Position numbers and translations under genes: made by a program | Shown here: in pieces, positions 1 to 64,000 of the stretch | Position numbering within the stretch: the first letter of the stretch is position 1 | How the letters are laid out: every line of letters begins with the position of its first letter | Source: a virus | Taxonomy: Duplodnaviria; Caudoviricetes | IMG/VR virus record: IMGVR_UViG_3300026522_000024 | Span: 32,001-96,000 of that record | Length of the DNA: 64,000 nucleotides | Reading direction: 5' to 3' (one strand) | The notes under the pieces: generated by a model | The model's input: only the letters and a program-made list of their open reading frames with translations | Told to the model about the DNA's origin: nothing | Databases searched by the model: none

Positions 1-2
1 GA

Positions 3-1904
3 ACTATAAGAGGGCTGAAGGGCGATGAAGTAGTCCATAAAATACCTAAAAAGAATACTAAGGTGTCCTTAGAGGTAATAGACGATGACGGCGTGAAGTA
101 TCTCATCACTAGGTATCGTAAGCACTCTACCAACAAAAATAAGTCAACTTTATTCAGGAATAAAATAGACATTACTCCTAAGTCTGAAGCTGACTTTAAT
201 GAATATGTTGTTCAGTTACTACAGGCTGATTATACTACATTTACTTCCAGCCTTTTGTATTCTGCTGAATCATTTAGGTTTACTATGGCTACTGATGCTG
301 AGATAAAGAAAACCTTTGATAATATGCTCAGTTTGGATACACTGACTAAGTGCTTAGAAATCACTAAGGAACGTATTAAGACAACTAATTGGAGTATACA
401 AAAGGTCAACGAATCCATTGGTTCATATAACAGCCAAATTACCAATATTGATTCTAGGATAGAAGAAGCAAAAGAATTGAGAATACAGTATGAGACTAAA
501 AGAAAAGAGAAAGAGAACACATATAAATCACAGATAAGTGAGTTAGAGTCAGAAATAACAGAGTTGAATGAAGAATCCAAGGAATTGTCTGTACTAGAGC
601 AGAGTTTACAGAAAAAATTGGATAAACACGAAAAGTCATTGGCTAGCCACAAGAAAAAATCAAAACAGCTTGTAGAATTAAAGCAGGAACTGTCTCTCAT
701 TTTACAGGATAAAAGAACAGTAGAAACACAGATTAAGTCAAGTGAGACCACTATAAAGGATAATATGAAACGTAAAGAACGTCTGGAGGAATCTGTAAAG
801 AAACAAGAGAGCAAGAAGTCAGTATTGCTAAACAAAATGGCAGAGTTAGACAACCAGATTGGTCAGCCTTGTCCTACTTGTGGTCAACCTCTTACTAAGG
901 AGAGTTTAGAGCCAGCCAAGGAAGAATATAAGGAACGTATCAAGGAACACGACGATAATATTGCTGAATTCGTAGCTTCTATACAGTCACTGTCTGATTC
1001 TACAGATAATCTTAATAAGTCTATTGAGTCTCACAAAAAGCAGCTGTCTGAATTGGAAGAATCTGAATCAGAGTTTTTGTCTTTATTAGACAAATTCAAG
1101 GGTATAGAATCAAAGTTGGAAGAATCCGAAAAGTTGGTTAAATCCGTACAATCAAAGCTGAATAAGTGTCAGTCAGACATAAAACTGGTAAATAACGATA
1201 TCAGTAACAAGAAAGATATGATTGTTAAGATACAACAGGATATAAAGGCTAATACTAAGGACAAAAATCCATATGATGCCACTATTAAGTCATTAGAGGA
1301 TGATAAGATAGAAGTGAAGCAACACATTGAAGAATGTAATAAGGAATTGATAAAGCACAATGAATCTATAGAGAAGTTGATGTTTTGGCAGCAGGCATAT
1401 TCCAATCAAGGTATTAAGTCTTTCATCTTAGATGATATTACCCCATTCCTGAATAGACGTGTAAATAAATACTTGTCTAAGCTATCTTCTGGAAGAATTG
1501 AAGTGGTATTTTCTACCAGAACAAAACTGAAGTCAGGAGAGGAAAGGGAAAAATTCTCCATAGATGTGTATAACTCTGATGGTGGAGAGCAATATATTGC
1601 TAATTCTGGTGGGGAGAAGAAACGTATTGATTTGGCTATAAACATGGCTTTACAAGACTTAGTAGCTTCCAGGAGTTCAAAGAAAATCAATATAGCAGTG
1701 TTTGATGAAGCATTTGACGCATTGGATGAATCTGGTGTAGAAGGAGTCATTGAGTTATTACAGGAGTTATCTAAAGATAAATCTACTATAATGGTGGTAT
1801 CACACAATGAACACCTGAAAAGCTATTTTACTAACACTATTACTGTAGTAAAACAAGATGGATATAGTAGCATATTAAATAATGACGAACAACTATCTAT
1901 GTAA
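3..1904 (+). CDS. SbcC/Rad50-like (gp46-like) recombination ATPase, 5'-truncated by window edge
   Basis: Frame open from position 3; long coiled coils, Zn-hook CPTCGQ, signature NSGGEKKR, Walker B IAVFDEAFDALD, H-loop VVSHN. Confidence 0.92.
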   Translation, partial: TIRGLKGDEVVHKIPKKNTKVSLEVIDDDGVKYLITRYRKHSTNKNKSTLFRNKIDITPKSEADFNEYVVQLLQADYTTFTSSLLYSAESFRFTMATDAEIKKTFDNMLSLDTLTKCLEITKERIKTTNWSIQKVNESIGSYNSQITNIDSRIEEAKELRIQYETKRKEKENTYKSQISELESEITELNEESKELSVLEQSLQKKLDKHEKSLASHKKKSKQLVELKQELSLILQDKRTVETQIKSSETTIKDNMKRKERLEESVKKQESKKSVLLNKMAELDNQIGQPCPTCGQPLTKESLEPAKEEYKERIKEHDDNIAEFVASIQSLSDSTDNLNKSIESHKKQLSELEESESEFLSLLDKFKGIESKLEESEKLVKSVQSKLNKCQSDIKLVNNDISNKKDMIVKIQQDIKANTKDKNPYDATIKSLEDDKIEVKQHIEECNKELIKHNESIEKLMFWQQAYSNQGIKSFILDDITPFLNRRVNKYLSKLSSGRIEVVFSTRTKLKSGEEREKFSIDVYNSDGGEQYIANSGGEKKRIDLAINMALQDLVASRSSKKINIAVFDEAFDALDESGVEGVIELLQELSKDKSTIMVVSHNEHLKSYFTNTITVVKQDGYSSILNNDEQLSM

Positions 1905-1958
1905 GATTTTTCTTCATCCTTACTTTATTATGTAAGGAGTATTCCGATATTCCTTTTT

Positions 1959-2110
1959 GTAGGGCATAGGCAGTGGAATCTTAGCTGTTAGCCGTTGTTG
2001 CCGTTTCCTAGATTCTTTGACGTTCCTAAAAATATTTTTGGAGCACACTATAAGAAACTTGGTTGGCGTTGTTGGGCGTATAAAGCATGATATGGCTGCT
2101 TATGTCTTAC
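1959..2110 (+). ncRNA. Candidate structured ncRNA upstream of tRNA-Thr
   Basis: 16-bp closing stem GTAGGGCATAGGCAGT / GCTGCTTATGTCTTAC with G-U pairs, internal hairpins, no ORF. Confidence 0.5.
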
Positions 2111-2114
2111 TTAT

Positions 2115-2190
2115 GCACTCATAGTTCAATTGGTAGAACAACTGACTTGTAATCAGTAGGTTAGGGGTTCAAGTCCCTTTGGGTGCTCCA
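2115..2190 (+). tRNA. tRNA-Thr(UGU)
   Basis: Cloverleaf; anticodon arm ACTGA-CT-TGT-AA-TCAGT; GTTCAA T-loop; encoded CCA. Confidence 0.95.
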
Positions 2191-2338
2191 ATAGTGTATC
2201 ACACCCTGGCAGACAAAACACCAAAGGATAAGGAATCTGCTGTTATCGACCACAGCCTTGGAGATTATTCCTGAAGGACACAGTAAATGCCATCATTGGG
2301 GTGCCATGAGTCATAAAGCTGGGAAAGACTCATATTCA

Positions 2339-2415
2339 GCTCCTCTAGCTCAGTTGGTTAGAGCCCCCGCCTCATAAGCGGTAAGTCCTCAGTTCAAGTC
2401 TGAGGGGGAGCACCA
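2339..2415 (+). tRNA. tRNA-Met/Ile2(CAU)
   Basis: GCTCCTC acceptor; CCGC-CT-CAT-AA-GCGG anticodon arm; CCA end; lacks the initiator 3 G-C pairs. Confidence 0.92.
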
Positions 2416-2416
2416 C

Positions 2417-2493
2417 AGGGGTATAGCCAAGTTGGTTAAGGCATGGGACTTTGACTCCCAGATTCGATGGTTCGAGCCCATCTACCTCTGCCA
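2417..2493 (+). tRNA. tRNA-Gln(UUG)
   Basis: TGGGA-CT-TTG-AC-TCCCA anticodon arm; GTTCGAG T-loop; CCA end. Confidence 0.95.
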
Positions 2494-2526
2494 ATAGAGT
2501 TCAAATTGTTGAAATAAGTGCCGTGT

Positions 2527-2710
2527 ATACTGACTGTAATCAGGAGCTACAGAAATGAGGCTTGGCAGACCTTAGTGCTGGTGGAAATAAGACGCATATA
2601 TAACTTGGGAAACCCAGGCTACACTTAGAAATGAGTAAAAGCTAGATGCGCAGGAAGGTTCACTATAATAGACCACCAAACCTGACTACTGTTACAGCGG
2701 TAGTCAGTAT
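2527..2710 (+). ncRNA. Candidate multi-stem ncRNA between tRNA-Gln and tRNA-Pro
   Basis: Closing stem ATACTGACTGT/GTAGTCAGTAT; nested TCAGG/CCTGA, TGGTGG/CCACCA, CGCAT/ATGCG; three GAAA tetraloop hairpins. Confidence 0.6.
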
Positions 2711-2713
2711 TAT

Positions 2714-2790
2714 CCAGATGTAGCTCAGTTTGGTAGAGCGCCTGCTTTGGGAGCAGGATGTCGCATGTTCAAATCGTGTCATCTGGACCA
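2714..2790 (+). tRNA. tRNA-Pro(UGG)
   Basis: CCTGC-TT-TGG-GA-GCAGG anticodon arm; CCA end. Confidence 0.95.
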
Positions 2791-2799
2791 TATTTATGT

Positions 2800-3194
2800 G
2801 GGGACGTAATGGTATCGACAGAGTATTGAAGTCATGAAATTCGCAGGTCATGAGTACAGACCTTAATTGGCTCAATAAATTGAACTGACGAATATGATGT
2901 TCGCATCGCTGCTTAATCTGTTTTTATAACAGGTTATTTAGCCCTTACTGTATCACTAGCTGTGAGCAGGGCAGTAAGTTTCAAATAAACACAGCAAACA
3001 TCAGGGTTGCCCATTCCGATGTAAACAAAATGGGGTTGTTTCCTGCTTTATCTTAAAAGCAGGTGGTGGAGGTGTGGACCATTGCACTTGTTCGCTGGTT
3101 GCACCCTAGAGTTGCCCTCTATAAAGGCTATTGCGATAATGTTTCATGAGTGAATGTATTTTGGACAGGGGTTCGATTCCCCTCGTCTCCACCA
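2800..3194 (+). ncRNA. ssrA: tmRNA; tag approx. (A)DEYDVRIAA*
   Basis: 5' GGGGACGTAATGGTATCGACA and 3' GGGGTTCGATTCCCCTCGTCTCCACCA form a tRNA-Ala-like domain with G3-U wobble; short tag frame 2887-2916 ending Ala-Ala-stop. Confidence 0.93.
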
Positions 3195-3241
3195 AAGCCA
3201 TCAATCCCAATGGGATAAAATAATATATAGGAGGAATTAAC

Positions 3242-3820
3242 ATGAGTAAACTTGGTGGTTGGATTATTGAACCTTCTTCAACGAAGATGCCTCAAAAAGT
3301 AGCTAGTTCCTTTGACAAGGTGGAAAAGGTTTTTGGCTGTACTTACAAGGCTATTTCTTATGTTGGTAAGCAAGAAGTAAATGGAATCAATTATGCCGTT
3401 TTGGCTGAGCAGACCGTCATCACTGGTGAAGACACGAAGAATGCTGTTATCATGATTTTCAATGAGAAGCCAGAGAGCAGTGATTTGGCTTGGGTCGGAA
3501 CCATTCCTGTTGTGGAAGGTGGCGGAAAGTTTGGTGGCACAGACGTTGAGATGATGAGTGCTGATTGTGTTGGCAATCCTGAGAAGGATGTGTTCAATAA
3601 AGCCATCGAAGGGTTTGTTGGTTCCAACATTGAGCTTGTAGCTACAGTTGGTACTAAGGTGACCAAAGGCATTGAGCACAAGTTCATTGTTACTATTGCT
3701 CCAGTGGTACCAGGGGCAGAGAAAAAGCTGGCTGTTATGTCTTACAATGACATGACTAAAGAAATGAATTTTGAGCCACTTTTGGCAGCTGCTAAGCTGG
3801 GATATTCTTTCACTTGGTAA
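3242..3820 (+). CDS. Tandem cystatin-like domain protein
   Basis: N-terminal LGGW; KQEVNGINY and TKVTKGIEH resemble cystatin QxVxG; two internal repeats. Confidence 0.5.
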   Translation: MSKLGGWIIEPSSTKMPQKVASSFDKVEKVFGCTYKAISYVGKQEVNGINYAVLAEQTVITGEDTKNAVIMIFNEKPESSDLAWVGTIPVVEGGGKFGGTDVEMMSADCVGNPEKDVFNKAIEGFVGSNIELVATVGTKVTKGIEHKFIVTIAPVVPGAEKKLAVMSYNDMTKEMNFEPLLAAAKLGYSFTW

Positions 3821-3823
3821 GGG

Positions 3824-4033
3824 GTGAGAAATATGTCTTCAATTCCACAGTATAACATCATTGACCCTAGTAAAGATGACTTGGGCGTGATTAAGGCAAA
3901 GATTGAGGCTATCTCAAAGCAAGTTGACGCAGGGGAAGTCAGCAAAGAGGATTTTGATAAGGAATTAGAAAAGCTGAGTAACAGTCAGAAAGACTCACTG
4001 GAACATGCCTTTGGTAAACCTATGGGAGAGTGA
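3824..4033 (+). CDS. Hypothetical protein
   Basis: ORF directly downstream of the previous gene. Confidence 0.6.
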   Translation: MRNMSSIPQYNIIDPSKDDLGVIKAKIEAISKQVDAGEVSKEDFDKELEKLSNSQKDSLEHAFGKPMGE

Positions 4034-4047
4034 CCATAATCAAATAG

Positions 4048-4135
4048 GGAGCAGTGTCCGAGTGGTTTAAGGTGGCAGTCTTGAAAACTGTTGTGCTTTA
4101 CAGCACCGTGGGTTCAAATCCTACCTGCTCCGCCA
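4048..4135 (+). tRNA. tRNA-Ser(UGA)
   Basis: GGAGCAG/CTGCTCC acceptor; GCAGT-CT-TGA-AA-ACTGT anticodon arm; long variable arm; CCA end. Confidence 0.95.
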
Positions 4136-4146
4136 TAGGACAATAC

Positions 4147-4175
4147 AAGGCTGGGATGTGTTCCCAGCCTTTTTT
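4147..4175 (+). terminator. Rho-independent terminator after the tRNA island
   Basis: AAGGCTGGGA-TGTGT-TCCCAGCCTT followed by a T-run. Confidence 0.85.
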
Positions 4176-4177
4176 AT

Positions 4178-4726
4178 TTGATTGAGGTGAAAGAAGTGTA
4201 TAAATCAATGATGGCTGGATTCCTTATTGCCTTAGGAGGTTATGTTAACCTGAAAGTTGGTGGAGTATTAGGTGCTTTTTTATTTTCTCTTGGTCTTTTA
4301 TCAGTTATAGCCTTCAAAACTCCATTGTATACAGGTATAGTATCAAACCTTGAAAGCTATAATTATCCACGTAATATGTGTAAAGTATTAGTATACAACT
4401 GTATAGGTGCTGCTATGTTAGGTCTACTGTTTTATGGTGGTAGCAGCGATTCAGCTATCAATGTTTTGGCTAAATTGGACAAAAATTTGTTTTCTATTAT
4501 GCTAGATTCATTTATTTGTGGGTCATGTGTATCTATAGCAGTTAAATCTCAGAGTAAACTTATGACTATAATGGCTGTAGCTGTGTTTATCCTAGCTGGA
4601 GGTGAACACTGTGTGGCTGATGTGTTTTATTTTATGTCTGTAGGCACGTTACCAATCACATTTATCCTAACAGTTGTAGTAGGAAATACTCTTGGTGGTA
4701 TTGTATTCAGTAACATAACCAAGTAG
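4178..4726 (+). CDS. Formate/nitrite transporter (FNT) family channel, short form
   Basis: Hydrophobic; LYTG motif, FILAGGEHCVADVFY (FNT EH-x-[VI]-A-[DN]) and GNTLGG. Confidence 0.8.
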   Translation: MIEVKEVYKSMMAGFLIALGGYVNLKVGGVLGAFLFSLGLLSVIAFKTPLYTGIVSNLESYNYPRNMCKVLVYNCIGAAMLGLLFYGGSSDSAINVLAKLDKNLFSIMLDSFICGSCVSIAVKSQSKLMTIMAVAVFILAGGEHCVADVFYFMSVGTLPITFILTVVVGNTLGGIVFSNITK

Positions 4727-4773
4727 AGAGTGACTTGGTTAGTTCTTATTTCATTAAGGAAGGAGGGATTAGT

Positions 4774-5028
4774 ATGAAATCAATACCAGTTTATATGGTA
4801 ACTATGGGTAATACAGATGGCTCTATAACTGCTGGAGACCACATTTTTTATGGTGAAGATGGAAGTCTAAATTTGGTAGAATCCAAAAGCTGGTTTGAGC
4901 AAGATGAGTTTACCAAGGAAATAACAGACTTCTCTTGTATACCAGTGGATGACATAACAGTTTTGAAACATCTGGGTAGGTATCTCATACTGTCCTATTC
5001 TGTAAGGAGTGAAGTAAGAGTTGGTTGA
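4774..5028 (+). CDS. Hypothetical protein
   Basis: RBS AGGAGG before ATG 4774. Confidence 0.6.
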   Translation: MKSIPVYMVTMGNTDGSITAGDHIFYGEDGSLNLVESKSWFEQDEFTKEITDFSCIPVDDITVLKHLGRYLILSYSVRSEVRVG

Positions 5029-6016
5029 AGACTGGGTTGCCGAGAATATTGATTCAGAGATAAAACATACTGGTAGTGGTAAGGAGATTCATGTTAATTG
5101 CCCAGTGTGTGGTGATTCTAGGTATAGACTATACATTAACTTAGATAAAGGCTTGGTTCACTGCCATAATTGCAAATTTAGTGGAAGTATAGTACACTTA
5201 ATACAATGGGTAGAGGGCACAAGTTATACTAAGGCAATGATGAAGTTTTCTACTATAAAGGGAAACTTGTCTATGCCTGATAAGATTGATGAGTCCATAG
5301 AGCATCAGCTATTTTTGTCTGGAGATTTACGTAAGGGATTGACTAAAAGAGCAATTCCACTTCCAGATGAATACAGAAAGATTAGTGGCTCAAATAATCT
5401 TGTAGCAATAAGAGCCAGGAAGTACCTAAAAAAACGTATGATAACCAGTAGTATGATAAAACAACATGACATAGGGTTTTGTGCTTCTGGGGAGTACGCT
5501 AACAGGATAATTCTACCCATTAAGGAAGAAGGAGAACTCAGATTTTGGGTAGCTAGAGCCATTGGTAACAATGCTAGGCTAAAGGAAAAGTCACCATCCA
5601 ATGAGGAATACCAGATAAGTAAATCAGAGGTAATTTTCAACATTGATAGAGCAGCCAGCCAGTATCATGCTGCTGTTATATCCGAAGGTATTTTTGATGC
5701 TTTGGCTTGGGGTGGAATAGGGGTATCCTTATTAGGTAAGGAACTATATGATGAACAGATGAACATATTATTGGACTACAGGGAATTACTTAGTGATGGA
5801 CTATACATAGCGATTGATTGGGATGCACGTCAGCAAGCTACAGAAATGGCTGAGAGGTTGTCTAGTTATTTTGACGTAAAAATAGTCAATATCCCAAAGA
5901 AATATGATGACCCAAATAAGTTTAGACAGACCCACAAGTACAAGGATATGCTTAAACTGTTAGAAGAAGCAGAGCCATATGGGGAATTTTCTTCAGTAAG
6001 AAGGAGATTTACATAG
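5021..6016 (+). CDS. DNA primase (Zn finger + TOPRIM)
   Basis: CPVCGD...HCHNC Zn finger; RIILP; SEGIFDAL; DWD; DDPN. Confidence 0.9.
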   Translation: MVEDWVAENIDSEIKHTGSGKEIHVNCPVCGDSRYRLYINLDKGLVHCHNCKFSGSIVHLIQWVEGTSYTKAMMKFSTIKGNLSMPDKIDESIEHQLFLSGDLRKGLTKRAIPLPDEYRKISGSNNLVAIRARKYLKKRMITSSMIKQHDIGFCASGEYANRIILPIKEEGELRFWVARAIGNNARLKEKSPSNEEYQISKSEVIFNIDRAASQYHAAVISEGIFDALAWGGIGVSLLGKELYDEQMNILLDYRELLSDGLYIAIDWDARQQATEMAERLSSYFDVKIVNIPKKYDDPNKFRQTHKYKDMLKLLEEAEPYGEFSSVRRRFT

Positions 6017-6079
6017 AAGTAGGACTAATTTATGTTTGTCCTTTATTTATCTCATAGTGTTTAGATTGGAGGAAGGTAC

Positions 6080-6541
6080 ATGTTAAAAATCAGGATTAAG
6101 TATTTACATGATGACTTGGACAGAATTCAGAAGATTTCTGTTGGTGACTGGATTGACCTTAGATGTGCTGAAGAAGTAACTTTGTCTAAGGGAGAACACG
6201 CTTATATTCCTTTGGGAGTATGTATGGAGATACCAGAGGGATATGAGGCTTGGCTTACAAGCCGTTCAAGCACGGCGAAAAAATTTGGTATTTTCCATGT
6301 AGATGATTTGGGAATAATAGATAATTCATATTGTGGTGACAATGATGAATGGAAACTTCCAGTGGTTGCGTTGAGAGATACTGTTCTTCACAAGAATGAC
6401 CGCATTTGCCAGTTTAGGCTGCATAAGGTTATGCCAGAAGTACAAATTGAAGAAGTAGAGGTGCTTGGTAATCCAGACAGAGGTGGGTTAGGTAGCACAG
6501 GTACTAATGATACTGTCAGGAGGGAAAATTTCCATGGGTAA
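6080..6541 (+). CDS. dut: dUTPase (trimeric)
   Basis: [22 protein letters not shown] and C-terminal RGGLGSTG motifs. Confidence 0.95.
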
Positions 6542-6917
6542 ACAAACAAAGAAGATTGAGGAACATATACAACAAGGTAATGATGCTTTGGATGCATCAA
6601 TTAAGGCTGCTCACCTTAGCAAAAAGGATGAAGCCTATTTGCGTGGTACACCAAGCCGTGCTGAGGTTGCTAACTATGTTACCTCCATTATAGAGCAACA
6701 TTATGCTCCTACTCTTCAGGCAGGTTTTCAGTTGGGTATAATGGTGATGCAGGCTATTCTTATTAAGAAGGGCATTTGCACTGGCGAAGAAATACAGGAG
6801 TTTACTAAGAGTTTTGTGGAAGAGCAAAAAGCTAGAGCCAAGGAGGCACAACAAGGTCAGACCGAACAGACCAATGACAAGCCACAAGAACCAGTAGACG
6901 AATCTAAAGTTGAATAA
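6534..6917 (+). CDS. Hypothetical protein
   Basis: RBS AGGAGG; overlaps the dut stop. Confidence 0.7.
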
Positions 6918-6943
6918 CACGTAAGCCCCATCCATTTAAGTGG

Positions 6944-7513
6944 TTGGGGCATTTGCTGTGGATAGGAGGGATTATCTTGGGTGTGAAAAATGTGAAAGAA
7001 AAAGGAAACAATTTTGAGCGTAAAGTTGCTAAGCTGTTATCTGAGTGGTCAGGCGTAAAATTTATGCGTACTCCTTCCTCTGGAGCCATACATAATTTTA
7101 AGGATAAAAGAGTTGTGTCAGATATTGTACCTCCACTGTCTCTTGGAGAGTTTCCATTCTCTATTGAATGTAAGTGTGTAGAGTGCTCATGGGAGTTTTC
7201 TGCTATAATTGAGAACACTTCACAGAATTTGAGAGACCATTGGAGTCAGGCAGTAGATGATGCTAGCAGAGAAAATCTGAGACCTATGCTCATTTTTTCT
7301 AAAAACTTTAGAGACATTTTTATAGCCATTAGAAAATGGGACTACGACATAATGCCCTTGAATATTATCAATTGTATCTTTTCTTATTCTGAAGACAGAG
7401 ATACCTTGGTGATTTTTAAGATGAAGGATTTATTTGATGGAATCAGTTGTGAAAATCTTATGGGTTCATTCTCTGTAAAAAATACAGACAAGGGTATAGT
7501 GGAAAAAAATTAA
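6944..7513 (+). CDS. Holliday junction resolvase (PD-(D/E)XK, Hjc-like); true start probably slightly downstream
   Basis: KGNNFERKVAKLLS, RTPSSGA, SDIV...SIECK, WSQA motifs. Confidence 0.85.
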   Translation: MGHLLWIGGIILGVKNVKEKGNNFERKVAKLLSEWSGVKFMRTPSSGAIHNFKDKRVVSDIVPPLSLGEFPFSIECKCVECSWEFSAIIENTSQNLRDHWSQAVDDASRENLRPMLIFSKNFRDIFIAIRKWDYDIMPLNIINCIFSYSEDRDTLVIFKMKDLFDGISCENLMGSFSVKNTDKGIVEKN

Positions 7514-7532
7514 AAATTTTTATAAAAACCGC

Positions 7533-7561
7533 TTTACTTTTAGAATGAGATAAGTTATAAT
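7533..7561 (+). promoter_or_regulatory. Host sigmaA-type (early) promoter
   Basis: TTTACT-17 bp-TATAAT with an AT-rich UP element; near-identical motifs at 51168 and 57021. Confidence 0.75.
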
Positions 7562-7567
7562 TAGCGT

Positions 7568-7775
7568 AGGCCGAAAGATTCTACAAGAATCTTGAGATAA
7601 AGTACAAATAGTAGGTTCGAGACCTATCAGTAGCTCCATTGTAAATAATAAGGTTAGTACGTTCGTGAGAGCGTTACGTGCCATGATGAATCCGTAGCTG
7701 AGTACAGAGTTGTAGTGCGGATAGGTAAAAGCCTTCTGGCTCTGAGAAGCAATCATGACCTTATTATCTTATCTA
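7568..7775 (+). ncRNA. Long structured leader / candidate ncRNA
   Basis: Nested helices ATAATAAGGT/ACCTTATTAT, CATGAT/ATCATG, ATCCG/CGGAT; GNRA hairpin CGTTC-GTGA-GAGCG; 5' hairpins. Confidence 0.55.
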
Positions 7776-7833
7776 AAATATAGTGTGTGCTAAGCTATCG
7801 TAAATCTGTCTGAGTGAAAAGGAGAGGACAAAA

Positions 7834-8601
7834 ATGAAAAAGACCTATGAAATGAACGGAAAGACTTATGCAACCCTGAGTGCTATTGCGAAGGAACTGG
7901 GAATTGCCCGCATTCGTTCCAATCAGCTGGACAAGTATGGCATCAAGAAAGTTACCTCTGATGACGTGAAGAAGGCTGACGACACTGTAGTTACCAATGA
8001 AGTTCCTGCTACTGTTGACGTTGCTGCAGACAAGGCAGACGACAAGGCAGACGACAAGGCAGACGACAAGGCAGACGACAAGGCAGACAAGAAGGTTGAT
8101 GCTCCTGCTACTACTGTTGACACCGCTACGGACAAGGCAGACGAAGCAGACAAGAAGGTTGATGCTCCTGCTAAGAAGGCTAAGACCACCAAGAAGGTTG
8201 TTAAGACTGGGACTGCTGAGGACATTGCTGAAGTCGAGAAAAACGTAGTTGACATGAACGCACGTGAGCTGGGCAAGGCAGTTACTAACTTTACGGTGGA
8301 TGCATTGGTAACCATGGTGAAGAATGTTGATGGCAACACCTGGGATTCCATCAAGAATGCTCCTATTCGTAAGATGCGTCTCATCATGGAACTCAAGAAG
8401 CAGTATTTCCCTGATGAAGTACGTCAGGCTGCTCCTGCTAAGGTGTCTCCTTGGAAGGCAATTACTACTGAGGTTTTGAAGAAGGCAGCTAAGAAGCAGA
8501 AGATTAGCTGGGCTGAGTGCGACAATGATAGCATTAACCGCATGCGTATTATCATGGCTCTGAAGAAGAAGGGAGTGCAGGCAGAGGATTTGAATAAGTA
8601 A
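7834..8601 (+). CDS. Lys/Ala-rich putative DNA-binding protein with DKAD repeats and two HeH-like C-terminal modules
   Basis: Strong RBS, strongly biased codons; IRKMRLIMELKK and INRMRIIMALKK modules. Confidence 0.75.
   Translation: MKKTYEMNGKTYATLSAIAKELGIARIRSNQLDKYGIKKVTSDDVKKADDTVVTNEVPATVDVAADKADDKADDKADDKADDKADKKVDAPATTVDTATDKADEADKKVDAPAKKAKTTKKVVKTGTAEDIAEVEKNVVDMNARELGKAVTNFTVDALVTMVKNVDGNTWDSIKNAPIRKMRLIMELKKQYFPDEVRQAAPAKVSPWKAITTEVLKKAAKKQKISWAECDNDSINRMRIIMALKKKGVQAEDLNK
8029..8088 (+). repeat. Tandem repeat (GACAAGGCAGAC)x5
   Basis: Five exact 12-bp units encoding DKAD. Confidence 0.95.
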
Positions 8602-8649
8602 ACAAAACATGGAAAGTAGTGGGGCAGCTATAGTTGCTGCCCCTGTGAG

Positions 8650-8961
8650 GTGATAAATATGAGCACTAAATACTTGATTCACGCTTTTAGCAGTACTCAG
8701 AGATTGGTAGCTACTAAGAAAAAGCCTGGTGATTGGCTTCTCACTAAAGAGTGGCGTTCAAATGCTAAAGAGGAATGGAGGGTTGGTAAAGGCATTTCCC
8801 TTCCAAGGGTAGCAGGCAAGAGTGTAGCTAATGACCTTGGATACCTTCTGGTGAATGATGGTTTAGTACAAGGTTTTGAGATTATTGACGAGAGAACAGG
8901 AGAGTCAAAACATGAAGAGAGTACCCATAGTAGGCATAAGAAGTCCAATTCAAGGAATTGA
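8650..8961 (+). CDS. Hypothetical protein
   Basis: ORF with RBS GAGGTG. Confidence 0.6.
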   Translation: MINMSTKYLIHAFSSTQRLVATKKKPGDWLLTKEWRSNAKEEWRVGKGISLPRVAGKSVANDLGYLLVNDGLVQGFEIIDERTGESKHEESTHSRHKKSNSRN

Positions 8962-9589
8962 GCGAACTCCAATACATATTGAGCGTATTCCTTGGGATGA
9001 TGTTTATAAGAAATACGTCAATTACATCAAATTCGCAGCAAAGTCTACTGCTCAGGATAATGAGGGCAATTCTGCTGAGGACTTGTTTCAGGAAGGTCAG
9101 TTGATTATGTATAACTGCTACCTTTTGTACGGAGATAAGCCTATTGAGGAATTTGGGGCTATCCTCAAAGCGTCAGTCTGGCGTAAGATGCGTGAAATCT
9201 GTAACAGGAAGCAGTTTATACAGGTTAACATTGAAGATGCTTATGACATCGGATATGATGAAGACACTGTAGAAAACATATATCAAGAGCAGAAACTTGC
9301 TCACCTGGCTAGTATGTTAGAGGATAACCCTATTGCTTTGACTATTCTCAAGGAGTTTGTTTCTCCATCTGCTAGAACCATATGGGAAGCAAAGATGGAT
9401 GTAGCCCGCAAAGAAATGTTGCGTTCTCAGGATTATAAGGTGAGCGTGCCCAAACAGGTTCAGCCTACTAAGGCATCTATCCAGAGAGCAATGGAGATAC
9501 CTAAGTCCAAATTTGAACAGCATTTCAAGGAACTGAAGGAAGCAATGCTAGTGGTATATCCAGAGCATCAGTTACAAATGTGCGTGTAA
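8912..9589 (+). CDS. Phage RNA polymerase sigma-factor-like protein
   Basis: Region-2-like YKKYVNYIK...AEDLFQEGQL and C-terminal HTH-like segment; RBS AGGAG before ATG 8912. Confidence 0.7.
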   Translation: MKRVPIVGIRSPIQGIERTPIHIERIPWDDVYKKYVNYIKFAAKSTAQDNEGNSAEDLFQEGQLIMYNCYLLYGDKPIEEFGAILKASVWRKMREICNRKQFIQVNIEDAYDIGYDEDTVENIYQEQKLAHLASMLEDNPIALTILKEFVSPSARTIWEAKMDVARKEMLRSQDYKVSVPKQVQPTKASIQRAMEIPKSKFEQHFKELKEAMLVVYPEHQLQMCV

Positions 9590-9641
9590 GTTTATTTGAG
9601 TTATCTTATTTTATGTTAGTTACAATAAGGAGGAATATGTT

Positions 9642-10049
9642 ATGGCAACTATTGAAGAAATGATTAAGAATTCCAGCTGCTTTGGTGTAGCTTTTGATGG
9701 TTCTGTACGTGAGTGCAAAATTTGCGAGGTTAAACTGAAGTGTGAGAGCAAGTGCCGTTTGGGTGGGGATTCTAAGCCTGCATCAGTTAATGTGGCTACT
9801 GCAGATGAAGTTACTCACAGCAACAACAAGAAGGCAACCAATAAGAAGTCTGTTCCTGTTAAGAAAGCAGCAAAGCCTAAAGCTGAATATGCTGATGATA
9901 TGCCTGACTTCAAGTCTATGTCTGCTGATGAGATTGAGCAACTGGCAGAGGAACGTGGCATTGACATGTCTCAGTTTGAGAAGTATAAGGCAGCAAACAT
10001 CAGACGCATGCGTGTCACAATGGCTCTGAAAAAGACTTACGAAAAGTAA
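9642..10049 (+). CDS. Cys-rich Zn-binding + HeH-like domain protein
   Basis: CFG...ECKIC...C...C cluster; C-terminal LAEERGID...NIRRMRVTMALKK. Confidence 0.7.
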   Translation: MATIEEMIKNSSCFGVAFDGSVRECKICEVKLKCESKCRLGGDSKPASVNVATADEVTHSNNKKATNKKSVPVKKAAKPKAEYADDMPDFKSMSADEIEQLAEERGIDMSQFEKYKAANIRRMRVTMALKKTYEK

Positions 10050-10115
10050 CAATTTGAAGGCGGTGGCGGTGGGATAACTCTCACCGCCATTTTGTTGTAT
10101 AGGAGGTAATAATCA

Positions 10116-10766
10116 ATGGCTACTATGGAAGAAAAAATCAGGAAAGCTATGGCTGAATTAGGACTTGACCCAGATGGTGGGGATGATAATGATAAGTCTA
10201 CAAAGGTTACAGTAAAGACAAAGCAATTAGAATCCACTAAAAAAGAGTCAGTTTCCAAACCAACACAAGCGGTTGTACCTAATAAGAAGGCTGATGTTTC
10301 GGAAAAATCAAAAAGGGCTGCAGTAGTGACAGAGAAGAAAGTAGAAACACAAACTGATGTGCAAGTGCCTCAGTCTATTTTCATGAAAATCAGTGGCAAT
10401 CACATGGTTCTCCTTATTCCAGAAGGGTTGGAATTGGATAAGCAGGTTATTGGAGGTAATACATATAACACTGTAGCTGTACAAGTGCCAGATTTTGGTG
10501 GTAAACTGTATGAAATGCCATTGATAAATACTGCTCACACTGTTTCTAAGTCCAATACTGTAGTTAGAGTGCCTATTATTATGCCTAAGACTGAGCCCAG
10601 TCAATTTTCTAACGATGAGTATCTGGAAAACTTATTGAAGGAGAAAAGTAGACTAGATGCTGAAATTAAGGCTGCTAGAGCAAGTCATGATGATAACCTT
10701 GTCAATGATTTAAGAAAGCAACGTAGAAGCATTAGAGCACGTATAAACCATATTGTGGAGGGTTGA
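10116..10766 (+). CDS. Hypothetical protein
   Basis: RBS AGGAGG; 216 aa. Confidence 0.75.
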   Translation: MATMEEKIRKAMAELGLDPDGGDDNDKSTKVTVKTKQLESTKKESVSKPTQAVVPNKKADVSEKSKRAAVVTEKKVETQTDVQVPQSIFMKISGNHMVLLIPEGLELDKQVIGGNTYNTVAVQVPDFGGKLYEMPLINTAHTVSKSNTVVRVPIIMPKTEPSQFSNDEYLENLLKEKSRLDAEIKAARASHDDNLVNDLRKQRRSIRARINHIVEG

Positions 10767-10767
10767 C

Positions 10768-11493
10768 ATGAACAGAGTGCCTATAATACATAGGGTGTCT
10801 ATTTATCGTAGGCACTCTATTTATCGTAGAACATCAGTATACCGCAGAAAGCCATTATACCCAGAGTTGTCTAAGTTTAGGACTTGTGAGTTATTGTATA
10901 ATAACAGTAATTGGTGTAAAAATAATGGCAAATACATCATTAGATGTATGGAAGCAGGTTTTGATTTCAATAAGGTAGCTAATGCTATTTCTTACGGAAG
11001 AGAACACAATAAAACTGCTAGACTTATAGTGGATTTTGAGGTAGATGAAAGAATACTGTGGGCTGCTTCTTATGCTGACCATAATATATTACAGATAAAT
11101 GTATTTTTGTGTAAAAAAGACCTGTCATGGGTAGGAAGATTATCCCATATTGCTAATAAGTGTGGAATGATTGTAGTATTATTCTTGTTTCCGATTGTAC
11201 CTAACAGGATAATGCCACATCACGTGCTTAGAGTCATTGATATGGTAAAGAATCTGCCCTCTCAGTATATAATGCTTAGGTTTGCTGAGTCTAAATCAAG
11301 ATTACTAGAACACGGTAATTGGATGAATATCAATGGAAAAGCTGTAGATAAGAGATTTATACAAGTAAATAATGAAAACTGGGGTTGTTCTCCTTTATTT
11401 AAGGAGAGATTTATGAAACTAATCATGGAGTATACAGAACCAAGGGGAATTAAAATTGGAGTTTGCGGAGATAGCGAAAACTGCATCATGTAA
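10768..11493 (+). CDS. Hypothetical protein, possibly a degenerate radical-SAM/SPL-like barrel
   Basis: LFPIVP and GIKIGVC resemble SPL-like C-terminal segments, but there is no CxxxCxxC motif; Arg-rich N-terminal repeats. Confidence 0.4.
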   Translation: MNRVPIIHRVSIYRRHSIYRRTSVYRRKPLYPELSKFRTCELLYNNSNWCKNNGKYIIRCMEAGFDFNKVANAISYGREHNKTARLIVDFEVDERILWAASYADHNILQINVFLCKKDLSWVGRLSHIANKCGMIVVLFLFPIVPNRIMPHHVLRVIDMVKNLPSQYIMLRFAESKSRLLEHGNWMNINGKAVDKRFIQVNNENWGCSPLFKERFMKLIMEYTEPRGIKIGVCGDSENCIM

Positions 11494-11515
11494 TAGGATT
11501 GTGAGGTGAGTACAT

Positions 11516-13327
11516 TTGGCTTTGAGACAAGTAGAACTAGATAAATTTTTATCAGTATCATTTCCTTGTAGATTAAATAAGCCTTTGTTGGTAAACATCA
11601 GAGGTTGTAATGGTTCTGGAAAATCCACAATACCTATTATGATGATGAATACTGACCCTTATGCCTTTGAGGTAGTTTGGTATAGAAATAACAAAAAACG
11701 TGTAATCTGTACAGTATTCCCATCATATGAATTCTTGGCTGTAGGTCATTATCACTCTAAGTGTGGAGGAATGGATTCAATAAAGGACACTCAGGAGGTC
11801 AAAGACTCAGTACAAGCATTGTGGAACTGTAAAATGAACATACTTATGGAAGGAATCATGGCGTCTACAGTATATAAGACTTACGCTGACTTGTTTTCTG
11901 AATTAAATAGTGATAACTCCAGAAAAGTATTGGTGTTTAATTTAGTACCTCCACTAAGCACATGCTTAGATAGGATACAGTCTAGGAATGGTGGTAAACC
12001 TATTAAGAGTGAATTGGTAGAGGGAAAATGGAAAACTGTATGTAGAAACCATGAAAAGTTTTCTGACGCAGGTTTTACTAGCATAAAGGCTGATAACTCT
12101 GAGATTTCTATAGGTGACACATTAAGTTGGTTCTTTGAAAAAATCAATTTTCGTACAGATACCTTTACAGATAAAATGATAAGTGCTTCTACTGCGGTAG
12201 AGTCAATTGAATATACAGATAAAAATGGAAAAATGAAAAGAATCAGGTCACTGCCAAAGTTTACTGGTACTCCAGAGCCAATTTATATACCTACTAAAGA
12301 GGATACAGAAGGGTATGAGTGGTCTAAATATTACAAAAAGCCCAATAAAAATATGGTTATAAATTGGGATAACATGAGGCTATATTGGTACTGGATAACT
12401 GAGAGAATGAGGATTTGGCACAGGAGAACAATTCTTAGAGAGCCATTCCCTTGGACTGAAGACAAGATTCTACAGGATAACAAATTCACTAATTGCTTCA
12501 GGGATTTGGATAGAGGTACACTTGTATACATCAGGGAGATTCTAAGGAAATTAGATGAACCTTGTGAAGATTTAACAAAGCGTATTAAGGAAGTCATACT
12601 AAACACACAAGTATATAGAATGTTTCTAAAGTATTCTACTTGGAAAAAGATAGGATTCTTGTATCTGGATACCTATGAGGAACAATGGGAGCAAGCCAAG
12701 GAAAAACTAAGAACTGCTAAGGCTAATGGTGAGGTTATATGGCACGCAGCTTATTTTGTTACAGACTTAAAAGCTGCCAATCCTAACCCTAAGACCAATC
12801 ATGACAAGCTGGAAAATGCTTTATGCTTATGTGAAATGTTTTATGAGTACTTAGACGACACCTATGAATATGTCATAAGTCATGATATGAAGGATTGTTT
12901 AGAGCATCTTGGACATTTTCCAGAGATAAAAGGATTCTCAGTATATGAATGGCTGTGTGATTGGGGGATGGCTTATAGATACGTGAAGAACTATTTTGTA
13001 AACTGGACAGACGACAGTTATGTAAATGTTGGTCCAGGCAATAGAATGGGGATGGATTTAATCTTTGAGGACAAAGGAGGTTTGGACTACCCAGAGTTGA
13101 ATTTCTATCTCAGAGCCTCATGGAAACACTACATGAAAAGGTATGGGTACTATGATGAGTTCATTTCTTTAATTCCGAAATGGATGAATGGTAGTGTAAC
13201 TGTTAGAACCATAGAGCATGATATATGTGAGACCCAGAAATACCTGAATATATACTATGGTATAGGCAGGACTAAAAGCAAGTTCAAGAATGAATCCAGA
13301 AATAACCTAGATTCACTAGTACTGTAG
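11516..13327 (+). CDS. 5-hydroxymethyluracil DNA kinase (P-loop kinase fused to aGPT-Pplase1/helical domain)
   Basis: NIRGCNGSGKST P-loop; ERMRIW..R....PWTEDKILQDNKFTNCFRDLDR signature; GPG and EHDICE motifs. Confidence 0.85.
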   Translation: MALRQVELDKFLSVSFPCRLNKPLLVNIRGCNGSGKSTIPIMMMNTDPYAFEVVWYRNNKKRVICTVFPSYEFLAVGHYHSKCGGMDSIKDTQEVKDSVQALWNCKMNILMEGIMASTVYKTYADLFSELNSDNSRKVLVFNLVPPLSTCLDRIQSRNGGKPIKSELVEGKWKTVCRNHEKFSDAGFTSIKADNSEISIGDTLSWFFEKINFRTDTFTDKMISASTAVESIEYTDKNGKMKRIRSLPKFTGTPEPIYIPTKEDTEGYEWSKYYKKPNKNMVINWDNMRLYWYWITERMRIWHRRTILREPFPWTEDKILQDNKFTNCFRDLDRGTLVYIREILRKLDEPCEDLTKRIKEVILNTQVYRMFLKYSTWKKIGFLYLDTYEEQWEQAKEKLRTAKANGEVIWHAAYFVTDLKAANPNPKTNHDKLENALCLCEMFYEYLDDTYEYVISHDMKDCLEHLGHFPEIKGFSVYEWLCDWGMAYRYVKNYFVNWTDDSYVNVGPGNRMGMDLIFEDKGGLDYPELNFYLRASWKHYMKRYGYYDEFISLIPKWMNGSVTVRTIEHDICETQKYLNIYYGIGRTKSKFKNESRNNLDSLVL

Positions 13328-13339
13328 GAGGTATCAATC

Positions 13340-13600
13340 ATGGCATACAAGAAGTCAGAAGAATTTTCCTATGAAATCACTAAGCATTTGTGTGACTTGT
13401 CCGAGAAGAACAAGGGATGGGTGAAGCAGCTGAATACCGTAAAATGGAATAACTCTAAGGAAGAAGTGTACGACATACGCAGCTGGCATTATCCTGATGG
13501 TTCTGATACTCCTGATAGGATGTCTAAAGGAATTTCACTTTCTTATGAAGAATTTGCGATTTTGTGTCAATCTGCTTATGATGAAGGCATTGTCAGCTAA
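13340..13600 (+). CDS. YdbC/PC4-family ssDNA-binding protein
   Basis: KGWVKQLNTVKWN, YDIRSW, RMSKGISLS. Confidence 0.85.
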   Translation: MAYKKSEEFSYEITKHLCDLSEKNKGWVKQLNTVKWNNSKEEVYDIRSWHYPDGSDTPDRMSKGISLSYEEFAILCQSAYDEGIVS

Positions 13601-13636
13601 ACAGATATTATTACTCATGTGAAGGGAGTGATAAAC

Positions 13637-14239
13637 ATGGTTGATAAGGACTTTTATGACTTGGTAAATAATGGAGTCAAGAGGTCAAGTGACAACTGGG
13701 GTACTGGAGTAATTCTTCAGCACCCTGTTACCAATAAAATCCTTCTAGCCAGAAGAACAGATGGAGATAAGCAGTATGCCTCACCTGGTGGTAAAGTAGA
13801 GTACCAGGAGAGTCCAAAAGAAGGAATACTGAGGGAGTGCAGAGAGGAAAGTAACGTAACCATAAAGGATATGTGTTGTTATGATTTCCGTACTCACTCT
13901 AGCCCTAATGGTAAGAATTGGGTTGACTTCCTGTTTTACTCTAATAACTTTGATGACTCTGACATACGGAATCAGCCATCAGAAATGGAAGAATTTTCTT
14001 GGTTCACAGTAGAGGATGCCTTGAATTTGGACTTGTTCCCACCAACCAAGGCAGCATTAAAGAGAGCAGTAGAGTTGGGACTCACAGCAGGTAGTTGTGA
14101 TGAACAGAATTACATTCCATTTGTAGACTGCCCATCTACTCCTTCTGCTGTACAGGATAGCTGCTGCTGTGCTTATTCTTTTGTAGAACCAGAGAAGATT
14201 TTTGATAAGGGTGATGCTCCTTATTTACCTTGGGACTAA
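13637..14239 (+). CDS. Nudix hydrolase
   Basis: Nudix box GGKVEYQESPKEGILRECREES. Confidence 0.9.
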   Translation: MVDKDFYDLVNNGVKRSSDNWGTGVILQHPVTNKILLARRTDGDKQYASPGGKVEYQESPKEGILRECREESNVTIKDMCCYDFRTHSSPNGKNWVDFLFYSNNFDDSDIRNQPSEMEEFSWFTVEDALNLDLFPPTKAALKRAVELGLTAGSCDEQNYIPFVDCPSTPSAVQDSCCCAYSFVEPEKIFDKGDAPYLPWD

Positions 14240-14269
14240 GCACACCAAATAATCTATGATTGATTGTAG

Positions 14270-14325
14270 ATACCTCTTTATTTAGTTAGGTGTAGTTTTA
14301 TAGCATCTACTAAATAAGGAGGTAT
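14270..14325 (+). promoter_or_regulatory. RBS-sequestering hairpin upstream of the hydroxymethylase
   Basis: ATACCTCTTTATTTAGTTAGGTGT pairs with GCATCTACTAAATAAGGAGGTAT, covering AGGAGG. Confidence 0.8.
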
Positions 14326-14329
14326 TTTT

Positions 14330-15616
14330 ATGTATTGTTTACAAGGAGAAAATCCTACTAAGATGTATTTACAGTCTATTAAGGACTTGATGGCTAATGG
14401 TGATGAAGTATCCCCCAGAGGTAAGTTGGTAAAGGAACTGCGTCCAGCTTGTATTGAGTTTCTTAATCCTTATAGCAGGGTAACATTCTTGGGGGGCAGA
14501 CGAATCAATCCATTCTTTCAGGTAGCAGAAAGCCTTTGGATTCTTAGTGGTAAGGCTGACGTGGAGTGGCTGACTAAGTTTAATGCCAATATGTCCATGT
14601 TCTCTGATGATGGAAAGTGGTTTAATGCTCCTTATGGAGAGCGAATCAGAACTTGGAACAAGAATGCTCTTCACAATGTAGTTATCAATCCTATTGACCA
14701 GTTGGCTGATGCATATAGAAAGCTGGTAAACGATAAGGATACACGTCAAGCAGTTATTGTGATTAGCAATCCTATGTTCGATAACTCTAAATATACGATT
14801 GATGAAAAAGGCAAGGATATTGCGTGTAATCTTGTGATTACTTTTAAGATTCGTCATGATGCTCTCAATATGACTGTATTTAATCGTAGTAACGATACTC
14901 ACTGGGGTGTATTTGGTGCTAATCTTTGTCAGTTTTCTACTATACAGGAAACACTGTTGAACTGGCTGCGTAAGTCTGGCAATCCAGAATTGTCTAGCCT
15001 GAAGATGGGTACTTATAACCAGATTACGGATTCACTTCATATTTACATGGATTCTTATGGCTCTAAGTGTACTGATGACGTAATGGATTACTATAAGGAA
15101 AATCCAGAGGAAGAACTGGAAGTTGATTTCCTTCTTGATTCTGATAAGGGTAATTTTGAGCCTAGAATGAGGTTGTCTGCTGAAGAGTTTGATGCCTTTA
15201 TCTCAGTATTCTGGAGCGTTATCAATCCTTATCTTATGGACGATGAAACACTGGTAGACGATGAGCGTTGTGAAGAAGTATTCGGAAAAGTAGGCTTAGT
15301 AGATGGCATGTACCGCAGAGGTGTAATAGATGACTACTGGCTTATGGTAATTCAGGCAATGCTGTCTTATAGGCTGGTTAAGATGGGCATGCTGTCTAAG
15401 GCACTCAACTACATGAGTGTAATGGCAGATTGCCAGTGGAAAGTTTCTATGATGTTTTTCCTCAAGACCTTTATTTATAAGCAAGAAGGTGATATGAAGG
15501 AAGAATGCTATAACAAATTTAATGAAATTGTGAACAACATGAAACTTAGCTACTCCAACGCATTTGGAGAAGATAGCAAGGAAGTAAAAATGTTAATGAA
15601 GTACTTGGCACTATAA
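14330..15616 (+). CDS. Thymidylate-synthase-superfamily dUMP hydroxymethylase
   Basis: YGERI, DTRQAVI, DIACN (catalytic Cys), RSNDTHWG...AN, SLHIY; next to the 5hmdU kinase. Confidence 0.85.
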   Translation: MYCLQGENPTKMYLQSIKDLMANGDEVSPRGKLVKELRPACIEFLNPYSRVTFLGGRRINPFFQVAESLWILSGKADVEWLTKFNANMSMFSDDGKWFNAPYGERIRTWNKNALHNVVINPIDQLADAYRKLVNDKDTRQAVIVISNPMFDNSKYTIDEKGKDIACNLVITFKIRHDALNMTVFNRSNDTHWGVFGANLCQFSTIQETLLNWLRKSGNPELSSLKMGTYNQITDSLHIYMDSYGSKCTDDVMDYYKENPEEELEVDFLLDSDKGNFEPRMRLSAEEFDAFISVFWSVINPYLMDDETLVDDERCEEVFGKVGLVDGMYRRGVIDDYWLMVIQAMLSYRLVKMGMLSKALNYMSVMADCQWKVSMMFFLKTFIYKQEGDMKEECYNKFNEIVNNMKLSYSNAFGEDSKEVKMLMKYLAL

Positions 15617-15628
15617 GGAGGACTTTAG

Positions 15629-16330
15629 ATGAATAATGATGTAACTCAGGTGATTTCTGATACCACCAATAAGAATGACCTTTTGATGATGCTAAATTAT
15701 CGGAGGTTGAAGAACATTAGACGTTGCAATAACCTGCCTACTATCAACACAGTAGACGTAGCTCAACATAGCTTTTATACTGCTCTTTTGGCAGTTACGT
15801 TGGCTTCAGACTATAATGTGTGGGCTACCAAGAACAATCTTCAGTATCACCCTTTGGACTTTGATAATCATGTACCTACCATTGATGGCGATAAGGCTAT
15901 GAAGAAGGCATTGTTCCATGATTTAGAAGAGTCATTTACTTCTGATATTCCTTGGAACGTAAAGCACCATGATGAGAAAGCACATGAGGCAATTACTGAA
16001 TGTATTCATTCTAAGCTGAACAAAGTGTATGATGGATGTAGTCCTGTTATTATGGAGCACAAGCACTTCATTGAGACCTGTAAGGACAAAACTATTGAAG
16101 GACAGCTGGTAGATTTAGTAGATTCTCTGGAGTGTGCTTGGTACTGCTATCAAGAAGTGAGCATGGGTAATAAATACCTTGGGAATATGTTAAATAAGTG
16201 CGTAAAGCTCATTGAGGCTATGCCTTTGTACGAAAAGTTGTATAAGGCAAGCCCCATATTCAAGAGCATGATAAAGCTGTTCGATAATTTGGCTAAGTCC
16301 AACTGTGATAAGACTATGAATATTGATTAG
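15629..16330 (+). CDS. HD-domain 5'-deoxynucleotidase (YfbR-like)
   Basis: VAQHSF, ALFHDLEESFTSDIP, VDSLE. Confidence 0.85.
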   Translation: MNNDVTQVISDTTNKNDLLMMLNYRRLKNIRRCNNLPTINTVDVAQHSFYTALLAVTLASDYNVWATKNNLQYHPLDFDNHVPTIDGDKAMKKALFHDLEESFTSDIPWNVKHHDEKAHEAITECIHSKLNKVYDGCSPVIMEHKHFIETCKDKTIEGQLVDLVDSLECAWYCYQEVSMGNKYLGNMLNKCVKLIEAMPLYEKLYKASPIFKSMIKLFDNLAKSNCDKTMNID

Positions 16331-16340
16331 GAGGAAAATT

Positions 16341-16751
16341 ATGAGTAATCAGCAGGAACTGAAGGAAGAACTCTTGCGTAAGTTTAAGGAGTATCTTGAT
16401 AGTCAGGAGGAATTGAGTCCAGACAACATTAATATGATGAAGTTTCTTCCGTACCTTTTGAAGCTACAGAATCAGAAGTCACTCATATATGGACGTAGCT
16501 ACTGTAGACATGGCGATTTGTCCATCTTCTTGAATACAGAGAGAAAGTGGGATAGAATTTCCAACATAATGGACAACGCTATGAAGTCAGGGATGAATAC
16601 ACTTTATAGTGATAAATCAGCCACTCCTACAGAGACTTTTGTGGATACAGTAGTAGACCTAGCCAGCTATGGGATGCTGTGGGCAGCGTACATTATGGAA
16701 ACTCATCCAGAGGACTTCCAAAGATTTATTGAGAATAATGAGATAGAGTAA
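16341..16751 (+). CDS. Nucleotide-modification-associated all-alpha (MazG-like) protein
   Basis: K...YGRSY...IFLNTERKWDRI...ETFVDTVVDLASY. Confidence 0.6.
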   Translation: MSNQQELKEELLRKFKEYLDSQEELSPDNINMMKFLPYLLKLQNQKSLIYGRSYCRHGDLSIFLNTERKWDRISNIMDNAMKSGMNTLYSDKSATPTETFVDTVVDLASYGMLWAAYIMETHPEDFQRFIENNEIE

Positions 16752-16867
16752 CAGGAAAATTTTACAGCAATTCTAAATTGACGTGTAAAATTAAGGTACA
16801 TCCGTTATATTTATGATAGAACCCATTTGAGGGAGAAATAAAAACATACAAGAAGGAGAGATTAACC

Positions 16868-17296
16868 ATGGCAGACAAGAAAAAAGACGCAAAGGCAACC
16901 AACAAGAAGGCAGCAACTGCTGTTAAGAAGGATGCTAAGGCAAAAGTTGAGGTAGGTACTGTAGCTAACACTGGTGACATTGTGAAGGGTATTGCTGATT
17001 TGAGCAAGGACACTGACCGCAAGATTTCACAGGCTGATGCAGCTCATGTGATTCGTCTGATGGCTCAGGCAGTTGGCAATGAGATTGCTAAGGGCAAGCG
17101 TGTACAGCTCACTGGATTTGTTACATTCTATCCGTCTTACCGTGGTCCACGTAAGGGCAATAACGTACTGACTGGGGAGTCCATGGACATTCCTGCTGGA
17201 GTTGCTCTGATGGCTAAGGCTGCTGGTCCATTGAAGGACATCACCCATAACATGGATGAGAAGATGGTCAATGCCATTAAGGCTATCAACGAATAA
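16868..17296 (+). CDS. HU/IHF-like DNA-binding protein
   Basis: GKRVQLTGFVTF...RKGNNVLTGESMDIPA; Lys/Ala-rich N-tail. Confidence 0.85.
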   Translation: MADKKKDAKATNKKAATAVKKDAKAKVEVGTVANTGDIVKGIADLSKDTDRKISQADAAHVIRLMAQAVGNEIAKGKRVQLTGFVTFYPSYRGPRKGNNVLTGESMDIPAGVALMAKAAGPLKDITHNMDEKMVNAIKAINE

Positions 17297-17325
17297 TTAC
17301 GACATCAATTCCATAAAGAAATAGC

Positions 17326-17360
17326 AAAGCCGTGTTGTGTAAGAGCAACACGGCTTTTCT
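17326..17360 (+). terminator. Rho-independent terminator
   Basis: AAAGCCGTGTTG...CAACACGGCTTTTCT. Confidence 0.85.
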
Positions 17361-17433
17361 GTTCACTAACTAATGTAATACCATGGTATATCCCTTTATT
17401 TAGGGTAGACTTATTAAGAAGGGAGTTGAGTAT

Positions 17434-19170
17434 GTGAACTGCGATAAATGCGAACTCTGTAAGGGAGTTTCTAACCCACTAATAATGGGAGAGGGCAGTG
17501 GAAAATCCAGGGTTATGTTTATACAGGACTGTCCAGGAGAATTAGACGATAAGCACGGACAACCATTTTATGGTAAGTCATGTAATGCCGTGAGAACTGC
17601 GATGGAAAATCGTGGGATAAGCGATGTCTATTTCACCTCCTTGGTAAAATGTTTAGCACCTAACGAAGAACCAAAACCTGCTCATATAGAGCAGTGCTTA
17701 GAGTACCTAGAATCAGAGATAGAGGTGGTTGACCCAGACATTATAATTCCTACTGGGAATAAATCACTGAAATACTGTATAGGTAGGGTTGGAATAACCA
17801 AGGTAAGAGGCAATGCTCAGGAAGTAGAAATTTGTGGTAGAACTAGAATTGTACTGCCTACAATGCATCCACGTTCAGTACTGAAAAAGCCAGCCTATAA
17901 AGAGTATATCCTAAAAGACATGGATACTCTAAAGGATTTGTACGACAATGGAATGACAGAGGTTTCAGGGGTAGACTACAAGTATTTGGAAACTGTTGAG
18001 GATTGCGTAAAAGAAATAGTACGTATGAAGAATGAGGCTAAAATACTTAGCTTTGACTTGGAGACAACAGGAAAGTCTGCTTATATGGATTACTCTAAGA
18101 TTGTTTGTATAAGTCTTACGGATAAGACTCATTATGGAGTAGTAATACCTCTGTATAAACATGATTCCCCAATGAGCACTCAGGAAACTGGATTCATAGT
18201 AAAGCTGTTGAGGTGGTTACTGGAAGATGAATCCATACCTAAAGTAGCACATAACGGTAAATTCGATATTGAGTGGCTAAGAGATTGGTTAGGAATTGAT
18301 GTAAAGAACTTCTCATTTGACACCCTGTTGGGTCACTACTTAGCTGTATCAGAAGAGCAAGGTACTCAAGGATTGAAGAGTCAGGCTTGGGAGTTTACTG
18401 ATATGGGTGGGTATGACAATGAATTGGATGAGTACAGGGGTAAGCTATCTGATGGAGAAGGAGTAAATTCCAGATACAACTATGATAGAATACCTTGGGA
18501 TATATTGAAGACATACGCTGCTGCTGATGTAGACTGCTGCTTGAGATTGTATGAAATATATAAGCCTATGATTGAAGAGAATGACAAGTGGAGTATTGTT
18601 ATGAATGATATAATGATGCCAGTAAGTTATGCTCTGAGAGATATAGAGTCCAATGGAATGAAGATGGATGTTGATATTTCCAAAAAGTATAAGAACAGCT
18701 ATGCTGAGGAAATAACCAGAATAACAGATAGGCTAGAAAGCTATCCAGAGGTATTGGACATTGAACGTGAAAAGCGTCAGCTGTTTCAGGAGAGAGAACT
18801 GATAAAGTCAATACCTAAGAAGGACAGAACAGATGAAGAGCAAAAGAAATTCACGGAGTACAAAAAGTATGAGAATTTCAAGTTTAACTGGAATAGTGTT
18901 AATCAGCTGCGTGAATTGCTGTATGATAAGCTAGGGCTGGTGACGTCAGTACTCACAAATAAAGGTGAATTAAGTACCAGTGAGGAAGCAATGAATGAGA
19001 TAAGAGAGCAGCATGAGATACCAGACCTGCTCTTAGAACTCAGGAAAATTAGCACTCTGAATAATATGTTCATACAAAAGCTGCCTGAAATGGTGGATTC
19101 TCAAGGGATAATACATCCTAGTTTTAATTTGTCTGGAACGGTTACAGGACGTTTGAGTAGCGAGAACCCT
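17434..19170 (+). CDS. polA: DNA polymerase family A, exon 1 (UDG-like + 3'-5' exonuclease + start of the pol domain)
   Basis: CDKCELC/UDG-4-like N-terminus; DLETTG, HNGKFD, YAAAD exo motifs; TVTGRLSSENP. Confidence 0.93.
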
Positions 19171-20120
19171 AGAATTGCGTGATGTTGGGGTTGTAAAATA
19201 GGGTGAACCCAAGTACTGGGGTGTGCACTACACGTTTAGTAACTACAGGAAATGGTAGCTAAGTAGTGTGCTAACAGGGAACTCTGAAATGAAAATCCTG
19301 TGCCAAGCTAGTGAAAGCCATAAAAGTAGCTAGAAGGTCAAACGACTAACAGGTGAGCAGGCAAGCAATACTCCTGACACGAGTGCCCTATAAGGTTGAG
19401 TATATATAGGTAGATGCTGGAATATAATTTTGGTAACTGTTGGATATTACCCTTTGAGGTGATATTTATGAGATACACAAGACTAGAGTTTATTCCAGGT
19501 TATGAAGGTTTGTATTCTATAACAGATACAGGAGAGGTATATAGCTGGAAATCTAATAGGTTTATTAAACACTACGTAAGACCTACTAGGGAAAACCATG
19601 ATAAGAAACATAATTATAGGTGGATAAAACTAAGTGGAACTTCTTATCCAGTTCATAGGTTAGTGGCTATGACTTATATACCTAATCCTGAAAACAAGCC
19701 TGAAGTGAATCACAAAAATTTTATAAGAGACGATAACAGGGTAGAAAATCTGGAATGGGTCACCAAAAAAGAGAATGAAGAACATAAAAGAATGAACAAT
19801 CCAGAGTTTTATGCTAAGCAATTAAGAGAAGCACAAAAGGTAGCTTGGAAAGTGTGTAGCAAAAAAGTTACTATAATAGAAAAGGATGGGACTACACATA
19901 ACTTTGAGATGCAAAAACAAGCTGTAGCTTGGCTAGGAATAACACTTAGAGTATTTGAGGCTTGGCTTAGCAATCCTGTTAGAATACCAAAAGGGTATAA
20001 AATTATCAAGGAAAATCATACTTATAAAAACCCGTACTCAACTGAATGATATAGTCTGACCTTACAAGAATAGAAATTGTAAGAATTTTAGGATAAAGAG
20101 CCTAAAAGATAACATAAGTG
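19171..20120 (+). mobile_element. Group I intron in the DNA polymerase gene
   Basis: P1 AACCCT/GGGGTT with U-G at the 5' splice site; AATCCTGTGCCAAGC, AACGACTA and GATATAGTCTGA core elements; terminal G; splicing restores SSENP-NAQQFPR in frame. Confidence 0.92.
19468..20049 (+). CDS. Intron-encoded NUMOD4-HNH homing endonuclease
   Basis: [16 protein letters not shown] (NUMOD4); VHRLVA...[21 protein letters not shown]. Confidence 0.93.
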
Positions 20121-21182
20121 AACGCACAACAATTCCCAAGAAAATCAGAGAATCCGTTATCTTTTCAATACCACAATGAACCTAAAGCACTATTTGGTTC
20201 TAGGTTTGGGAGTAATGGGTGTGTAATGAATGCTGACTATTCTGCTCTGGAAATGAGAATTGCTTGTATTATAAGTGGTGATGAAGCACTTACTAAAGCG
20301 TTGTTATCTGGTAAAGACCTTCATAAATCAACTGCTTCATTAGTATGGGGAGTACCAGTTGATGAAGTACCCAAGGATATGAGAACACGTGCAAAGTCTG
20401 TGAATTTTGGCATCATCTATGGAAAATCTGGCGTAACATTCGCTAAAGACCTTTATTATGACCCTTCAGGTGAAAATCCTAAGAAAACTGATGATTGGGA
20501 TAAAGCCAAGGAGGAAGGACTAAAGCTGGTAAATGACTACCTGAATACCTTTAGTGGACTGAAGCGTTGGTTGGAAAGAACCAAAAAATTTGCTTATAAG
20601 TATGGGTACGTTGAGACTATGTTTGGTAGACGCAGAAGGCTTCCAGATTTACATTCTAAAGTGCCTACACTGAAGAGCAATGCTGAGAGACAAGCAATCA
20701 ATGCTCCTATACAGGGTACAGGTTCAGATTTGACAATGCTTTCTATAATCAATATCAATCGTTGGCTAAAGGAAAACAACAAAAAGTCAATGATTATAGC
20801 TACAGTACACGATAGTATTGTATTTGATGTGTATATACCAGAACTTCCTGAGCTGTCTAAGAAGGTTAAGGAAATAATGGAGAGCGTTCATGAGCCTTAT
20901 ATTGATACTGTCGTACCCATTATTTCAGATTTAGAGTTGGGAGTTAACTATGGAGCCACTTTTGAAGTTACTTTGGATGAGTGTATGAATATACATAATT
21001 CTCAAGAGTTTAAGGAGTGGAACCATGAAAAGTGCTTATCTAAATACAGGAAGGAAATCAAGGAATTACATGGAAAGGGATGGGAATACAAAGAAGTGAT
21101 TGATTTCCTGTCTAAGCACAACAGACCCATCAAGGAATTGTTTAATGATATTGTGGAGGAATACTCTCAAGAATCAAGTTAG
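20121..21182 (+). CDS. polA: DNA polymerase family A, exon 2
   Basis: Motif A ADYSALEMR, motif B RAKSVNFGIIYG, motif C TVHDS. Confidence 0.93.
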   Translation, partial: NAQQFPRKSENPLSFQYHNEPKALFGSRFGSNGCVMNADYSALEMRIACIISGDEALTKALLSGKDLHKSTASLVWGVPVDEVPKDMRTRAKSVNFGIIYGKSGVTFAKDLYYDPSGENPKKTDDWDKAKEEGLKLVNDYLNTFSGLKRWLERTKKFAYKYGYVETMFGRRRRLPDLHSKVPTLKSNAERQAINAPIQGTGSDLTMLSIININRWLKENNKKSMIIATVHDSIVFDVYIPELPELSKKVKEIMESVHEPYIDTVVPIISDLELGVNYGATFEVTLDECMNIHNSQEFKEWNHEKCLSKYRKEIKELHGKGWEYKEVIDFLSKHNRPIKELFNDIVEEYSQESS

Positions 21183-21348
21183 GAGGAATTGGATGCATGA
21201 AAAGTATAAGATGTACAACCATACCACTGGTGCTGTTATTTATACAACAGAGCAGTTCATACAGCAGTGGGTAAATTTGGGATTTGAGGTTATACCTAAT
21301 AACCTAGTGATTTTTCCTATTAGGAAGATAGCATAAGGAGGAACAAGT

Positions 21349-21936
21349 ATGAAAACTACAGATAAGTTAACTATGGATGAACGATTCTCAGTGCTTAACA
21401 TTGAAGTCAAGACTCAATCTTCTACTCATCAGGTAAATTTGGGGGATGACCTATTGATTGAGCCAGAGCATCTAAATGATGCTTTTATTGAGCAGCCAGC
21501 TAAATTTGCATACTGGGCAACGGTAGCACTTCAGGCTAAGTCTTTGGTAGATAAGAAAAAGCTGGAAGTAGACAAACAGGAGGACTACCTGAAGAAAAAC
21601 CTTATTGGTGAATTAGACAGAGAAGTCAGGAAGGAAATGGAACTCAATGGTGAGAAAATCACTGAAGCTAAAGTTACCAATGGTATATATACTCATGAAA
21701 GGTATCAAGAGGAACAGGCTAAATACTACCAATTAAAGGAAGAACTACTGGAACTCCAAAATAAATTTGCTGTTCTGGATATGGCTAAAGAGTCTATGAA
21801 TCAGCGTAAAGATATGTTGATATCACTGGGTGCTCAGCTTAGAATGGAAGGAAACAACGCAGACCTTACAATTAAGGCAGAGGCAGCAAAGAAGGTGATT
21901 GGTGCTAACAAGAGAACAGCAATTAAAAGCAAGTAA
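21349..21936 (+). CDS. UvsY-like recombination mediator (coiled coil)
   Basis: KITEAKV...Y segment, helical, upstream of SSB and RecA. Confidence 0.55.
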   Translation: MKTTDKLTMDERFSVLNIEVKTQSSTHQVNLGDDLLIEPEHLNDAFIEQPAKFAYWATVALQAKSLVDKKKLEVDKQEDYLKKNLIGELDREVRKEMELNGEKITEAKVTNGIYTHERYQEEQAKYYQLKEELLELQNKFAVLDMAKESMNQRKDMLISLGAQLRMEGNNADLTIKAEAAKKVIGANKRTAIKSK

Positions 21937-22009
21937 TCATGAGATTTCTAGGGTAAACCTTTATTCATTGTAGGTTGTTTATTTTTGATAAAAATAGGAG
22001 GAACACAAT

Positions 22010-22948
22010 ATGGGAAAACTTAACATGAAAGCTATGAATGCAGCTCAGGCTAGAGAGGCAGAACGTGGTAGAGGTAATGCGCAATATGATAAGCTGGTTC
22101 AAGGTAAGAATGTACGCAGACTGCTGTGGCCAAAGGGTGATAAGGAGTCATTCTACAGTGAGGGGTATGTACATTTTGGCTTAGGTGAAGATGGTAAGAC
22201 AATGGTCACCTGCCCTAAGACATTTGATAGCCATAATCGTTGCCCTGTGTGCGAATATGTAGAGCAGCTTCAGAAGTCTAAGGACAAAGATGACAAGAAG
22301 ATGGCTAACGACATCAAGGCAAGACGTAGAATTTATGTTAATGTGATTAACAGAGATTCTGATGATGAGGAAGATACACCTAAAGTGCTTCCTATTGGTG
22401 TTACAATCCTGAAAGGGCTGTTGGACATCATTTGTGACCCAGACTATGGTGACATCACTGATTACAACGAAGGCAGAGACATTACTATCAAGCGTACAGG
22501 TCAAGGACTCAAGACTGAGTACTCTGTAATTGCTAAGCCTAATGCTAGTGTTGCTTCTGAGTCAATGTCTGAGGAAGAACTGGAAGAAAAGATGCCTGAT
22601 TTGGATTCTATGTTCCATGAAAAGACCTATGAGGAACTTGAAGACATTCTTAATGGCGGTGATGGTTCTACTGAAGAGGATGACGATGAGGAAGAATCCG
22701 ATGAGGATGAAGAACTGGAATATGATGACATGGAACTGTCTGAGTTGAAGGCACTCTGTAAAGAACGTGGTATTTCACTGCCTGCTAAGGTGTCTAAAAT
22801 CAAGCTCATTACTCTTCTCACGAAGTATGATGAAGAAGCTGAAAGTGAGGCTGAATCTGAAGAGGATGACGATGAGGAAGAATCCGATGATGCCGATGAA
22901 GTAAAGGATGCCATTGCTAAGGCTATTGCTAAAAGACGTAAGAAGTAA
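22010..22948 (+). CDS. gp32-like ssDNA-binding protein with acidic tail and HeH/Rho-N-like insert
   Basis: H...C...CPVC Zn site; DITD..EGRDITIKRTG; D/E-rich tail. Confidence 0.8.
   Translation: MGKLNMKAMNAAQAREAERGRGNAQYDKLVQGKNVRRLLWPKGDKESFYSEGYVHFGLGEDGKTMVTCPKTFDSHNRCPVCEYVEQLQKSKDKDDKKMANDIKARRRIYVNVINRDSDDEEDTPKVLPIGVTILKGLLDIICDPDYGDITDYNEGRDITIKRTGQGLKTEYSVIAKPNASVASESMSEEELEEKMPDLDSMFHEKTYEELEDILNGGDGSTEEDDDEEESDEDEELEYDDMELSELKALCKERGISLPAKVSKIKLITLLTKYDEEAESEAESEEDDDEEESDDADEVKDAIAKAIAKRRKK
22671..22890 (+). repeat. 34-bp direct repeat (22671-22704 and 22857-22890) flanking the HeH-like module
   Basis: CTGAAGAGGATGACGATGAGGAAGAATCCGATGA occurs twice. Confidence 0.9.
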
Positions 22949-23022
22949 GCCTAGTATAGATTACACATAAATTATAGGGTGAGGTGTATTCCTCACCCTA
23001 ATTTGTAGGAGGGATAGCAAAT

Positions 23023-24120
23023 ATGGCTAAAAATGTGAAGCGTAAGCCAGTAATAACTCCAGAGGAAACAGATGAAGATGTGCAGTTTCTTCAGGAATTA
23101 GCTGATAAAGTCAATAAAACCTTAGAGCGTGATACCATTATGGTAGGTGACAACGTAGGTGACTCTAATGTACCATATTGGATATTGACTGGTATTCCAG
23201 CATTGGATTTTGCTATTGGTGGCAAGTGTCATCCAGGCATTCCAGGTGCTAGAATTACAGAGATATTTGGTCCAGAGGCAGTTGGTAAATCTACGCTCAC
23301 ACTGTGGATAATGAAGCAAGCTATAGAGCAGCAGAAGGCTATTGCTTATCATCAGGACGCAGAGAGGGTGCTTACTCCAGAAATCATTAAGGGTACTGGT
23401 ATTAACATGAATAGAGTTATGCGTGACCAACCAGATACCTTAGAGGAAGCATTTGACGCACAGGAAGCAATGCTAGAGGAATTGCAAGGCAGAAAGAGTG
23501 CTGTAGTAACCATACTGGATTCAATTGCTGCTTGCTCTACAATGGCTGAGATTGAAGGGGACATGGGAGACCAACAGGTTGGTAGCCATGCTAGGGTAAT
23601 GAGTAAGGGGTTGCGTAAGATTAAGTCAGCAATTCTTGAGTCTTATGTCCTTTCACTTTGGGTTAACCAGACTAGAGAGAAGATTGGTGGAACTTCTTGG
23701 GGAGATAATACTACTACATTTGGTGGTAAGGCAATGTCCTTCTATGCTTCTGTACGTATAAAGCTGTCTAAGATTAAGACGCTGAAAAAGAACAAGGACA
23801 GTGATGCCTATGGTTGTACTATTGAGGCTACTGTTGTAAAAGATAAGGTAGCACCACCACTGCGTAAGGCTCACTATGATATTCTCTTTATTCAAGATAA
23901 AGATGGAAGCTATCCAAAGTTGGATATTGAGGGTGCTTTGCTTGATTGGTGTAGAGATAATGATTTAATTGGTGGTAATAAGTCATCTGGTAGATACGAA
24001 CTCAATGGCAAGAATTTGTATAGAGACCAAGCCAGGCGGATGCTTATGGATGACCCAGAATTGTTTAGAGAAATTTGGGACTTGGCGTATTCATTGGCTA
24101 CTCCATTGGAATCTGAATAA
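23023..24120 (+). CDS. recA: RecA/UvsX recombinase
   Basis: EIFGPEAVGKST, LDSIAA, ARVMSKGLRK, NQTREKIG, GGKAMSFYASVRI. Confidence 0.95.
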   Translation: MAKNVKRKPVITPEETDEDVQFLQELADKVNKTLERDTIMVGDNVGDSNVPYWILTGIPALDFAIGGKCHPGIPGARITEIFGPEAVGKSTLTLWIMKQAIEQQKAIAYHQDAERVLTPEIIKGTGINMNRVMRDQPDTLEEAFDAQEAMLEELQGRKSAVVTILDSIAACSTMAEIEGDMGDQQVGSHARVMSKGLRKIKSAILESYVLSLWVNQTREKIGGTSWGDNTTTFGGKAMSFYASVRIKLSKIKTLKKNKDSDAYGCTIEATVVKDKVAPPLRKAHYDILFIQDKDGSYPKLDIEGALLDWCRDNDLIGGNKSSGRYELNGKNLYRDQARRMLMDDPELFREIWDLAYSLATPLESE

Positions 24121-24200
24121 TACAGATAAGCAATAAACTAGAGCAGCCTATACCACATGGGCTGCTCTATTGATAATAGTACTATTTATAGGAGGATAAC

Positions 24201-25160
24201 ATGAGAGGGCTACACTTAATTTTTGATGGTAATAATACCAGTTATAGAGCCAATGCCGTTACTGAATTGTACACTAAGCAGGGTGAACGTACTTCAGCTA
24301 TCATAGGCACTTTGAATATAACTCATGCAACAATGGAAAACCTCACTAAAGAACTCAAGATGCCTATTAAGGAAGTCATTTATGCTTGGGATATGGGGCA
24401 TTCTCCACGTAGAACTTCTGTATTTCCAGAGTATAAAGGAAACAGGAAAAAGACCTTCACTCCAGAGGACTCAGAATGGATGGAGGAATTTATACATCAG
24501 GCTAATGTATTACATGAAAACCTTCCTATGCTGGGAATTAAATCCTATCGAAAAAAGGGCTGGGAGGGTGACGATATAGTGCTAGGCATAGTGGAAGAAA
24601 TTGACCGAAAATCCCCAGAAGACATCTCAGTGATTATTTCTACTGATGAGGACTTTCACCAGCTTATTTCGCCATCTACGCACGTTTATTCACCAATTAA
24701 GAAAATACTGTTTACTTTAGACAATTATAAGGAACTTACTGGCATAGACCATGAGAACTTTTTGACGTATAAAATACTTAAAGGTGACTCCTCTGATGGT
24801 ATTCCAGGTATCCCAGGCATTGGAGAAAAGACAGCTAAAACACTTGTTAACACATATGGTTCTCTTGATACCTTGCTAGAAGCAGGAGAAGAACTGAGAA
24901 AATCCAAAAGAACAGCAAAGATTTTTACACACGAAGGGCTGTCTATTTTGGATAGAAACAATAAGCTGATAAACCTAAGAGATTATGTTGATTTGTCAGA
25001 GATACAAGATGATATATCAGAACTCTTGGAAGATGAGCCTGTGGTTGATGAAAAAGCCACTAAAGCCTTTCTCATGAGATACCAGCTTACATCTATTTTG
25101 GTGAAATTCAAAAGTTGGATAGAAGTTTTCTCTGAGGCTGTTGATAATTTTTACGAATAG
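24201..25160 (+). CDS. 5'-3' exonuclease / RNase H (FEN-like)
   Basis: FDGNN, YKGNR, EGDD, STDEDFHQL, GDSSDGIPGIPGIGEKTA. Confidence 0.92.
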   Translation: MRGLHLIFDGNNTSYRANAVTELYTKQGERTSAIIGTLNITHATMENLTKELKMPIKEVIYAWDMGHSPRRTSVFPEYKGNRKKTFTPEDSEWMEEFIHQANVLHENLPMLGIKSYRKKGWEGDDIVLGIVEEIDRKSPEDISVIISTDEDFHQLISPSTHVYSPIKKILFTLDNYKELTGIDHENFLTYKILKGDSSDGIPGIPGIGEKTAKTLVNTYGSLDTLLEAGEELRKSKRTAKIFTHEGLSILDRNNKLINLRDYVDLSEIQDDISELLEDEPVVDEKATKAFLMRYQLTSILVKFKSWIEVFSEAVDNFYE

Positions 25161-25188
25161 AATATTATGTAAATACAGGAGATTATTC

Positions 25189-25662
25189 ATGGAAAACATA
25201 GACAAATGGCTAAATAAATTAGCCAACAATAAAGTGAGGGCAGATAACTCAGTAGATAAAGACGGTGTAATCATGGTTTGTAATTTTAGGGAAGTACCAG
25301 ATACTAACACCATGATTTTTATGATAACTATGGTGAAAAATCATACAAAAACAAATACTGCTTTACCTCCACAGTTGTTCAGGAATATGATGAACATAGT
25401 GGATAATTCCATAGGCTCAGAGGCATATAACTGCCCTGAAAGTATCAAGGAATCTGGACACTTTGAATCTTGTAACACAATACCTAAAGCTAATGACTGG
25501 CAGAAAAAGCTGAACTGCCATAGATTCTTTTTTATACCATACTTACATGTACTGTATATGGAAAATGCTTTATTTAGTGAAAACCACAAAAAACTCTTAA
25601 AAAGCTATGGGATTTCTGGTATACAGATAAAATCCTCATATAGCTTTTGTATTTCTTTGTAG
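25189..25662 (+). CDS. Hypothetical protein
   Basis: RBS AGGAG; 157 aa. Confidence 0.6.
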   Translation: MENIDKWLNKLANNKVRADNSVDKDGVIMVCNFREVPDTNTMIFMITMVKNHTKTNTALPPQLFRNMMNIVDNSIGSEAYNCPESIKESGHFESCNTIPKANDWQKKLNCHRFFFIPYLHVLYMENALFSENHKKLLKSYGISGIQIKSSYSFCISL

Positions 25663-25690
25663 GCTTTTGTTTAGTTATGAGGTGATTCAG

Positions 25691-27016
25691 ATGATAGTAG
25701 TAAAACGTGATGGAAACAAGGCAGAGTTTAATGGACAGAAGATTGTGGACGCAATTTCTAAGGCAGGATTTGTAGATGATGCAGTCAAGCGTCAAATTGC
25801 TGAAGAGATAGCAATGGAAGCAAGTGAATTCGGAGATAGCATTACTGTAGAGCAGATTCAGGATTCAGTAGAGAGGAAATTGATGGCTTCCAACTATAAG
25901 AGTGTAGCAAGAGAGTATATTCGCTACAGATATAAGAGAGAAATCATCAGGAAGAATAACCAGCTTCAGCGTAATATACTGGAGATTGTTTCCGCTAAGA
26001 ATGAGTACGTAAATGGTGAGAACTCTAACAAGAACCCACAGATACTTTCTACTCAGCGTGATTACATGGCTGGTGAAGTATCTAAGGATTTGACTATGAA
26101 GATGCTTCTTCCTGACGATATAGTAGAAGCACACAAGAAGGGCATTATTCATTTTCATGATTCAGATTACTTTGCTCAAACCATGCACAACTGCTGCTTG
26201 GTTAATCTGGAGGATATGCTTCAGAATGGTACGGTTATCAGCAAGACACTCATTGAGAAGCCACACTCATTCGCTACAGCCTGTAACGTAGCAACCCAGA
26301 TTATGGCTCAGGTAGCATCTAACCAGTATGGTGGTCAGAGTGTTACTTTGTCTCATTTAGCACCATTCGTAGACGTATCTAGGCAGAAGATTCGTGCTGA
26401 GGTCAAGGCAGAGTATGAGAGAATGGTTGCTGATGGTGATATTCCTGCTATGCCCAGTGAGGAAAGCATATTCAAGATTGCTGAAGGCAGACTGAAGACT
26501 GAGGTTAAGAGAGGTGTTCAGACCATACAGTATCAGGTTAATACTCTTATGACCACTAATGGGCAAACTCCATTTGTTACGGTATTCATGTATATCAATG
26601 AAGTGCCTGATGGAACTATTCGTGATGACTTGGCAATGATTATCGAGGAAGTATTGAAACAGCGTTATCAAGGCACTAAGAACGAAAAAGGTGTGTGGGT
26701 AACACCTGCCTTCCCTAAGCTGGTATATGTTACTACAGAAAACAACATCAAGGAAGGCACTAAATATTGGTATCTGACTGAGTTGGCTGCTAAGTGTACT
26801 GCTAGAAGGCTTGTACCTGACTATGTTTCTGAAAAGATGCTTATAAGATACAAGTATCCAGATGAAAATTTACAAACTATTAAATACCGTAGAGACCATT
26901 GGGGTGATGAGTATATGTATGGTAAAAACCCATTTAAGGAGTTGACTGACGATGAGTGTGAAATCCTTGAAAAGTATGCCAAAGAGTTACGTAAAGAACA
27001 GAATTTTATGGTATAG
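25691..27016 (+). CDS. nrdD: Anaerobic ribonucleotide reductase NrdD, N-terminal half (ATP-cone to PDYVSEK, plus non-homologous tail)
   Basis: VVKRDG ATP-cone, ENSNK, HFHDSD, MHNCCL, QYGGQ, GQTPFVT, FPKL, PDYVSEK. Confidence 0.9.
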   Translation: MIVVKRDGNKAEFNGQKIVDAISKAGFVDDAVKRQIAEEIAMEASEFGDSITVEQIQDSVERKLMASNYKSVAREYIRYRYKREIIRKNNQLQRNILEIVSAKNEYVNGENSNKNPQILSTQRDYMAGEVSKDLTMKMLLPDDIVEAHKKGIIHFHDSDYFAQTMHNCCLVNLEDMLQNGTVISKTLIEKPHSFATACNVATQIMAQVASNQYGGQSVTLSHLAPFVDVSRQKIRAEVKAEYERMVADGDIPAMPSEESIFKIAEGRLKTEVKRGVQTIQYQVNTLMTTNGQTPFVTVFMYINEVPDGTIRDDLAMIIEEVLKQRYQGTKNEKGVWVTPAFPKLVYVTTENNIKEGTKYWYLTELAAKCTARRLVPDYVSEKMLIRYKYPDENLQTIKYRRDHWGDEYMYGKNPFKELTDDECEILEKYAKELRKEQNFMV

Positions 27017-27194
27017 TCCGAGGTATCTGGAATTTTGTTTTTTAATAATGGCTCTGGTAATGGTACTCACCAAAAATAGCTTTTTACTGACACTTACTCT
27101 TTTAGTAGATACTGAATTTTGGTTTGACAATAAATGCATTAAAGATGTGTATAAGGTAACAAAAATAAGCTAATTGCAGACAGGAGGTCTAAAG

Positions 27195-27956
27195 ATGAAC
27201 AAGAAAATTATCAATAAACGTCATAGTTTGTGGTATAATAAGCGCCGTCCCTATAACCTTTTTGTTGACCTCTCAAATTACATTAAAGTTGCCCTTCGTT
27301 CTTACATCTTATGGATTGAAAAATATATTAAGGAAGATGAGTTACAAGAAGTATTGAAGAACTTTAATAAAGCTATGGGAAGTCAAGATAAAAATAAACA
27401 AGACTTGCTTGATGTTCTAAAAAAGATATACTTTTCTTTTGAAGAAGCATCTCTTAATTTTCCTAATTCCCCTTGGTACATTTGGTGGAAGAACGAGAAT
27501 TATAATGATTGCTTAATTCCATATAATGCAAAAGAAGCCGAAAAGAACTATAGGTATGATATTAATAGTGGGATTAGACTATATGCTAATCTTATAGAAT
27601 TTATTTCTAGTACATGGGTGAGCTATAGTTATGTTATAACTGATAAAGCACGTATTTGTCAACTAGAAAGAATTGACAAAAATCTAAATAGAGTATATGC
27701 TTTTGATGATGACCAAGTATGGTATATTTATGAAGGTCTCATTGCTTTTAAGAACGCAAAAAGATATAGCGTTCCTTGCGATACGTCAGAAGATGGTTGG
27801 GAGAAACATCTTGATGATATGATTTTCACATTTCACGAGATTACTCATTGCCATGAATTTTCTGATAAATATGATGCTAAAGAGTACGAAAAGAAATACA
27901 ATCGTGGAAAAGAGCTTTTTGGAAAGTGTTTTCTTGATTTGTGGGATTGTAAATAA
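27195..27956 (+). CDS. Hypothetical phage protein inserted between the nrdD halves
   Basis: RBS AGGAGG; C-terminal WEKHLDDMIF...GKELFGKCFLDLWD; no HNH, GIY-YIG or LAGLIDADG motif seen. Confidence 0.7.
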   Translation: MNKKIINKRHSLWYNKRRPYNLFVDLSNYIKVALRSYILWIEKYIKEDELQEVLKNFNKAMGSQDKNKQDLLDVLKKIYFSFEEASLNFPNSPWYIWWKNENYNDCLIPYNAKEAEKNYRYDINSGIRLYANLIEFISSTWVSYSYVITDKARICQLERIDKNLNRVYAFDDDQVWYIYEGLIAFKNAKRYSVPCDTSEDGWEKHLDDMIFTFHEITHCHEFSDKYDAKEYEKKYNRGKELFGKCFLDLWDCK

Positions 27957-27969
27957 TGAGGTGATTATC

Positions 27970-29073
27970 TTGAATACTTTGAAAAATGCTGCTCAAGAAA
28001 TAATGGAAAAACATGGAATATCAGAGAATCAAATTTGTCCCAAGGCTTATCCTCCTATGGGCTGTAGAAGTTTTTTGACTCCTGACTATGTACACTATAA
28101 GACATATGGAAGAATGAATCAGGGTGTTGTAACAATCAACCTTCCTGATGTAGCACTCACAGCAGTCCGTGAGGCTAAGTCTAAGAATACTGATGTATAT
28201 GATGAATTCTGGAGCATCTTTGAAGAAAGATTGGAATTGTGTCACAGAGGACTTCAGCAGCGTCATCAACGTCTTAAAGGTACTATTTCCGATGTGAGCC
28301 CAATTCACTGGCAATATGGTGCTTTGGCTAGATTGAAAAAGGGCGAAAAGATTGATAAGCTGCTGTATGGTGGGTATTCAACTATTTCTCTGGGATATGC
28401 TGGTCTTTATGAGTGCGTAAAAGCTATCACTGGTAAATCTCATACGGATGATTCAGCTAAACCATTTGCTATGGCTATTATGCGTAAGTTAAATGATAAG
28501 TGTGCTGAATGGAGAAAGGCTGAGAATATAGCATACAGTCTGTATGGTACTCCTATTGAGAGCACTACAGGGAAGTTTGCTAGGTGTTTACAGAAGAGGT
28601 TTGGTATCATTAAGGACATCACAGACCACGATTACATCACCAATAGCTACCATGTAAATGTTAGAGAAGAAATTGACCCATTTAAGAAGCTCAATTTTGA
28701 GGCTGAATTCCAGCAGCTCAGTCCAGGCGGTGCTATTAGCTACATTGAGACTGGTCACCTTGAAGATAACATTCCAGCAGTATTGGAAGTTATAAAGTAC
28801 ATGTATGACCACATTTTGTATGCTGAGTTGAATACTAAATCTGACTACTGCCATGAGTGTGGATATACTGGGGATATTGCTATTTATACTGATGAACATG
28901 GTAAGTTAGGTTGGAAGTGCCCCCAGTGTGGAAATACCAATCAGAACAAGATGAATGTAGCAAGACGTACATGCGGTTATATAGGAGCAAATTTCTGGTC
29001 TCAAGGAAGAACTGCAGAAATCAAGGATAGATTCGTTCACTTAGGAGGAAATGGCATAACAACTAAGGAGTGA
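27970..29073 (+). CDS. nrdD: NrdD C-terminal half (finger-loop Cys, Zn ribbon, glycyl-radical site)
   Basis: Own RBS GAGGTG + TTG; PPMGCRSFL, GRMNQGVVTINL, YGTPIES, TNSYH, CHECG...CPQCG, RRTCGYI. Confidence 0.9.
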   Translation: MNTLKNAAQEIMEKHGISENQICPKAYPPMGCRSFLTPDYVHYKTYGRMNQGVVTINLPDVALTAVREAKSKNTDVYDEFWSIFEERLELCHRGLQQRHQRLKGTISDVSPIHWQYGALARLKKGEKIDKLLYGGYSTISLGYAGLYECVKAITGKSHTDDSAKPFAMAIMRKLNDKCAEWRKAENIAYSLYGTPIESTTGKFARCLQKRFGIIKDITDHDYITNSYHVNVREEIDPFKKLNFEAEFQQLSPGGAISYIETGHLEDNIPAVLEVIKYMYDHILYAELNTKSDYCHECGYTGDIAIYTDEHGKLGWKCPQCGNTNQNKMNVARRTCGYIGANFWSQGRTAEIKDRFVHLGGNGITTKE

Positions 29074-29570
29074 AACTTATGAATATACATGGAATAACTC
29101 AGTTTGACACAGCTAATGGGTTAGGAATTGGTACAGTACTTTGGGTAAGCGGTTGCGAGCACCATTGTTTGAATTGTCATAATCCTCAGACTTGGGATAG
29201 AAAATCTGGTAGGTACTTTGACCATACTGGTAAGGATTTGGATTTTCTGTTGAAAACTTTAGAGCCAGACTATATATCTCGACTGACCATATCTGGTGGT
29301 GACCCACTTCACCCATTCAACAGGTGGACAGTAGGATTTATACTGAATGCTGTAAAGCAGGTTCATCCAGAAGTAAAGACTTGGTTGTATACTGGATATG
29401 AGTGGGAGCAAGCCAAGGACATCATAAAGCCTTTTGCGTATGCTTTGGATTATCTGGTAGATGGGAGATTCATTGAATCCTTGAAAGATTTGAACCTTCC
29501 ATATAGAGGAAGCAGTAACCAACATATAATAGATGTGAAAACTGGAAATATTGTTGATTTTTCCAAGTAA
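29070..29570 (+). CDS. nrdG: Anaerobic RNR activase (radical SAM)
   Basis: GCEHHCLNCHN, SGGDPL, WLYTGY, DGRF, RGSSNQ. Confidence 0.95.
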   Translation: MKLMNIHGITQFDTANGLGIGTVLWVSGCEHHCLNCHNPQTWDRKSGRYFDHTGKDLDFLLKTLEPDYISRLTISGGDPLHPFNRWTVGFILNAVKQVHPEVKTWLYTGYEWEQAKDIIKPFAYALDYLVDGRFIESLKDLNLPYRGSSNQHIIDVKTGNIVDFSK

Positions 29571-29574
29571 GAGA

Positions 29575-29608
29575 AAAGCACTATCCTATAAAATGGGTAG
29601 TGCTTTTC
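29575..29608 (+). terminator. Rho-independent terminator
   Basis: AAAGCACTATCC...GGGTAGTGCTTTT. Confidence 0.75.
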
Positions 29609-29675
29609 ATATTTAGCTGAGATTTACTATGTGGTTTCTTTACTTATATAAATGTGTTTTATAGGGGGTATCACA

Positions 29676-31034
29676 ATGGTAGATGAAATTAAGGCAGCAT
29701 TTAATGCATTGGATTCAATCGAGGAAGTATCTTCATTGAATTCAAAGCAGGAAATTTTACAGGAAAATGCAGATAATAAGGTGCTAAAGAACCTACTGTA
29801 TTTAGCATACAATCCTTATCTTCAGTTTTATATCAAGAAAATCCCTGTTTCTATTGACTCTTGCACTAATAATGAAGTGCTTCCTGTAAGATACCAAGAA
29901 TTTTTGGATATGCTAGTAGACTTTAGCAAGCGTAGAGTAACTGGTAATGAAGCTATCAATGAATTGTCTGTATTCCTGTCTGGATGTAATCCTGAAGAAT
30001 ACAAGTGGTATACCAGAGTTATCGGTAAGGACTTGTGTATAGGTTTGGCTGATAAGGGTATCAATAAGGCATTCAAAGGACTCATTCCTACGTATGAAGT
30101 ACTATTAGCTGACAAGATAGCACCTGAAGACCTGGGACTTAATACACCTAAAGCATTGAAGCAGCTGCCAGACAATATAGTCACTCAGTACAAAATAGAT
30201 GGATATAGACTTAACATACACCACTTGGAGTCTGGTGAGGTTATTATCCGTACTAGGAATGGTAAGTATGTTAAGGGGTACAAAGACCTTGAAAAATCTG
30301 CTACTAAGCTACCTAGAGGATTTGTGTATGATGGAGAAATAGTAGCACCTGAGTTGTTTGATTGGATTCAGAGTAATGTGAAGTCTCACTCTAATGAGGT
30401 TATAGCCAATAGAGATTTGTTCTCTGAGGTAATGAGTCATGCCTTCTCTAAGGAGGACAACAAGAAGGGAATTTTCAATGTCTTTGATATGATTCCTATT
30501 GACGAGTGGGTTGTTAGGAAGTCTACCCAGACCTATGAAGAAAGACTGAATAACCTCAATAAAATGGTAAAGCCATTAGAACTGAAAGACATAATGGTAG
30601 TGCCTACTTCCAGAGTGTATCATAAGTCTAATCCAGATGACCTGAAGGAAATAGTAGAACAATTCCATCAGTTTGTAAACATTGGCTGGGAAGGACTTAT
30701 GGTAAAAGATGCTGACTCCTACTATGAGTGGAAGCGTAGCAAAAGCCTGTTAAAGATGAAACTCATGGACACTATAGATTTAGTAGTTACTGATGTCTAT
30801 GAGGGTACGGGAAAGTATGAAGGAATGATGGGTGGTGTATACTGCGATTATAAAGGCTATCAGCTGGGTGTTGGCAGTGGTTGGAATGACTCAGACAGAA
30901 AGACTTACTGGGACAATAAGAATAACATTGTAGGTAAGACTATAGAGGTAGCATACCAGGCTGAGACTAAGAATAAAAATGGTGGCTTATCACTGAGTTT
31001 TCCAGTATTTAAGTCTATCCGTATAGACAAATGA
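29676..31034 (+). CDS. ATP-dependent DNA ligase
   Basis: KIDGYR adenylation motif, DGEI, FDMI, EGLMVK, LKMK, VGSG, SFPVF. Confidence 0.93.
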   Translation: MVDEIKAAFNALDSIEEVSSLNSKQEILQENADNKVLKNLLYLAYNPYLQFYIKKIPVSIDSCTNNEVLPVRYQEFLDMLVDFSKRRVTGNEAINELSVFLSGCNPEEYKWYTRVIGKDLCIGLADKGINKAFKGLIPTYEVLLADKIAPEDLGLNTPKALKQLPDNIVTQYKIDGYRLNIHHLESGEVIIRTRNGKYVKGYKDLEKSATKLPRGFVYDGEIVAPELFDWIQSNVKSHSNEVIANRDLFSEVMSHAFSKEDNKKGIFNVFDMIPIDEWVVRKSTQTYEERLNNLNKMVKPLELKDIMVVPTSRVYHKSNPDDLKEIVEQFHQFVNIGWEGLMVKDADSYYEWKRSKSLLKMKLMDTIDLVVTDVYEGTGKYEGMMGGVYCDYKGYQLGVGSGWNDSDRKTYWDNKNNIVGKTIEVAYQAETKNKNGGLSLSFPVFKSIRIDK

Positions 31035-31047
31035 TGAGGATAGAACA

Positions 31048-31341
31048 ATGGAAAATGTAGTGAAAAAACGCAAGAGAAGTGTAAAACTAACTAAGGAAAA
31101 ATCTTTAGAGTTACAGAACAACATAAAAAGTCAAATAACTGAACACATGGGAAAATACGCTATTCTCTTAGAAAAGACTAGCAGAAATGTATTTTCCCAT
31201 TTCGTACTGATAACACACAGTGGAGGTAAGGAAGCATTTTATGACGAGAATGGCAATTTTAGATGCTATCTTACCAGACCTATTGACCCTATTAGAATAA
31301 TGACAGGTGAACAGTCTATTGTTTACCTAGACCAGATATAA
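31048..31341 (+). CDS. Hypothetical protein
   Basis: ORF with RBS. Confidence 0.6.
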   Translation: MENVVKKRKRSVKLTKEKSLELQNNIKSQITEHMGKYAILLEKTSRNVFSHFVLITHSGGKEAFYDENGNFRCYLTRPIDPIRIMTGEQSIVYLDQI

Positions 31342-31345
31342 AGGG

Positions 31346-32026
31346 GTGAATCCTTTGAGAAAATCCATAACTAAGATTAAGAGACACCCTATAACCACCA
31401 AAGTCATCCGAAAACCCATACTAGCATTCAATAGACGCAATGCTGAGATGAATCCTAAATTTCTTGATAAGGAAGTACTGTTAGAGAGATTTTCCCCATT
31501 AATACAATCTATGTACAGATACTTCTGTTCCTATGATGGAATGTTTAATCAGCAAATGGATTCTCAGGACTTGTATAGTCAGATTCAGTCAGAATTCATA
31601 GAACTTACACATAAGTATGACCCACGTAGGGGTGTAGATTTTACAGGGTATATCAAGTTTCACCTAAGACAAAGAGTATACCACTGGGTGATGAAAACCC
31701 AAAAAGTACAAAATACTGAACAAGTGCTTGTTCAATACGATAGTGATGATACTATGGATATGGATGACCTAGTATCATATGAGGACAAGAAAGATACCTA
31801 TACGGAACACGAATTAGTTAGGGCTGAAGGAATAGCCAGTATACCATGGGATAAAATCCAGGATAAAGAACACATAGAACTCATAAATGAAATTCTTATA
31901 AAACGTCATTCTATAGAGGATATAGCAAAGAGCAGGAAAACATCTGTAAGGGCAGTTACTACTCAGTTTGAGGAATTATGTCAGTTGATATATAACATAC
32001 AGGTTAATGGTGATAAAGTTGATTAA
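31346..32026 (+). CDS. Second phage sigma-factor-like protein
   Basis: LLERFSPLI, QDLYSQ, KYDPRRGVDFTGYIK (region 2); SIEDIAK...SVRAV HTH. Confidence 0.8.
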   Translation: MNPLRKSITKIKRHPITTKVIRKPILAFNRRNAEMNPKFLDKEVLLERFSPLIQSMYRYFCSYDGMFNQQMDSQDLYSQIQSEFIELTHKYDPRRGVDFTGYIKFHLRQRVYHWVMKTQKVQNTEQVLVQYDSDDTMDMDDLVSYEDKKDTYTEHELVRAEGIASIPWDKIQDKEHIELINEILIKRHSIEDIAKSRKTSVRAVTTQFEELCQLIYNIQVNGDKVD

Positions 32027-34836
32027 GGATTTGGAAGAAGCAAATAATTTGATAGAGAAATACTGTACGGTATGCGATTCCACTAATGTTTCAGTTAGAT
32101 TTGCTAAGTATAAATGGTATTATGTAGGCTGCTTAGACTGCTGGAACAAGATGGAGTGCGATGAGGCTAATTTGGAGTACGCCATAGAATTATGGAATGA
32201 GATGGTTATAAAATGCAAAAAGCTGAAAAATATGATGTAGTTACTACGTTGGCTGCTAAATATCACTTTTCCAAGGAAGATTATCAGATGCTGAATGATG
32301 CTATTGATAACGAAATCAAGGAAGCACTCACCAATCAGCGTAAAGAAATCATAAGTATTCTTGAGGACTTGGCTAAGAAGGAGAAAAAGTGATGAATGCC
32401 CCCATAGTATTTAAGTGGGATAAACACAAGAAACTATGGAACCATATGAAGAAAAATTATGACCTAACAAGGAGGGTTGGTCTTGTTCAAGCTAAAGAGA
32501 TTATTCGCAGTAAGTATCTTGGTGATAATAGGACTATACCTAATAGCTGTTACGCTTGTGAGTACGCATTTCTTTATTCTGAGCACCATTCTGATGCTCA
32601 CAAGTGTTTCTACTGTCCAGTAAAGGTTGATAAATGTAGTAGAATGGATAGTTGGATGGCTCAACTAACATATGCAATTCAGGAGGATAATAAGCAGGAA
32701 TATGTAAGGCTGTGTGAGTACATGGAAAACATAGAGGTGAAGGAGGGTGTTCCTTGTGGAGAGTAGATTGAATAGGTGGATGAGAAATAACAGGGAAATA
32801 ATGACTTGGATAAAAGTCATATTCGTAATAGCGATTTCAATATTGATGTGTGGGTGATATAAATGGAAAGAGAGCAAAAAGACCTACTGATTAAGGTAGA
32901 TAATGCCATAACATTTTTAGACAGTTTAGTATTTCTACATAAGTCTAAAGAACAGGATGACTTGTCTGAAATGACTAAGATGATAGATGGAGCAGCAGAG
33001 GTAGTGAAAGAGTTAAGGCAGTCTTGGCTTATATCTATAGGAGAGCCACAAGAGATAAGTAAAGAAACCATGGAAAAGATAATGACTGCTGTAGCTGGAG
33101 AGTAATACATCAGCAAATTGATAACAACAATTTATAGGAGGTAAAACATGGATATAGTGAAAACTGCTATAGCTAAGCTGAGTGAGGGTGATGTCAGAAT
33201 TGCTCATCATCATGATGTACTGTTGGAGAACTGTGAAAAATTAGTAGAGCATCAGGCAGAGATTATCAGTGTCTACAATCAGAAGGTTGGACGCACCACT
33301 TATGATAGAGTACATGGCAAACCAGATAGAGATTAACAAGAGCCTACTTATAATGCTCAAGAATTACCGTAATAGGGACATGAATGGAGTGAGGTAAATG
33401 CAGCTATTCAAGGTAGACCATGTAGCCTGTTACATCTGTGGTAAGACAGGTCAGGACTCAGACGTAAAGATGCTGGACTGGCAACCCAAAAATAATGGTG
33501 ATAGATTTGGTCCATACAGAACTCCACTTTTACAGGTTGCCTTATGTAAGGATTGCAGAAAAGAGTTATCTCAGACTATTTCAGAGGGGCGAGCATAAAT
33601 GTGTTACGGTATGAACTGCCTATTTGAAGCAACCTCTGGATGTAACATAGGAACTTGTACAGCAGACTTTGACTTAGTAGACAAGTTTATTAAGGATAAA
33701 AACCTAACTAATATCACTAAGTGCTTCATAGGTGGTGGAGAGTTAGTCACTTATGAGGCTACTGATGACGACTGTAAGAAGTCCATGAGCTTGTGGAACC
33801 AGCTAAAGGAATACGGAAAACACCATTATGGAGGAACAATATCAAAGATATAGCCAACAGGAGGTCTGAGTAATGGCAAAATGCATAGAATGTGAAAACG
33901 CATTAATTGGTAGAAGCCATATTGTAAAGCCGATTAGCTCAACGCAGAGAATGGTTTCAGATTGGACTATTGATGCAGGTGTAATCGAAAGACCAGTATT
34001 TACAGTGAAATAGATTGCTCAGATTATAGGAGGATTGACGATGAAACTGGAAGAAGCAATTAAGCATTGCGAAGAAGTCGCAGATTCAAAATGTGACGCT
34101 TGCGGAGCAGAACATAGACAACTTGCAGAATGGCTAAAAGAACTGAAAGAGCGCAGAAATGGTGGCTCGTACAATTCTAACGCGAGAAAAGATTTCATGG
34201 GCATTGTTTATGACGAATTAAGTGATGATGCAGATAATCACAGAGCGAACAGAATCATAGACGCAGCAGATGCGTATGCATACAGTTTCAAGGACACTAT
34301 GGAGGAACAGTAAATGGATAGACATCCAATTATAACAGAGAATCTAAATGTAGTAATGGTACAGAATGCTACAACATTTACTGACCTTATTCCAGACTAC
34401 CAGTTTCAATTTCAGAACGTACCTCCATCAGAGGAAGCAGAGAGCATGTTCTCTTCACTGGTAGATTTTATACAGACAAATGAGGAAATGGCAGTAATGA
34501 ACATAGAAACTAAGGACGAATATGTAAAGGGATTCAAGCGTGCCTTAGCACTAACTAGACTGTGGATGAACAGTTTATACTTGGAAGGAGATAAAACTAA
34601 TGATAATCTTGGCTCATGATACTATTGTTAACTTTGATGATATATCTACTATTTATGTTTCCTACAAGAAAACTCACTACATGATTATAGCTAGGCTGAA
34701 AGACGGAACAGAGTGGACGCTGCTAGACTCAGACTGGATAAGCACAATTGTAGAACCAAATAAGCTGCTGAACGATATAGCCAGTGCTTACAGTAAGAAA
34801 ATGGAAGTATATAACCTGTCAGCCAGAGAAATATAA
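32007..34836 (+). other. Belt of about 12 small hypothetical ORFs, several with CxxC Zn ribbons
   Basis: Closely packed ORFs with RBSs (e.g. 32007, 32389, 32863, 33148, 33398, 33599, 34035, 34314, 34600). Confidence 0.65.
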
Positions 34837-35100
34837 TCCTGTCTCCTTCTGTTTAATCCCTAAAACTGACGACAATTTGTTCCAGTTTAGATATTACATA
34901 AGTAACGTGGGTACAATGGAAGTGGAAGATAATAAAAATAAATTTATCTTCTACTAGTTTATTTACAGTTAAAATAGGGGTATTTGCTTCCAAATTTTCC
35001 TTGGTAAAACCTGATTGTAAATTTCCCATTGAACACTTGAATATAAAAATCCCACTGAGGTAATAAGTAAACTGGTATAAAAGTATAGGCAGGGATAAGC

Positions 35101-35826
35101 ATGGCAGAAATAGAAAGAACACCAATACGTAAAAATAACAAGGTGGTACTTCCTAGAGTATCACCCAAACTTATTGAACTATGTAAATGGAAAAAGATAG
35201 ACCAAGTAAACCAGATGTTGGACGAAGGAGAATCACCAGGTCAGGTACACAAGTGGATAGTAAAACATGGCTTCAAGATAAGCCATCCGCTGATATATGA
35301 ATACGCTAAAATGCGTAGGAAGTGCCTTGTGGACGGCATATCAATTGACCACATGGTAGGAATAGCAGGAAAACCTCTATTCAATAAGAATGATGTCCTG
35401 ACTCAGTCTTCACACGATAAACTTAAATCAGAAATTGATGCCCTAGATTTACTGATTCAGGGAGGATATAAAACCCTACAGGAGTGGGCAGACCGACCAA
35501 TCACACCAGCCGTAATGATGGCTGCTATAAAGCTAAAGAATGACCTGACAGATGGAAATCATGGATTCCTCACTAACTTTGGTATGGAACACCTCAGAGA
35601 CATTGAGAACACTAAATACAGTCTTATAATTGACCACCTGATTTCTTATATTCCAGAAGATAAACGCAAGGAAGCAGTGTCTAAGATAGCTCAGATTGAG
35701 GATTCTTACTACCAGACCACTGAGTACTATGAAGAGTATCTAAGGGCTTCAGGTGAGTACTCAGAGGAAGAAATACAGAAGAAAGTGGAAAAGTGGTTGA
35801 AGGAACGCCACACTACAGCTGTGTAA
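35101..35826 (+). CDS. Hypothetical protein with N-terminal HTH-like segment
   Basis: 241 aa; QMLDEGESPGQVHKWI. Confidence 0.7.
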   Translation: MAEIERTPIRKNNKVVLPRVSPKLIELCKWKKIDQVNQMLDEGESPGQVHKWIVKHGFKISHPLIYEYAKMRRKCLVDGISIDHMVGIAGKPLFNKNDVLTQSSHDKLKSEIDALDLLIQGGYKTLQEWADRPITPAVMMAAIKLKNDLTDGNHGFLTNFGMEHLRDIENTKYSLIIDHLISYIPEDKRKEAVSKIAQIEDSYYQTTEYYEEYLRASGEYSEEEIQKKVEKWLKERHTTAV

Positions 35827-35848
35827 TTCTAGGGAGGGCAAAAATAAA

Positions 35849-36172
35849 ATGGAGAACAACAATATGATAGACGATAGAGTACTGGACAATGGAAGGCTCA
35901 GAGTGGGAGATATAGTACAACACTTCAAGCGTGAATTCCTCTCACCAGATGAACATGGAACACCCAAGTACTTGTATGTAATTGTAGCTATAGCGTACCA
36001 CAGTGAAAGTGGTGAGCCTTTGGTAGTTTATAAAGCCTTGTACGGAAACCATAAAATCTGTGCTAGACCTTTGGAAATGTTCATATCAGAGGTAGACCAC
36101 GACAAGTATCCAGGAGTTAAGCAGCTTCACCGCTTTGAACGGTTGTCTGTAAACTATGGTAAGGAGATATAA
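35849..36172 (+). CDS. DUF1653-family protein
   Basis: QHFK...AYHSESGEPLVVYKALY...ARPLEMFISEVD..KYP. Confidence 0.85.
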   Translation: MENNNMIDDRVLDNGRLRVGDIVQHFKREFLSPDEHGTPKYLYVIVAIAYHSESGEPLVVYKALYGNHKICARPLEMFISEVDHDKYPGVKQLHRFERLSVNYGKEI

Positions 36173-36561
36173 GATGAACAAAGTACAAATAACTCTGCCT
36201 GGTGTAATAAACCATATGGAGAACAACCTAAAACAGCCTAACGTGATTCCTGCCAATGTAAGAGAACAGTACATTCAGATAAAGGAATGGCTGAAAGAAC
36301 TTCACCAGCGTAGAGAGGTAGACCGTGCTAACGCACAACTGGCTAAGATACAGGGAAGGGATATGTAATATGAAACACCCTAAAAGACAACCACCAGCAC
36401 ACCGTAAAAGACCGATAGGTAAAAATGAAGGGCAATCAATTTCCCACACTCCTAAAGGAGAAAAGGAATATCAGTCTTACCTAGATGAACTAATAGAAAA
36501 ACCTACAAAGGAACATAAAGGAAGCAAATAATCACCCTACCATACAGGAGGGTAATCAATT

Positions 36562-36936
36562 ATGAGCACAGAATCAGTAATTCAAGAAATCTTACAGGAA
36601 AGACAAAATCAGATTGAACGTGGGTATGATACTCAGTTCAATAGCCAGTGGAACATGGAGCAGCTAACTATGGCAGCTGCCTACTACTCTATTCCTTCTA
36701 AGATGAGAGGTAACTACGAAGGACTGTGGCCATGGAATAAGGAAAAGTTTACCCCAGAGATAGGTTGCTCAGGCAGGAGACATGAATTAGTAAAGGCTGC
36801 TGCTCTGTTGATAGCTGAACTGGAACGTACAGATAAGAAAATAGCATATGAAATAACAGAAATGCATCCAGACAATAAGGAGGAACGTACAGATGAGAGT
36901 ATTGGTAAAGACCGTGAATGCGTTGACTGTTTCTGA
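36562..36936 (+). CDS. Conserved phage hypothetical protein
   Basis: ERQNQI...WPW...RRHELVKAAALLIAELER. Confidence 0.7.
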   Translation: MSTESVIQEILQERQNQIERGYDTQFNSQWNMEQLTMAAAYYSIPSKMRGNYEGLWPWNKEKFTPEIGCSGRRHELVKAAALLIAELERTDKKIAYEITEMHPDNKEERTDESIGKDRECVDCF

Positions 36937-37422
36937 GTTGAAAAAGGTTAGAGACATAATGAGGAACTCTAAGTCACCTAACCAAGAACTCAAAGCTGTA
37001 TTCCCAAACAGATACGTAGGAATGGAAAAGACCAATAAGAAGCAAGAGACAGTATGGATGGATAACAGAGTAGGCATCCAGCACTCCTATACTGTAGAAG
37101 CATAAGGAGAAAACCATGGATAAAAATACCTATGATAACATACAGAACGAAATAAGTACCCTGCAACATAGGCTGCTGTTTTCTCGATAGTACAGACCTT
37201 TATAACTGATGATAAAGACACAGTTATAGCAGGTAAGATTGCTGGCAGTATCATCTGCTGCTTGGAGCAGTATAAGGAAGAACTGAAAAAGCAGTACAAT
37301 CAGATATAACACCAGCCGCATATATAACCTACATAGGATTGCTGTAAAAAATCCTATGTAGGTTATTTTATTATGTAAGCTGAATTAGTATGACACCCAG
37401 GAGGTGATGTAGCATTGAGCTG

Positions 37423-37470
37423 TATGAGCCATATGAGCCGTATGAGCCGTATGAGCCGTATGAGCCGTAT
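37423..37470 (+). repeat. 9-bp tandem repeat (TATGAGCCR)x5
   Basis: Encodes MSH-MSR-MSR-MSR-MSR at the start of ORF 37415-37603. Confidence 0.9.
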
Positions 37471-37708
37471 GGGTGGTGAAGTAGACATAAGGAAGGTAAG
37501 AGAGCACTATGAGGTTTACATAGGTGGAAATTTTATTTTCTCAGCAGACACCTATTTAGAAGCTCAACATGAGCTAAAGGAATACACAAAGGAGGAGTCC
37601 TAAATGATTTGGGTAGCAAGAAAATTCATCGAAGTGTAAAAGCACGGGCAAGGCAAAACAAAATGCCTTGCCTTTGCTATTACTATATTGATGAAAGGAG
37701 ATTCCAAA

Positions 37709-38503
37709 ATGAAGTATGAAAACATCACTTGTGAAGTAATGATGAGTGCAGTAGAAATGACTAAGCACATGGCTTTTATTATGAAAGGAGCAAATGACGT
37801 GAATAAGTATAGCGAGCATCAGCGCATAATTGTATTGGATGGCGAACACAAAGGTAAGTTGGGTAACGTAGTAACCTGCCTCCATTTGGGACTGCCTACC
37901 ATCTACATCGTAAGAGTAGATGGAGTTGGTAGCATCCAGTTTAGTGATAAGCAGATTCGTCCTGTTAAGGCTAAAGACTTCCAGGTAGGTGATAAGGTAG
38001 TAGCTGAACGCCTTGGACATGTAGTTGTAAAAGAAATTTATGAGGATTTTGTAAGAGTACAAGAATCTGACGGCAGGTTCTTTGATGTTCTTCCTACGGC
38101 ATTGTGCTTTGATGCAGGATACAAGAGGCAGAATACAGAACATAAGGACAAAAATAGTGGATTCCAGCCTAGGATTGTTGTAAGTACTAATAGCGATGGC
38201 AAAATGATAGTCTGCCGTCTGGACACTAATCCAGATGATTTTGTACTGGTAGACTACACTGAGGAAACTTTTAAGGAGGACATCATCAAGGCAGTAGACC
38301 AGCTGCTTAGCGTATGGCCAACTAATGGTGATACTTTCTACTTTGTAAAGCTGCACGATGGTGATGTGAAAGTAGTAAAGGGAGTTTTCAACCCAGAAGG
38401 AAAGATGTCTCAGTCCTGCGTTGCTATGGGTAACATCTATCGTACTGAGGAAGAAGCCAAGGCAGCAGCAATCAGAGTACAAGCAGCAATCTGCGGTGAG
38501 TAA
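37709..38503 (+). CDS. Hypothetical protein with SH3/KOW-like segments
   Basis: RBS AAGGAG; IVLDGEHKGKLGNV and FQVGDKV. Confidence 0.65.
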   Translation: MKYENITCEVMMSAVEMTKHMAFIMKGANDVNKYSEHQRIIVLDGEHKGKLGNVVTCLHLGLPTIYIVRVDGVGSIQFSDKQIRPVKAKDFQVGDKVVAERLGHVVVKEIYEDFVRVQESDGRFFDVLPTALCFDAGYKRQNTEHKDKNSGFQPRIVVSTNSDGKMIVCRLDTNPDDFVLVDYTEETFKEDIIKAVDQLLSVWPTNGDTFYFVKLHDGDVKVVKGVFNPEGKMSQSCVAMGNIYRTEEEAKAAAIRVQAAICGE

Positions 38504-39849
38504 CAGTTAAGGAAGCAAGGGCAGGTGACGTACTACCTGCCCTTGTATTATATAGGAAGGTAGCATATGGAACTTGAAGGAAAGCTAATGACTGATAACT
38601 TAGCTCATTTAGAATCAGGTCATTATACAGCTAGAAATGAAGATGGAAAGCTCATAAGGATAGAGCGTACAAAAGGTAAAGGCTGGATAGTTAAAACACC
38701 TACTCATCATGGCTGGTGGGAAGTAGTGTTCTATACTGAAGAAGGAGACCAAGAAGGAGTAACATATGAGAAAGAAACCAAGATAACAGAAAAGGAAGTA
38801 GAGGCAGCAGTACATACTATAAAAAGATTCTGCACTCAGCAGACCCAGTGTAAAGGGTGCTATTTTACTAAAAATCTACTTAAAAATTGTTCAGCAAAAG
38901 AACTTATGTACAATGAGTAGGAGGTTAAATATGACTGCACTAGCTAAAACAATAAAAACTCACTTAAATCTATCTATCTTACAGGAATTCAGAATTAGTG
39001 GTTTACAAGAGCACTTTAGATTCTCTGAAGAAGGACTACAGGTATACTATAAGAACAATGGAATCTATGACTGGTGGTTAGTATCTAAGGAAACATCAGT
39101 AGGCAACTTGGGTATTGCGAAAGACTACCAGCTAATAAGCCTAGAAGCACTTTTGATACACCCAGAATGGGTGCTGCCTATAACCTATAAGCCTTCCAAT
39201 GACCAGATTTACTACTGTTGGGGAGATAACCACCAGCTGTACGAATATCCTTGGAGTGGAAGCATGGAAGATTTAGAGCACTATGCTACTGGTAATTGCT
39301 TTTCTTCTAGGGAAGAAGCAGAGGAACAGCTGACTAGCTTAGAGAGCAGGTTGACCAGTATCTATTACACAGAAAAGTACAAGTAGTACTGTACTTATAT
39401 TATATAGTATAACGACAACTTAAGAGGTTATGCTATATGATAGTAAGAGAATTTATAGAGGAAGATGATTTCATCCAGTATCCTTGGTGGGTGAATCTTA
39501 TTCCTATAAGGTGACTGAGAGATAAGGCTAAAGACTGGTGCTGGATTTATAGGAGGTGAATAAGGTGTTGCCTATAGGTTCAGTTAGTAGTTATAACATA
39601 GAACCAGTAGATGCTATTACTAAGACTTCTGATAGGAAACCACACCAGCAGTACTCCCATAGGAAGCAGGATGAGACTGAATCCTTTCAGCAGATGCTCA
39701 ATGAAGCCATGAAGGAAAATAGCCTGAAGACAAATAGATACTATACCAAGTTTCTCAAGGATTTTACAAATAAATAGTGAGTAAAATACATCAGCCCTTC
39801 TTTTATGTTAGAAGGGTTGATTTGTTATTTATAAGGAGGTAAAACCTAT

Positions 39850-40362
39850 ATGGATGCGTTACAACAGAGTTTAGCTGGCATAATTCCCAGTTATTATAAC
39901 AAGAATACCAATACTTATTCGTATTCCACGAATTATGGTACTATTGAGATTGATGGTACTACTAAGCAGGTGAAAAGCTGCTGCATTGGGTTCAGTGATT
40001 ACTCTGTACAGCATGCCAATAAGCGTGTTGTTATCCGTATACTGGGAGACGAATTCTCCATACGTACTGGTACTATTTTTAAGGAAAACACTGAAATGGC
40101 ATCTAAAGGCTATCCATATAAGCTGTCACATTCTGATACTCCTAAAGTAACAGAGGTATTCGATGTACTGTCTAACATCAAGGAAATGACTCAGGGTATA
40201 ATGGCTGTTTTTATTAAGTTGATTCACCTTATGGAAGTCAACGGAAAAGTGACTGAGAACAGCTACGCAATAAAGGAACTGAGACGTAACATGATGCTGT
40301 ATTCTAGGCACATTCTCAGGCATCCAGTAGTTACTCGTAAGCCTATTGTTACTAAATCATAG
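39850..40362 (+). CDS. Hypothetical protein
   Basis: RBS AAGGAGG; C-terminal RHPVV/RKPIV. Confidence 0.7.
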   Translation: MDALQQSLAGIIPSYYNKNTNTYSYSTNYGTIEIDGTTKQVKSCCIGFSDYSVQHANKRVVIRILGDEFSIRTGTIFKENTEMASKGYPYKLSHSDTPKVTEVFDVLSNIKEMTQGIMAVFIKLIHLMEVNGKVTENSYAIKELRRNMMLYSRHILRHPVVTRKPIVTKS

Positions 40363-41133
40363 GGAGGGGGCATATAGGTTAGACATCTGTATTACATGAA
40401 AGGAGAATAACCATGAAATTTGATGTAAAGTTAGACGTAACCATGAGTGGTACGATTGAGGTTGAGGCTAATAGCCCGCAGGAGGCAATGGTAATAGCCT
40501 ACAGCAAGCAGTTTGTACCTAGTGATTTGAGAAATTTCTACTGGGTAGGCAATGATGTAGAGGAAGCAGTACCAACTGAAGAATAAGGAGGAAATCATGG
40601 AAAAGGTAGTAGACATTAATGATAGCCGTAGAAAGAATGTTGCTCTGTTCCTGACTGCTTCGGACATTGTAGAGAGCAGGACTCAGAAGGAACATCAAGA
40701 AGACAAAGAGAAGAAGTATGGACTGCCAGACGGATTCAAATTGATTGGATTCGATGTTGTGAACTAAAGGAAGGTGTAGACATGAGTACAGGAATAAATA
40801 GACTGGATTTTGCTTCACTACTAGAGCAGCTGAATAAAGACGGAATACTGACTGCTTACATCAGCACTTACAATGAGAAGGTATATGCTAGGGGTGTATC
40901 GTTTAATAGCGAGAATAACACTATTGAAATTGAGTTTTCTAGCAGTAAAGAAGAAGCCACCACTGTACAGAGAATTATGGACACCTGTAATGTCATTAAC
41001 GGCAACATCCAGGTCAGGCTTCAGGGATTTGATATGGACTGGGATATAGACCAGCTGGAAGATAAGGTGTATTCTTTTTACAGAAGAGGTAAATTCCATC
41101 TATAATATGAGGTAGACAGAGTAGGAGACATAT

Positions 41134-41427
41134 ATGATATACACCAGCTATTTTGCAAAAATGCGAAAATTCACTAAGGAGCAGCTTGACGCTTGCATTT
41201 GTATCGCTAGATACCAGCCACGTGGCGTTAATTTGCTTAATTACATGGACGTAGCACCTAAAGACCAGATTCTATGGAAGTACAAGCGTGATAAAGACCA
41301 AGAAGCATATACAAAAGCATATAAGAACCAGCTTTTACGCTTGGATGTGCAGATGAAAATTCTCCCATACACAAAGATGGAATATAAAAAAGTGTTGACT
41401 AAATTATTTATCTATGGTAATATATAA
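41134..41427 (+). pseudogene. DUF488-like gene apparently truncated by a downstream insertion
   Basis: MIYTSYFAK...IAR...VAP...Y..QL..LD is DUF488-like but the C-terminal Cys/His motif is missing; the tail reads through a promoter. Confidence 0.5.
41395..41423 (+). promoter_or_regulatory. sigmaA-type promoter
   Basis: TTGACT-17 bp-TAATAT with extended TG. Confidence 0.7.
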
Positions 41428-41470
41428 GCAGAGATAAGGAAATGAATTAAACCAAATGGAGGTAATTATC

Positions 41471-41977
41471 ATGGAAAGCGAAATGAAAGAAATGTACAAC
41501 AAGAGCATGGAAGAACTTTGCAAACTTGCAGATGATTATCGTGTAAAACTTGATACGGTGTCGGACGTGTTTGAAGAACTTTCCGATGATGACAAAATCG
41601 AAATTATCTTCGATTATCTTGATGAACAGGGAGAAAAACGTCCGTTCTCAATGGACAAATTTGATGATGAAATGAGAGGATTTACGCCTAGTGCTATTGC
41701 GATGCGTATCACAGAAGATTTTAATATTCAGGATGAATATTTTTGGTTCAATGGTTATGGGGATGTTGAAAGCGGCGATGCGTATGATGTTATCGACAAA
41801 TTCGCAGATGATGTTTCAATTGATTGGCTGAAAGAGAATTTCAATCGTTATACCGCTTTCAATGATTTTGCAGATGAACTTGATGATATACACGATGTTT
41901 ATGATGATATTGTAATCGATATGGAAGAAGAAGGTATTGACGTTTCAGACATCCCTTCCATTGAAGAAGAAGAGTAA
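41471..41977 (+). CDS. Highly acidic protein, candidate DNA mimic / anti-defence protein
   Basis: About 54 D+E vs about 14 K+R in 168 aa (manual count); DEYFWFNGYG motif. Confidence 0.6.
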   Translation: MESEMKEMYNKSMEELCKLADDYRVKLDTVSDVFEELSDDDKIEIIFDYLDEQGEKRPFSMDKFDDEMRGFTPSAIAMRITEDFNIQDEYFWFNGYGDVESGDAYDVIDKFADDVSIDWLKENFNRYTAFNDFADELDDIHDVYDDIVIDMEEEGIDVSDIPSIEEEE

Positions 41978-42629
41978 AATAGAAAGGAAGATATGAAAGT
42001 ATTTTCCTTTACTTTGGTGCATTGGTTCATCGTGATGGATTCGTCTGGAAAATGGTACGTACCAGAGTGGGCAGTCATTGCATTACATAAGGAGCAGCTG
42101 AAGTATAAGGACGCAGGAGAGTTGTACTGCTATCTTCCAGACGGCAGAAGTGTTCATGTACAGACTGGAGATTACATTGCTAGAAACCGTAAAGGCACAA
42201 TCTTCCCTATTCCTAAGTATGTAGCAGATAACATGTATATACCACAGATGAAGGAGGAATAGACATGACAGAGCGAGAACTGAATGAAAAGGTAATAGAC
42301 ATTGTAAGCTGTAGTGTATTCGACCCAAATAAGATGAGTCAGAAACTCAGGGAACTGTATCAGGAGGTAGCAGCTGAACTGTCCATGCGTGCCCTGAAGG
42401 AGTTTTCAGAGCACTTGGAAAATGACGGCAACAAGGTCATTGATGAGGCAATCCGTACTCTAAAGCATGGATACAAAGAGGAAAACAAAACAAATGGATT
42501 TATAGATAGACTCAGGAACTCCATCATTATGTATGTACTGAGCGATAAGACATTTATAGAGCCATTGAAGGCTACCATACTGATTAAATTACACGGAGAA
42601 CTAGAGAAACTCATAAAGGAGAAGTTGTA

Positions 42630-43103
42630 ATGGATTATAAAGAAGTAAAGATGAACCTGTTCAGTATCAATAAGACTGCTGATACTCCATACTGCCTGGC
42701 TCACTGTATATCTGCTGACTTTGCTATGGCTGGTGGGATAGCAGTAGACTTTGTTAACAGGTGGAATATGAGGAATAGACTGAGAGCCCAATATGGAAAT
42801 CAAGTAGACGGATTTGAGAGGTGTCGTGGGAAGGTGCTTCCAGTAGAGGTTAAGGACTACGGAAAAGACATTGTAGTGTACAACCTACTCACTAAAAAGT
42901 ATGTATACCAGAAGCCTGAATATGCCAATATTTCAGCAGTCCTAAAGCTCATGCGTGAAGACATGATAAGCAGAGGAATTACCAGAGTAGCAATGCCTAA
43001 GATTGGTTGTGGTATAGACTGCCTGTTATGGCGCAATGTAAGTGAGATAGTGAAGTATGTATTCAGCCAGACGGACATTGAGGTACGAGTGTGTTACCTG
43101 TAA
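42630..43103 (+). CDS. Macro domain protein (TARG1/DarG/Poa1p-like ADP-ribosyl hydrolase)
   Basis: LAHCISADFAMAGGIA, YNLLTK, AMPKIGCGID. Confidence 0.88.
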   Translation: MDYKEVKMNLFSINKTADTPYCLAHCISADFAMAGGIAVDFVNRWNMRNRLRAQYGNQVDGFERCRGKVLPVEVKDYGKDIVVYNLLTKKYVYQKPEYANISAVLKLMREDMISRGITRVAMPKIGCGIDCLLWRNVSEIVKYVFSQTDIEVRVCYL

Positions 43104-43213
43104 TAACTGAAGTAAATACAGAAATAGATTATGGGAGCAGCCAATTTGCTCCCATATTTCAATATTATAAGTTATTGAGTCATATAACTATACCATTACA
43201 GGAGGCATAAAAC

Positions 43214-43900
43214 ATGAATACCTTTGAGAAAGTCAATACCAATATTAGTGTACTTGGTAAAGAACTTGTAGAGTGGATAAAGGCTCCAAAAGACACCAAA
43301 ACTGAACAGGAGTTTGAAATCACCAATAAGCTGTATCATAAGTACATGATAGACCATGATGGTAAACCCAAGAACAAAATCTATCCTGATGTGTGGTACT
43401 TCATCAATTACAACAACCAGTTTAATCCTAATGTGTATTTGGCTTATATTGTTCGGGATAAGCTGAAGTCACCTAGGAAGATACCAGAGCATCTTGCTGG
43501 TATGACGATTGTTGGGACTAATGAATCATACAAGGGTAGTCTTATATGTGAGTGGGCTTACTACCAGAACGGCAGCAGTGAGAATCCATACTACATTGAG
43601 GGTTGCGACATCGCCACTAAGTATCTGGAGAGCAAGTACCCACTGAAGAAGGATGTATTCTACTATGTAGTCAATACTTCCAAAGGAATACGCATTTTCC
43701 GTGATGAAAACAAGTCACCAAGGCGTCAATACACCCCAGAGGAAGTAACAGAGCAACCATCTGAGACAACACCTACTCAGCCAGCTGAAGCAGAGAAGGT
43801 TGAGCAGGAGAATGCTGTAGATAAGGCTCAGGAACAACCTACAGAAGATACTGCTAACCAGACAGTTGAACAGCCAGAGCAGGAAACTGCTTCAGAATAA
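43214..43900 (+). CDS. Hypothetical protein with internal duplication and acidic tail
   Basis: IYPDVWYF...KSPRK and LKKDVFYY...KSPRR repeats. Confidence 0.7.
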   Translation: MNTFEKVNTNISVLGKELVEWIKAPKDTKTEQEFEITNKLYHKYMIDHDGKPKNKIYPDVWYFINYNNQFNPNVYLAYIVRDKLKSPRKIPEHLAGMTIVGTNESYKGSLICEWAYYQNGSSENPYYIEGCDIATKYLESKYPLKKDVFYYVVNTSKGIRIFRDENKSPRRQYTPEEVTEQPSETTPTQPAEAEKVEQENAVDKAQEQPTEDTANQTVEQPEQETASE

Positions 43901-44108
43901 TAACACCACAGAAGGGAATGAAATTATACTTGTAAATTGAGGGGTGCTATACACTTAGCACTCCTTGTTTATTGTAAGGAGGTAACTGCTATGGTAGAAG
44001 TAGAAAAGACACAGGAACAAGTACAGCAGCAGCCTAAAGAGGAAACCTTGAAGAAAGTGTTAGAGGTAGAGCAATTGGACGATGTCATGAAAGATTGGGC
44101 AAAGGAAG

Positions 44109-44507
44109 GTGAGTAACATGCCTTCTCCATTGGTATCTTCAGTATCTTCCCAAATGAAGAAGTATACAAGCTCAACACAAGTAGTAACTCCAGAGGAAAT
44201 CAAGAAGAATAAGCGTGGTATGCTAGATGTAGTAAATAGTGCTTTAGAACAGTTTAAGTCTAATCTGGAAAGTGGTAAGATAGACTTGGATTCATCTTTA
44301 GACTTAGACAGGTTAGTAAAACTCAATCTGCTGCTGTCTGGTGAAGCTAATTCTATAAGTGGTAGCCCAGCCAGTCAGGTTGAGCAGGTAGAGACCACTG
44401 AGCTGTCTAACACTTCTAGCATACTAGACGAGAATGACCCAACTGTTAAGGAACTCTGGAAAAAGTTGTATGATGGGTACAACCAGAAGAATGATATTCA
44501 AGAATAA
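44109..44507 (+). CDS. Hypothetical protein (possible terminase small-subunit-like)
   Basis: Helical LDLDRLVKLNLLLSGEA; functional assignment is weak. Confidence 0.4.
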   Translation: MSNMPSPLVSSVSSQMKKYTSSTQVVTPEEIKKNKRGMLDVVNSALEQFKSNLESGKIDLDSSLDLDRLVKLNLLLSGEANSISGSPASQVEQVETTELSNTSSILDENDPTVKELWKKLYDGYNQKNDIQE

Positions 44508-44523
44508 GTAAGGAGGAATTACA

Positions 44524-45126
44524 GTGAAAGGTGTAGACGTAAGCGTATGGAATGATGACGTGGACTGGCAACTGTTGAAAGAGCACGGAATTGAGTTTGC
44601 TATTGTTCGCTGTTCCTACGGACTGAACTATGCAGATGAGAATTTTCTCCAGAATGTAAATGGTGCTCATGAAGTGGGCATGCGAGTAGGGGCATATCAC
44701 TACAGTACTGCTCTTACACCAAGCCAAGCAGCACAAGAAGCAGTAATGGTGAAGAAACTCATTGAGAACGCAGGAGTACTGCTTGAAATGCCAGTGTTTT
44801 TTGATATGGAAGATGCTGACGGATACAAAGCAAAGCACTCTTTTGACTTCAGTCGTAGAAACATCACTAACATATGCCGTGCTTGGTTAGACTATATAAA
44901 ACCATTGAACTCTGGTATATACGCCAGCTACTCTTGGTTGGAAGATTACATTGACTGGAGAGCACTTGGATGTCCTGTATGGAATGCACAGTGGAGTAAG
45001 TATGATGACCTCCAGGGGTATCTGTGGCAGTTCACAGATTCACTGGTAATAGGTGGAAAGACTTTTGATGGAAACATCATGTACGATGATAAGCACAAGG
45101 CTGGACTGAACCCTTGGGAAGCATAA
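44524..45126 (+). CDS. GH25 muramidase (endolysin), catalytic domain only
   Basis: GVDVSVWN, VGAYHY, FFDME (DxE), WQFT, FDGN. Confidence 0.9.
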   Translation: MKGVDVSVWNDDVDWQLLKEHGIEFAIVRCSYGLNYADENFLQNVNGAHEVGMRVGAYHYSTALTPSQAAQEAVMVKKLIENAGVLLEMPVFFDMEDADGYKAKHSFDFSRRNITNICRAWLDYIKPLNSGIYASYSWLEDYIDWRALGCPVWNAQWSKYDDLQGYLWQFTDSLVIGGKTFDGNIMYDDKHKAGLNPWEA

Positions 45127-45237
45127 TAACCTGTTCGGAGGATTACAACATGAACTGGAATACCACAACTTCTAGCCAAAGAAAATACACTAAAGAGGGC
45201 ATACTGCTGCCCTCTTTTGTTATGTAAGGAGTAAAAC

Positions 45238-45702
45238 ATGAATAAGATACCATTTAATCAACTCACTACGTGTCTGCTGCCAGATAGTATGATTACATTT
45301 ACAGAGTTTACCTTAGATAGACACGAGAAAAAGCGGATGACCCTGCAGATAAAAGATGCCATAGTACATGAAATAATACCGAGTAATCAGAAACTTAGCA
45401 GAGAAGAACTGGAACTATACTATGGAGAAGGATTGGAAGATATTGATTACCTTCAGCTATCCTCTATGAACTGCCTGAGAATTGTTTTGAGAGTAGGCAT
45501 AAACGAATTGGAGCAACCTGTATTTAAGGTTATTTCAATTAGTAGGGATTTTTATGATGAAGGGCTTCAGGAGTTAGAGATTATGGGTGCTGAGATTAAG
45601 ACTGAGCCAAATTACTTCCTTAGTATGGCTCAATTTGCCACGGAGCCAGTCACCGTAACCCAGCTTGAACAACCTATCAGAGTACCGATTATCACTCACT
45701 AA
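45238..45702 (+). CDS. Hypothetical protein
   Basis: RBS AAGGAG; C-terminal RVPII. Confidence 0.7.
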   Translation: MNKIPFNQLTTCLLPDSMITFTEFTLDRHEKKRMTLQIKDAIVHEIIPSNQKLSREELELYYGEGLEDIDYLQLSSMNCLRIVLRVGINELEQPVFKVISISRDFYDEGLQELEIMGAEIKTEPNYFLSMAQFATEPVTVTQLEQPIRVPIITH

Positions 45703-45716
45703 GAAGGGAGAAAAAC

Positions 45717-46760
45717 ATGGAAAAGCGAGTATACATCTTTCATCACACAGACCTAGACGGCATTGGAGTAAAAATTTTGGGTATTCTCTATGCTCAACAG
45801 CAGGGATTGCCTTATAAGAGCATTAGCTGTGGGTACAGCACAGTTAACGGTAACGTGATGAATATGATAAATGAAGCTAAAGACGTGGCTGAGGTTATCA
45901 TTGGGGACATATCAGTAGATGAAGAAACTGCTGCTAAGCTGAATAAGTGGATGCGTAAGACAGGAGTACCTGTTAGACTGAGAGACCATCATGAGACTGC
46001 TCATGCTCTTAACAGGTATGCTTGGGCAATCGTACACGAGTGCGATGAATACAAGGTTGATAGGTGTGGTACTTGGATGCTTTCTCAGGATGAGGACTTC
46101 CAAGAGATTACTGCTAGGAATAAGGTACTGATTGAGGCAATTGATGCTTGGGATACTTGGAAGTGGAAACGTGCAAATAATTTACATGCTAAGAATCTCA
46201 ATGCTCTGCTGTCTATTATAGGAGAGGCAGATTTCACGGAATACTGCATTAGCCTAGACGGAAAACTGAAAGAACCATCAGACCTGTTCGATACAGAGAA
46301 GTCTGCTATGATTAAGGCTTTTAGGCTGTTCATAAAGAAGCAGCTGGACAGCTATGACAAGTATATGTACACCATGAACTTGTGGGTACTGAATAGGAGT
46401 CATAGCAAGAAGCAGATAAAACTAAAGACTGGTGTAATTTTCTGTAATGCTAATCTGTCTGAGATTGGTGATGGCATGTTAGATAGGCATCCAGAGTTAG
46501 ACCTGCTCATGATGATTTCCTTCCCAGGCAGCATCAGCTGGAGAACACAAAAGCAGTTAGACATTCCTCTAGGGAAAATTGCTAAGATGGCTACTGGTAA
46601 TGGCGGAGGTCACCCCATGGCAGCAGGCAGTACTGTGAGTTTTAATCAGTTTAAGGACAGCCTAATCAGGTTTATGGATAAGAACTTTGCTGCTAAAATG
46701 GATTATTCTGACCTGTTAAGTCCATACGAAATCAAAAAACTGAAGGAATCTAAAGAGTAA
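45717..46760 (+). CDS. DHH/DHHA1 phosphoesterase
   Basis: HTDLDG, GDIS, DHH, GGGHPMAAG. Confidence 0.9.
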   Translation: MEKRVYIFHHTDLDGIGVKILGILYAQQQGLPYKSISCGYSTVNGNVMNMINEAKDVAEVIIGDISVDEETAAKLNKWMRKTGVPVRLRDHHETAHALNRYAWAIVHECDEYKVDRCGTWMLSQDEDFQEITARNKVLIEAIDAWDTWKWKRANNLHAKNLNALLSIIGEADFTEYCISLDGKLKEPSDLFDTEKSAMIKAFRLFIKKQLDSYDKYMYTMNLWVLNRSHSKKQIKLKTGVIFCNANLSEIGDGMLDRHPELDLLMMISFPGSISWRTQKQLDIPLGKIAKMATGNGGGHPMAAGSTVSFNQFKDSLIRFMDKNFAAKMDYSDLLSPYEIKKLKESKE

Positions 46761-46994
46761 TTTGTATGAATCCATGACAAAATACAATGAGGTGAGCTCA
46801 ATTGAAGCTGAAAAGCAATCAAAAGAACATGAGCTATACCAAAAACTGTTGTAAAACATGTAGGCATATCATTCTACGTAAGGGTAAGGTGTCTTTCTGC
46901 ATGGAGAGAGGCATCTATCTCAACCCAAAGAGTACTTGTGGGGAATACAATAACGTAAATGATGTGCCTACTGTTACATAAAGGAGAAAGAACC

Positions 46995-47531
46995 ATGATT
47001 ATAACAATTACTGGACCAAGCGGTAGTGGTAAAACAACACTAGTTAGGCAGTTGAAGATGAGAATGAACACTTCACCAGGATTCAGGATTGACGATATAG
47101 TCAGTACTACTACTAGACCTAAAAGAAGACAGGAAATTGATGGAATGGACTACTACTTTAGGGATGAAAAATACGTAGAAACCCATGATTTCATAGAGTT
47201 AGTGAAGTTTAATGGGTATTATTACGGCATAGAAAAGAAGGAAGTACTCAGTAAAATGTCTAAGAATGACAGAGTACTGGCTGTAGTAGACCAGCACGGC
47301 ATGAAGGCACTCAAAGCAGCAGGATTAAGAACAGTATCAAGCGTATATTTATCTGTACCTCCAGAGACAGCTTTAATAAGGCTTATACGTAGGGATGGAG
47401 CAGACAGTGCTGTGGCTAGATATATGTATGATAAGTCTCATGGGTTGTATAATTCAGAGGGATATGACCACATTGTTGCTAATAACCATATGGAGAGGGC
47501 ATTAGCAGAAATGGCACGTATAATACTATGA
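46995..47531 (+). CDS. Guanylate-kinase-like dNMP kinase
   Basis: GPSGSGKT, STTTRPKR..EIDGMDYYF, GYYYG. Confidence 0.88.
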   Translation: MIITITGPSGSGKTTLVRQLKMRMNTSPGFRIDDIVSTTTRPKRRQEIDGMDYYFRDEKYVETHDFIELVKFNGYYYGIEKKEVLSKMSKNDRVLAVVDQHGMKALKAAGLRTVSSVYLSVPPETALIRLIRRDGADSAVARYMYDKSHGLYNSEGYDHIVANNHMERALAEMARIIL

Positions 47532-47554
47532 TGAAAAATACTACAATAAACATG

Positions 47555-47588
47555 AATTCCTCTTTATTTATTGGGATAAGGAGGGATT
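47555..47588 (+). promoter_or_regulatory. RBS-sequestering hairpin upstream of the GATase-AADT genes
   Basis: AATTCCTCTTTATTT-ATTG-GGATAAGGAGGGATT. Confidence 0.75.
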
Positions 47589-47592
47589 AACT

Positions 47593-48252
47593 ATGTGTGG
47601 AATCATTGGATTTATTAGTGATAAAGTAACAGAAAATCAGATGCACTGCCTAAAAACTGTAATGATTGAGAGCCGTATTCGTGGTATGCATGCCTCTGGA
47701 GTTGTGTATTACATAAACAATAAAAAGAAAAGCATGGTGATTCCAGAGCCCATAGATGTATTAGTGAAAAAGCTAGACTGGACATCCATGATAGGTTGTA
47801 AAGTGTCACTGATAGCTCATGCTAGATATAGCACCAGCGACATTAAGTACAATCAACCTATTATAGACAAAGATACTGGCATTGCCATAGTACATAACGG
47901 AGTGGTGTCTCAGTCACCACCAGAGCAGTGGGAGCAGCAATTTGGGTATAAGACTCAGACTAAGAATGACAGTGAACTGTTGTTGAGGTGTATAATAGAT
48001 GGCAAAGACCCATTAAAGGTATTTCCTGAATCTAGCATTGCTGCCTTGGTGCTGAATAAAGACCATTCCATAAGAGTTATCCGAAATGGATTGAGACCTC
48101 TGTGGACTGGAGAGGTAGAAGGTGCTAGAGTGTACGCCAGTACATTCGACATTCTCAGTAGAGCGAATATAGAGCCTCACAAGGTAGATTGCTCAGGAGT
48201 AGAGAAGCAGGTGTATTCTAACCACAATATAAGGACTCCAATTTTGATTTGA
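47593..48252 (+). CDS. Class II (Ntn) glutamine amidotransferase
   Basis: MCGIIG N-terminal Cys, RGMHASG, HARYST, NQP, HNG, DSE, RPL. Confidence 0.9.
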   Translation: MCGIIGFISDKVTENQMHCLKTVMIESRIRGMHASGVVYYINNKKKSMVIPEPIDVLVKKLDWTSMIGCKVSLIAHARYSTSDIKYNQPIIDKDTGIAIVHNGVVSQSPPEQWEQQFGYKTQTKNDSELLLRCIIDGKDPLKVFPESSIAALVLNKDHSIRVIRNGLRPLWTGEVEGARVYASTFDILSRANIEPHKVDCSGVEKQVYSNHNIRTPILI

Positions 48253-48263
48253 GGTGAAAACAC

Positions 48264-49229
48264 ATGGAAACAACAAGGGACAGGGTTTCACTGTTCATTG
48301 ATTTTTGTAGAAATAGCATCTATGCTCACGATGTAGACCCAGCAATCAACTACATGAACTATATAATCAGACGAATGGAATTGAATGAAGAGCAGGTCAT
48401 ATGGTTGTGCTTTCTATATGGTATAACGTATCAGCTGCCTACTGCTTGGGTTATTTGGAACGAAATGCCAGACCTAGAACTGGTAAATAAGGAAAGACTA
48501 ACGAAGTGGTTAACACCTGAAGTGCTCCATAGACTTCCATTCCAACAGGACAAAATAAAGTGTAGACCTAAGATGGCTGAGACGATACTCTCATATCAGT
48601 CCATAGTGGGTAAGTCTCAGGCAGAATACTTTGATAATCTGTTAGACAGTGATGACCCTCATGAGAATTTCTGGAGAATGTGGTCACCATTGAAGTCTAT
48701 ATACTGCTTTGGTAGGTTTTCCACATGGAATTTTTGTCAGGCTTTGAAGCATGTAGCAGGATATAATGTAGAGCCTACCATACTTATGATTGGTGAACCA
48801 GATAGTGTTTCCTTTACTGATGGGTTGGCTTATGCTTTCAATCAGGATGACAAGCTAACTAAGAAGGAAACCATAGGCAAGAAGAAGGTAAAGGTGTACT
48901 ACAAGTGGAGTGACCAAGAGAAAGATGACATGGAGCGTTCAGCACTCATACTGAAGAAGTCACTGAACCTAGATAACTTCCAGTTGGAGACATTGGCGTG
49001 TGCTTTCAAGAAGATATGGAGAACAGCAGACAGCAGGTACGTAGGATACTATAATGATAGAGCAGCAGACGACATCAAGAAAACTGCTTCTATGGGATGG
49101 AACGGAATAGACTGGAAACTGCTCTGGGATGCTAGACAAGCTACAATTCCACAGGAGTATATTCATGATAACAAGGGAGTCAATACCATGAACTTCAAGC
49201 TGGAACCATATCAGAAGGTATACACATAA
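48264..49229 (+). CDS. Amino-acid:DNA transferase (aGPT-Pplase2/AADT family)
   Basis: DVDP...WLCFLYG, FGRFSTW, LETLACAFKK, RYVGYYNDR motifs. Confidence 0.8.
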   Translation: METTRDRVSLFIDFCRNSIYAHDVDPAINYMNYIIRRMELNEEQVIWLCFLYGITYQLPTAWVIWNEMPDLELVNKERLTKWLTPEVLHRLPFQQDKIKCRPKMAETILSYQSIVGKSQAEYFDNLLDSDDPHENFWRMWSPLKSIYCFGRFSTWNFCQALKHVAGYNVEPTILMIGEPDSVSFTDGLAYAFNQDDKLTKKETIGKKKVKVYYKWSDQEKDDMERSALILKKSLNLDNFQLETLACAFKKIWRTADSRYVGYYNDRAADDIKKTASMGWNGIDWKLLWDARQATIPQEYIHDNKGVNTMNFKLEPYQKVYT

Positions 49230-49241
49230 GAGGTGTTATAA

Positions 49242-50909
49242 ATGAGCATTGAGCGTGTGCCCATAATCACTAGAATTAACACATCTGAAATAGAGGAACA
49301 GATGTGTAATAAATTCGCTGACCTATGGGCATTAAAATACAAGACAATTAAGGGCAAGCCTACTACATTTATTAGTAGTAATCCATTCAAGCATAGACCG
49401 TGGCAGTCAGCTATACTTAGGGATACTCACCCAAATAAAGTCATAGAGAAGTCAAGGCAGCTTGGTATGTCTGAAGTAGGACTATCAGAGGTTTTACACT
49501 TCCTTACTACTAAGGAAAATGTAAAGGCTATGTACATATTTCCTAGGAATCAACAGATGGTAGACTTTTCCAAGTCCAGAATAAAGCCAGTGTTACAAAC
49601 TCCATACTTTTTGGACAAAGTAGATAAAACTATGGACAGTGTCACTACCAAAAAGATATTGGATAATTGGTTATTCATGCGTTCTGGCTGGGAAGGTGCT
49701 ACTGGTGAGGGTGTTGATACTGATTTCTTAGCTATAGATGAGTATGACCGCATGAAGGATGGAGTGGAATTATCCTTCCAAGAAGGATTATCAGCCAGCA
49801 AGTACGGATACATGCGTAGGTGGAGTACTCCTTCCATTCCAGGTAGAGGTGTAAACGGTGCTATAAGTAAGTCTGACCAGATGAAGTATATTTGGACTTG
49901 TGAACACTGTGGTACTAAACAATTCCTTACGTTTGATGATAATCTCATTCAGGTCAATCCTAATGGTGTAAACTCTGCTACTCAGGAGATAGCTGATGGC
50001 ACTTTCATTATAGGATGTAAGAAGTGTAAAAAACCTATCAATAGAATGGGAATAGGAGAATGGGTGCCAATGTACCCATCTATTCATGAGGTTAGAGGGT
50101 ATCATATCAGCCAGCTTGATGCTGCTTGGATAAGTGCTGATAACATCATGAGACGTAGATTCAGCTACTCATCGAAGCAGTTGTTCTACAATTACGTTAT
50201 AGGAGAGCCATTTGCTTCAGAAGGAATCAAGATAACAGAAGCTGATATCAAGGCATCCATCCGCTTGGGACGTGAGCAAGTGGCTAGGACTTCAGCATAT
50301 GCTGCCATAGTAGCAGGTATAGACTGGGGTGACGTCAGCTACATGTGTATCCTAGGAGTAAAGAGCAACGGCGTAGTAGACTTGCTCAATCTTCATAGCG
50401 TACATGATGACAGTAAAGTACCTCTGAAAGCAGTTGCATACTTCTGTGCCATTCTTAGGTCATACCAACCTAACATAGTGGTAGCAGATGCTGGGTACGG
50501 TGCTGATAAAAATAGCTATGGGTATACACAATTCCCTGCTGCTTGGTATTCCTGCTACTGGACTACAAATAAAGACGCACACAGCAAAACCAGATTCATT
50601 GACCAATGGAATGAATCTTCCAGAGAGGTAACTGTAGATAAGACCTTATCTATACAGAGAGTGCTTCACTCTATAAAGGGGCATCTTATAGGGCTGTTCC
50701 CGTGGTGTGAGAAGATTGCTATGTTTACTCAGCACCTCAAAAATACGGTTATCATGGATGAAGAAAGTGATGGACTAGTATATAGCAGGGCAACTAGAGT
50801 TGGTCCAGACCACTACTGCTGTGCTTTAGCATATGGACTTATAGGTGTAAACAAGCTGACTAATTACAATATTAATGTCAATAACTCCACATCTGTAGAG
50901 TTTATCTAA
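49242..50909 (+). CDS. Terminase large subunit
   Basis: KSRQLGMSE, IDEYD, STP, CEHC/CKKC Zn site, GYHISQL, GIDWG, PDHY. Confidence 0.92.
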   Translation: MSIERVPIITRINTSEIEEQMCNKFADLWALKYKTIKGKPTTFISSNPFKHRPWQSAILRDTHPNKVIEKSRQLGMSEVGLSEVLHFLTTKENVKAMYIFPRNQQMVDFSKSRIKPVLQTPYFLDKVDKTMDSVTTKKILDNWLFMRSGWEGATGEGVDTDFLAIDEYDRMKDGVELSFQEGLSASKYGYMRRWSTPSIPGRGVNGAISKSDQMKYIWTCEHCGTKQFLTFDDNLIQVNPNGVNSATQEIADGTFIIGCKKCKKPINRMGIGEWVPMYPSIHEVRGYHISQLDAAWISADNIMRRRFSYSSKQLFYNYVIGEPFASEGIKITEADIKASIRLGREQVARTSAYAAIVAGIDWGDVSYMCILGVKSNGVVDLLNLHSVHDDSKVPLKAVAYFCAILRSYQPNIVVADAGYGADKNSYGYTQFPAAWYSCYWTTNKDAHSKTRFIDQWNESSREVTVDKTLSIQRVLHSIKGHLIGLFPWCEKIAMFTQHLKNTVIMDEESDGLVYSRATRVGPDHYCCALAYGLIGVNKLTNYNINVNNSTSVEFI

Positions 50910-50924
50910 CGTAGGAGAGATAAA

Positions 50925-51158
50925 ATGCTGTATGGAGACCAGATTTATTTTTCTTTATTCACAATAGACTTGTTCATTCTCATTGTTTCCCTGTGGATAA
51001 TCAATAGGATTGAATCCAAAATATGGACTAACGACATACAGCTGCAGCACCTGCTAGAGTTAGTAGGAATTCTGAAGCTCATAATGTACAGTTCACTGAT
51101 AGTTACTATACTCATTATCCTTGTGAAATGTTTTCTAAAAATTTTTTACAAAATATGA
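50925..51158 (+). CDS. Small two-TM membrane protein
   Basis: Two hydrophobic segments; RBS AGGAG. Confidence 0.6.
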   Translation: MLYGDQIYFSLFTIDLFILIVSLWIINRIESKIWTNDIQLQHLLELVGILKLIMYSSLIVTILIILVKCFLKIFYKI

Positions 51159-51167
51159 TTTGCCCAC

Positions 51168-51196
51168 TTTATTTTTGTTATGAAATAAGTTATAAT
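51168..51196 (+). promoter_or_regulatory. sigmaA-type (early) promoter
   Basis: TTTATT-17 bp-TATAAT; shares ATGARATAAGTTATAATTAG with the promoter at 7533. Confidence 0.75.
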
Positions 51197-51253
51197 TAGG
51201 TTGAGGGGAAACCTCACACAAAAATCCTCATAGTTGAAAAAGGAGAGAGGACA

Positions 51254-53389
51254 ATGGCAATCTTAACAAAACATCAAATCAGCGAACTTAATGACAGAAT
51301 GTTGGGTCTTGGTGCTCCTGTACAGTTTGACGGCATCGGCTACAACAAGGTTGACTTCTCCAAGATGGAGAATCTTGGTGGGAATTACCACCTCACTGAC
51401 CGCCAAGCATGGTTCGTCTGCTTGACTCTGCGTAAGTACAAGAAAACTCAGCTGACCCAGTGGGCAGACGATATTGAGGAAAGCATTACTGCTTACGAAG
51501 GTGCTAAGACTGTTAAGGTCAACCCAGTAGAGGTAGTAGGTGTAAGTGATACTCAGGTTAGCTTGACTTGGGCATTTGACCGTAAGGTGAGTGACCAGCT
51601 GAAAGGTAAGCTGGACAACACTCAGTACAAATGGACTAAGCCTAATGGGACTTGGGTACTGAACGTGAACTGGGGATATGCTGAGACCATCAATCAGTCT
51701 TTTGTATCCTTGGGGCTGGATACCACTGCTCTGGTAAAGGCTATCCAGCAGTACAACAGCCAGCCTCACCCTGTTAAGGTACAGAGCAAGCCCCATACTG
51801 CTCACCAGATTGTTTTGGAAGTTAGCAGACTTCCTAAATCAGTGGACACCATTCAGATTAAGAGTGATTACGACAAAGCATTGGTATCTGCTTTCAAGTC
51901 TATTCCTAACATGTTCTGGGATAACAAGAAGAAGGTGTGGAACTGCTACATTGAAAATGCTGCTAAGTTGTATGATGCACTGCCTGATGGAGTAGTTGCT
52001 GACCAGTTGAAGCCTTGGGCAGACCTCACTAGGAACTGGAACAAGAAATACAACCTCTTAGACCTCAGCAAGCTCAACCTGAAATTCCAGCCATACTCCT
52101 TCCAGCCTGAAGATGCTCAGAGACTGATGAACCTCCAGACTGGTCTGAACGGAAATGAAGTAGGTTGCGGAAAGACTTTTGAGCAGGTTATCATTGGTGA
52201 ATCCATTCCTATGAAGAAACTGGTTATCTGCCCACCCACTCTTAGAGTAAACTGGGAAAGAGAAATCCACATGGTGAACGCAGATGCTGAAGTACATATT
52301 CAGTATTCCAATAAGCCTTACAAGTCCGTTGATGGCTGGAATATCATTGGTTATCATAGCCTTGATAAATTTCAGAAGCAACTGGAGAAAGAGCAGTATC
52401 AGGTTATCATGATTGATGAGGCTCACTTCATCCAGGCAGTTAACAATTATGGTAATCCTGACAGCAAGAGAGCACTCGCAGTCCTGCGGTTGGCTGCTAC
52501 TAGCCAGTATGTATTTCCTATTACTGGTACTCCTAAGACCAACAGAAACATCAATCTGTACAATATTCTCCGTGTTATCCGTCATCCACTTACCCGTGGG
52601 AACTGGGCATTTCAGAATTATGGTAAACACTTCTGCGATGGACAGAAAACTCAGTGGGGTTGGGACTACACTGGTAACAGCAATGACTCCGAACTCAATG
52701 AGCAGCTGAAGCCTGTTATGGTTAGACATCTGAAGAAGGATGTATTGCCTCACCTGAAGAAACAGCGTCAGGCTATCCCTGTAAGCGTAAACCTGTCTGA
52801 ATACCACTATCTCATCAGTGAGTATCTCAGGACTAGGAAGAACAAGAACAGTGAGTCCTTGGTACAGCTCAACAGAGCAAAGCAGGTTGTAGCTATTCAG
52901 AAGGCTCAGGAGTCCATAGCATTCGCTCAGGACATCATTTCTCAGGGTAAGAAGGTTGTTATTGTAACAGCATTCACTGAGGTAGTTGCTCAGGTTGAGA
53001 AGGCAATCAAGGGTTGCCTGAAGATTGTTGGAGGTATGAGCGATAAGGCTAAAAATGCAGCCATCGATGAATTCCAACATGGTACGGCTCAGGCTATTGT
53101 AATCAATATTGTAGCTGGTGGTACTGGTGTAACTTTGACTGCTGCTAGCACAATGATTGTAAACGATATACCCTGGACAACGGGAGAGTTAGAACAAGCA
53201 GAAGGACGCATCTGGCGTGGTGGTCAGAAGGAAACTGCTATGATTTACTACATTATGGCAGCTGGCTGTGAAATGGATGAAAAGTTGATTGACACTATTG
53301 TTTACAAGTCTCAGACTATTAATGCAGCTGTGGACGGTGGTGTTGGTGAAGAGTTAGACCTCAGAGCAATTCTGGAGGCAGAACTATGA
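51254..53389 (+). CDS. SNF2/HARP-like helicase
   Basis: GNEVGCGKT, DEAH, TGTP, GTGVTLT, QAEGRIWRGGQ; HARP-like N-terminal repeats. Confidence 0.9.
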   Translation: MAILTKHQISELNDRMLGLGAPVQFDGIGYNKVDFSKMENLGGNYHLTDRQAWFVCLTLRKYKKTQLTQWADDIEESITAYEGAKTVKVNPVEVVGVSDTQVSLTWAFDRKVSDQLKGKLDNTQYKWTKPNGTWVLNVNWGYAETINQSFVSLGLDTTALVKAIQQYNSQPHPVKVQSKPHTAHQIVLEVSRLPKSVDTIQIKSDYDKALVSAFKSIPNMFWDNKKKVWNCYIENAAKLYDALPDGVVADQLKPWADLTRNWNKKYNLLDLSKLNLKFQPYSFQPEDAQRLMNLQTGLNGNEVGCGKTFEQVIIGESIPMKKLVICPPTLRVNWEREIHMVNADAEVHIQYSNKPYKSVDGWNIIGYHSLDKFQKQLEKEQYQVIMIDEAHFIQAVNNYGNPDSKRALAVLRLAATSQYVFPITGTPKTNRNINLYNILRVIRHPLTRGNWAFQNYGKHFCDGQKTQWGWDYTGNSNDSELNEQLKPVMVRHLKKDVLPHLKKQRQAIPVSVNLSEYHYLISEYLRTRKNKNSESLVQLNRAKQVVAIQKAQESIAFAQDIISQGKKVVIVTAFTEVVAQVEKAIKGCLKIVGGMSDKAKNAAIDEFQHGTAQAIVINIVAGGTGVTLTAASTMIVNDIPWTTGELEQAEGRIWRGGQKETAMIYYIMAAGCEMDEKLIDTIVYKSQTINAAVDGGVGEELDLRAILEAEL

Positions 53390-53395
53390 TAAACT

Positions 53396-53430
53396 AAGGA
53401 CTGAGCAATGAGCCTCAGTCCTTTTCTTTT
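53396..53430 (+). terminator. Rho-independent terminator
   Basis: AAGGACTGAG...CTCAGTCCTTTTCTTTT. Confidence 0.85.
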
Positions 53431-53567
53431 GGAAAACAGAGTAAGTTTACACATAAACTGATATGTACTTTTGTTAATTTAAGGAGGTAGGTAAGCAATA
53501 CCATACTAAGCATATATTATTACAGAGACATGTATCCAAATTCATTCATAATAGGAGGGTAATAATT

Positions 53568-54524
53568 ATGATAACACAGTTTGTAAACAAGGGTACAGAC
53601 TTAGAGGTGCTGAATAAGTCCTATGAATCTATGCCTCTGGAACAAGAAGAACTTGCTAAGGCACTAAAGAAAGATGGTCTTGTACTGGTTGATGTACAGG
53701 TAAATGGTAAGCATGGTACGTACACTCGTAAGCAGTGGAAGAAAGCTAGTGATGTAAAGAAGAATGAAGGAAAATCCTCTAAGGGTGCTCCAGATGCTGA
53801 TAAGCAGAAGGCTATTCCACAGGTTATTAAGGGTAAGCACATGAGTGACCTGAAGGATAATCTGAGGGAACATGGTCTTGTTTTGGACGGTGCATATGGC
53901 AGAAAGATACGTGATGACGAAGAAGTTATTATGTATGATAAAGATAAGAATACTTACACTGCTAAAGCTAATGTATACTCAGATGGTGGTGTAGAACTGC
54001 GTAAAATTACCAAAGAAAAGAAGGAAAAAACAGCAACTGATAATGGTAATGGCAAGCAACAGGATAGCGGCAGCCCATATCCAGACTACGTGAACAAGAC
54101 TAATGTTGGAGTACCTAAAGCACATAGTTCCTCCTATTTCTCTGAGAAGAAGGCAATTGAGTTTGCTAAGCAATTGCATGATAATGGTGCTACTAATATT
54201 GAGATTAGTAGTGCTGAAGATGCATTCAATCAGACTCAGTACCGTGTTGCTTGGGATAAGGAAGAAAAGAAACAGAGTGACACAAAGGCAGGTAATAAGC
54301 CTACCAAGAAAGCAGCTGCTACTTCAAAAGTTAAACAGGATTCTTCATCTAATGTAAGTGTTCCTAAGACCAAAGCAGACATTCAAAGCATGCTTGCTTC
54401 TGGTAAATCCAGAAATGATATTATTGAGCTGGCTAAGAAGTCAGGCATCAGCTGGAAGGAAAATGGCCACGAAGGCATCAACTGGATGAGGTGCTGCATG
54501 GCTTTGACTAAGGCATCTAAATAA
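53568..54524 (+). CDS. Leader-bearing Lys-rich protein with C-terminal HeH-like module (putative virion-internal protein)
   Basis: FVNKGTD...LAKALKKDGLV..VQVNGKHGTYTRKQW leader; GINWMRCCMAL. Confidence 0.65.
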   Translation: MITQFVNKGTDLEVLNKSYESMPLEQEELAKALKKDGLVLVDVQVNGKHGTYTRKQWKKASDVKKNEGKSSKGAPDADKQKAIPQVIKGKHMSDLKDNLREHGLVLDGAYGRKIRDDEEVIMYDKDKNTYTAKANVYSDGGVELRKITKEKKEKTATDNGNGKQQDSGSPYPDYVNKTNVGVPKAHSSSYFSEKKAIEFAKQLHDNGATNIEISSAEDAFNQTQYRVAWDKEEKKQSDTKAGNKPTKKAAATSKVKQDSSSNVSVPKTKADIQSMLASGKSRNDIIELAKKSGISWKENGHEGINWMRCCMALTKASK

Positions 54525-54543
54525 AGAGAAGGAGTGAGTAATA

Positions 54544-55047
54544 ATGGAACTGCATCCATTCACCAGAGCAGCAGCCTTGGCTGTTCTTATAGGAAACGAT
54601 TTTTGGTACATGCATCTGTATGCTAAGGATGAAGACTTTGATAAATCACATCAGCTTACTGGTAATTACTATGACAGGTTAGGCTGGGAAAGTGATGAAC
54701 TTATGGAACTGTCCATAGAGGTCGGTGCTGAAGTATTCAATCCCTCTGAGGTAGGTAAGTGGTTGCCTGAGTACACTCCAGAGAGTGATAAGGCTTACAG
54801 CTATGGAACAATTGTAACCAAAGCACAGGAAAAGCTCAGATTGTACCTTACAGCACTCAAAGCAATGAGAGATTCTACCAGCCGTACAGATATACAGTCT
54901 AGGCTGGATGAGTGCCTGCGTTACTGGGAGAAGGAACTCAACTACAAGTTGGCAGCCAGAGCAGGTCAGGCTGGTGTACCTTCTATGCTAGTTGGCTTTG
55001 TTAACTCAGGTTTGGATAACGAACTTGCGTACAAATTTGCTGAATAA
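54544..55047 (+). CDS. Dps/ferritin-like protein
   Basis: MHLYAKDEDFDKSHQL...YYD...SDELME follows the Dps H-x-F-x-H...D...E pattern. Confidence 0.7.
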   Translation: MELHPFTRAAALAVLIGNDFWYMHLYAKDEDFDKSHQLTGNYYDRLGWESDELMELSIEVGAEVFNPSEVGKWLPEYTPESDKAYSYGTIVTKAQEKLRLYLTALKAMRDSTSRTDIQSRLDECLRYWEKELNYKLAARAGQAGVPSMLVGFVNSGLDNELAYKFAE

Positions 55048-55090
55048 CCAGATATTATCATACAGAAGTACACCAGACTCAATCATATAA

Positions 55091-55318
55091 TTGGAGGTAA
55101 GAGAAATGTTTAAGATAAAGCGTTGGAATAACAAGTACGGAAACGCAGCTAAGTTTGTTGTTTTCGATGAGAAAGCTGACAAGTATGCTGAGTTTTCACC
55201 ATCCAATCCCAAGGATATTGCTTGGGTGTCCAGTGATATCACTAAGAATCCAGAGTACAAGTCCTGGGATGACTGGAAGGACGAACCAGTAGATAATCTT
55301 GGTGATATCATCATGTAA
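55091..55318 (+). CDS. Hypothetical protein (probable start 55106)
   Basis: RBS GGAGGT. Confidence 0.6.
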   Translation: MEVREMFKIKRWNNKYGNAAKFVVFDEKADKYAEFSPSNPKDIAWVSSDITKNPEYKSWDDWKDEPVDNLGDIIM

Positions 55319-55332
55319 AGGACTGATAGGTA

Positions 55333-56421
55333 ATGCATTTTATAAACAACCAATCAGACATCAATACTATCAATTTCCTGTCTAAGTCTATACCAATGGA
55401 AACCATGGAAAAGGCACTAGATAGAACTGGTCTTGTACAGAAAGAGGTACAGTACAAGACCAGTACAGGAAAGATAGCTACTAGGAAGCAGTGGGTAAGA
55501 GAAGGAGAGGAACAGACTGCTGTTAAACCTCCTAAAAAGCAACCTAGACCGCAAGTTGAGGCTACTGACCACAACATAACGGAAAAGACTGCTCACCTGA
55601 AACCTCTTCAGGAAGGAGAAAAGCTGCCTGATTACTTTACTGGAGAGCATGCAGTACCTCCTAACTGGAGGAAGGTTATGTACAGTCCAGACCCAAATGC
55701 TAATCTGTTAGCTATAGGTAAGGATGGACAGAACAGAACTGTATACTTGTACCATAAGGACTTTGTAGCTAGCAAGTCCAACGAGAAGTTTAGCAGAGTC
55801 AGAAACTTGATGAAAAACCGTGACAATATCCTTAATTCAATTAAGGAGTTGAAAGAATCCAACCCAGAGGTGTCTGACTGCCTTAATCTTATATTCCATA
55901 TGGGTACTAGACCTGGCAGCACAGCAGACACCAAGTCAGTGAAGGAAGCACGTGGGGCTACAACACTGAAGGGTGAGAACGTGGTTGTGGAAGGTGACAA
56001 TGTATACCTAGATTTCACAGGAAAGAAGGGTGTAGCACAGCGTCACAAGGTTACTGATTCCTACCTGAAGACTATGCTAGTACAGCGTAAAAAGAAGGCA
56101 GGAGACAATGGTGACCTGTTCAATACCACGGATGACCAGCTTAGAAAAGCACTGAAACCTCTTGGACTTCACCCAAAAGATTTACGTACTATGTTAGCCA
56201 CTCATATGGCTAAGCAGATGCTCAAAGACCTTCCTGTAGCGAATAACGCAAAGGAAATGACTAAACTGCGTAACCAAGTAGGTGACAAAGTCTGCTCTGT
56301 ACTAGGTAATCAGCGTACAATGGCTTTGAATAGCTACATAGACCCAGAAGTATTCATAGCTCATAGCCCAGACGGCATGAGTGACTGGAAGTCAAATCAA
56401 TCCAAGAAGAAGGTGAAATAA
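55333..56421 (+). CDS. DNA topoisomerase IB with N-terminal leader
   Basis: PPNW...GKDGQNR..YLYH, RPGS, GATTL, FTGKKG, KDLRT, LGN.....NSYIDP (catalytic Tyr). Confidence 0.9.
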   Translation: MHFINNQSDINTINFLSKSIPMETMEKALDRTGLVQKEVQYKTSTGKIATRKQWVREGEEQTAVKPPKKQPRPQVEATDHNITEKTAHLKPLQEGEKLPDYFTGEHAVPPNWRKVMYSPDPNANLLAIGKDGQNRTVYLYHKDFVASKSNEKFSRVRNLMKNRDNILNSIKELKESNPEVSDCLNLIFHMGTRPGSTADTKSVKEARGATTLKGENVVVEGDNVYLDFTGKKGVAQRHKVTDSYLKTMLVQRKKKAGDNGDLFNTTDDQLRKALKPLGLHPKDLRTMLATHMAKQMLKDLPVANNAKEMTKLRNQVGDKVCSVLGNQRTMALNSYIDPEVFIAHSPDGMSDWKSNQSKKKVK

Positions 56422-56422
56422 C

Positions 56423-56566
56423 ATGAACTTAGACAACCTTACACCTGAGCAAATGACTCAAATGATGAAAGATTCTCTAAAACAACCTACAAAACCTATG
56501 ACACAGGAAGAGAAAGAGCAGGATGACGCAGAGCATGGTTATTTCCAAGAACCAGAACAGGAGTAA
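56423..56566 (+). CDS. Small acidic hypothetical protein (47 aa)
   Basis: ATG 2 nt after the Topo IB stop; RBS AAGGTG. Confidence 0.55.
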   Translation: MNLDNLTPEQMTQMMKDSLKQPTKPMTQEEKEQDDAEHGYFQEPEQE

Positions 56567-56578
56567 CGTAACATTGCG

Positions 56579-56898
56579 ACATGTGAATCCTTGAAAACTT
56601 TACATAAGTCAAAAATTGAAGGCATAGCTTTACATACAGCTGTGCCCTCTACTTTTATCTACTGGAACTGTAGATATGTGGTAAAATCACATCATGAAAT
56701 ACTTGACCGAAAATTTTTTTCGGTTGCCTTTTTTAACGTAAAAGAGTAAAAAAGTAAATAACCTTAATTTAATAAAAATACTAAGTTTCTTGTAAAATAA
56801 AAAGAATTAACCTTCTTTTTTACTAACGTAAAAAAGAACAGCACTTGCTGTTTTTACATGTGAATACTTGAATCTTTTTCATAAGCCAGAAAACTGAT
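56579..56898. repeat. Imperfect ~42-bp direct repeats in an AT-rich gene-free region (possible ori)
   Basis: ACATGTGAATCCTTGAAAACTTTACATAAGTCAAAAATTGA vs ACATGTGAATACTTGAATCTTTTTCATAAGCCAGAAAACTGA. Confidence 0.6.
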
Positions 56899-57020
56899 AT
56901 GTAAACCTCAAAAAATTCTATGAATAGATGATACACATTATGCAGGGTTCTGATTCACTATCCTTTGTAAAATGTACAGTTTTTACTTGAAAAATTTTAT
57001 ATGAACTTTATTTTTTCTAC

Positions 57021-57049
57021 TTTACTCTTGGGATGAAAAGAGATATAAT
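57021..57049 (+). promoter_or_regulatory. sigmaA-type (early) promoter
   Basis: TTTACT-17 bp-TATAAT with ATGAAA in the spacer. Confidence 0.72.
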
Positions 57050-57107
57050 GTTTTTAGGAACACCTTATGTAAACCACAAAGCAGTTGAGTGAAAAGGAGA
57101 GATTGCT

Positions 57108-57836
57108 ATGAAGAGTACAGAATTGAAAGAAAAGCTAGACAAAGCTATTGAAAGAGTCCACAAGATTGAGGGTACTATTGAGAGGCATAAGAAGCAGGCA
57201 GACAAAAAGCTCACGGAACTGAAGAAACATAACTGGTCTGATAATCCTATGGACCACTCAGGTACTGGAAACCACGAAGCATACTGGTTAGCTTGTGAAT
57301 ATCAGGATAAGCTGAGTGACATGAAGAATTCACAGAAAAATCTGATTAAGGCTCAAGAAATAGCTAAAAACTGGGAGGACAAGTACAACAAGCAGCTGGA
57401 ACTAGAAAGACATTATCAGTTTGAGATACCTGAAGCCTTTAAGACATTGAAGGATATACTTGTAGAGAACTGGACTAAATTCGACTTAGAAGAACAGAAA
57501 CACTACTATAAGAAATACAAAGAGTTAGGGTACAAAACCTTCATCCAGCGTTATAGCAGGAGCAGATGGGACTACCTCAGAAGCCATAATGAACAAGATT
57601 TCAGAGAAGAAAATGAGAAAGCTGCAGAAAACTGGATTTTAGACCTGTATAATAGAATCAAGAGAGAAACAGGAGAGATTGTTACTTGGGATAACATCAC
57701 AGCAACTCCTAAAGGATTGAACGGATACATAAAAGGAAAGTTGGGAGCAGTCAACGTAGAGACCATTATGGCTGGTGGATATAACATCCAGAGACTTCAT
57801 TACAGAGTAATTCTTCATAAGGTAAAGGAGGCATAA
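57108..57836 (+). CDS. Conserved phage hypothetical protein
   Basis: Coiled coil plus GLNG...VETIMAGGYNIQRLHYR. Confidence 0.75.
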   Translation: MKSTELKEKLDKAIERVHKIEGTIERHKKQADKKLTELKKHNWSDNPMDHSGTGNHEAYWLACEYQDKLSDMKNSQKNLIKAQEIAKNWEDKYNKQLELERHYQFEIPEAFKTLKDILVENWTKFDLEEQKHYYKKYKELGYKTFIQRYSRSRWDYLRSHNEQDFREENEKAAENWILDLYNRIKRETGEIVTWDNITATPKGLNGYIKGKLGAVNVETIMAGGYNIQRLHYRVILHKVKEA

Positions 57837-58179
57837 CTCAGATGAAAAATAACTGGAGAGTAGTTATCTATGATGACTCTATGAACACAGGTTGTACAGC
57901 AACTAAGGTATTCATGGATAACCTTAACAAAACCACCGCTAAGAAGATTGAGCGTTACATGAATCACAAGATGGAAGAGACAGAAATGTTTGATATCAGC
58001 TATGTAGCTGAAGAAGTGGCGTAATAACCTGCTGAGGTGAACCTTCAGACGGTTGATACTGGAAGGCAGCTGGGTGGTTTAGACATGTGGGCTGACCCAC
58101 CCAGTTGATGATAACCAGATTGATACTGAATGTTTGGAACCATATAGCAGAGATTCCTCACACTAAGGGGGTAACAACA

Positions 58180-60036
58180 ATGAAAGACTATAAAAATCAG
58201 ATAGCTGAATTGAAAGCAGACGTACACACCATCTGGAAACTGCAATGTCAGAACCTTTACAACAGCAAAAACCTTGGAGCATTGGCTGTACGTGAGTGCC
58301 TTCAGAATAGCATTGACGCTATAAGGACTGCTGAGAAGAACGGTGACATCGCTCAGGGTGAAGGATACATCAATATCAGCTGGGAGGGCAGCAACCTTAT
58401 TATTGAGGATAATGGAGTAGGGATGAACCTTCAGACCTTACATGACAAGTTTCTAACCCTTGGTGGGACTACTAAGGGTGATGAGAGTAATGTAGGCGGA
58501 TTTGGATTAGCTAAATCAGTTATCCTTGGATGCGGCAGTGGATTTAAGGTAGAAACCCAGGATAATGTGTTTACCAATGAAGACCTTGGTGTTAATCCTA
58601 TACAGAAACAGGATTACAGACAAGGCACACGCATTACCTTGAAGAACGTACAAGTTGGTAAGGGTAAGAGCATAGAAGATGATTCCGATAGATTTAAATA
58701 CGCTGTATACGATTATGTATTCACCAGCCAGATTCCTGAAGACATTAAGGTTACTGTAAATCATAAGGACTATGACTCCTATAAGAGATTTGTTCAGACT
58801 TCTTCTACTAGACGTGCACCTGCTGTATTTAACATTGGTAAAGACATCATACCAAAGAACACTAAAATCAGAGTAAATGTGTATAAGACCGCCAAGAATG
58901 ATTTCTCTGGATACCTGTATGTTAGACTGAGAGGACTGACCCAATTCAAGCAATACCTTAGCTGGAATGCTACTTTTCATGTAGTGCTTGATATAGACAC
59001 TAAGTTAGACCCACGTGACGTAGACTATCCATTCAGCACTAATAGAGAAGGACTGAAAGCACAGTATCAGGGTATTCTCTCAGCTATATCAGATAAGGTT
59101 AGTCAGTCACCAATTGCTATCTCAGACCACTCTAACTACAAGGAAACCTTCTATGATAACAAGACCAGCAATGCTGAGCGTAATAGAGTAATTGTTTCTC
59201 AGTTGATTTCTAAGGACTTGATGAAGGCTGCTAATACCGTATCTAAGGCAGTAGCTGGTATGATACCACAAGGAGGTTACACTGTTCCTTCTGTAGCTGA
59301 GAAAATTCAGCAACTAAATGAAGTAGTAGAGAAGGTAGCACACGAATGTGGTAGGACTAAAGATGAAGTGGTCAATGGTTTGAGCACCGAAAATCTTCAG
59401 TCTTTGAACAATCCGTTGGATTACTCTTGGATTGTATGGCAGGATAAGGATACTCATGTTAAGAGGATAAACAGCAGCACTCAGGTCAGCTTTATATTGG
59501 CTTGGGACAGCATCCTGAGATTGATGGCTAGCCATTCTCCTGAGTTGAATGGAAAAACCTTCTACCCTGGTATCATCGTTAGGAAAGATTACATGGGATT
59601 GTGCTTAGAAAAGAACATAGCTTCTTGTGGCACTAGACACTACATTATGATGAATCCATATTTGATTCCTAATGACGATGACCTGTCTATAGCCTTATAT
59701 TTGATGAACTTGGCATCACACGAACTTGCTCATTTAGCTTGCGGAACATATGAGGCTCACGGTGAGACATTCTCCTATACTAGAGAATCCATCATGAATC
59801 ACAATTTGGTTAACGTGAATGCTGTAATGAAGATGCTGCGTAGCATGGGATTTAAGAAACTTCTCAATAAAGTAGAGCAGAAGAAGCAGTCTGAGGATTA
59901 TTCTTATTTTACTTTGGACGACATTGTTGATATGGCAGAGAATAAGGGAATTGATGTACAGCAACTACAGGATAAGTATAGCAATCAACAGATTCTTAGG
60001 ATGAGACTCATAATGGCTATCAAAAAAGCAGGTTAA
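58180..60036 (+). CDS. GHKL (MORC/Hsp90-like) ATPase with HExxH zincin-like and HeH-like domains
   Basis: RECLQNSIDA, EDNGVGM, GGFGLAK, GTRI; HELAH...EAH; ILRMRLIMAIKK. Confidence 0.8.
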   Translation: MKDYKNQIAELKADVHTIWKLQCQNLYNSKNLGALAVRECLQNSIDAIRTAEKNGDIAQGEGYINISWEGSNLIIEDNGVGMNLQTLHDKFLTLGGTTKGDESNVGGFGLAKSVILGCGSGFKVETQDNVFTNEDLGVNPIQKQDYRQGTRITLKNVQVGKGKSIEDDSDRFKYAVYDYVFTSQIPEDIKVTVNHKDYDSYKRFVQTSSTRRAPAVFNIGKDIIPKNTKIRVNVYKTAKNDFSGYLYVRLRGLTQFKQYLSWNATFHVVLDIDTKLDPRDVDYPFSTNREGLKAQYQGILSAISDKVSQSPIAISDHSNYKETFYDNKTSNAERNRVIVSQLISKDLMKAANTVSKAVAGMIPQGGYTVPSVAEKIQQLNEVVEKVAHECGRTKDEVVNGLSTENLQSLNNPLDYSWIVWQDKDTHVKRINSSTQVSFILAWDSILRLMASHSPELNGKTFYPGIIVRKDYMGLCLEKNIASCGTRHYIMMNPYLIPNDDDLSIALYLMNLASHELAHLACGTYEAHGETFSYTRESIMNHNLVNVNAVMKMLRSMGFKKLLNKVEQKKQSEDYSYFTLDDIVDMAENKGIDVQQLQDKYSNQQILRMRLIMAIKKAG

Positions 60037-60112
60037 CACGGATTTGGCGGCAGTACATACTGCCGCCTTTATTTATATTATTTACTATATGTGTTTGAAA
60101 GGTGTGTGGAAT

Positions 60113-60328
60113 ATGCCTAAGATTATAATTGAATCCTCTGATAAGAGAGATACACAAGTAGATATAGAGGAAAAGCTAGAAAAGGCAGTGTCTGCCATTA
60201 GAGAACAACGTGAAGGAAAGCAATTTACAGACAATTTTCTTAGGGAAACTAAGGAAAAAGCTGATGTAGTAGTCAATAAGTTGTTTTCTAACATGGTCAA
60301 GGAAATCAATGAAGTATTAGCGAAATGA
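60113..60328 (+). CDS. Hypothetical protein
   Basis: ORF containing LEKA. Confidence 0.6.
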   Translation: MPKIIIESSDKRDTQVDIEEKLEKAVSAIREQREGKQFTDNFLRETKEKADVVVNKLFSNMVKEINEVLAK

Positions 60329-60337
60329 GGGAAAACC

Positions 60338-61462
60338 ATGGGAATCAACTTTGTAGATAAAGGCTCAGACTCAGCTCTAGTCAATCTTCTTCATGAAGAC
60401 TACTTGAAAAAGTCATTTCATCGTGAAGGATTGACTCCAGTTAGAGTGTCTGTTAATGGAAAACATGGTAATTACACTACTACTGTGTATAAGAATCTAA
60501 ATGAACACGGAAAGCAGGTCAGTAAAAACAAGCCTAGATTCAATCCTGATAAGGGTAAGAACACAGCTAGTAAGCTACAGAATAAGGACTTTATGTACAT
60601 GAATACAGCTACTGGTGATATATTATCACTGGATGAGGTAAAACGTGAGTACAATCAACTTCCTGAAAAGGAAAAGAAATCACATAAAACTCTTGATAGT
60701 TACCTAAAATCCACTTATTTTATTTCAAATGGAACTAACAAGACTTGTGATATGTACAGGATTGCTCCTGGCAAGTACACTAAGGAAAGAACACAGGCAG
60801 TCCATGAACCCATAGTACAAGATTATCTATCTAAAGCACAGGATGCTCCAGAAGATACCCCACCAATACTTTTCTTGTATGGCGGTGGAAGCGGCGTAGG
60901 CAAGTCCACAATAGTCAACTCTATAGTGAAGCCTATGTCTGATGAGTTAGGAGTAAACCTACTCAAAGTAGACTGTGATGACATTAAGGAGTTGCTTCCA
61001 GAGCATGAAATGTTTATGGCTCAAGATGAGCGTACTGCTGCTGGTAGGTTACACAGAGAATCTTCAGATATTACCAATAAGGTAATAGATGAGCTCACTA
61101 AGGCTAAAAAGTGCTTTGCATATGATGGTTGCATGGGAGACACTTCTAAGTACCAGAAAATTATCAATAAAGCTAGAGATAATGGATATTACGTACATAT
61201 CATAGCAGCAGATATTCCAGTAGATATGGCTATTGCTCGTGCTAAATCAAGGAGCAGAAAGATTGATGACGCTATATTCCATAAGACTCATACTGCTTTT
61301 GGAAATAATTTTTTGGATATAGCAGGGATGGCTGATTCGTTTGCGCTGTATGACAATTCTCAGGATAGTAATTTGCCACCTACATTAATTGTAGATGATA
61401 CTGGAATACGCAATGAAGAACTTTATGAGCGTTTTCTTATGAAAACAGATGGGGAGGCATAA
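60338..61462 (+). CDS. Zeta-toxin-like P-loop kinase with N-terminal leader
   Basis: YGGGSGVGKST, VDCDDIKELLPE, HRESS, YDG, RAKSR, LYDN. Confidence 0.8.
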   Translation: MGINFVDKGSDSALVNLLHEDYLKKSFHREGLTPVRVSVNGKHGNYTTTVYKNLNEHGKQVSKNKPRFNPDKGKNTASKLQNKDFMYMNTATGDILSLDEVKREYNQLPEKEKKSHKTLDSYLKSTYFISNGTNKTCDMYRIAPGKYTKERTQAVHEPIVQDYLSKAQDAPEDTPPILFLYGGGSGVGKSTIVNSIVKPMSDELGVNLLKVDCDDIKELLPEHEMFMAQDERTAAGRLHRESSDITNKVIDELTKAKKCFAYDGCMGDTSKYQKIINKARDNGYYVHIIAADIPVDMAIARAKSRSRKIDDAIFHKTHTAFGNNFLDIAGMADSFALYDNSQDSNLPPTLIVDDTGIRNEELYERFLMKTDGEA

Positions 61463-61464
61463 AT

Positions 61465-61629
61465 ATGAGCACTAAGACCTTTAATAAAGAAAACATTGTA
61501 GCCTTGCGTAAGAAATATGAGAAAAACCCTGTTCAGCAAGATTTTGCTAACGACAAGTCAGTGTTTGAGTTTCCAGATGACATAACTGATGAGGAACTGG
61601 ATAAACACATTGAGAGAATGAAATCATAA
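61465..61629 (+). CDS. Small hypothetical protein (54 aa), candidate antitoxin
   Basis: ATG 3 nt after the kinase stop; RBS GGGGAGG; acidic C-terminal half. Confidence 0.6.
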   Translation: MSTKTFNKENIVALRKKYEKNPVQQDFANDKSVFEFPDDITDEELDKHIERMKS

Positions 61630-61648
61630 TAATTGGAGGAGATAAATC

Positions 61649-64000
61649 ATGATAAGGACTACAGATATTGCTTCCTATCTTGTAGACAAGGCTAAGTTAG
61701 ACCTAATGGGTGGTAGCTCCAATCTGGAAAAAGCACAGAGAGATTATTCTAAGCTGGTAAAGGTGCGTAGACCAGTAACACGTAAGGGTAAGACCTTTAT
61801 GCAAGACATATGGGTGCTGCCAGGTCAGGTTAAGTCATCAGATGTGGTTCTTCAGAACAAGCATAATGTCATTCCTTCTCTTAGTAGCCTCACTAAGCCA
61901 TCTGCTGGTATTTTGGATATGAAGTATTTTGCTGCTTTGGAGAACACTGATAGAACTAAAGCAATGGATTACTTGAAAGACCTTGGATTTACATGGAAGG
62001 TAAATAGCAATCCTAGTATAAACTGGATGTGGGCTAAGAGTGCTCTTAATAAATTCCTGAATGCTAATCCTTCTTTTAAGACCACCGCAGGTTCAATTTC
62101 TGGGTTGGTAGGTGGTCAGACTCAGGTTACTTCTCAGGCAACCAACGTAACAACGCAAATTGCTCAGAATAAGACACCTTCTACGGTGAATACGGCAACC
62201 ATGATGTCTTCTTTTACGCCTCAGCAGCAAGCAGAGATTAATGCTTGTGCTAATGGTAAAGAAAAATTCTCTAAGATTCGTGAAATTCTTGGTAAAGATG
62301 GAGTGATATCTTGGGCGAAGGCTAATGGTATTACTTGGAATGAGCATGCTCATAATGCTATTAATCTTATGAGACTTGGTATGGCTGTTAGGGAATGCTT
62401 TGATGCTATAAATGGGACAGTGTCTCCTGGTCCAATATCTAAGACTCCTACTAAGAAACAGCCTGCACCTGCTGCTCCTAAAATAGACCCAGATGAACTG
62501 CCTGTGCCTGCTAATGCTACAGAGCGTACTAAGAATTTGATTAAACACATAAATAACATGACAAGTGTAGCTGAGATTACTGATTGTACTAAGATGGGTA
62601 TGGTTCCAGAAGATGATGTAGCTAAGTCGTTTATTCTTGAGAAATTCCTTCCTTCATTTAAGTTATGGGTAGGTGGTGGTGCTCCTAAATCTGTTAAGGA
62701 TAAATGGGCAAAAGATACTGGTTCTAGTGCTTCTTCTATAAATACTTATGCTAAGACTCCATGTGATTGGGGTGAGAGAGCAGTAGATACTATGAAGTTG
62801 GCTGGGTATAAAAAAGATATGGCTTCACATAATATTAGTATCTCTTTTTCTGGATTTACTATGGGTAAAATGCTTTCTCCTAGACAATACATGGTATTTA
62901 AAGACCACAATAAAATGCTGCATTTTGGTAAATCATCAGAAAAGCCATTTGATATTATCAACAGCTTGAATGATACTTATTCTGACTATACAACCGATGA
63001 TTACAAAACTACTGACTCTTGGGGTACTACCATTAACCTCTACCCAACTAATCTTGGATATACTGGTTTAGACCCAGCTGAATACAGGAAAAAGTACAAT
63101 ATAGAAAAAGAAGGTTTTGTTAGATACCTCAGAAGAGTGCAAAAATCTAATCCAGGTTTGAGTTCTACAGTTCAGGAAATGATAACTACGTATGATGAGA
63201 CTATGAAATTGGCTGGATATAATCCTAATTTGCTTTCATATGTTCAGAAAAATGATTGGGATGATACAGCTCAACCTACATACTGGTCTTCAAGATTTGA
63301 TAGTAGTTTAAGGTTAAATAATTTTTCTCCAGCTGATGCAAAAAAAGCTGTAGAAATCATAGAATTACAGTATAACACAGTTATTTCTGAATTAGAAAAA
63401 GCTGGTTATTCACAACAGGTTATTGCTGATACCTTGGGTTACAAATGGGGTTCAGGCTATCTTGATAACTTTAAGGTAGTTGATAGAAGTTCAGGTTCTA
63501 CCTCCACTCTTGCTACTCTAAATATAGCTAATTTGTTACCAGATGAAGCTAAAAGATGGAATTACGCAGCAGCTTCATATGCTTATTGCAGATACTGCAA
63601 GGAAAACGGTATAGAAAATAAATCTGGTAATGGGACAAAAGAGTATGCTTGGTTGGAGCAGGTAAAGCAATTATCTCAGATGGATAAAGTTACATATGAA
63701 AAGATTAACTCTAATTTAGAGAAACTGTATGGCTTTAGCAATAATAATGGCGTAATACAACCTACAGATAACAAGGACTATGACTCAATTTGGAGTAACC
63801 TTATTTTAACAAGTAATATGGTTGATATGCACCACAAAATGGCAGTTTCAGCTAGAAGTAATACTGCTAGTCCCTTGAATAAAAGGGGAACAGAATATCA
63901 AGGTAATTATGATTATTATAGTGGTATGGCTATGAAAGATGATGCTAAAATGCGTATAAAGCAGTATGGTAACTATACTGGGAGTACTGCTTCTACGTAT
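61649..64000 (+). CDS. Large leader-bearing protein with two HeH-like modules, runs off the window
   Basis: RBS GGAGGAG; MIRTTDIASYLVDKAKLDLMGGSSNLEKAQRDYSKLVKVRRPVTRKGKTFMQDIW; no stop seen to the window end, hence absent from the ORF track. Confidence 0.85.
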   Translation, partial: MIRTTDIASYLVDKAKLDLMGGSSNLEKAQRDYSKLVKVRRPVTRKGKTFMQDIWVLPGQVKSSDVVLQNKHNVIPSLSSLTKPSAGILDMKYFAALENTDRTKAMDYLKDLGFTWKVNSNPSINWMWAKSALNKFLNANPSFKTTAGSISGLVGGQTQVTSQATNVTTQIAQNKTPSTVNTATMMSSFTPQQQAEINACANGKEKFSKIREILGKDGVISWAKANGITWNEHAHNAINLMRLGMAVRECFDAINGTVSPGPISKTPTKKQPAPAAPKIDPDELPVPANATERTKNLIKHINNMTSVAEITDCTKMGMVPEDDVAKSFILEKFLPSFKLWVGGGAPKSVKDKWAKDTGSSASSINTYAKTPCDWGERAVDTMKLAGYKKDMASHNISISFSGFTMGKMLSPRQYMVFKDHNKMLHFGKSSEKPFDIINSLNDTYSDYTTDDYKTTDSWGTTINLYPTNLGYTGLDPAEYRKKYNIEKEGFVRYLRRVQKSNPGLSSTVQEMITTYDETMKLAGYNPNLLSYVQKNDWDDTAQPTYWSSRFDSSLRLNNFSPADAKKAVEIIELQYNTVISELEKAGYSQQVIADTLGYKWGSGYLDNFKVVDRSSGSTSTLATLNIANLLPDEAKRWNYAAASYAYCRYCKENGIENKSGNGTKEYAWLEQVKQLSQMDKVTYEKINSNLEKLYGFSNNNGVIQPTDNKDYDSIWSNLILTSNMVDMHHKMAVSARSNTASPLNKRGTEYQGNYDYYSGMAMKDDAKMRIKQYGNYTGSTASTY

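Follow-up and report, generated by a model that had tools for sequence, protein, structure and literature searches.

A candidate orphan RNA in a dimorphic slot of the tRNA-tmRNA island of an uncultured SPO1-like rumen phage

INTRODUCTION

It is a long-standing observation that the tRNA clusters of phages contain additional stable RNAs to which no role has been assigned. Structured RNAs such as GOLLD and ROOL, which are several hundred nucleotides long and have well-supported covariation, are often found in phages beside tRNA genes. In the literature on phage tRNA-cluster RNAs, the sole precedent that we found for the locus described here is the pair of small non-tRNA RNAs of phage T4, RNAC and RNAD (species 1 and 2 RNAs), which are encoded in the tRNA cluster, are co-transcribed with it, and have no assigned function (PMC3014915, PMC9697503). 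The bacterial Y RNA-like YrlA family (RF02553) is a non-coding RNA with a tRNA-mimicking part that is sometimes phage-borne and lies near tRNA genes (PMC4201824).

In this study, we report the analysis of a 220-nt spacer, termed type A, between the tRNA-Gln and tRNA-Pro genes of a rumen phage. Like RNAC and RNAD, type A lies within a predicted tRNA transcription unit, is non-coding, and is by its sequence not a tRNA. It differs from them in having no sequence similarity to 50,697 phage records (blastn), in being known here from sequence alone, in the other host lineage (an SPO1-like phage, rumen metagenomes), and in occupying a slot that has two unrelated occupants. Whereas YrlA mimics the acceptor/T-arm module of a tRNA, type A mimics an anticodon arm. 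Unlike GOLLD and ROOL, it is only 220 nt long, has no Rfam family match at E<=10, and is represented by just two distinct sequences. We favour, at slightly less than even odds, a reading of type A as an orphan RNA of the RNAC/RNAD kind; the more solid result is the dimorphism of its slot, whose alternative occupant, type B, is supported by covariation.

RESULTS

The RNA island and its setting

The window analysed, a stretch of 64,000 nucleotides, corresponds to bases 32001-96000 of a virus record that is 116,104 bases long and carries direct terminal repeats; its source is an uncultured SPO1-like rumen phage of 116 kb. An SbcC-like nuclease (63-1904) and a DnaG-type primase (5021-6016) both have their top similarity to Bacillus SPO1-like phages, at 31-34% amino acid identity. 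The RNA island of the window phage sits between these two genes, which are adjacent in SPO1 itself. Close relatives, whose neighbouring contigs were fetched via a 192-residue protein encoded at 3242-3820, are metagenome assemblies, and in our own reading their record names suggest rumen samples. The RNA genes of the island are as follows.

2115-2190, tRNA-Thr
2339-2415, tRNA-Met
2417-2493, + strand, tRNA-Gln
2494-2713, + strand, type A spacer, 220 nt, the element under study
2714-2790, + strand, tRNA-Pro
2800-3194, full-length tmRNA (Rfam, 99.9 bits)
4048-4135, tRNA-Ser

The first-pass annotation had placed an unassigned RNA at 2527-2710, embedded between tRNAs. This holds, with tRNA-Gln and tRNA-Pro flanking it on the same strand within a phage tRNA cluster. 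Consensus scans of the + strand over 1905-3785 called zero promoter-like and zero terminator-like sites, and the first good predicted terminator (4147-4171) lies past tRNA-Ser. Within the spacer, a TATAAT at 2664-2669 has no -35 box, and no internal promoter was found at 9/12 or more matches. Since the spacer has no predicted promoter or terminator, type A is expected to share the transcript of the tRNAs and to be released when they are processed, in line with the release by flanking tRNA processing that had been proposed. The spacer contains no credible ORF and none with a ribosome-binding site, and the idea of a small-peptide gene was dropped.

Between the tmRNA and tRNA-Ser lie two small ORFs. 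The ORFs in or near the island (3242-4033, 4178-4726) encode the 192-residue protein, which has no Pfam hit, a 69-residue product, and a member of the formate/nitrite-transporter family. Of these, the 192- and 69-residue ORFs precede the predicted terminator at 4147-4171 and may share the tRNA/tmRNA transcript. The tmRNA at 2800-3194 is an Rfam hit, yet ARAGORN does not call it in the window phage or in two relatives that carry type A (L005, L006), while it does call the 76-82% identical allele of other relatives, with tags such as DNCEVRLAA.

Searches for known families and homologues

Scanning 2494-2713 with Rfam 15 (4227 models, including 6S, SRP, RNase P, riboswitches, ribozymes, GOLLD, ROOL, and raiA) gave no gathering-level match. 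At E<=10, the 220 nt alone returned hairpin-level chance hits only, at 11-15 bits against thresholds of 54-120, in agreement with the first impression of an unrecognised RNA. YrlA (RF02553) was rejected at 16.6 bits against a 69-bit threshold, with the match mostly on tRNA-Pro itself. A Y RNA reading was likewise dropped, as the Ro60/TROVE gene (PF05731) is absent from the 116-kb genome and control genomes scored positive.

Nucleotide searches of the 220 nt against the 50,697 phage records gave zero matches. Exact or purine/pyrimidine-degenerate pattern scans, which detect near-identical sequence only and could miss distant homologues, revealed no further copy in IMG/VR viral and JGI metagenome contigs or in 185,579 species genomes. 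A covariance model of type A (R1), applied to 86 sources (~1.02 Mb, loci around related primases) of which the window was the one with a type A locus, recovered the window's own copy only, and it had no match in four complete viral records from more distant relatives; an nhmmer search of every fetched locus found the known type A copies only. Type A is a moderately supported candidate for an orphan RNA whose direct support is weak.

Local hairpins and competing long-range helices

Predicted helices of type A, whose columns are numbered from position 2494 as column 1, are listed below.

2500-2513, + strand, 5' hairpin, TTCAA/TTGAA stem, 4-nt loop, probability 0.75
2527-2535 with 2702-2710, + strand, terminal stem, 9 Watson-Crick pairs, 11 pairs including two G.U
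2540-2544 with 2681-2685, + strand, TCAGG/CCTGA helix
2545-2562, + strand, GAAA-loop hairpin, probability about 0.6, loop GGAA in L006
2579-2584 with 2673-2678, + strand, TGGTGG/CCACCA helix, ensemble probability 0.42-0.49
2579-2678, + strand, central domain, the two inner long-range helices enclosing hairpins 2604-2618 and 2623-2636
2593-2597 with 2646-2650, + strand, CGCAT/ATGCG helix, ensemble probability 0.42-0.49
2604-2618, + strand, hairpin capped by GAAA or AAA, probability 0.83-0.94
2623-2636, + strand, hairpin capped by GAAA or AAA, probability 0.83-0.94
2682-2707, + strand, 3' hairpin, 11 bp, 4-nt loop, probability 0.94

The local elements are the better-defined part of this fold. 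The three capped hairpins reported in the first-pass annotation (2545-2562, 2604-2618, 2623-2636) are all present, with GAAA or AAA caps, and so is the alternative 3' hairpin, which ends 6 nt 5' of tRNA-Pro. It is followed by TATTAT rather than a U tract, and the terminator scan makes no call there. The central domain is the minimum free energy fold of the isolated segment, and it carries zero substitutions in the known copies.

The long-range part of the originally drawn structure fared less well. An 11-bp terminal stem had been described, and it does exist as 9 Watson-Crick pairs plus two G.U pairs, the former being a 9-nt perfect inverted repeat, but its ensemble probability is about zero. 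All three nested helices are also present, yet TCAGG/CCTGA has a probability near zero, while the two inner ones are predicted at intermediate frequency. The 3' hairpin competes with the terminal stem and TCAGG/CCTGA for common bases and wins, and imposing the four long-range helices of that structure costs 6.7 kcal/mol (-46.6 vs -53.3). The end-to-end multi-junction fold is therefore thermodynamically disfavoured relative to the 3' hairpin, although in a nascent transcript through column 203 the multi-junction core is the best fold; according to this folding model, synthesis of the last 11 bases should remodel that multi-branch core. The segments suggested to form pseudoknots are indeed complementary, but the pairings cross each other with 0- and 1-nt linkers, and no support for them was found.

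Compared with shuffled sequence, the fold of type A is barely better than chance, with z values of -1.08 for the 220-nt spacer, -2.34 for 2527-2710, -1.67 for the core, and -1.10 for a second version of it (2544-2681); the minus strand, at -1.67, is about equal to the plus strand.

Tandem units and a tRNA-like arm

Two families of direct repeats, D1 and D2, recur in type A at spacings of 73 and 76 nt and delimit two tandem units.

2508-2580, + strand, tandem unit 1, ~73 nt
2581-2656, + strand, tandem unit 2, ~76 nt
2529-2546, + strand, look-alike of the tRNA-Thr(UGU) anticodon arm, 4-bp stem, 6-nt loop, hairpin probability 0.48

When the sequence is aligned with itself, columns 15-66 against columns 88-142, the score is 35, compared with a mean of 21.6 (sd 3.9) and a best of 36 among 200 shuffles. 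MAFFT, used to align the two units, left their hairpins out of register, and pair counts from that alignment are disregarded. Both units follow one plan, in which a purine-rich lead GAAATAAG is followed by a first hairpin, a CTACA motif, and a second hairpin ending AGAAATGAG. Hairpins stand at two matching places in both units, with differing stem sequences; the first hairpins (2530-2543, 2604-2618) have only their outer bases in common, and both fold.

The first hairpin of unit 1 is at the same time a look-alike of a tRNA arm. Segment 2529-2546 matches tRNA-Thr positions 27-45 at 17/19 places, with one gap that makes its loop one U shorter; the score of 26 exceeds the maximum of 24 in 300 shuffles, a modest excess after correction for the five tRNAs tried. 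A second resemblance, of 2498-2508 to the tRNA-Pro T arm (10/11 bases), is not significant (p about 0.15). In the 3' hairpin, the 5' arm is yet another copy of the look-alike segment, again diverged, which explains the alternative pairing of the 3' end without a switch. The suggestion that this pairing is a possible switch is accordingly improbable, as its competing arms are two copies of one repeated segment.

The unit size together with the tRNA-Thr similarity suggests, on sequence grounds, that type A may derive from duplicated tRNA-gene material. No cloverleaf was found in it by ARAGORN at the default or the 80% threshold, with or without introns, and the tRNA model RF00005 has no match there at E<=10. 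At 70% with introns, ARAGORN makes implausible calls, and it does so likewise in the other three non-tRNA stretches tested. Given that neither unit is recognised as a tRNA, the duplication is old. The tandem duplication, the anticodon-arm look-alike, and the replacement of type A by an unrelated RNA in most relatives, described below, were absent from the first-pass annotation.

Two unrelated sequences in one slot

In the window phage and the relatives fetched, the slot between tRNA-Gln and tRNA-Pro holds one of two unrelated sequences. Type A (220 nt) is present in three lineages, namely the window strain (L025-L031, identical throughout), L005, whose copy is 100% identical to that of the window over 220 nt, and L006, whose copy has five substitutions (2511, 2542, 2553, 2686, 2709; 97.7% identity). 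Most relatives carry type B instead, which makes type A dispensable to the phage. Type B is 334-335 nt long and occurs in L002, L009-L018, L021, L022, L036, and L038; four of its locations are given here.

L009:2641-2975, type B
L002:2450-2783, type B
L021:2641-2975, type B
L038:51-386, type B

Type B resembles type A in its slot, strand, and flanking tRNAs, in the lack of any ORF or Rfam match, and in having a stable helix by tRNA-Pro, in its case a long 3' helix that reaches the last base before that gene. It is unlike type A in length and architecture and in the absence of alignable similarity. The two have in common only their first dozen bases and the last few beside the tRNAs, and homology between them was rejected, as their best common word is a 12-mer (p about 0.02) that lies on opposite helix strands. 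The chief difference is that six of the 94 predicted pairs of type B show compensatory double changes, whereas type A has none. In controls, zero compensatory pairs were seen in six slid registers, and the covariation score was reached by 0/500 shuffles. These compensatory changes indicate that the slot holds a structured RNA in most relatives; type B is such an RNA and is better supported than type A.

Sequence change and linkage

Only two distinct sequences of type A are known, and for this reason it offers zero compensatory changes. Pairing tolerates four of the five substitutions of L006 (A-U to G-U, GAAA to GGAA, C-G to U-G, and U-A to U-G), compared with about 37% of random transitions by our own estimate. 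Among them, A2553G retains the GNRA pattern of its loop, C2686T turns a C-G pair of the 3' hairpin into U-G, and A2709G leaves a U.G in the terminal stem; the remaining one, G2511A, breaks one pair of the 5' hairpin at 2500-2513 and with it the hairpin. Over the three lineages, changed sites number 5/220 in type A and 12/395 in the adjacent tmRNA, i.e., type A changes as slowly as the neighbouring tmRNA. This rate is somewhat stronger evidence than the fit of the substitutions to pairing. The synonymous divergence of backbone genes from the window is 0.12-0.20 for L006 and 0.8-2.0 for L005.

The island is a fine-scale recombination mosaic, with identical runs of 213 and 334 nt in nearby coding sequence, and a recent exchange that took in the tmRNA too, instead of selection, could account for the high identity of type A. 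Wherever type A occurs, the tmRNA beside it belongs to a single allele group (97.7-100% identity). Co-adaptation of spacer and tmRNA was considered and dropped, as type B accompanies three tmRNA alleles that are mutually only 76-93% identical; the association of type A with its tmRNA is for this reason read as plain linkage.

DISCUSSION

A processed RNA as the leading explanation

We tentatively regard type A as a processed non-coding RNA that comes from the tRNA-tmRNA precursor, is stabilised by its 3' hairpin, carries two hairpin modules, and acts in trans. What the analysis shows is the position of type A, its lack of a coding frame or a known family, its local hairpins, its internal duplication, its slow change, and the dimorphic slot; its co-transcription, processing steps, stability, and trans action are what we infer. 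As one of two interchangeable RNA genes of the tRNA-Gln/tRNA-Pro slot, type A would be transcribed within the polycistronic tRNA-tmRNA precursor, after which an RNase P cut at the 5' end of tRNA-Pro would generate its 3' end and 3' maturation of tRNA-Gln its 5' end. The freed RNA of ~200-220 nt would have its 3' end protected by the 11-bp hairpin, and its two diverged modules of ~75 nt could close into a small multi-branch core, with one hairpin that may imitate the tRNA-Thr anticodon arm. In trans, like other stable RNAs of phage tRNA clusters, it may bind a protein or act as a decoy in the infected cell.

If type A is a real RNA, the locus would be a natural experiment in which unrelated RNAs stand at one operon position in close relatives, and the A/B dimorphism would point to a host-specific, swappable function.

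Decayed tRNA duplicates as a rival reading

The strongest competing account, which we think unlikely though it must be taken seriously, holds that type A is functionless debris, i.e., tandem duplicates of tRNA genes that have decayed to spacer, with hairpins left over from tRNA arms, and is tolerated where it lies since tRNA processing removes it. The 73-76-nt unit indeed has the length of a tRNA gene, 2529-2546 resembles the tRNA-Thr anticodon arm, and the leader of the island also contains a repeat with 74-nt spacing; the match of 2498-2508 to the tRNA-Pro T arm would fit as well, had it reached significance. The weak fold z and the dispensability of type A, which is replaced in most relatives, point the same way. 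Against decay, neither unit yields a tRNA call (ARAGORN at 80%, Rfam at E<=10), yet both have kept their matching hairpins; type A remains 97.7-100% identical across lineages with a backbone dS of 0.12-2.0; and type B, the alternative allele, shows clear selection for structure.

A possible element acting in cis

A role in cis, in which the 3' hairpin and the upstream pairing that competes with it guide or time the processing or stability of tRNA-Pro and the tmRNA, appears improbable to us. It would account for the 11-bp hairpin that abuts tRNA-Pro, for the long helix in which type B likewise ends at tRNA-Pro, for the constant company of one tmRNA allele group, and for a multi-branch core that is expected to form in the nascent RNA to column 203 and then be remodelled. 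However, some 200 nt far exceeds the need of a processing signal, and the tmRNA link looks like plain linkage given the diverged tmRNA alleles found with type B. Complementarity to the tmRNA does not go beyond that of shuffles (z about -1 for all combinations and for either tmRNA allele), and there is no U tract for attenuation.

A possible cassette slot for trans effectors

Bolder, and in our estimate rather improbable, is the idea that the slot is a locus for exchangeable RNA cassettes, with A and B as alternative structured trans effectors that tRNA processing would deliver. Type A, through its anticodon-arm look-alike and its duplicated hairpin modules, would then lure away some tRNA-directed factor of the host, e.g., a defence nuclease. 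If this were true, the slot would be the RNA counterpart of the hot spots at which phages carry variable anti-defence genes.

Improbable readings: switch, ribozyme, and mobile element

Very little speaks for a ligand-sensing riboswitch or self-cleaving ribozyme that toggles between terminal stem and 3' hairpin. The bases 2700-2710 do have two mutually exclusive pairings, and the four L006 substitutions inside 2527-2710 all fit both, but about 37% of random transitions would do the same by our estimate, the competing arms duplicate one repeated segment, Rfam yields neither a riboswitch nor a ribozyme family at E<=10, and type A is followed by neither a terminator-like U tract nor a sequestered ribosome-binding site. 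A terminator-type riboswitch or attenuator was dropped in view of the TATTAT after the 3' hairpin, the missing terminator call, and the lack of a matching aptamer family.

It is equally hard to credit a MITE-like non-autonomous mobile element inserted between the tRNAs with the terminal stem as its terminal inverted repeat, for although the 184-nt unit has a perfect 9-bp inverted repeat at its ends and varies in presence among close relatives, it is single-copy in the 116-kb genome, has no counterpart in viral contigs, metagenome contigs, or 185,579 species genomes by pattern scan, shows no target-site duplication that we could see, extends its stem through G.U pairs only, which are meaningful in RNA and not in DNA, and is swapped between A and B at boundaries (about 2506 and 2707) that differ from the repeat ends.

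Two further functional ideas did not survive. In the phage genome, the closest approach to an antisense target or to another copy of type A is a 14-mer inside the range of shuffles, and CRISPR-repeat mimicry by the 3' hairpin found no match in the 185,579 species genomes.

Other observations in the island and its relatives

In L041:9169-11725, a more distant relative whose primase is 52% identical, ten tRNA genes follow the primase, and their spacers, 280-435 nt long, gave zero matches to the type A model. In some relatives of the window phage, the gene call for the dUTPase (L009:6333-7577, also L010-L012, L017, L018) gives a product of 414 residues with faint hits to GIY-YIG (SegE-like) and NUMOD3, as if a homing endonuclease, absent from the window, had been inserted or fused there.

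The tRNA genes of the island (2115-2790, 4048-4135), compared with those of L002, L005, L006, L009, L017, L021, and L038, fall into distinct alleles. Most differences among these are paired changes in stems, and each gene reassorts without regard to its neighbours. The tRNA-Met of the window differs from that of all relatives at 21-22 of 77 positions, and its tRNA-Thr has C at loop position 32, where all relatives have T.

The leader before tRNA-Thr (1905-2114) is 91-96% conserved and contains a direct repeat (1986-2000 and 2060-2074) with 74-nt spacing, a tRNA-sized period as in the type A duplication. The 148-nt spacer between tRNA-Thr and tRNA-Met (2191-2338) is 88-97% identical in all lineages and exceeds the adjacent tRNA-Met and tRNA-Gln in conservation. 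Its consensus fold has 31 pairs, the last hairpin of which is kept in L005 through altered stem bases, and the spacer is likely a further RNA of the operon.

Follow-up and report, generated by a model that had tools for sequence, protein, structure and literature searches.

A Gp27-CT-type helical module recurs in five proteins of a Bacillus-type phage

Five proteins encoded in a 64,000-nucleotide stretch of the genome of a Bacillus-type phage (the whole stretch analysed is called the window) carry seven copies of one small module. At the level of sequence profiles, the module is homologous to the C-terminal domains of the SPO1 proteins Gp27 and Gp44 (Gp27-CT and Gp44-CT), and to Gp51 and Gp25.1. 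Most probably it serves to dock its carriers on the transcription machine of the host and is not a reader of modified DNA.

Seven copies of one module

A preliminary description of the window had proposed that a small helical module is reused across five proteins. All seven of the segments it quoted were located where claimed, by translation and by a six-frame motif scan, spread over five genes. The copies, about 44 amino acids each, all lie on the + strand within long ORFs, and the motif scan found none in any other frame. An HMM built from the seven copies was run against the complete genome (116,104 bp, 1597 ORFs in six frames); it matched those seven only, the next-best match having an E value of 1.5. 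Translation, motif scan and genome-wide HMM thus confirm the reuse.

Pairwise identity among the copies is only 19 to 34%, and partner specificity could therefore vary from copy to copy. With leave-one-out profiles, six of the seven were recovered, at E values of 3e-11 to 1e-4 and each as the top non-training match. The remaining one (61928-62059), in which W replaces the usual R and S the usual M, reached only E = 0.54 and is regarded here as degenerate. When 1.84 billion proteins were searched with a profile built from the window alone, 519 representatives scored E ≤ 1e-3, which indicates that the module is a real, widespread domain. As a family it is not new, having the Pfam entry PF26856 and a solved prototype. 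Among the matches listed (of 499), this label was present on 120 of 120 relatives. The precomputed label is also on near-identical relatives of three window proteins, namely on P0035 (97% to the C-terminal half of window protein P0001), on P0129 (98% to window protein P0004), and on P0057 and P0107 (82 to 92% to the ADP-ribosyltransferase protein described below).

The expectation of one small helical unit was borne out by the profile HMM and by helix pairs in AF2 models. For the tandem of the Gp25.1-like protein, the prediction (pLDDT 82.9) contains two helix pairs: helices 11-22 and 32-47 of the fragment in the first copy, and 68-77 and 88-101, with pLDDT >90, in the second. The last 51 residues of the GHKL protein, modelled with 65 orthologues, gave helices 12-21, 26-32 and 36-50 (pLDDT 89.8). 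The module is thus predicted to be a helix-loop-helix unit of about 40 to 45 amino acids with an HeH-like shape.

In the models it shares with the HeH mini-domains (LEM of emerin and LAP2, Rho N, SAP) a length of about 40 residues and two helices with an extended loop. In a structure search of 48,161 chains, the top match was the LEM domain of emerin (1.2 Å over 39 residues), with a Z of 5.2 that is below the reliability range of the tool. The Rho N-terminal domain reached Z 4.3, the LAP2 LEM domain Z 3.8 and SAP Z 3.6 to 3.8. Several such entries rank within the top 50 chains, but all these Z values likewise fall short of the reliability range and are common for helical models. Foldseek with the tandem model gave no matches, and at a threshold of E ≤ 1 none of the five carriers in the window matched the Pfam profiles Rho_N, SAP or LEM; on SPO1 Gp27 only, Rho_N gave a sub-threshold match (E = 0.011, 16 bits for a cut-off of 24.9 bits). 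The likeness to HeH, LEM and Rho-N folds suggested at the outset therefore recurs in structure, below reliable Z, and does not extend to Pfam sequence profiles. Unlike members of those families, the module has its own signature in the conserved second helix, I-x-R-M-R-x-x-M-A-L-K-K. The HeH/SAP/Rho-N fold class is often a nucleic-acid binder, a point against docking on RNA polymerase.

Early regulators and the proposed partner of the module

When the SPO1 genome was searched with the window-only profile, the Gp27 C-terminus was matched at E = 1.1e-12, and two copies apiece were found in the host-takeover or transcription proteins Gp44 (E3), Gp51 and Gp25.1; there was almost no further match. 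Gp27-CT resembles the module in its significant sequence homology, equal length and two-helix layout. The difference is that in the window phage the module is also fused to a GHKL ATPase, a putative PARP-type ADP-ribosyltransferase and a 318-aa protein.

The first carrier is a Gp25.1/Gp44-like early regulator of 255 amino acids (7834-8601, + strand), matching PHROG 13880 over its full length (E = 2e-20) and SPO1 Gp25.1 by BLASTP (E = 1e-11). Like SPO1 Gp44 and Gp25.1, it has a small N-terminal domain of DNA-binding type, a disordered linker and two modules (8275-8406 and 8443-8574, + strand; leave-one-out E = 3e-6 and 1e-8). The linker, however, is of mixed charge, with (A-D-D-K)n repeats, whereas that of Gp44 is purely acidic and a DNA mimic. 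The family profile matches the Gp44 N-terminal structure 6L6V, Gp44 itself being among that profile's sequences, and the gene position is syntenic with SPO1 24.1-25.1-26.1-28-27. A Gp28-like phage sigma factor without the module is encoded at 8876-9589 (+ strand; BLASTP to SPO1 Gp28, E = 1e-31, 32% identity). Directly after it, as in SPO1, comes the gene for a 135-aa protein, P0002 (9642-10049, + strand), which matches SPO1 Gp27 over its full length (BLASTP E = 8e-21) and PHROG 13400 (E = 8e-25). A Cys-rich N-terminus, a Lys-rich disordered linker and a single C-terminal module give it the architecture of SPO1 Gp27, and judged by sequence, architecture and position alike it is the Gp27 orthologue. 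Its module (9909-10040, + strand; leave-one-out E = 5e-7), 49% identical to that of SPO1 Gp27, is the window copy nearest to the experimentally studied Gp27-CT.

Gp27-CT (residues 111-155) is a monomeric two-helix domain with an NMR structure (Yu et al. 2026, NAR gkag742, PMC13401047). It binds B. subtilis RNA polymerase, addition of which broadens its NMR peaks, and an AF3 model places it on RNA polymerase beta (Yu et al. 2026, PMC13401047). The evidence for this contact is NMR broadening and a model, without a mapped interface. A Gp27 construct lacking the domain cannot drive the promoter switch; the domain is needed for the switch from early to middle transcription (PMC13401047). Recurrence of the domain beyond Gp27 is unmentioned in Yu et al. 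2026 (PMC13401047), where the word 'homolog' is absent.

In our judgement it is fairly probable that the module is, in every carrier, a portable docking piece of the Gp27-CT type for host RNA polymerase. We infer the RNA polymerase binding of the window copies from the SPO1 prototype. The fallback of the preliminary description, a shared protein-interaction module, fits best, given the homology to Gp27-CT, which binds host RNA polymerase. Every copy would then dock its carrier on this enzyme, tandem copies binding bivalently with higher avidity, and the Gp25.1-like and Gp27-like regulators would reprogram transcription together with the Gp28-like sigma factor.

On the side of docking are the homology of the seven copies to four SPO1 proteins, the Gp27 orthologue encoded beside a Gp28 homologue, the predicted two-helix units (pLDDT 83 to 90) and the PF26856 label on the 120 relatives listed. 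Loss of the C-terminal part of Gp44, which holds two copies, also speaks for docking, since it lessens inhibition and weakens the two-hybrid interaction with beta and beta' (Wang et al. 2021). The same region, on the other hand, showed no folded domain by 1D NMR, and contact with RNA polymerase was ascribed mainly to the acidic middle region (Wang et al. 2021), both points against docking.

The module might instead be a 'sticker' for self- or hetero-association, which would gather the carriers in one complex or condensate, most copies making no direct contact with RNA polymerase. Gp27 and Gp25.1 do form condensates in vitro; most carriers of the family have tandem copies adjoining disordered linkers, a classic multivalent layout, and the conserved Met-rich helix could serve as a helix-helix interface. 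However, Gp27-CT is monomeric by SEC-MALS and does not phase separate alone, self-association residing in the N-terminal domain (PMC13401047), and in the AF2 tandem model the units are not confidently packed on each other (pTM 0.52). We consider this role improbable.

The preliminary description had favoured a nucleic-acid tether, possibly a reader of the hypermodified base. As an HeH/SAP-like tether, perhaps favouring hmU-derived modified DNA, the module would hold its carriers on phage DNA. This would agree with the structural matches to SAP and the Rho N-terminal domain, weak as they are, and the sub-threshold Rho_N match on Gp27, as well as with the conserved R and K-K of helix 2. Published EMSAs, moreover, appear to have been done on ordinary and not hmU DNA. 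Within the Herelleviridae, the module is present in the SPO1, SP-10 and CP-51 lineages and was found in none of K, A511 and Bastille; use of hmU in this family parallels that split. The distribution tracks the Gp28-type sigma factor just as well, however, and since the sigma cascade parallels module presence equally, the hmU correlation is confounded by descent. In the Gram-negative phages ViI, M6 and PhiW-14, which carry hmU-derived hypermodification, no module was found at E ≤ 0.1; the profile used, built on the same module family, recovers 7 to 8 sites in SPO1. This absence from three phages leaves a modified-base reader unsupported. Gp27, furthermore, binds DNA through its Lys-rich disordered region and RNA polymerase through the CT domain (Yu et al. 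2026, PMC13401047). The closest structural match of the module, the LEM domain, was solved in complex with its protein partner BAF, and Gp27-CT also has a protein as binding partner. Finally, TopIB (55333-56421), a DNA enzyme of the cluster described below, is without the module. We therefore give the tether little chance and retain docking on RNA polymerase as the preferred reading.

Carriers between terminase and portal

Three carriers are encoded between terminase and portal. The 318-aa protein (53568-54524, + strand) consists of an N-terminal leader shared with other proteins of the cluster, a low-confidence middle part and a C-terminal module (54387-54518, + strand; leave-one-out E = 3e-11). 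Its homologues P0287, P0349 and P0358 keep both leader and module.

The GHKL ATPase protein (58180-60036, + strand; Pfam HATPase_c_3, E = 2.5e-6) lies in an ORF open from 58105; its start is likely the ATG at 58180, because homologues are about 620 amino acids long. It has an N-terminal Bergerat fold, an H-E-x-x-H motif near the C-terminus, and the module at the C-terminus (59902-60033, + strand; leave-one-out E = 1e-8). Across the family, the H-E-L-A-H columns are nearly invariant and the second helix of the module almost so. The module is kept in 84 of 92 sequences (the window protein and 91 homologues), down to 34% identity, which argues for selection on the fusion.

The third carrier, of 1199 amino acids, begins at 61649 (+ strand) and runs past the window end at 64000 to window-equivalent 65248 (genome 97248), its full length being read from the genome. 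A leader-like N-terminus is followed by two modules, a long middle region and a C-terminus that, on sequence grounds, qualifies as a PARP-type (H-Y-E) ADP-ribosyltransferase (ART) domain. The protein alone had no match in Pfam. By BLASTP it matches P0070 (E = 8e-59 and 3e-28), which itself matches Pfam PARP, and the family profile matches tankyrase-1 (E = 1.5e-8) and PARP1 (about 1e-6), with the H, Y and E positions retained; F-H-G-T and G-x-G-V-Y-V-A are conserved, and E1145 is invariant. Throughout the family, two modules lie at about 80-230. The first copy in the window protein is the one at 61928-62059 (+ strand); since homologues have a canonical copy at the equal position, it is degenerate and not a chance match. 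The second lies at 62270-62401 (+ strand; leave-one-out E = 1e-4). Among 68 long module-bearing proteins, a PARP domain was found in 11, ADPrib_exo_Tox in 1 and ART in 1.

If these carriers dock as proposed, the ART, GHKL/H-E-x-x-H and 318-aa proteins would be concentrated at the polymerase, and would modify it or its partners. The fusion of the module to enzymes is conserved, and the PARP-bearing relatives echo T4 Alt/ModA; both observations speak for docking, as does the location of the three genes between terminase and portal. Alt-like packaged ARTs of T4 are of R-S-E type, carry at the N-terminus a peptide that targets them to the capsid and is cleaved by the prohead protease, and ADP-ribosylate the alpha subunit of RNA polymerase. 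Iyer et al. (2017, 2022) reportedly dealt with ARTs packaged in phage heads and with polyvalent proteins. The window protein resembles T4 Alt/ModA/ModB in being a phage ART whose gene neighbours packaging genes and whose target may plausibly be the transcription machine, RNA polymerase being ADP-ribosylated by Alt/ModA (background in PMC9503650). Its H-Y-E catalytic domain, as against R-S-E, rules out membership of the Alt-like family, and the likeness is functional only; its targeting, unlike that of Alt, would be the task of a domain dedicated to docking.

The leader is common to the 318-aa protein, TopIB and a zeta-like kinase, and in part to the ART protein. The terminase-portal position, with the leader in two of the three carriers, suggests that these carriers may be packaged and injected, a proposal that rests only on gene position and the shared leader. 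Position might also point to the module itself as a capsid-loading or scaffold-binding tag bringing cargo enzymes into the head. This we regard as very improbable: the module is carried by the early non-virion regulators Gp27, Gp44, Gp51 and Gp25.1 and lies C-terminally or mid-protein, the GHKL protein has it without a leader, and TopIB and the zeta-like kinase have the leader without it, which makes the leader the better packaging candidate.

More speculatively, two independent address tags may be combined, the N-terminal leader loading proteins into the head for injection and the Gp27-CT-type module docking them on RNA polymerase. The 318-aa protein and the PARP-type ART, which have both tags, would enter the cell together with the DNA and attack the polymerase of the host ahead of any phage gene expression, as a Gram-positive counterpart of T4 Alt made of different parts. 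The module would direct the GHKL/H-E-x-x-H protein to the polymerase as a remodeller or protease. We hold this combined scheme to be rather unlikely.

Significance of a possible docking domain

What was already known is the domain itself, through its Pfam entry and solved prototype. If it is a general RNA polymerase docking domain, it would unite Gp27, Gp44, Gp51 and Gp25.1, SPO1 takeover proteins so far studied apart, and would account for the importance of the Gp44 C-terminal region. It would also provide a sequence handle on phage enzymes that target the transcription machine of Gram-positive hosts, such as the PARP-type ADP-ribosyltransferases, the GHKL ATPase with its metalloprotease-like motif, and, of the 519 representatives, many large proteins in which no domain is known. 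Every such fusion would then be a hypothesis for a new mode of bacterial RNA polymerase modification.

Recurrence of the module and extent of its family

The preliminary description held that a small helical module is reused across five proteins, and this was confirmed. Translations of the five ORFs agreed with the segments that had been quoted, and a permissive pattern describing the second helix, run on the six-frame translation of the window, gave exactly seven matches, all in coding frames of the + strand. An HMM made from the seven segments was searched against 1597 six-frame ORFs of the 116,104-bp contig, of which the window represents bases 32001-96000; it matched only the same seven sites, the next candidate having an E-value of 1.5. 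With leave-one-out profiles, six of the seven copies were recovered (E 3e-11 to 1e-4). The remaining copy, at 61928-62059, scored only marginally (E 0.54), as it has W where R is usual and S where M is usual; in homologues of the protein encoded from 61649, a canonical copy occupies the equivalent position.

A Pfam scan of the five carriers gave no match on the module in the release searched, which is older than PF26856. Five PHROG families span the module, and two of these bear the label 'transcriptional regulator'. Using the first carrier (7834-8601) as tblastn query, matches were restricted to SPO1-like phages of Bacillus, Lysinibacillus and Exiguobacterium, including SPO1 gene 51. A profile built solely from the seven copies of the window (the window-only profile) was then applied to the SPO1 genome, where it found seven clear module sites: one at the C-terminal end of Gp27 (E 1.1e-12), one in each half of Gp51, and a pair each in Gp25.1 and the C-terminal part of Gp44. 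These four are early SPO1 proteins linked to transcription control or host shut-off.

On a larger scale, a 14-row profile matched 499 proteins in a collection of 5.8 billion. The precomputed Pfam label PF26856.1 was present on 120 of 120 among the matches listed, and the module family is therefore already catalogued; no mention of PF26856 was found in the literature. Among 1.84 billion proteins, the window-only profile retrieved 519 cluster representatives at E<=1e-3. In most of the best 150 of these the module is a tandem pair, often at about residues 80-230 of proteins that are 700-1340 amino acids long. Among PDB sequences, the module profile matched nothing beyond a designed repeat protein and chance hits, and 9 kb of the window, compared with GenBank phages by megablast, gave no match.

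Prototype function, fold and the modified-base question

Both the domain family and the function of its prototype, the C-terminal domain of SPO1 Gp27 (Gp27-CT), are already known. Gp27 comprises an N-terminal domain that self-associates, a disordered region rich in Lys, and a C-terminal domain at residues 111-155 (Yu et al. 2026, PMC13401047). By NMR, Gp27-CT is monomeric and well folded, with a flexible loop between two helices; adding RNA polymerase strongly broadens its peaks, AlphaFold3 positions it on the beta subunit, and the early-to-middle promoter switch in vitro requires it (PMC13401047). Recurrence of the domain in other proteins is not mentioned in that study, and in the literature we found no description of its recurrence across Gp27, Gp44, Gp51 and Gp25.1, or of its fusion to enzymes. 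No entry for SPO1 Gp27 was found in the PDB copy searched. For Gp44, inhibition and the two-hybrid signal with beta and beta' reach full strength only in the presence of the C-terminal region (Wang et al. 2021, PMC8208478), which holds two module copies according to the window-only profile. This region was judged unstructured by 1D NMR (PMC8208478), a real discrepancy with the view of a folded domain, and we count it as evidence against our reading of the module.

A resemblance to HeH (helix-extended loop-helix), LEM or Rho-N folds had also been proposed. Run with 65 relatives on the part of the Gp25.1-like protein from residue 145 to 255, AlphaFold2 gave two helix-loop-helix units (pLDDT 82.9) whose mutual placement is uncertain (pTM 0.52). 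The single module of the GHKL protein, with 65 orthologues, reached pLDDT 89.8, the longer loop of its subtype being modelled as a short third helix. Foldseek found no PDB match to the tandem model at E<=0.001. When the single GHKL copy was compared exhaustively with 48,161 chains, the top 50 included the LEM domain of emerin (Z 5.2, rmsd 1.2 A over 39 residues), the Rho N-terminal domain (Z 4.3), the LEM domain of LAP2 (Z 3.8) and two SAP domains (Z 3.6-3.8), all below the reliable range of the tool. An HeH fold is therefore plausible but not established, and Pfam profiles gave no sequence-level membership in Rho_N or SAP.

The same description suggested that the module could read a hypermodified base of the hmU pathway. 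Salmonella phage ViI, Pseudomonas phage M6 and Delftia phage PhiW-14 make hmU-derived hypermodified bases. A profile search found no module copy in any of the three, and the module is therefore not a general companion of the hmU pathway; such bases in phages are the topic of PMC8989533 and PMC5889632. Within the Herelleviridae, the distribution of the module does parallel hmU use, and the profile gave no copy in Staphylococcus phage K, Listeria phage A511 or Bacillus phage Bastille. A sigma factor of the Gp28 type has the same distribution: SPO1 encodes one, and searches of K, A511 and Bastille gave none. By terminase, the nearest cultured relatives of our phage (about 50% identity) are Nachito, Shanette, CP-51, JL, YungSlug, SP-10 and LysYB1, most of which are among the phages with tblastn matches to the module. 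The correlation within the family is confounded by descent. Moreover, DNA binding by Gp27 maps to its Lys-rich disordered region (PMC13401047). Given the absence from the three phages with hmU-derived hypermodified bases, the confounded distribution and this mapping, we regard a role as a reader of modified DNA as quite unlikely.

Regulators and enzymes that carry the module

Two of the five carriers lie in a region syntenic with SPO1. Genes at 6944-7513, 7834-8601, 8876-9589 and 9642-10049 match SPO1 genes 24.1, 25.1, 28 and 27, in conserved order. The first encodes a PDDEXK ('RusA-like') protein; the + strand carrier at 7834-8601 matches Gp25.1 (E 1e-11), the sigma factor at 8876-9589 matches Gp28 (E 1e-31), and the + strand carrier at 9642-10049 matches Gp27 over its full length (E 8e-21). 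Two carriers thus correspond by orthology to SPO1 proteins already known as regulators. Protein identity to SPO1 is about 30% across 6944-10049, where a small ORF separates the 25.1-like and sigma factor genes. The linker of the Gp25.1-like protein (8020-8100) is a run of mixed-charge A-D-D-K repeats, whereas the corresponding linker of SPO1 Gp44 is purely acidic and has been described as a DNA mimic. The SPO1 middle (AGGAGA-N17-TTTNTTT) and late (CGTTAGA-N18-GATATT) consensus sequences had zero matches in the whole window; promoter specificity has presumably diverged from that of SPO1 despite the Gp28 homologue.

The other three carriers all lie in a stretch bounded by the large terminase (49242-50909) and, at its far end, the portal (genome positions 98461-100092), downstream of which are the genes for prohead protease, scaffold and major capsid protein. 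The 13-kb enzyme block from terminase to portal encodes a helicase-like protein, TopIB, the GHKL protein, a zeta-toxin-like kinase and a PARP-type ADP-ribosyltransferase (ART). The 318-aa carrier (53568-54524) has no domain recognisable by Pfam or ESM Atlas; for this protein and the middle part of the GHKL protein, ESM Atlas returned only unnamed viral clusters (TM <0.5).

The GHKL protein (58180-60036) has a Bergerat ATPase fold according to Pfam, and no tblastn match among GenBank phages. Its family, with members of about 620 aa, is found on phage-sized metagenomic contigs. Of 92 family sequences, with identities as low as 34%, 84 have the module at their end, its second helix being almost invariant; distant bacterial relatives are devoid of it. 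A nearly invariant motif, H-E-L-A-H ... E-A-H-G-E, lies 60-90 residues upstream of the module, at about residues 548-567. Its first part conforms to the zincin-like H-E-x-x-H signature, at a place where Pfam gave no match, and the motif may indicate a metallopeptidase-like domain tethered along with the ATPase.

The ORF starting at 61649 runs past the end of the window and encodes 1199 aa. Its family profile matched PARP catalytic domains (tankyrase-1, E 1.5e-8) with conserved H, Y and E positions; the profile was needed, as the C-terminus used as a single sequence had no match in the PDB. Among 68 long module-bearing proteins from a wide search, Pfam recognised PARP in 11, ADPrib_exo_Tox in one and ART in one, so that the link between module and ADP-ribosyltransferases is recurrent. 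In the middle region of the ART protein, a stretch of about 13 residues is perfectly duplicated in tandem (two copies of K-Y-L-D-D-L-R-N-Y-Y-T-N; genome ~96060-96140, just past the window), which looks like a recent in-frame event.

Proposed polymerase docking and a possible second tag

We propose that the module would dock its carriers on the host RNA polymerase. For the Gp25.1-like and Gp27-like regulators, such docking would agree directly with the SPO1 data. For the ART protein, it would suggest ADP-ribosylation directed to the polymerase, a functional likeness to Alt and ModA of T4, from which the protein differs by its PARP-type catalytic domain and separate docking domain. The GHKL protein, with its nearly invariant H-E-L-A-H, could bring a putative activity of some kind to the polymerase.

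Besides the module, what may be a second, independent tag is visible in the protein sequences. This leader, an N-terminal segment of about 60 residues, is common to the 318-aa protein (53568-53760), TopIB (55333-55520) and the zeta-like kinase (60338-60520); the ART protein has only its second half (61649-61830). In alignment consensus, the same leader begins many large module-bearing metagenome proteins. Leader and module occur singly or together and combine independently. We rejected the module as a capsid-cargo tag, because early non-virion regulators carry it and leader-only genes of the cluster lack it. A general argument holds that phage ARTs encoded near packaging genes are packaged in the head (PMC9503650). 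Together with the leader and module combinations and the position between terminase and portal, this suggests that enzymes of the cluster may be injected and directed to the polymerase.

Follow-up and report, generated by a model that had tools for sequence, protein, structure and literature searches.

A terminal R-x-P-[IV] peptide shared by unrelated proteins of an uncultured SPO1-like phage: a candidate docking motif for DNA-acting enzymes

The clamp-binding tails of phage T4, carried by gp55, gp33 and gp43, are short peptides on flexible, variable linkers that are shared by a late sigma factor, its co-activator and enzymes acting on DNA (PMC2988020, PMC7892883). The tails of the sigma factor, the co-activator and the polymerase are interchangeable (PMC2988020), and the T4 terminase binds gp55 and gp32 (PMC9026906). 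Through such contacts, replication is linked to late transcription and possibly to packaging (PMC2988020, PMC7892883, PMC9026906). A related arrangement is the SSB hub, represented by the C-terminal tail of bacterial SSB and the acidic domain of T4 gp32, where many unrelated proteins of DNA metabolism meet on one DNA-bound protein. The partners of T4 gp32 include a RecA-type recombinase, a helicase loader and the terminase. The bacterial beta-clamp is served by a penta- or hexapeptide toolbelt motif, found on polymerases, repair proteins and transposases. ClpX signals, the XB tail of SspB and the peptides bound by DnaK are also short, basic-hydrophobic and terminal, and occur on unrelated proteins; they are read by beta-strand addition, and the outcome is unfolding or degradation. 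The motif described here, R-x-P-[IV], and a comparable phage hub were searched for in the full-text literature, and no description of either was found.

The motif was followed in a 64-kb window of an uncultured, SPO1-like phage with a complete genome of 116 kb. Genes are denoted by "w" and their start in the window, whereas positions marked "genome" refer to the complete sequence. Megablast returned no cultured relative, and the best identity of the terminase among 50,697 phage records was 50.7%; the clade therefore has no cultured member. It is a large group of uncultured, metagenomic phages with terminases 55–77% identical. The search of IMG/VR yielded only a near-identical fragment, one tag-bearing contig of 47 kb and outgroups. 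A search of genome contigs gave no clue to the host, as Peptoniphilus and Gallicola assemblies were matched at 44–50% only.

The statistics were based on the 125 plus-strand genes with RBS support. R-x-P-[IV] occurs 21 times in the genome, and 16 copies, distributed over 12 of the 125 proteins, are no more than 25 residues away from an end of their protein, although such terminal windows make up 18% of the residues. The eleven instances listed in the first-pass annotation were all found where it had placed them (Table 1). That these numbers arise by chance, from skewed composition, or from effects on nucleotides or on translation initiation close to the ends of genes is extremely improbable. 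In favor of such an origin, the motif is short and was defined post hoc, but 1000 within-protein shuffles gave on average 5.99 copies in total and 1.09 +/- 1.06 terminal ones, the latter never exceeding 6, and R.P[IV] heads the ranking of all 400 X.Y[IV] patterns by terminal count. The start codon of each N-terminally tagged protein is preceded by a Shine-Dalgarno site, that of w35101 being weak (GGA only). The codons for Arg, Pro, Ile and Val differ synonymously from copy to copy, and thus the selected signal is the peptide and not the DNA, which rules out a DNA-level motif. The occurrence of C-terminal and internal copies and the independent repetition of the enrichment in homologue families and in the loci of relatives likewise speak against an accidental origin, which is already refuted. 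Two further matches are probably coincidental: RLPI falls within the Pfam domain of a baseplate protein (genome 12931-13494), and R-R-P-V at residue 41 of w61649, a cargo protein of 1199 aa, lies within a separate capsid-cargo leader.

Table 1. Proteins carrying R-x-P-[IV] copies, with positions in the window unless marked "genome"
Protein	Location	Tag	Tag position	Strand	Remark
Sigma-like	w8912-9589	Three tandem: RVPI, RSPI, RTPI (residues 3-21)	8918..8974	+	Outgroup homologue aligns from residue 26 only
No family match	w10116-10766	Internal RVPI (residue 152)	10566..10577	+	
	w10768-11493	N-terminal RVPI	10774..10785	+	Directly upstream of 5-hmdU DNA kinase gene
RecA/UvsX-like recombinase	w23023-24120	N-terminal RKPV	23041..23052	+	
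gp34-like late sigma factor	w31355-32026	Two N-terminal: RHPI, RKPI	31382..31420	+	
Small protein	w34314-34619	N-terminal RHPI	34320..34331	+	
phrog_1007, unknown function	w35101-35826	N-terminal RTPI	35116..35127	+	
	w39850-40362	Two C-terminal: RHPV, RKPI	40318..40347	+	
	w45238-45702	C-terminal RVPI	45679..45690	+	
Glutamine amidotransferase (GATase)	w47593-48252	C-terminal RTPI	48232..48243	+	
Large terminase	w49242-50909	N-terminal RVPI	49254..49265	+	
GIY-YIG/NUMOD3 homing endonuclease	genome 105649-106749	Starts MKRTPIF			Outside the window
Rep-like	genome 27846-29255	Double internal copy			Outside the window

The motif has three fixed positions, R, P and I/V, so its specificity must come from the context. 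The variable position is V, T, H, K or S in this phage and Q in many relatives. A hydrophobic residue is often found two or three positions upstream and another I, V or T often follows; the residue directly before the arginine is often acidic (IERVPI, MDRHPI, IERTPI), and those at +3 and +4 are hydrophobic. Tandem arrays of two or three copies are frequent, with a spacing of 6–9 residues, and w8912 bears a degenerate ERIPW besides its three copies. The earlier claim that the tag mostly sits outside the conserved folds is well supported by lineage-specific extensions that outgroup orthologues do not have and by the AlphaFold2 monomer of RecA, in which residues 1–15 have a pLDDT below 50 and form a disordered tail. 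No contact of the tag in cis was seen in this model of RecA alone. The N-terminus of the terminase is a low-confidence coil in a model of mediocre overall quality, and the tag region had no match among the sequences of the PDB. In its length, its fixed positions and its location in disordered regions, the tag corresponds to a short linear motif (SLiM) in the sense of ELM.

The set of tagged proteins is restricted. Seven of them have a known function and all seven act on DNA; several others have no known function, and the statement on DNA applies to the seven only. PolA, the DnaB-like helicase, primase, ligase, FEN, SSB and HU are untagged, as are the enzymes of nucleotide metabolism, the lysis proteins and the virion proteins. 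The first-pass annotation named enzymes of transcription, recombination, modification and packaging as clients; this grouping is upheld and now also takes in homing endonucleases and the Rep-like protein. To call the tag phage-wide was an overstatement, since about 10% of the proteins carry it. The assignment of w8912 as a sigma factor is a lead only: its language-model neighbours in the atlas bear Sigma70_r2, but it has no Pfam or PHROG match. The atlas look-up for w43214 was empty.

The conservation of the tag combines retention with freedom of position. Among 120 terminase homologues, 63 carry one to three N-terminal copies. For RecA, with 120 homologues, the tag was counted by eye in 22 aligned sequences, of which 17 have the canonical motif at the same place and four a degenerate one, the arginine being at least 90% conserved. 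In a three-member alignment of the w34314 family, M1, R3, P5 and I6 are invariant and the length of the linker varies, and the orthologue of w10768 in L037 begins with MVRQPIKVT. The tag of the late sigma factor sits on an extension that is N-terminal in this phage and in L071 and C-terminal in L070, where a gp33-like protein is tagged as well. Orthologues of w39850 have one (L035) or three (L042) C-terminal copies, and GIY-YIG endonucleases are tagged in three phages. In five relatives' loci, all R.P[IV] of the called proteins are terminal (L030 6/6, L033 4/4, L034 5/5, L037 6/6, L042 5/5). The expectation that homologues keep the tag was thus borne out for the RecA, terminase, w34314, w39850 and w10768 families, but not for GATase and w45238, whose tags are not retained in relatives at 40–55% identity. 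The GATase tag is present in a 99%-identical relative (L001/L044) and absent from L033, L034 and L035; the orthologues of w45238 in the same three loci are without it. Both tags are therefore lineage-specific, that of w45238 being a gain. Compared with its flanks the tag is kept, yet it is readily gained, lost, duplicated and relocated, as is typical of a SLiM. R.P[IV] is found 0–1 times, mostly 0, in the Bacillus-phage and the four more distant outgroup loci, and the 131-kb relative G002 has six, three of them at N-termini. SPO1 and the Bacillus phages lack the tag, and related phages thus do without it.

The explanation that fits these observations best, and that is somewhat favored overall, is that R-x-P-[IV] is a multivalent short linear docking motif for one common receptor tied to the DNA transactions of the phage. 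The motif, placed on disordered N- or C-terminal extensions, would tether a defined set of clients to this receptor: the late sigma factor (with its gp33-like partner in one phage), a second sigma-like factor, RecA and the large terminase, and further the Rep-like protein, homing endonucleases, helpers of DNA hypermodification and some small proteins of unknown function. Because the clients of known function all act on DNA and the core replisome is untagged, the receptor would sit on replicating or recombining phage DNA, where the tag would concentrate the activities of the clients. Tandem copies would strengthen the binding by avidity if the receptor is oligomeric or coats DNA. We infer that a single, DNA-associated protein reads the tag; the gp32-like SSB (w22010) and the HU/TF1-like protein (w16868) head the list of candidates. 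Several points speak against this explanation: the core has few fixed positions, the tags of GATase and w45238 are lost in more distant relatives, a protease degron would show the same placement at extreme ends, and related phages do without the tag. The first-pass interpretation of a docking, localization or degradation signal is partly supported.

The proposed role would make the tag a functional counterpart of the T4 tails, with differences in chemistry and placement. Those of T4 are hydrophobic-acidic and always at the C-terminus, whereas the tag is of a basic-Pro-aliphatic type, mostly N-terminal, also C-terminal or internal, and often tandem. In T4 the polymerase gp43 is a client, whereas the polymerase of this phage is untagged, and the sharing of the tag between the sigma factor and the gp33-like protein of L070 matches T4 as a functional parallel only. 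The complete phage genome has no match to the beta-clamp, gp45 and PCNA families (PF00712, PF02768, PF02916, PF00705), and scanning 60 proteins against Pfam and PHROG did not reveal a clamp either. A T4-type clamp-binding tail was rejected because no phage-encoded clamp family was detected and the epitope differs. The bacterial beta-clamp motif (QL[SD]LF or QLxLxL) was also discarded, as the tag does not require Gln and has no Leu/Phe pair. Compared with the SSB hubs the polarity is reversed: there the hub bears the peptide and the clients the pocket, and here the clients bear the peptide. More tentatively, a clade in which no sliding-clamp family was detected may run a toolbelt of its own, in which one DNA-associated reader gathers the tagged clients.

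Alternatively, the tag could be recognised by a chaperone or an AAA+ machine of the host (the N-domain of ClpX, a ClpC adaptor, Lon or the substrate cleft of DnaK) and direct the timed degradation or remodelling of its carriers instead of their localization, which is considered unlikely. The position at extreme protein ends is that of bacterial degrons, the basic and beta-branched make-up recalls the SspB XB (LRVVK), UmuD (LREIV) and DnaK model (NRLLLTG) peptides, and a phage-encoded reader was not found. However, RecA and the terminase retain the tag over more than 45% divergence, the terminase in two to three copies, and such retention of a degron would be odd on proteins that are required in quantity right up to lysis. 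Internal copies that look functional occur in two proteins, and a turnover signal does not predict a client set that acts only on DNA. The strict proline is foreign to the known ClpX, XB and DnaK motifs.

Enzymatic modification of the tag, by arginine ADP-ribosylation (PARP-like) or phosphorylation (zeta-like kinase), is very improbable. The invariance of Arg and Pro would suit a substrate site, and proteins with a PARP domain, a zeta-toxin-like kinase and GHKL proteins adjoin the terminase block in the phage and its relatives, but tandem, variable copies suit avidity more than catalysis, and the PARP-like and kinase enzymes bear the separate capsid-cargo leader. The capsid-cargo enzymes of this genome have a leader family of their own. 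A capsid-targeting or prohead-protease leader of the T4 CTS type was dismissed for the tag itself, given clients such as RecA, sigma factors, terminase and endonucleases and the presence of C-terminal and internal copies. Direct binding of the tag to DNA, as an AT-hook-like minor-groove clip that perhaps prefers hypermodified thymidine DNA, is very improbable. It would account for the DNA-acting clients of known function, the tandem repeats recall multi-hook proteins, and the clade has a 5-hmdU kinase, an amino-acid:DNA transferase and GATase that the 131-kb outgroup lacks by tblastn. Against it, the tag contains a single basic residue, often preceded by an acidic one and followed by hydrophobic ones, and it is unlike the R-G-R-P core with basic flanks of the AT-hook itself.

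Shared docking peptides of this kind are known in T4 only together with a sliding clamp. A similar list of clients with a different peptide, in a phage where no clamp was found, points to an unrecognised hub protein, for which the four-residue tag can be used as bait. The tag also illustrates how a SLiM evolves in bacterial viruses: the motif switches ends, its copy number drifts and mobile endonucleases acquire it. Within the clade it is a cheap sequence marker for predicting DNA-acting proteins among the orphans. If the clade does run a toolbelt of its own, a novel type of receptor would couple late transcription, recombination, hypermodification and packaging to replicating phage DNA.

The R-x-P-[IV] peptide, which the first-pass annotation had listed at the ends of unrelated proteins, is present in every instance named, and its proposed concentration at protein termini holds for the full proteome. 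Within the 125 plus-strand genes with ribosome-binding sites, where a terminal position is one lying at most 25 residues from a terminus, 16 of the 21 occurrences are terminal, in 12 proteins. The terminal windows contain 18% of all residues, and the shuffling of each protein 1000 times gives a total of 5.99 occurrences, with 1.09 ± 1.06 in terminal positions and a maximum of 6. Among 400 patterns of the same form, R-x-P-[IV] reaches the top terminal count. The codons of the tag vary (AGA, CGT, CGA and AGG for Arg, all four for Pro, ATA or ATT for Ile, GTA or GTT for Val), and therefore selection acts on the peptide. Chance and nucleotide-level effects are excluded as its source.

The phage genome, of which the window covers bases 32001-96000, comprises 116,104 bp with 39% G+C, is rated complete with a 127-bp terminal overlap, and has nearly all genes on a single strand. 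No DNA-level match to the phage was found, and a look-alike search with window positions 7412-19411 returned nothing in other genomes. The top identity of the large terminase among 50,697 deposited phage genomes is 50.7%, and the best matches are SPO1-type Bacillus phages. An SPO1-like replication and recombination module is recognized by Pfam and PHROG scans. The amino-acid:DNA transferase family (ADDT) of Pfam matches the relatives' orthologues of the gene starting at 48264, which is itself unmatched. The late sigma pair follows the ligase in the order of SPO1 genes 33 and 34, and its gp33-like member in the relative L070 is PF25742. Between the hmdU kinase and the sigma factor, the entire replication block is syntenic in the relatives L070 and L071. 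In these two relatives the family-A polymerase is undivided, measures about 930 aa and carries a UDG-like domain at its N-terminus; in this phage it lies in two ORFs separated by a 193-aa ORF. A 228-aa protein, conserved across the clade at 44-64% identity and composed of a globular part (about 165 residues) followed by a tail rich in Glu, Gln, Pro and Thr, has no family match and no atlas match.

Location of the features considered in the analysis
Feature	Location	Remarks
Tagged proteins of assignable function		RecA, late sigma factor, terminase, homing endonuclease, Rep-like/HTH protein, GATase, second sigma-like protein (lead only)
Tagged Rep-like protein	genome 27846-29255; L027 12846-14255	
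Tagged GIY-YIG endonuclease genes of relatives	L030 11688-11846; L037 11749-12642	immediately downstream of terminase gene
Candidate receptor, gp32-like SSB	window 22010-22948	acidic tail with SAP-like module
Candidate receptor, HU/TF1-like protein	window 16868-17296	
Candidate receptor, 195-aa protein		gene directly before SSB gene
Replication/recombination set		UvsW-like and DnaB-like helicases, Mre11, primase, split PolA, flap endonuclease, ligase, NrdD (Pfam/PHROG)
DNA-binding set		gp32-like SSB, RecA, HU/TF1-like protein (Pfam/PHROG)
Thymidine-hypermodification set		5-hmdU DNA kinase, dUMP-hydroxymethylase-like enzyme, GATase (Pfam/PHROG)
Late transcription pair, gp33-like and gp34-like	window 31048-32026; L070 17113-18169	Pfam/PHROG
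Family-A DNA polymerase	window 17434-21182	ORFs 17434-19182 and 20226-21182
ORF between the polymerase ORFs	window 19468-20049	193 aa
228-aa protein	window 43214-43900	
Second-module sites	window 9642-10049, 58180-60036, 53568-54524	also SNF2, GHKL and gp51-like genes of L030, L033, L034, L036
Small proteins with look-alikes, outgroup G002	16162-16407, 22374-22529, 32715-32969	

Homologues keep the tag in the families of RecA, terminase and the proteins starting at 34314, 39850 and 10768, the last of which lies upstream of the hmdU kinase. In RecA, the canonical copy occurs about 10 residues ahead of helix A in 17 of 22 aligned sequences, four show one-letter departures (KKPV, RVTI, RKAI), and conservation of Arg in its column reaches at least 90%. 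In the small-protein family of 34314, M1, R3, P5 and I6 are invariant and are followed by a linker of varying length, and members of the 39850 family end with one, two or three copies. The most telling case is the gp34-like late sigma factor. Its tag sits on an N-terminal extension in this phage and in L071; the L070 protein has no such extension and carries E-R-K-P-I-Y-V-G-R-Q-S-I within a 40-residue C-terminal extension, and its gp33-like partner starts M-I-K-R-T-P-I. GIY-YIG endonucleases from three different phages also begin with the tag; that of this phage lies within the virion-gene block. The tags at the C-termini of the GATase and the protein starting at 45238 occur only in this phage and its 99%-identical relative. 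To be conserved and yet free in both location and number of copies is the hallmark of short linear motifs.

The terminases of a large clade in the metagenome protein collection are 53-77% identical, and 63 of 120 homologues, as counted by eye on their N-termini, carry one to three copies in roughly the first 25 residues (for example, M-E-R-Q-P-I-I-V-R-Q-P-I-I-N-I-E-R-Q-P-I). The usual order is tags, a conserved D-L-L-x-x-D-S stretch, a variable linker and the conserved body. In the longer form D-L-L-x-x-D-S-x-x-S, this second stretch is found in most N-terminal extensions (homologues P0027-P0111), is retained in some terminases lacking R-x-P-[IV], and is absent from the terminase of this phage. 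All occurrences in the called proteins of five relatives' loci are terminal (L030 6/6, L033 4/4, L034 5/5, L037 6/6, L042 5/5), and in L037 other proteins are tagged even where the terminase is not. Loci of Bacillus phages, and four outgroup loci at a greater distance, have 0-1 occurrences each, mostly 0. The 131-kb outgroup G002, with a 54% terminase, has six among 179 proteins, three of them N-terminal. Three small proteins of G002 (loci L062-L068) have N-terminal look-alikes (K-R-I-P-V, I-R-V-P-V, N-R-F-P-I), which could be accidental or else a weak sign of the tag system outside the clade. Locus L036 looks tag-free near its terminase, but its lineage seems to have a tagged RecA (P0218, provisionally assigned to the L036 phage), which starts M-A-E-I-E-R-N-P-I. 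The evolutionary support for the tag is unusually clear.

For the two sigma-like proteins, the alignment with outgroup orthologues begins only at residues 26 and 33, and therefore the sigma tags lie on added extensions. AlphaFold2 models RecA (35-sequence alignment, mean pLDDT 82) with residues 1-15 undocked, at pLDDT below 50, ahead of the helix 18-34; in the only moderate terminase model (mean pLDDT 65), residues 1-12 form a low-confidence coil. Any residue can occupy position x, and acidic and aromatic ones are among those found there in the terminase N-termini, so the side chain at this position probably faces away from the proposed receptor. Outside the window, a GIY-YIG/NUMOD3 homing endonuclease starts MKRTPIF, and the Rep-like protein has two internal copies exactly at the start of its conserved phrog_14232 domain (residue 204), at the junction with a preceding lineage-specific domain of about 200 residues. 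This extra domain seems to have been fused ahead of a formerly N-terminally tagged protein.

Every tagged protein to which a function can be assigned acts on DNA, and the tagged GATase gene adjoins that of the predicted DNA amino-acid transferase (48264). The untagged ones include the polymerase, helicases, primase, ligase, nucleases, SSB, HU, all nucleotide-metabolism enzymes, lysis proteins and virion proteins. Such a division is expected for a localisation or docking signal in DNA transactions and unexpected for one that governs turnover or folding. Use of the tag as a degron or for chaperone recognition (ClpX, ClpC, Lon, DnaK) fits in part, in that the tag lies at the very ends of proteins and is basic-aliphatic in composition, but poorly explains the long-term retention on RecA and terminase, the internal copies and the DNA-only list of tagged proteins. 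Weaker options are that the tag is the substrate of a modifying enzyme of the phage or that it binds DNA directly; against the latter stand the single Arg and its frequently acidic neighbours.

In T4, clamp-binding tails that are interchangeable and sit on variable linkers are common to gp55 (the late sigma factor), gp33 (the co-activator) and the polymerase (PMC2988020, PMC7892883), and the terminase makes contact with gp55 as well as with gp32, the SSB (PMC9026906). The set of tagged proteins parallels these shared tails; the polymerase of this phage carries no tag. No member of the beta-clamp, gp45 or PCNA families was found in the complete genome, and with the polymerase untagged the reader must therefore be something else. 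The candidate receptors are the gp32-like SSB, the HU/TF1-like protein, the 195-aa protein, a PC4-like protein and RecA. The long acidic C-terminal region of the SSB is interrupted by a SAP-like helix-extended-helix module, where only the closest homologues align. The tag-poor G002 is without the 195-aa protein, the PC4-like protein and RecA. A Lys-rich stretch of about 35 residues extends the N-terminus of the HU/TF1-like protein, and the arm tip of this protein, R-K-G-N-N-V-x-T-G, is proline-free and conserved in an eight-member alignment. The arm tip of HU/IHF proteins usually carries a proline.

Several unrelated proteins have another module in common at their C-terminal end, [GI]-x-x-[RW]-M-R-x-x-M-A-[LI]-K-K; among them are the relatives' SNF2 helicase, and also the GHKL ATPase, a capsid-cargo protein and the small protein starting at 9642. 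The module is present in G002 too. The literature and PDB sequence searches found no description of the R-x-P-[IV] motif. In the proposed docking mechanism, a single DNA-associated receptor would bind the tag in an extended conformation, and tandem copies would provide avidity. We class the tag with the shared docking tails of DNA-transaction proteins, the motif itself being new.

Follow-up and report, generated by a model that had tools for sequence, protein, structure and literature searches.

The complete 116,104-bp genome of a Herelleviridae-like phage of bovine gut or rumen origin, in which we analyzed a 64,000-nt window (the whole stretch, to which all nucleotide coordinates refer), carries two adjacent genes on the plus strand: a stand-alone class-II (Ntn, PurF-like) glutamine amidotransferase (GATase) of 219 aa at 47593..48252 (Pfam GATase_6, 1.4e-10) and an amino-acid:DNA transferase (AADT, aGPT-Pplase2 family) of 321 aa at 48264..49229 (Pfam ADDT PF18724, 4.6e-15). 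The AADT start, with GAGGTG upstream of it, lies 11 nt past the GATase stop; Pfam searches and an ORF check agreed exactly with the identities, coordinates and gap given in the original prediction. The phage TerL is 48-51% identical to those of Bacillus phage SP-10 and other Herelleviridae hmdU phages, and an SP10-type terminator protein is encoded as well. Two RNA libraries of a single bovine-gut sample yielded contigs that cover the region with 100% identity, including one across the GATase/AADT junction (48213-48929). These contigs were not counted as expression evidence, because DNA carry-over is possible and every bin of the stretch was covered.

The GATase ORF is intact, is preceded by a AAGGAGGG ribosome-binding site and begins Met-Cys-Gly-Ile-Ile-Gly, so that the catalytic Cys immediately follows the initiator Met. 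It scored 41.8 bits against GATase_6 (cut-off 27) and 26.4 bits against GATase_7 (cut-off 25). C2, R30, H76, R78, T81, N102, G103 and D126 are invariant in 43 family members, and the glutamine-site set among them (Arg R78, the Asn-Gly oxyanion hole N102-G103 and Asp D126) aligns to the GATase domain of PurF, which is matched by the family profile at 2.4e-9 (1ao0). With only 219 aa, the rumen phage protein carries no covalent acceptor (synthase) domain. At least 290 stand-alone homologues were found, and the family comprises 265 clusters at 50% identity with E<=1e-30, spread over rumen, aquatic and Campylobacter-associated elements. A collection of 50,697 cultured-phage records, Bacillus phage SP-10 included, contained no close homologue, and megablast of the locus against these records gave no match. 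The weak matches H41 and H42 in cultured phages belong to a different system, in which a 423-aa GATase is accompanied by ATP-grasp, amidoligase and COOH-NH2 ligase genes, and were set aside.

The AADT scored 56.4 bits against PF18724 (cut-off 26.2) and 9e-47 against phrog_3271. Its AF2 model (pLDDT 94.3, pTM 0.91) had as top Foldseek matches the PaMx11 gp46/PUGT structures 8z2n and 8z2m (probability 1.00, TM 0.56-0.62), at just 12-13% identity over the structural alignment. This fold search was the sole search linking the two proteins: BLASTP was not significant, phmmer and hmmsearch against the PDB gave no match, and hhalign aligned 41 N-terminal columns only, with a probability of 2.6%. Residues D23, D25, Y56, D96, E242, T243 and C246 are invariant, D25 and the three of the E-T-x-x-C motif across 63 AADTs linked to a GATase, and by motif and partial hhalign the set corresponds to gp46 D24, Y51, E92, E243, T244 and C247. 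In gp46, D24 is the pocket Asp, E243 and T244 are the metal-binding Glu-Thr and C247 is catalytic (PMC11472151). Opposite the residues with which gp46 holds glycine, Trp146 (NE1) and Lys150, an ungapped motif alignment from the Phe-Gly common to both proteins places F152 and the variable N156 of the AADT, and the other register of this alignment places W155 and Q159, both being pairings of sequence motifs rather than of residues aligned in structure. The nearest AADTs of cultured phages are Salmonella phage ViI-like, with ~27% identity over 90% of the length.

In an attempt to place the pair in a wider genomic context, we fetched 80 IMG/VR loci by GATase similarity. The AADT clade was found downstream on the same strand in 70 of them, and in L050 it lies 6.5 kb downstream of the GATase; nine other loci have the GATase and end before the expected AADT position, and L056 has a partial GATase at the locus end. 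Thus, in the synteny survey that had been suggested as a check, the GATase family and the AADT clade occurred together in 71 of 71 informative contigs, and their adjacency is far beyond chance. The two genes stand side by side or overlap in four or more backbones that are unrelated to one another. Overlaps of 4 to 28 nt are seen in relatives as well as in a ~40-kb PolA phage that is not related to them and has an operon of HMUDK_hel, a TS-like gene, the GATase and an AADT::kinase. The association had been taken to be unusual or unnoticed. Instead it is widespread, and it is already in print with no function assigned to the GATase (Lee 2021, PMC8989533; PNAS 2026 T-dioxygenase paper, PMC13229309).

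Single-chain GATase::AADT fusions also occur naturally, in two deeply diverged lineages: P0244 and P0385, found in several Campylobacter jejuni assemblies, and P0315, which is only 36% identical to these. One C. jejuni fusion protein is WP_126262916.1, and C. jejuni strain GCA_003961795.1 is an example of an isolate with a minimal cassette. All three keep the N-terminal Met-Cys and E-T-x-x-C, both lineages adjoin hmdU kinases and a TS-like gene, and the domain order, GATase then acceptor, is that of PurF, GlmS and AsnB. An AF2 model of P0244 (pLDDT 80.6, pTM 0.57, disordered linker at 199-222) is uninformative on domain packing, and in its input alignment ~58 residues at the start of the AADT and ~28 at the end of the GATase were out of place. 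The sister phage L014 has no GATase, and in its AADT orthologue the motif Cys is replaced by Ser (ETLAS) and the RMExN motif is gone. The GATase slot of this phage holds a second AADT paralogue (HMM 1.3e-14); this 317-aa gene was considered as an alternative nitrogen-donor partner and rejected on that identification. The functional coupling of GATase and AADT that the original prediction had put forward is strongly supported at the level of gene content and sequence: the GATase family comes with the AADT clade in every informative contig, the genes overlap in backbones that are not related, the two proteins are fused in nature, and the AADT decays where the GATase is lost.

The genome also appears to encode a supply of the modified base on which such a pair could act. 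The gene at 11516..13327 (+), cited in the original prediction as the kinase, indeed contains both 5-hmdU DNA kinase (5-HMUDK) domains in one ORF (PF18748 HMUDK_HMUD1, 1.5e-29; PF18723 HMUDK_hel, 1.9e-42) and is, by analogy, the predicted maker of the 5-phosphomethyl-dU substrate. It is followed on the same strand by a NUDIX hydrolase (13619..14239; PF00293, 2.8e-17), a thymidylate-synthase-like enzyme of 428 aa (14330..15616; PF00303, 8.1e-12; TIGR03283, 7.4e-17, far under its cut-off) and an HD-domain YfbR-like 5′-deoxynucleotidase (15629..16330; PF12917, 1.1e-18). The TS-like enzyme is the predicted dUMP hydroxymethylase supplying hmdU, a role assigned over that of a methylase from its context; its homologues are located within the compact cassettes of L012, L016, L099 and L112. 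The deoxynucleotidase would clear dTMP/dNMP pools, and the NUDIX hydrolase, judged by its position between the kinase and the TS-like gene, would clear the dNTP pool for replacement of T by hmdU. Directly upstream of the GATase lies a guanylate-kinase-like P-loop kinase (46959..47531, +; PF00625, 3.6e-23; TIGR03263, 107 bits, under the 160 cut-off), possibly an hmdUMP/dNMP kinase; it is not at the corresponding position in the relatives L005, L007 and L009 and is therefore not conserved with the pair. A DHH/DHHA1 RecJ-like phosphoesterase (45717..46760, +; PF02272, 2.7e-5, with weak RecJ matches) is found upstream of the GATase position in L005, L007, L009 and L014 and is missing from the L012, L016, L099 and L112 cassettes. 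Its conservation being limited to the myovirus clade, we rejected it as a module member and place it probably outside the GATase-AADT module.

We propose that the AADT is the acceptor ("synthase") partner of the GATase, and we lean, with slightly better than even confidence, toward a two-subunit glutamine-dependent amidotransferase that would convert 5-phosphomethyl-dU in DNA to 5-aminomethyl-dU (5-NmdU). T would be replaced by 5-hmdU through the TS-like hydroxymethylase and the pool-clearing enzymes, and 5-HMUDK would phosphorylate 5-hmdU within DNA to give 5-phosphomethyl-dU. AADT Cys246 would then attack C6, upon which the phosphate would leave and an exocyclic methylene would form, as has been proposed for PaMx11 gp46. 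GATase Cys1 would hydrolyze glutamine, and the ammonia would pass to the AADT pocket and add to the methylene, yielding 5-NmdU. All of these steps are drawn by analogy or from context, the nitrogen donor, the channeling and the product included; the catalytic residues kept in both proteins, the constant co-occurrence and the fusions in GATase-then-acceptor order are observations. Counting against ammonia as the nucleophile, characterized AADTs all use an amino acid or polyamine and none uses ammonia (PMC8989533, PMC13458397).

The same substrate range favors an alternative in which the AADT would add a common amino acid, for instance Gly, Ser or Glu, following the pattern of M6, ViI and PaMx11, and the ammonia from the GATase would then amidate the carboxylate of the adduct. 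Some cassettes of the family have a gene suited to such a role, since an amidoligase-like gene lies directly after the GATase in 58 of the 80 IMG/VR loci and in P0291 a GATase of the family forms one chain with an Amidoligase_2 domain, so that the ammonia in those cassettes may feed a different enzyme. Amidation of a carboxylate requires ATP-dependent activation, however, and a purpose-built HMM for the amidoligase-like family, to which Pfam is blind, gave no match in the six frames of the rumen phage genome; likewise, a family-specific HMM did not find the gene in the six frames of the minimal cassettes L005, L007, L009, L012, L016, L099 and L112. Across the whole 116,104-bp genome there was also no match to GNAT (PF00583), DAO-type FAD enzyme (PF01266), Amidoligase_2 or three PLP families, and the only sign of a radical-SAM enzyme is the NrdG activase next to NrdD, which extends to the full genome the earlier observation that the window has neither a PLP decarboxylase nor a canonical tailoring radical SAM gene. 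The GATase::AADT fusions moreover suggest that the GATase works directly with the AADT. We therefore consider amidation of an adduct unlikely, ammonia supply fitting the genome better where no ATP-dependent carboxylate-activating enzyme was found. About half of the ORFs of the rumen phage have no family match, and a tailoring enzyme could hide among them.

Alternatively, the AADT may attach glutamine itself to the methylene, with the Ntn enzyme working on the DNA-bound adduct in the manner of EgtC, a gamma-glutamyl amidohydrolase. EgtC shows that a stand-alone enzyme of the class-II GATase type can be an amidohydrolase, and R78 and D126, the residues for binding the alpha-amino and alpha-carboxylate groups of a glutamyl moiety, are invariant. 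Fusion and adjacency are equally compatible with sequential steps of this kind, which would lead to 5-NmdU if glutamine were attached via its amide nitrogen and to alpha-glutamyl-thymine if via its alpha-nitrogen. The amide nitrogen is a poor nucleophile, though, and the active site of an Ntn enzyme, which is buried, would need access to a base inside duplex DNA. Alpha-glutamylthymine is made by Bacillus phage SP-10, in which the GATase has no homologue. We regard this route as improbable, and more so than amidation. That the GATase is a bystander with no part in DNA modification, for instance a PurF or GlmS remnant or a host-metabolism gene, is very hard to credit, as automatic annotations do name its relatives PRPP amidotransferase or GlmS-like but the protein lacks an acceptor domain, co-occurs with the AADT in every informative contig, moves with it among unrelated backbones and is found fused to it.

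If the GATase and AADT do form a glutamine-dependent amidotransferase, 5-NmdU is probably the final base of the rumen phage, since its genome shows no acetyltransferase, amidoligase, lyase or decarboxylase. The pair and its fusions may then represent the first amidotransferase with a nucleobase in duplex DNA as ammonia acceptor, carrying 5-phosphomethyl-dU to 5-aminomethyl-dU in one glutamine-dependent step, with the rumen phage and other minimal cassettes bearing it as a final, positively charged base unreported from native virion DNA; for this statement as a whole, we hold the chances to be evenly balanced. Thymidine hypermodifications make phage DNA resistant to nucleases, those of restriction included, and are a source of enzymes for DNA labelling and sequencing chemistry. 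In all characterized routes, an amino acid or polyamine is attached first and trimmed afterwards. With glutamine as the nitrogen source, three proteins (kinase, GATase and AADT), or two where the latter are fused, would be enough to give DNA a primary amine handle in a single step, and the classical amidotransferases would gain a DNA-directed member. Given the size of the family, hundreds of genes listed in the literature as "function not yet known" would gain a function from this one assignment, for which the natural fusions are convenient one-polypeptide targets.

The closest characterized pathway is that of PaMx11, in which gp46 (PUGT/AADT), gp47 (FAD lyase), gp48 (GNAT) and gp49 (kinase) produce 5-NmdU and 5-AcNmdU (PMC8989533, PMC11472151). 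The rumen phage shares with it the AADT fold, the Asp and Glu-Thr-x-x-Cys set and, by prediction, the 5-phosphomethyl-dU intermediate and the amine product, but has no homologue of the gp47 FAD-dependent glycinylthymine lyase or the gp48 GNAT; a gp47-like lyase likewise gave no blastp match in ~95 loci. Whereas PaMx11 takes its nitrogen from glycine followed by oxidative cleavage, we propose glutamine and a single step, and 5-NmdU, an intermediate in PaMx11, would be the end product here. As to the suggestion that the base may differ from characterized ones, 5-aminomethyl-dU is already known as a PaMx11 intermediate, so that what would be new is the way it is made and its probable status as an end product. 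The metavirome TET/JBP (5mYOX) cassettes, composed of GATase, P-loop kinase and AADT (PMC8989533, PMC13229309), are related through both proteins (GATase 38-43% identity; AADT clade HMM 215-270 bits). They begin, however, with Tet_JBP oxidation of thymine in DNA, where the rumen phage uses a dUMP hydroxymethylase-like enzyme; a Tet_JBP search of its genome gave no match, as did the positive control of that search. They also usually have the amidoligase-like gene (58/80) and sometimes a GNAT (21/80) between the GATase and the AADT, which in the rumen phage are directly adjacent with neither gene. GNATs beside the pair fit a primary-amine product, as PaMx11 gp48 acetylates 5-NmdU (PMC8989533). 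In ViI-type Salmonella phages, the AADT (gp247 serine:DNA transferase in ViI) is paired with a PLP decarboxylase and not with a GATase (PMC8989533). With SP-10 and the Herelleviridae hmdU phages (CP-51, SPO1 group) the rumen phage has in common hmdU replacement followed by post-replicative modification, although SP-10 arrives at alpha-glutamylthymine via another enzyme set. Finally, the likeness to PurF, GlmS and AsnB extends from the N-terminal catalytic Cys, the Arg/Asn-Gly/Asp glutamine site and the PurF-like NGLRPL motif to the acceptor domain C-terminal to the GATase in the natural fusions; in those enzymes the synthase acts on small molecules, whereas in the rumen phage its place would be taken by a separate polypeptide, a predicted HhH-glycosylase-like DNA-base transferase.

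The original prediction placed a stand-alone class-II (Ntn) glutamine amidotransferase (GATase) directly before an amino-acid:DNA transferase (AADT) with an 11-bp gap, and its coordinates proved exact. The GATase ORF (47593-48252, + strand, 219 aa) scores above the Pfam thresholds for GATase_6 and GATase_7, the AADT ORF (48264-49229, + strand, 321 aa) above that for ADDT (PF18724; phrog_3271, 9e-47), and 11 nt separate the stop of the former from the start of the latter. A strong ribosome-binding site precedes the GATase, which begins Met-Cys-Gly-Ile-Ile-Gly; its class-II catalytic set (the Cys after Met, Arg78, Asn102-Gly103 and Asp126) is invariant across 43 homologues, and the family profile aligns best with the PurF glutaminase domain (1ao0, 2.4e-9). 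The closest structural matches of the AADT AF2 model (pLDDT 94.3, pTM 0.91) are both crystal structures of gp46/PUGT, from the 5-aminomethyl-dU (5-NmdU) pathway of Pseudomonas phage PaMx11. The gp46 active site comprises Asp24, Tyr51, Glu92, metal-binding Glu243/Thr244 and the nucleophile Cys247 (PMC11472151), matched in the AADT by the invariant D25, Y56, D96, E242/T243 and C246; placement of the counterparts of the glycine-holding Trp146 and Lys150 is ambiguous. The motif R-x-P-[IV]-[IL] occurs nine times in + strand ORFs, six of them at protein termini (N-termini at 34314, 49242, 10753 and 23023; C-termini at 45238-45702 and, in the GATase, 48229-48252). The GATase tail, RTPILI, is kept in the closest relatives (66-93% identity), and the motif could be a docking peptide. 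Two RNA libraries of a single bovine-gut metatranscriptome sample yielded contigs that match 45600-51000 at 100% identity, one of them spanning the GATase/AADT junction, although DNA carry-over is possible.

The virus genome is complete (116,104 bp with direct terminal repeats according to IMG/VR, the window being bases 32001-96000). Its TerL shares ~50% identity with Herelleviridae TerLs, for example those of Bacillus phages CP-51 and SP-10, its endolysin genes (GH25, LysM, CHAP, M23) suggest a Gram-positive host, and the locus is present in bovine-gut metagenomes of several studies. Together, a two-domain 5-hmdU DNA kinase (11516-13327), a 428-aa thymidylate-synthase (TS)-like enzyme (14330-15616), a NUDIX hydrolase, an HD nucleotidase and a dUTPase make up the toolkit expected of an hmdU phage with post-replicative DNA modification. 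The absence of a PLP decarboxylase or tailoring radical SAM gene, originally stated for the window, extends to the entire genome. A Pfam scan covered nearly all genome ORFs, and searches of the whole genome for specific families were negative for GNAT, DAO-type FAD enzymes, Amidoligase_2, Tet_JBP and three PLP families; the sole radical-SAM signal was NrdG, beside NrdD. Apart from the AADT, the GATase is thus the one tailoring enzyme that can be recognised. A 182-aa ORF at 4178-4726 scores 49 bits against the formate/nitrite transporter family (PF01226), which is above the cut-off. Class III ribonucleotide reductase (RNR) uses formate as its reductant; as the phage encodes NrdD and NrdG, it may import this reductant itself. 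Two genes are split: the family-A DNA polymerase (17434-21182), with an HNH/NUMOD4 endonuclease gene between its two ORFs and a UDG-superfamily domain in its N-terminal part, and NrdD (25667-29073), with an unrelated 260-aa ORF in between. Outside the window (record positions 1-32000 and 96001-116104), a reverse transcriptase (RVT_1, 7.1e-18) lies among structural genes, consistent with a diversity-generating retroelement.

Four independent lines of evidence, namely co-occurrence, mobility, fusions and loss, strongly support the GATase and AADT being a functional unit; that the GATase is a mere bystander is very improbable. Searching IMG/VR with the GATase profile retrieved 267 stretches, of which 80 loci were kept. 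The synteny survey bore out the pairing: a same-clade AADT lies downstream on the same strand in 70 of the 80, and conversely, loci fetched by AADT similarity have a GATase wherever upstream sequence exists. In eight other loci with a called GATase, and in L034 (gene order as in L039), the sequence runs out before the point where the AADT would be expected; of the pair, L056 has just a truncated GATase, at the end of the locus, and the L050 contig carries its AADT 6.5 kb further downstream. Relatives of 95-133 kb share the order DHH, GATase, AADT, TerL, SNF2, with a 13-28-nt overlap between the GATase and AADT ORFs, while an unrelated ~40-kb phage type carries the operon PolA, HMUDK_hel, TS-like, GATase and an AADT::P-loop kinase fusion (overlaps 4-14 nt). 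Single proteins with an N-terminal GATase and C-terminal AADT occur in two lineages, all retaining Met-Cys, D-x-D-P and E-T-x-x-C. One is represented by P0244 (560 aa; 11 members at 90% identity, including several Campylobacter jejuni assemblies) and P0385 (75% identical), flanked by RNR genes on one side and, on the other, by two HMUD2 kinases and a TS-like gene that bears an intein; P0315 (588 aa), which shares just 36% identity with P0244, lies before an HMUDK kinase and a TS-like gene. A phage-like element (L099:9001-14280) on a 216,940-bp contig of C. jejuni assembly GCA_003961795.1 encodes PolA, dUTPase_2, NrdA/B, the fusion, two HMUD2 kinases, the intein-containing TS-like protein, ClpP and an actin-like ALP_N protein; it may be an hmdU-hypermodifying prophage or phage-plasmid, and its host can be cultivated. 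Evidence of natural loss comes from one lineage only, the abundant sister phage L014/L015, which has no GATase. In its AADT orthologue (L014:8001-8975; 44% identity), the catalytic Cys has become Ser (ETLAS) and the otherwise invariant RMExN motif is missing, and the GATase slot (L014:7048-8001) is occupied by a divergent second AADT keeping E-S-x-x-C, of which the Cys-to-Ser protein may be a pseudo-enzyme partner.

On balance, we favor the pair acting as a glutamine-dependent 5-phosphomethyl-dU amidotransferase whose product, 5-aminomethyl-dU, would probably be the final base here; the mechanism is plausible by analogy. A minimal cassette, with the hmdU source, kinase, GATase and AADT alone, is found in this phage and its relatives, in the 40-kb phages and in the two fusion lineages. 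Most aquatic IMG/VR loci instead carry an extended cassette of Tet_JBP, GATase, a ~295-aa protein (e.g., L024:6677-7564), sometimes GNAT, AADT and P-loop kinase. The ~295-aa protein, present in 58 of 80 loci, has no Pfam match at E<=1e-3 and is homologous to the Amidoligase_2 domain of P0291 (L113:418-1989), a fusion of the same GATase family followed by GNAT. In extended cassettes, the GATase could thus serve an amidoligase, which is real counter-evidence to the AADT as recipient; however, a family-specific HMM gave no hit in a six-frame search of this genome or in any minimal cassette, and the AADT is the only GATase partner common to all contexts. Formation of an amino-acid adduct that is amidated later is unlikely, as the genome encodes no recognisable activating enzyme, and a covalent route in which the Ntn enzyme trims a glutaminyl intermediate is more doubtful still. 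The PaMx11 route, glycine addition then oxidative cleavage, is unavailable because no locus examined has a gp47-type lyase. The PaMx11 GNAT acetylates 5-NmdU (PMC8989533), and a GNAT occurs alongside the pair in 21 of the 80 loci, consistent with a primary-amine product.

The 2026 PNAS paper (PMC13229309) reports GATases among T-hypermodification machinery near ParB-dependent T-dioxygenases, and Lee et al. (PMC8989533) mention the GATase-AADT association; neither gives a reaction for the GATase, and we found no published description of a glutamine-dependent route in the literature searched on 5-NmdU and AADT. What appears to be new here is the obligate two-way GATase-AADT linkage, a Herelleviridae-like rumen phage with a minimal hydroxymethylase-type cassette, the two GATase::AADT fusion lineages, the decay of the AADT in the sister phage that lacks the GATase and, as a caveat, the GATase::amidoligase fusion. 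A single assay would settle the function of a large gene family that has been published without an assigned reaction. The natural GATase::AADT fusions share their domain order, GATase then acceptor, with the classical class-II amidotransferases.
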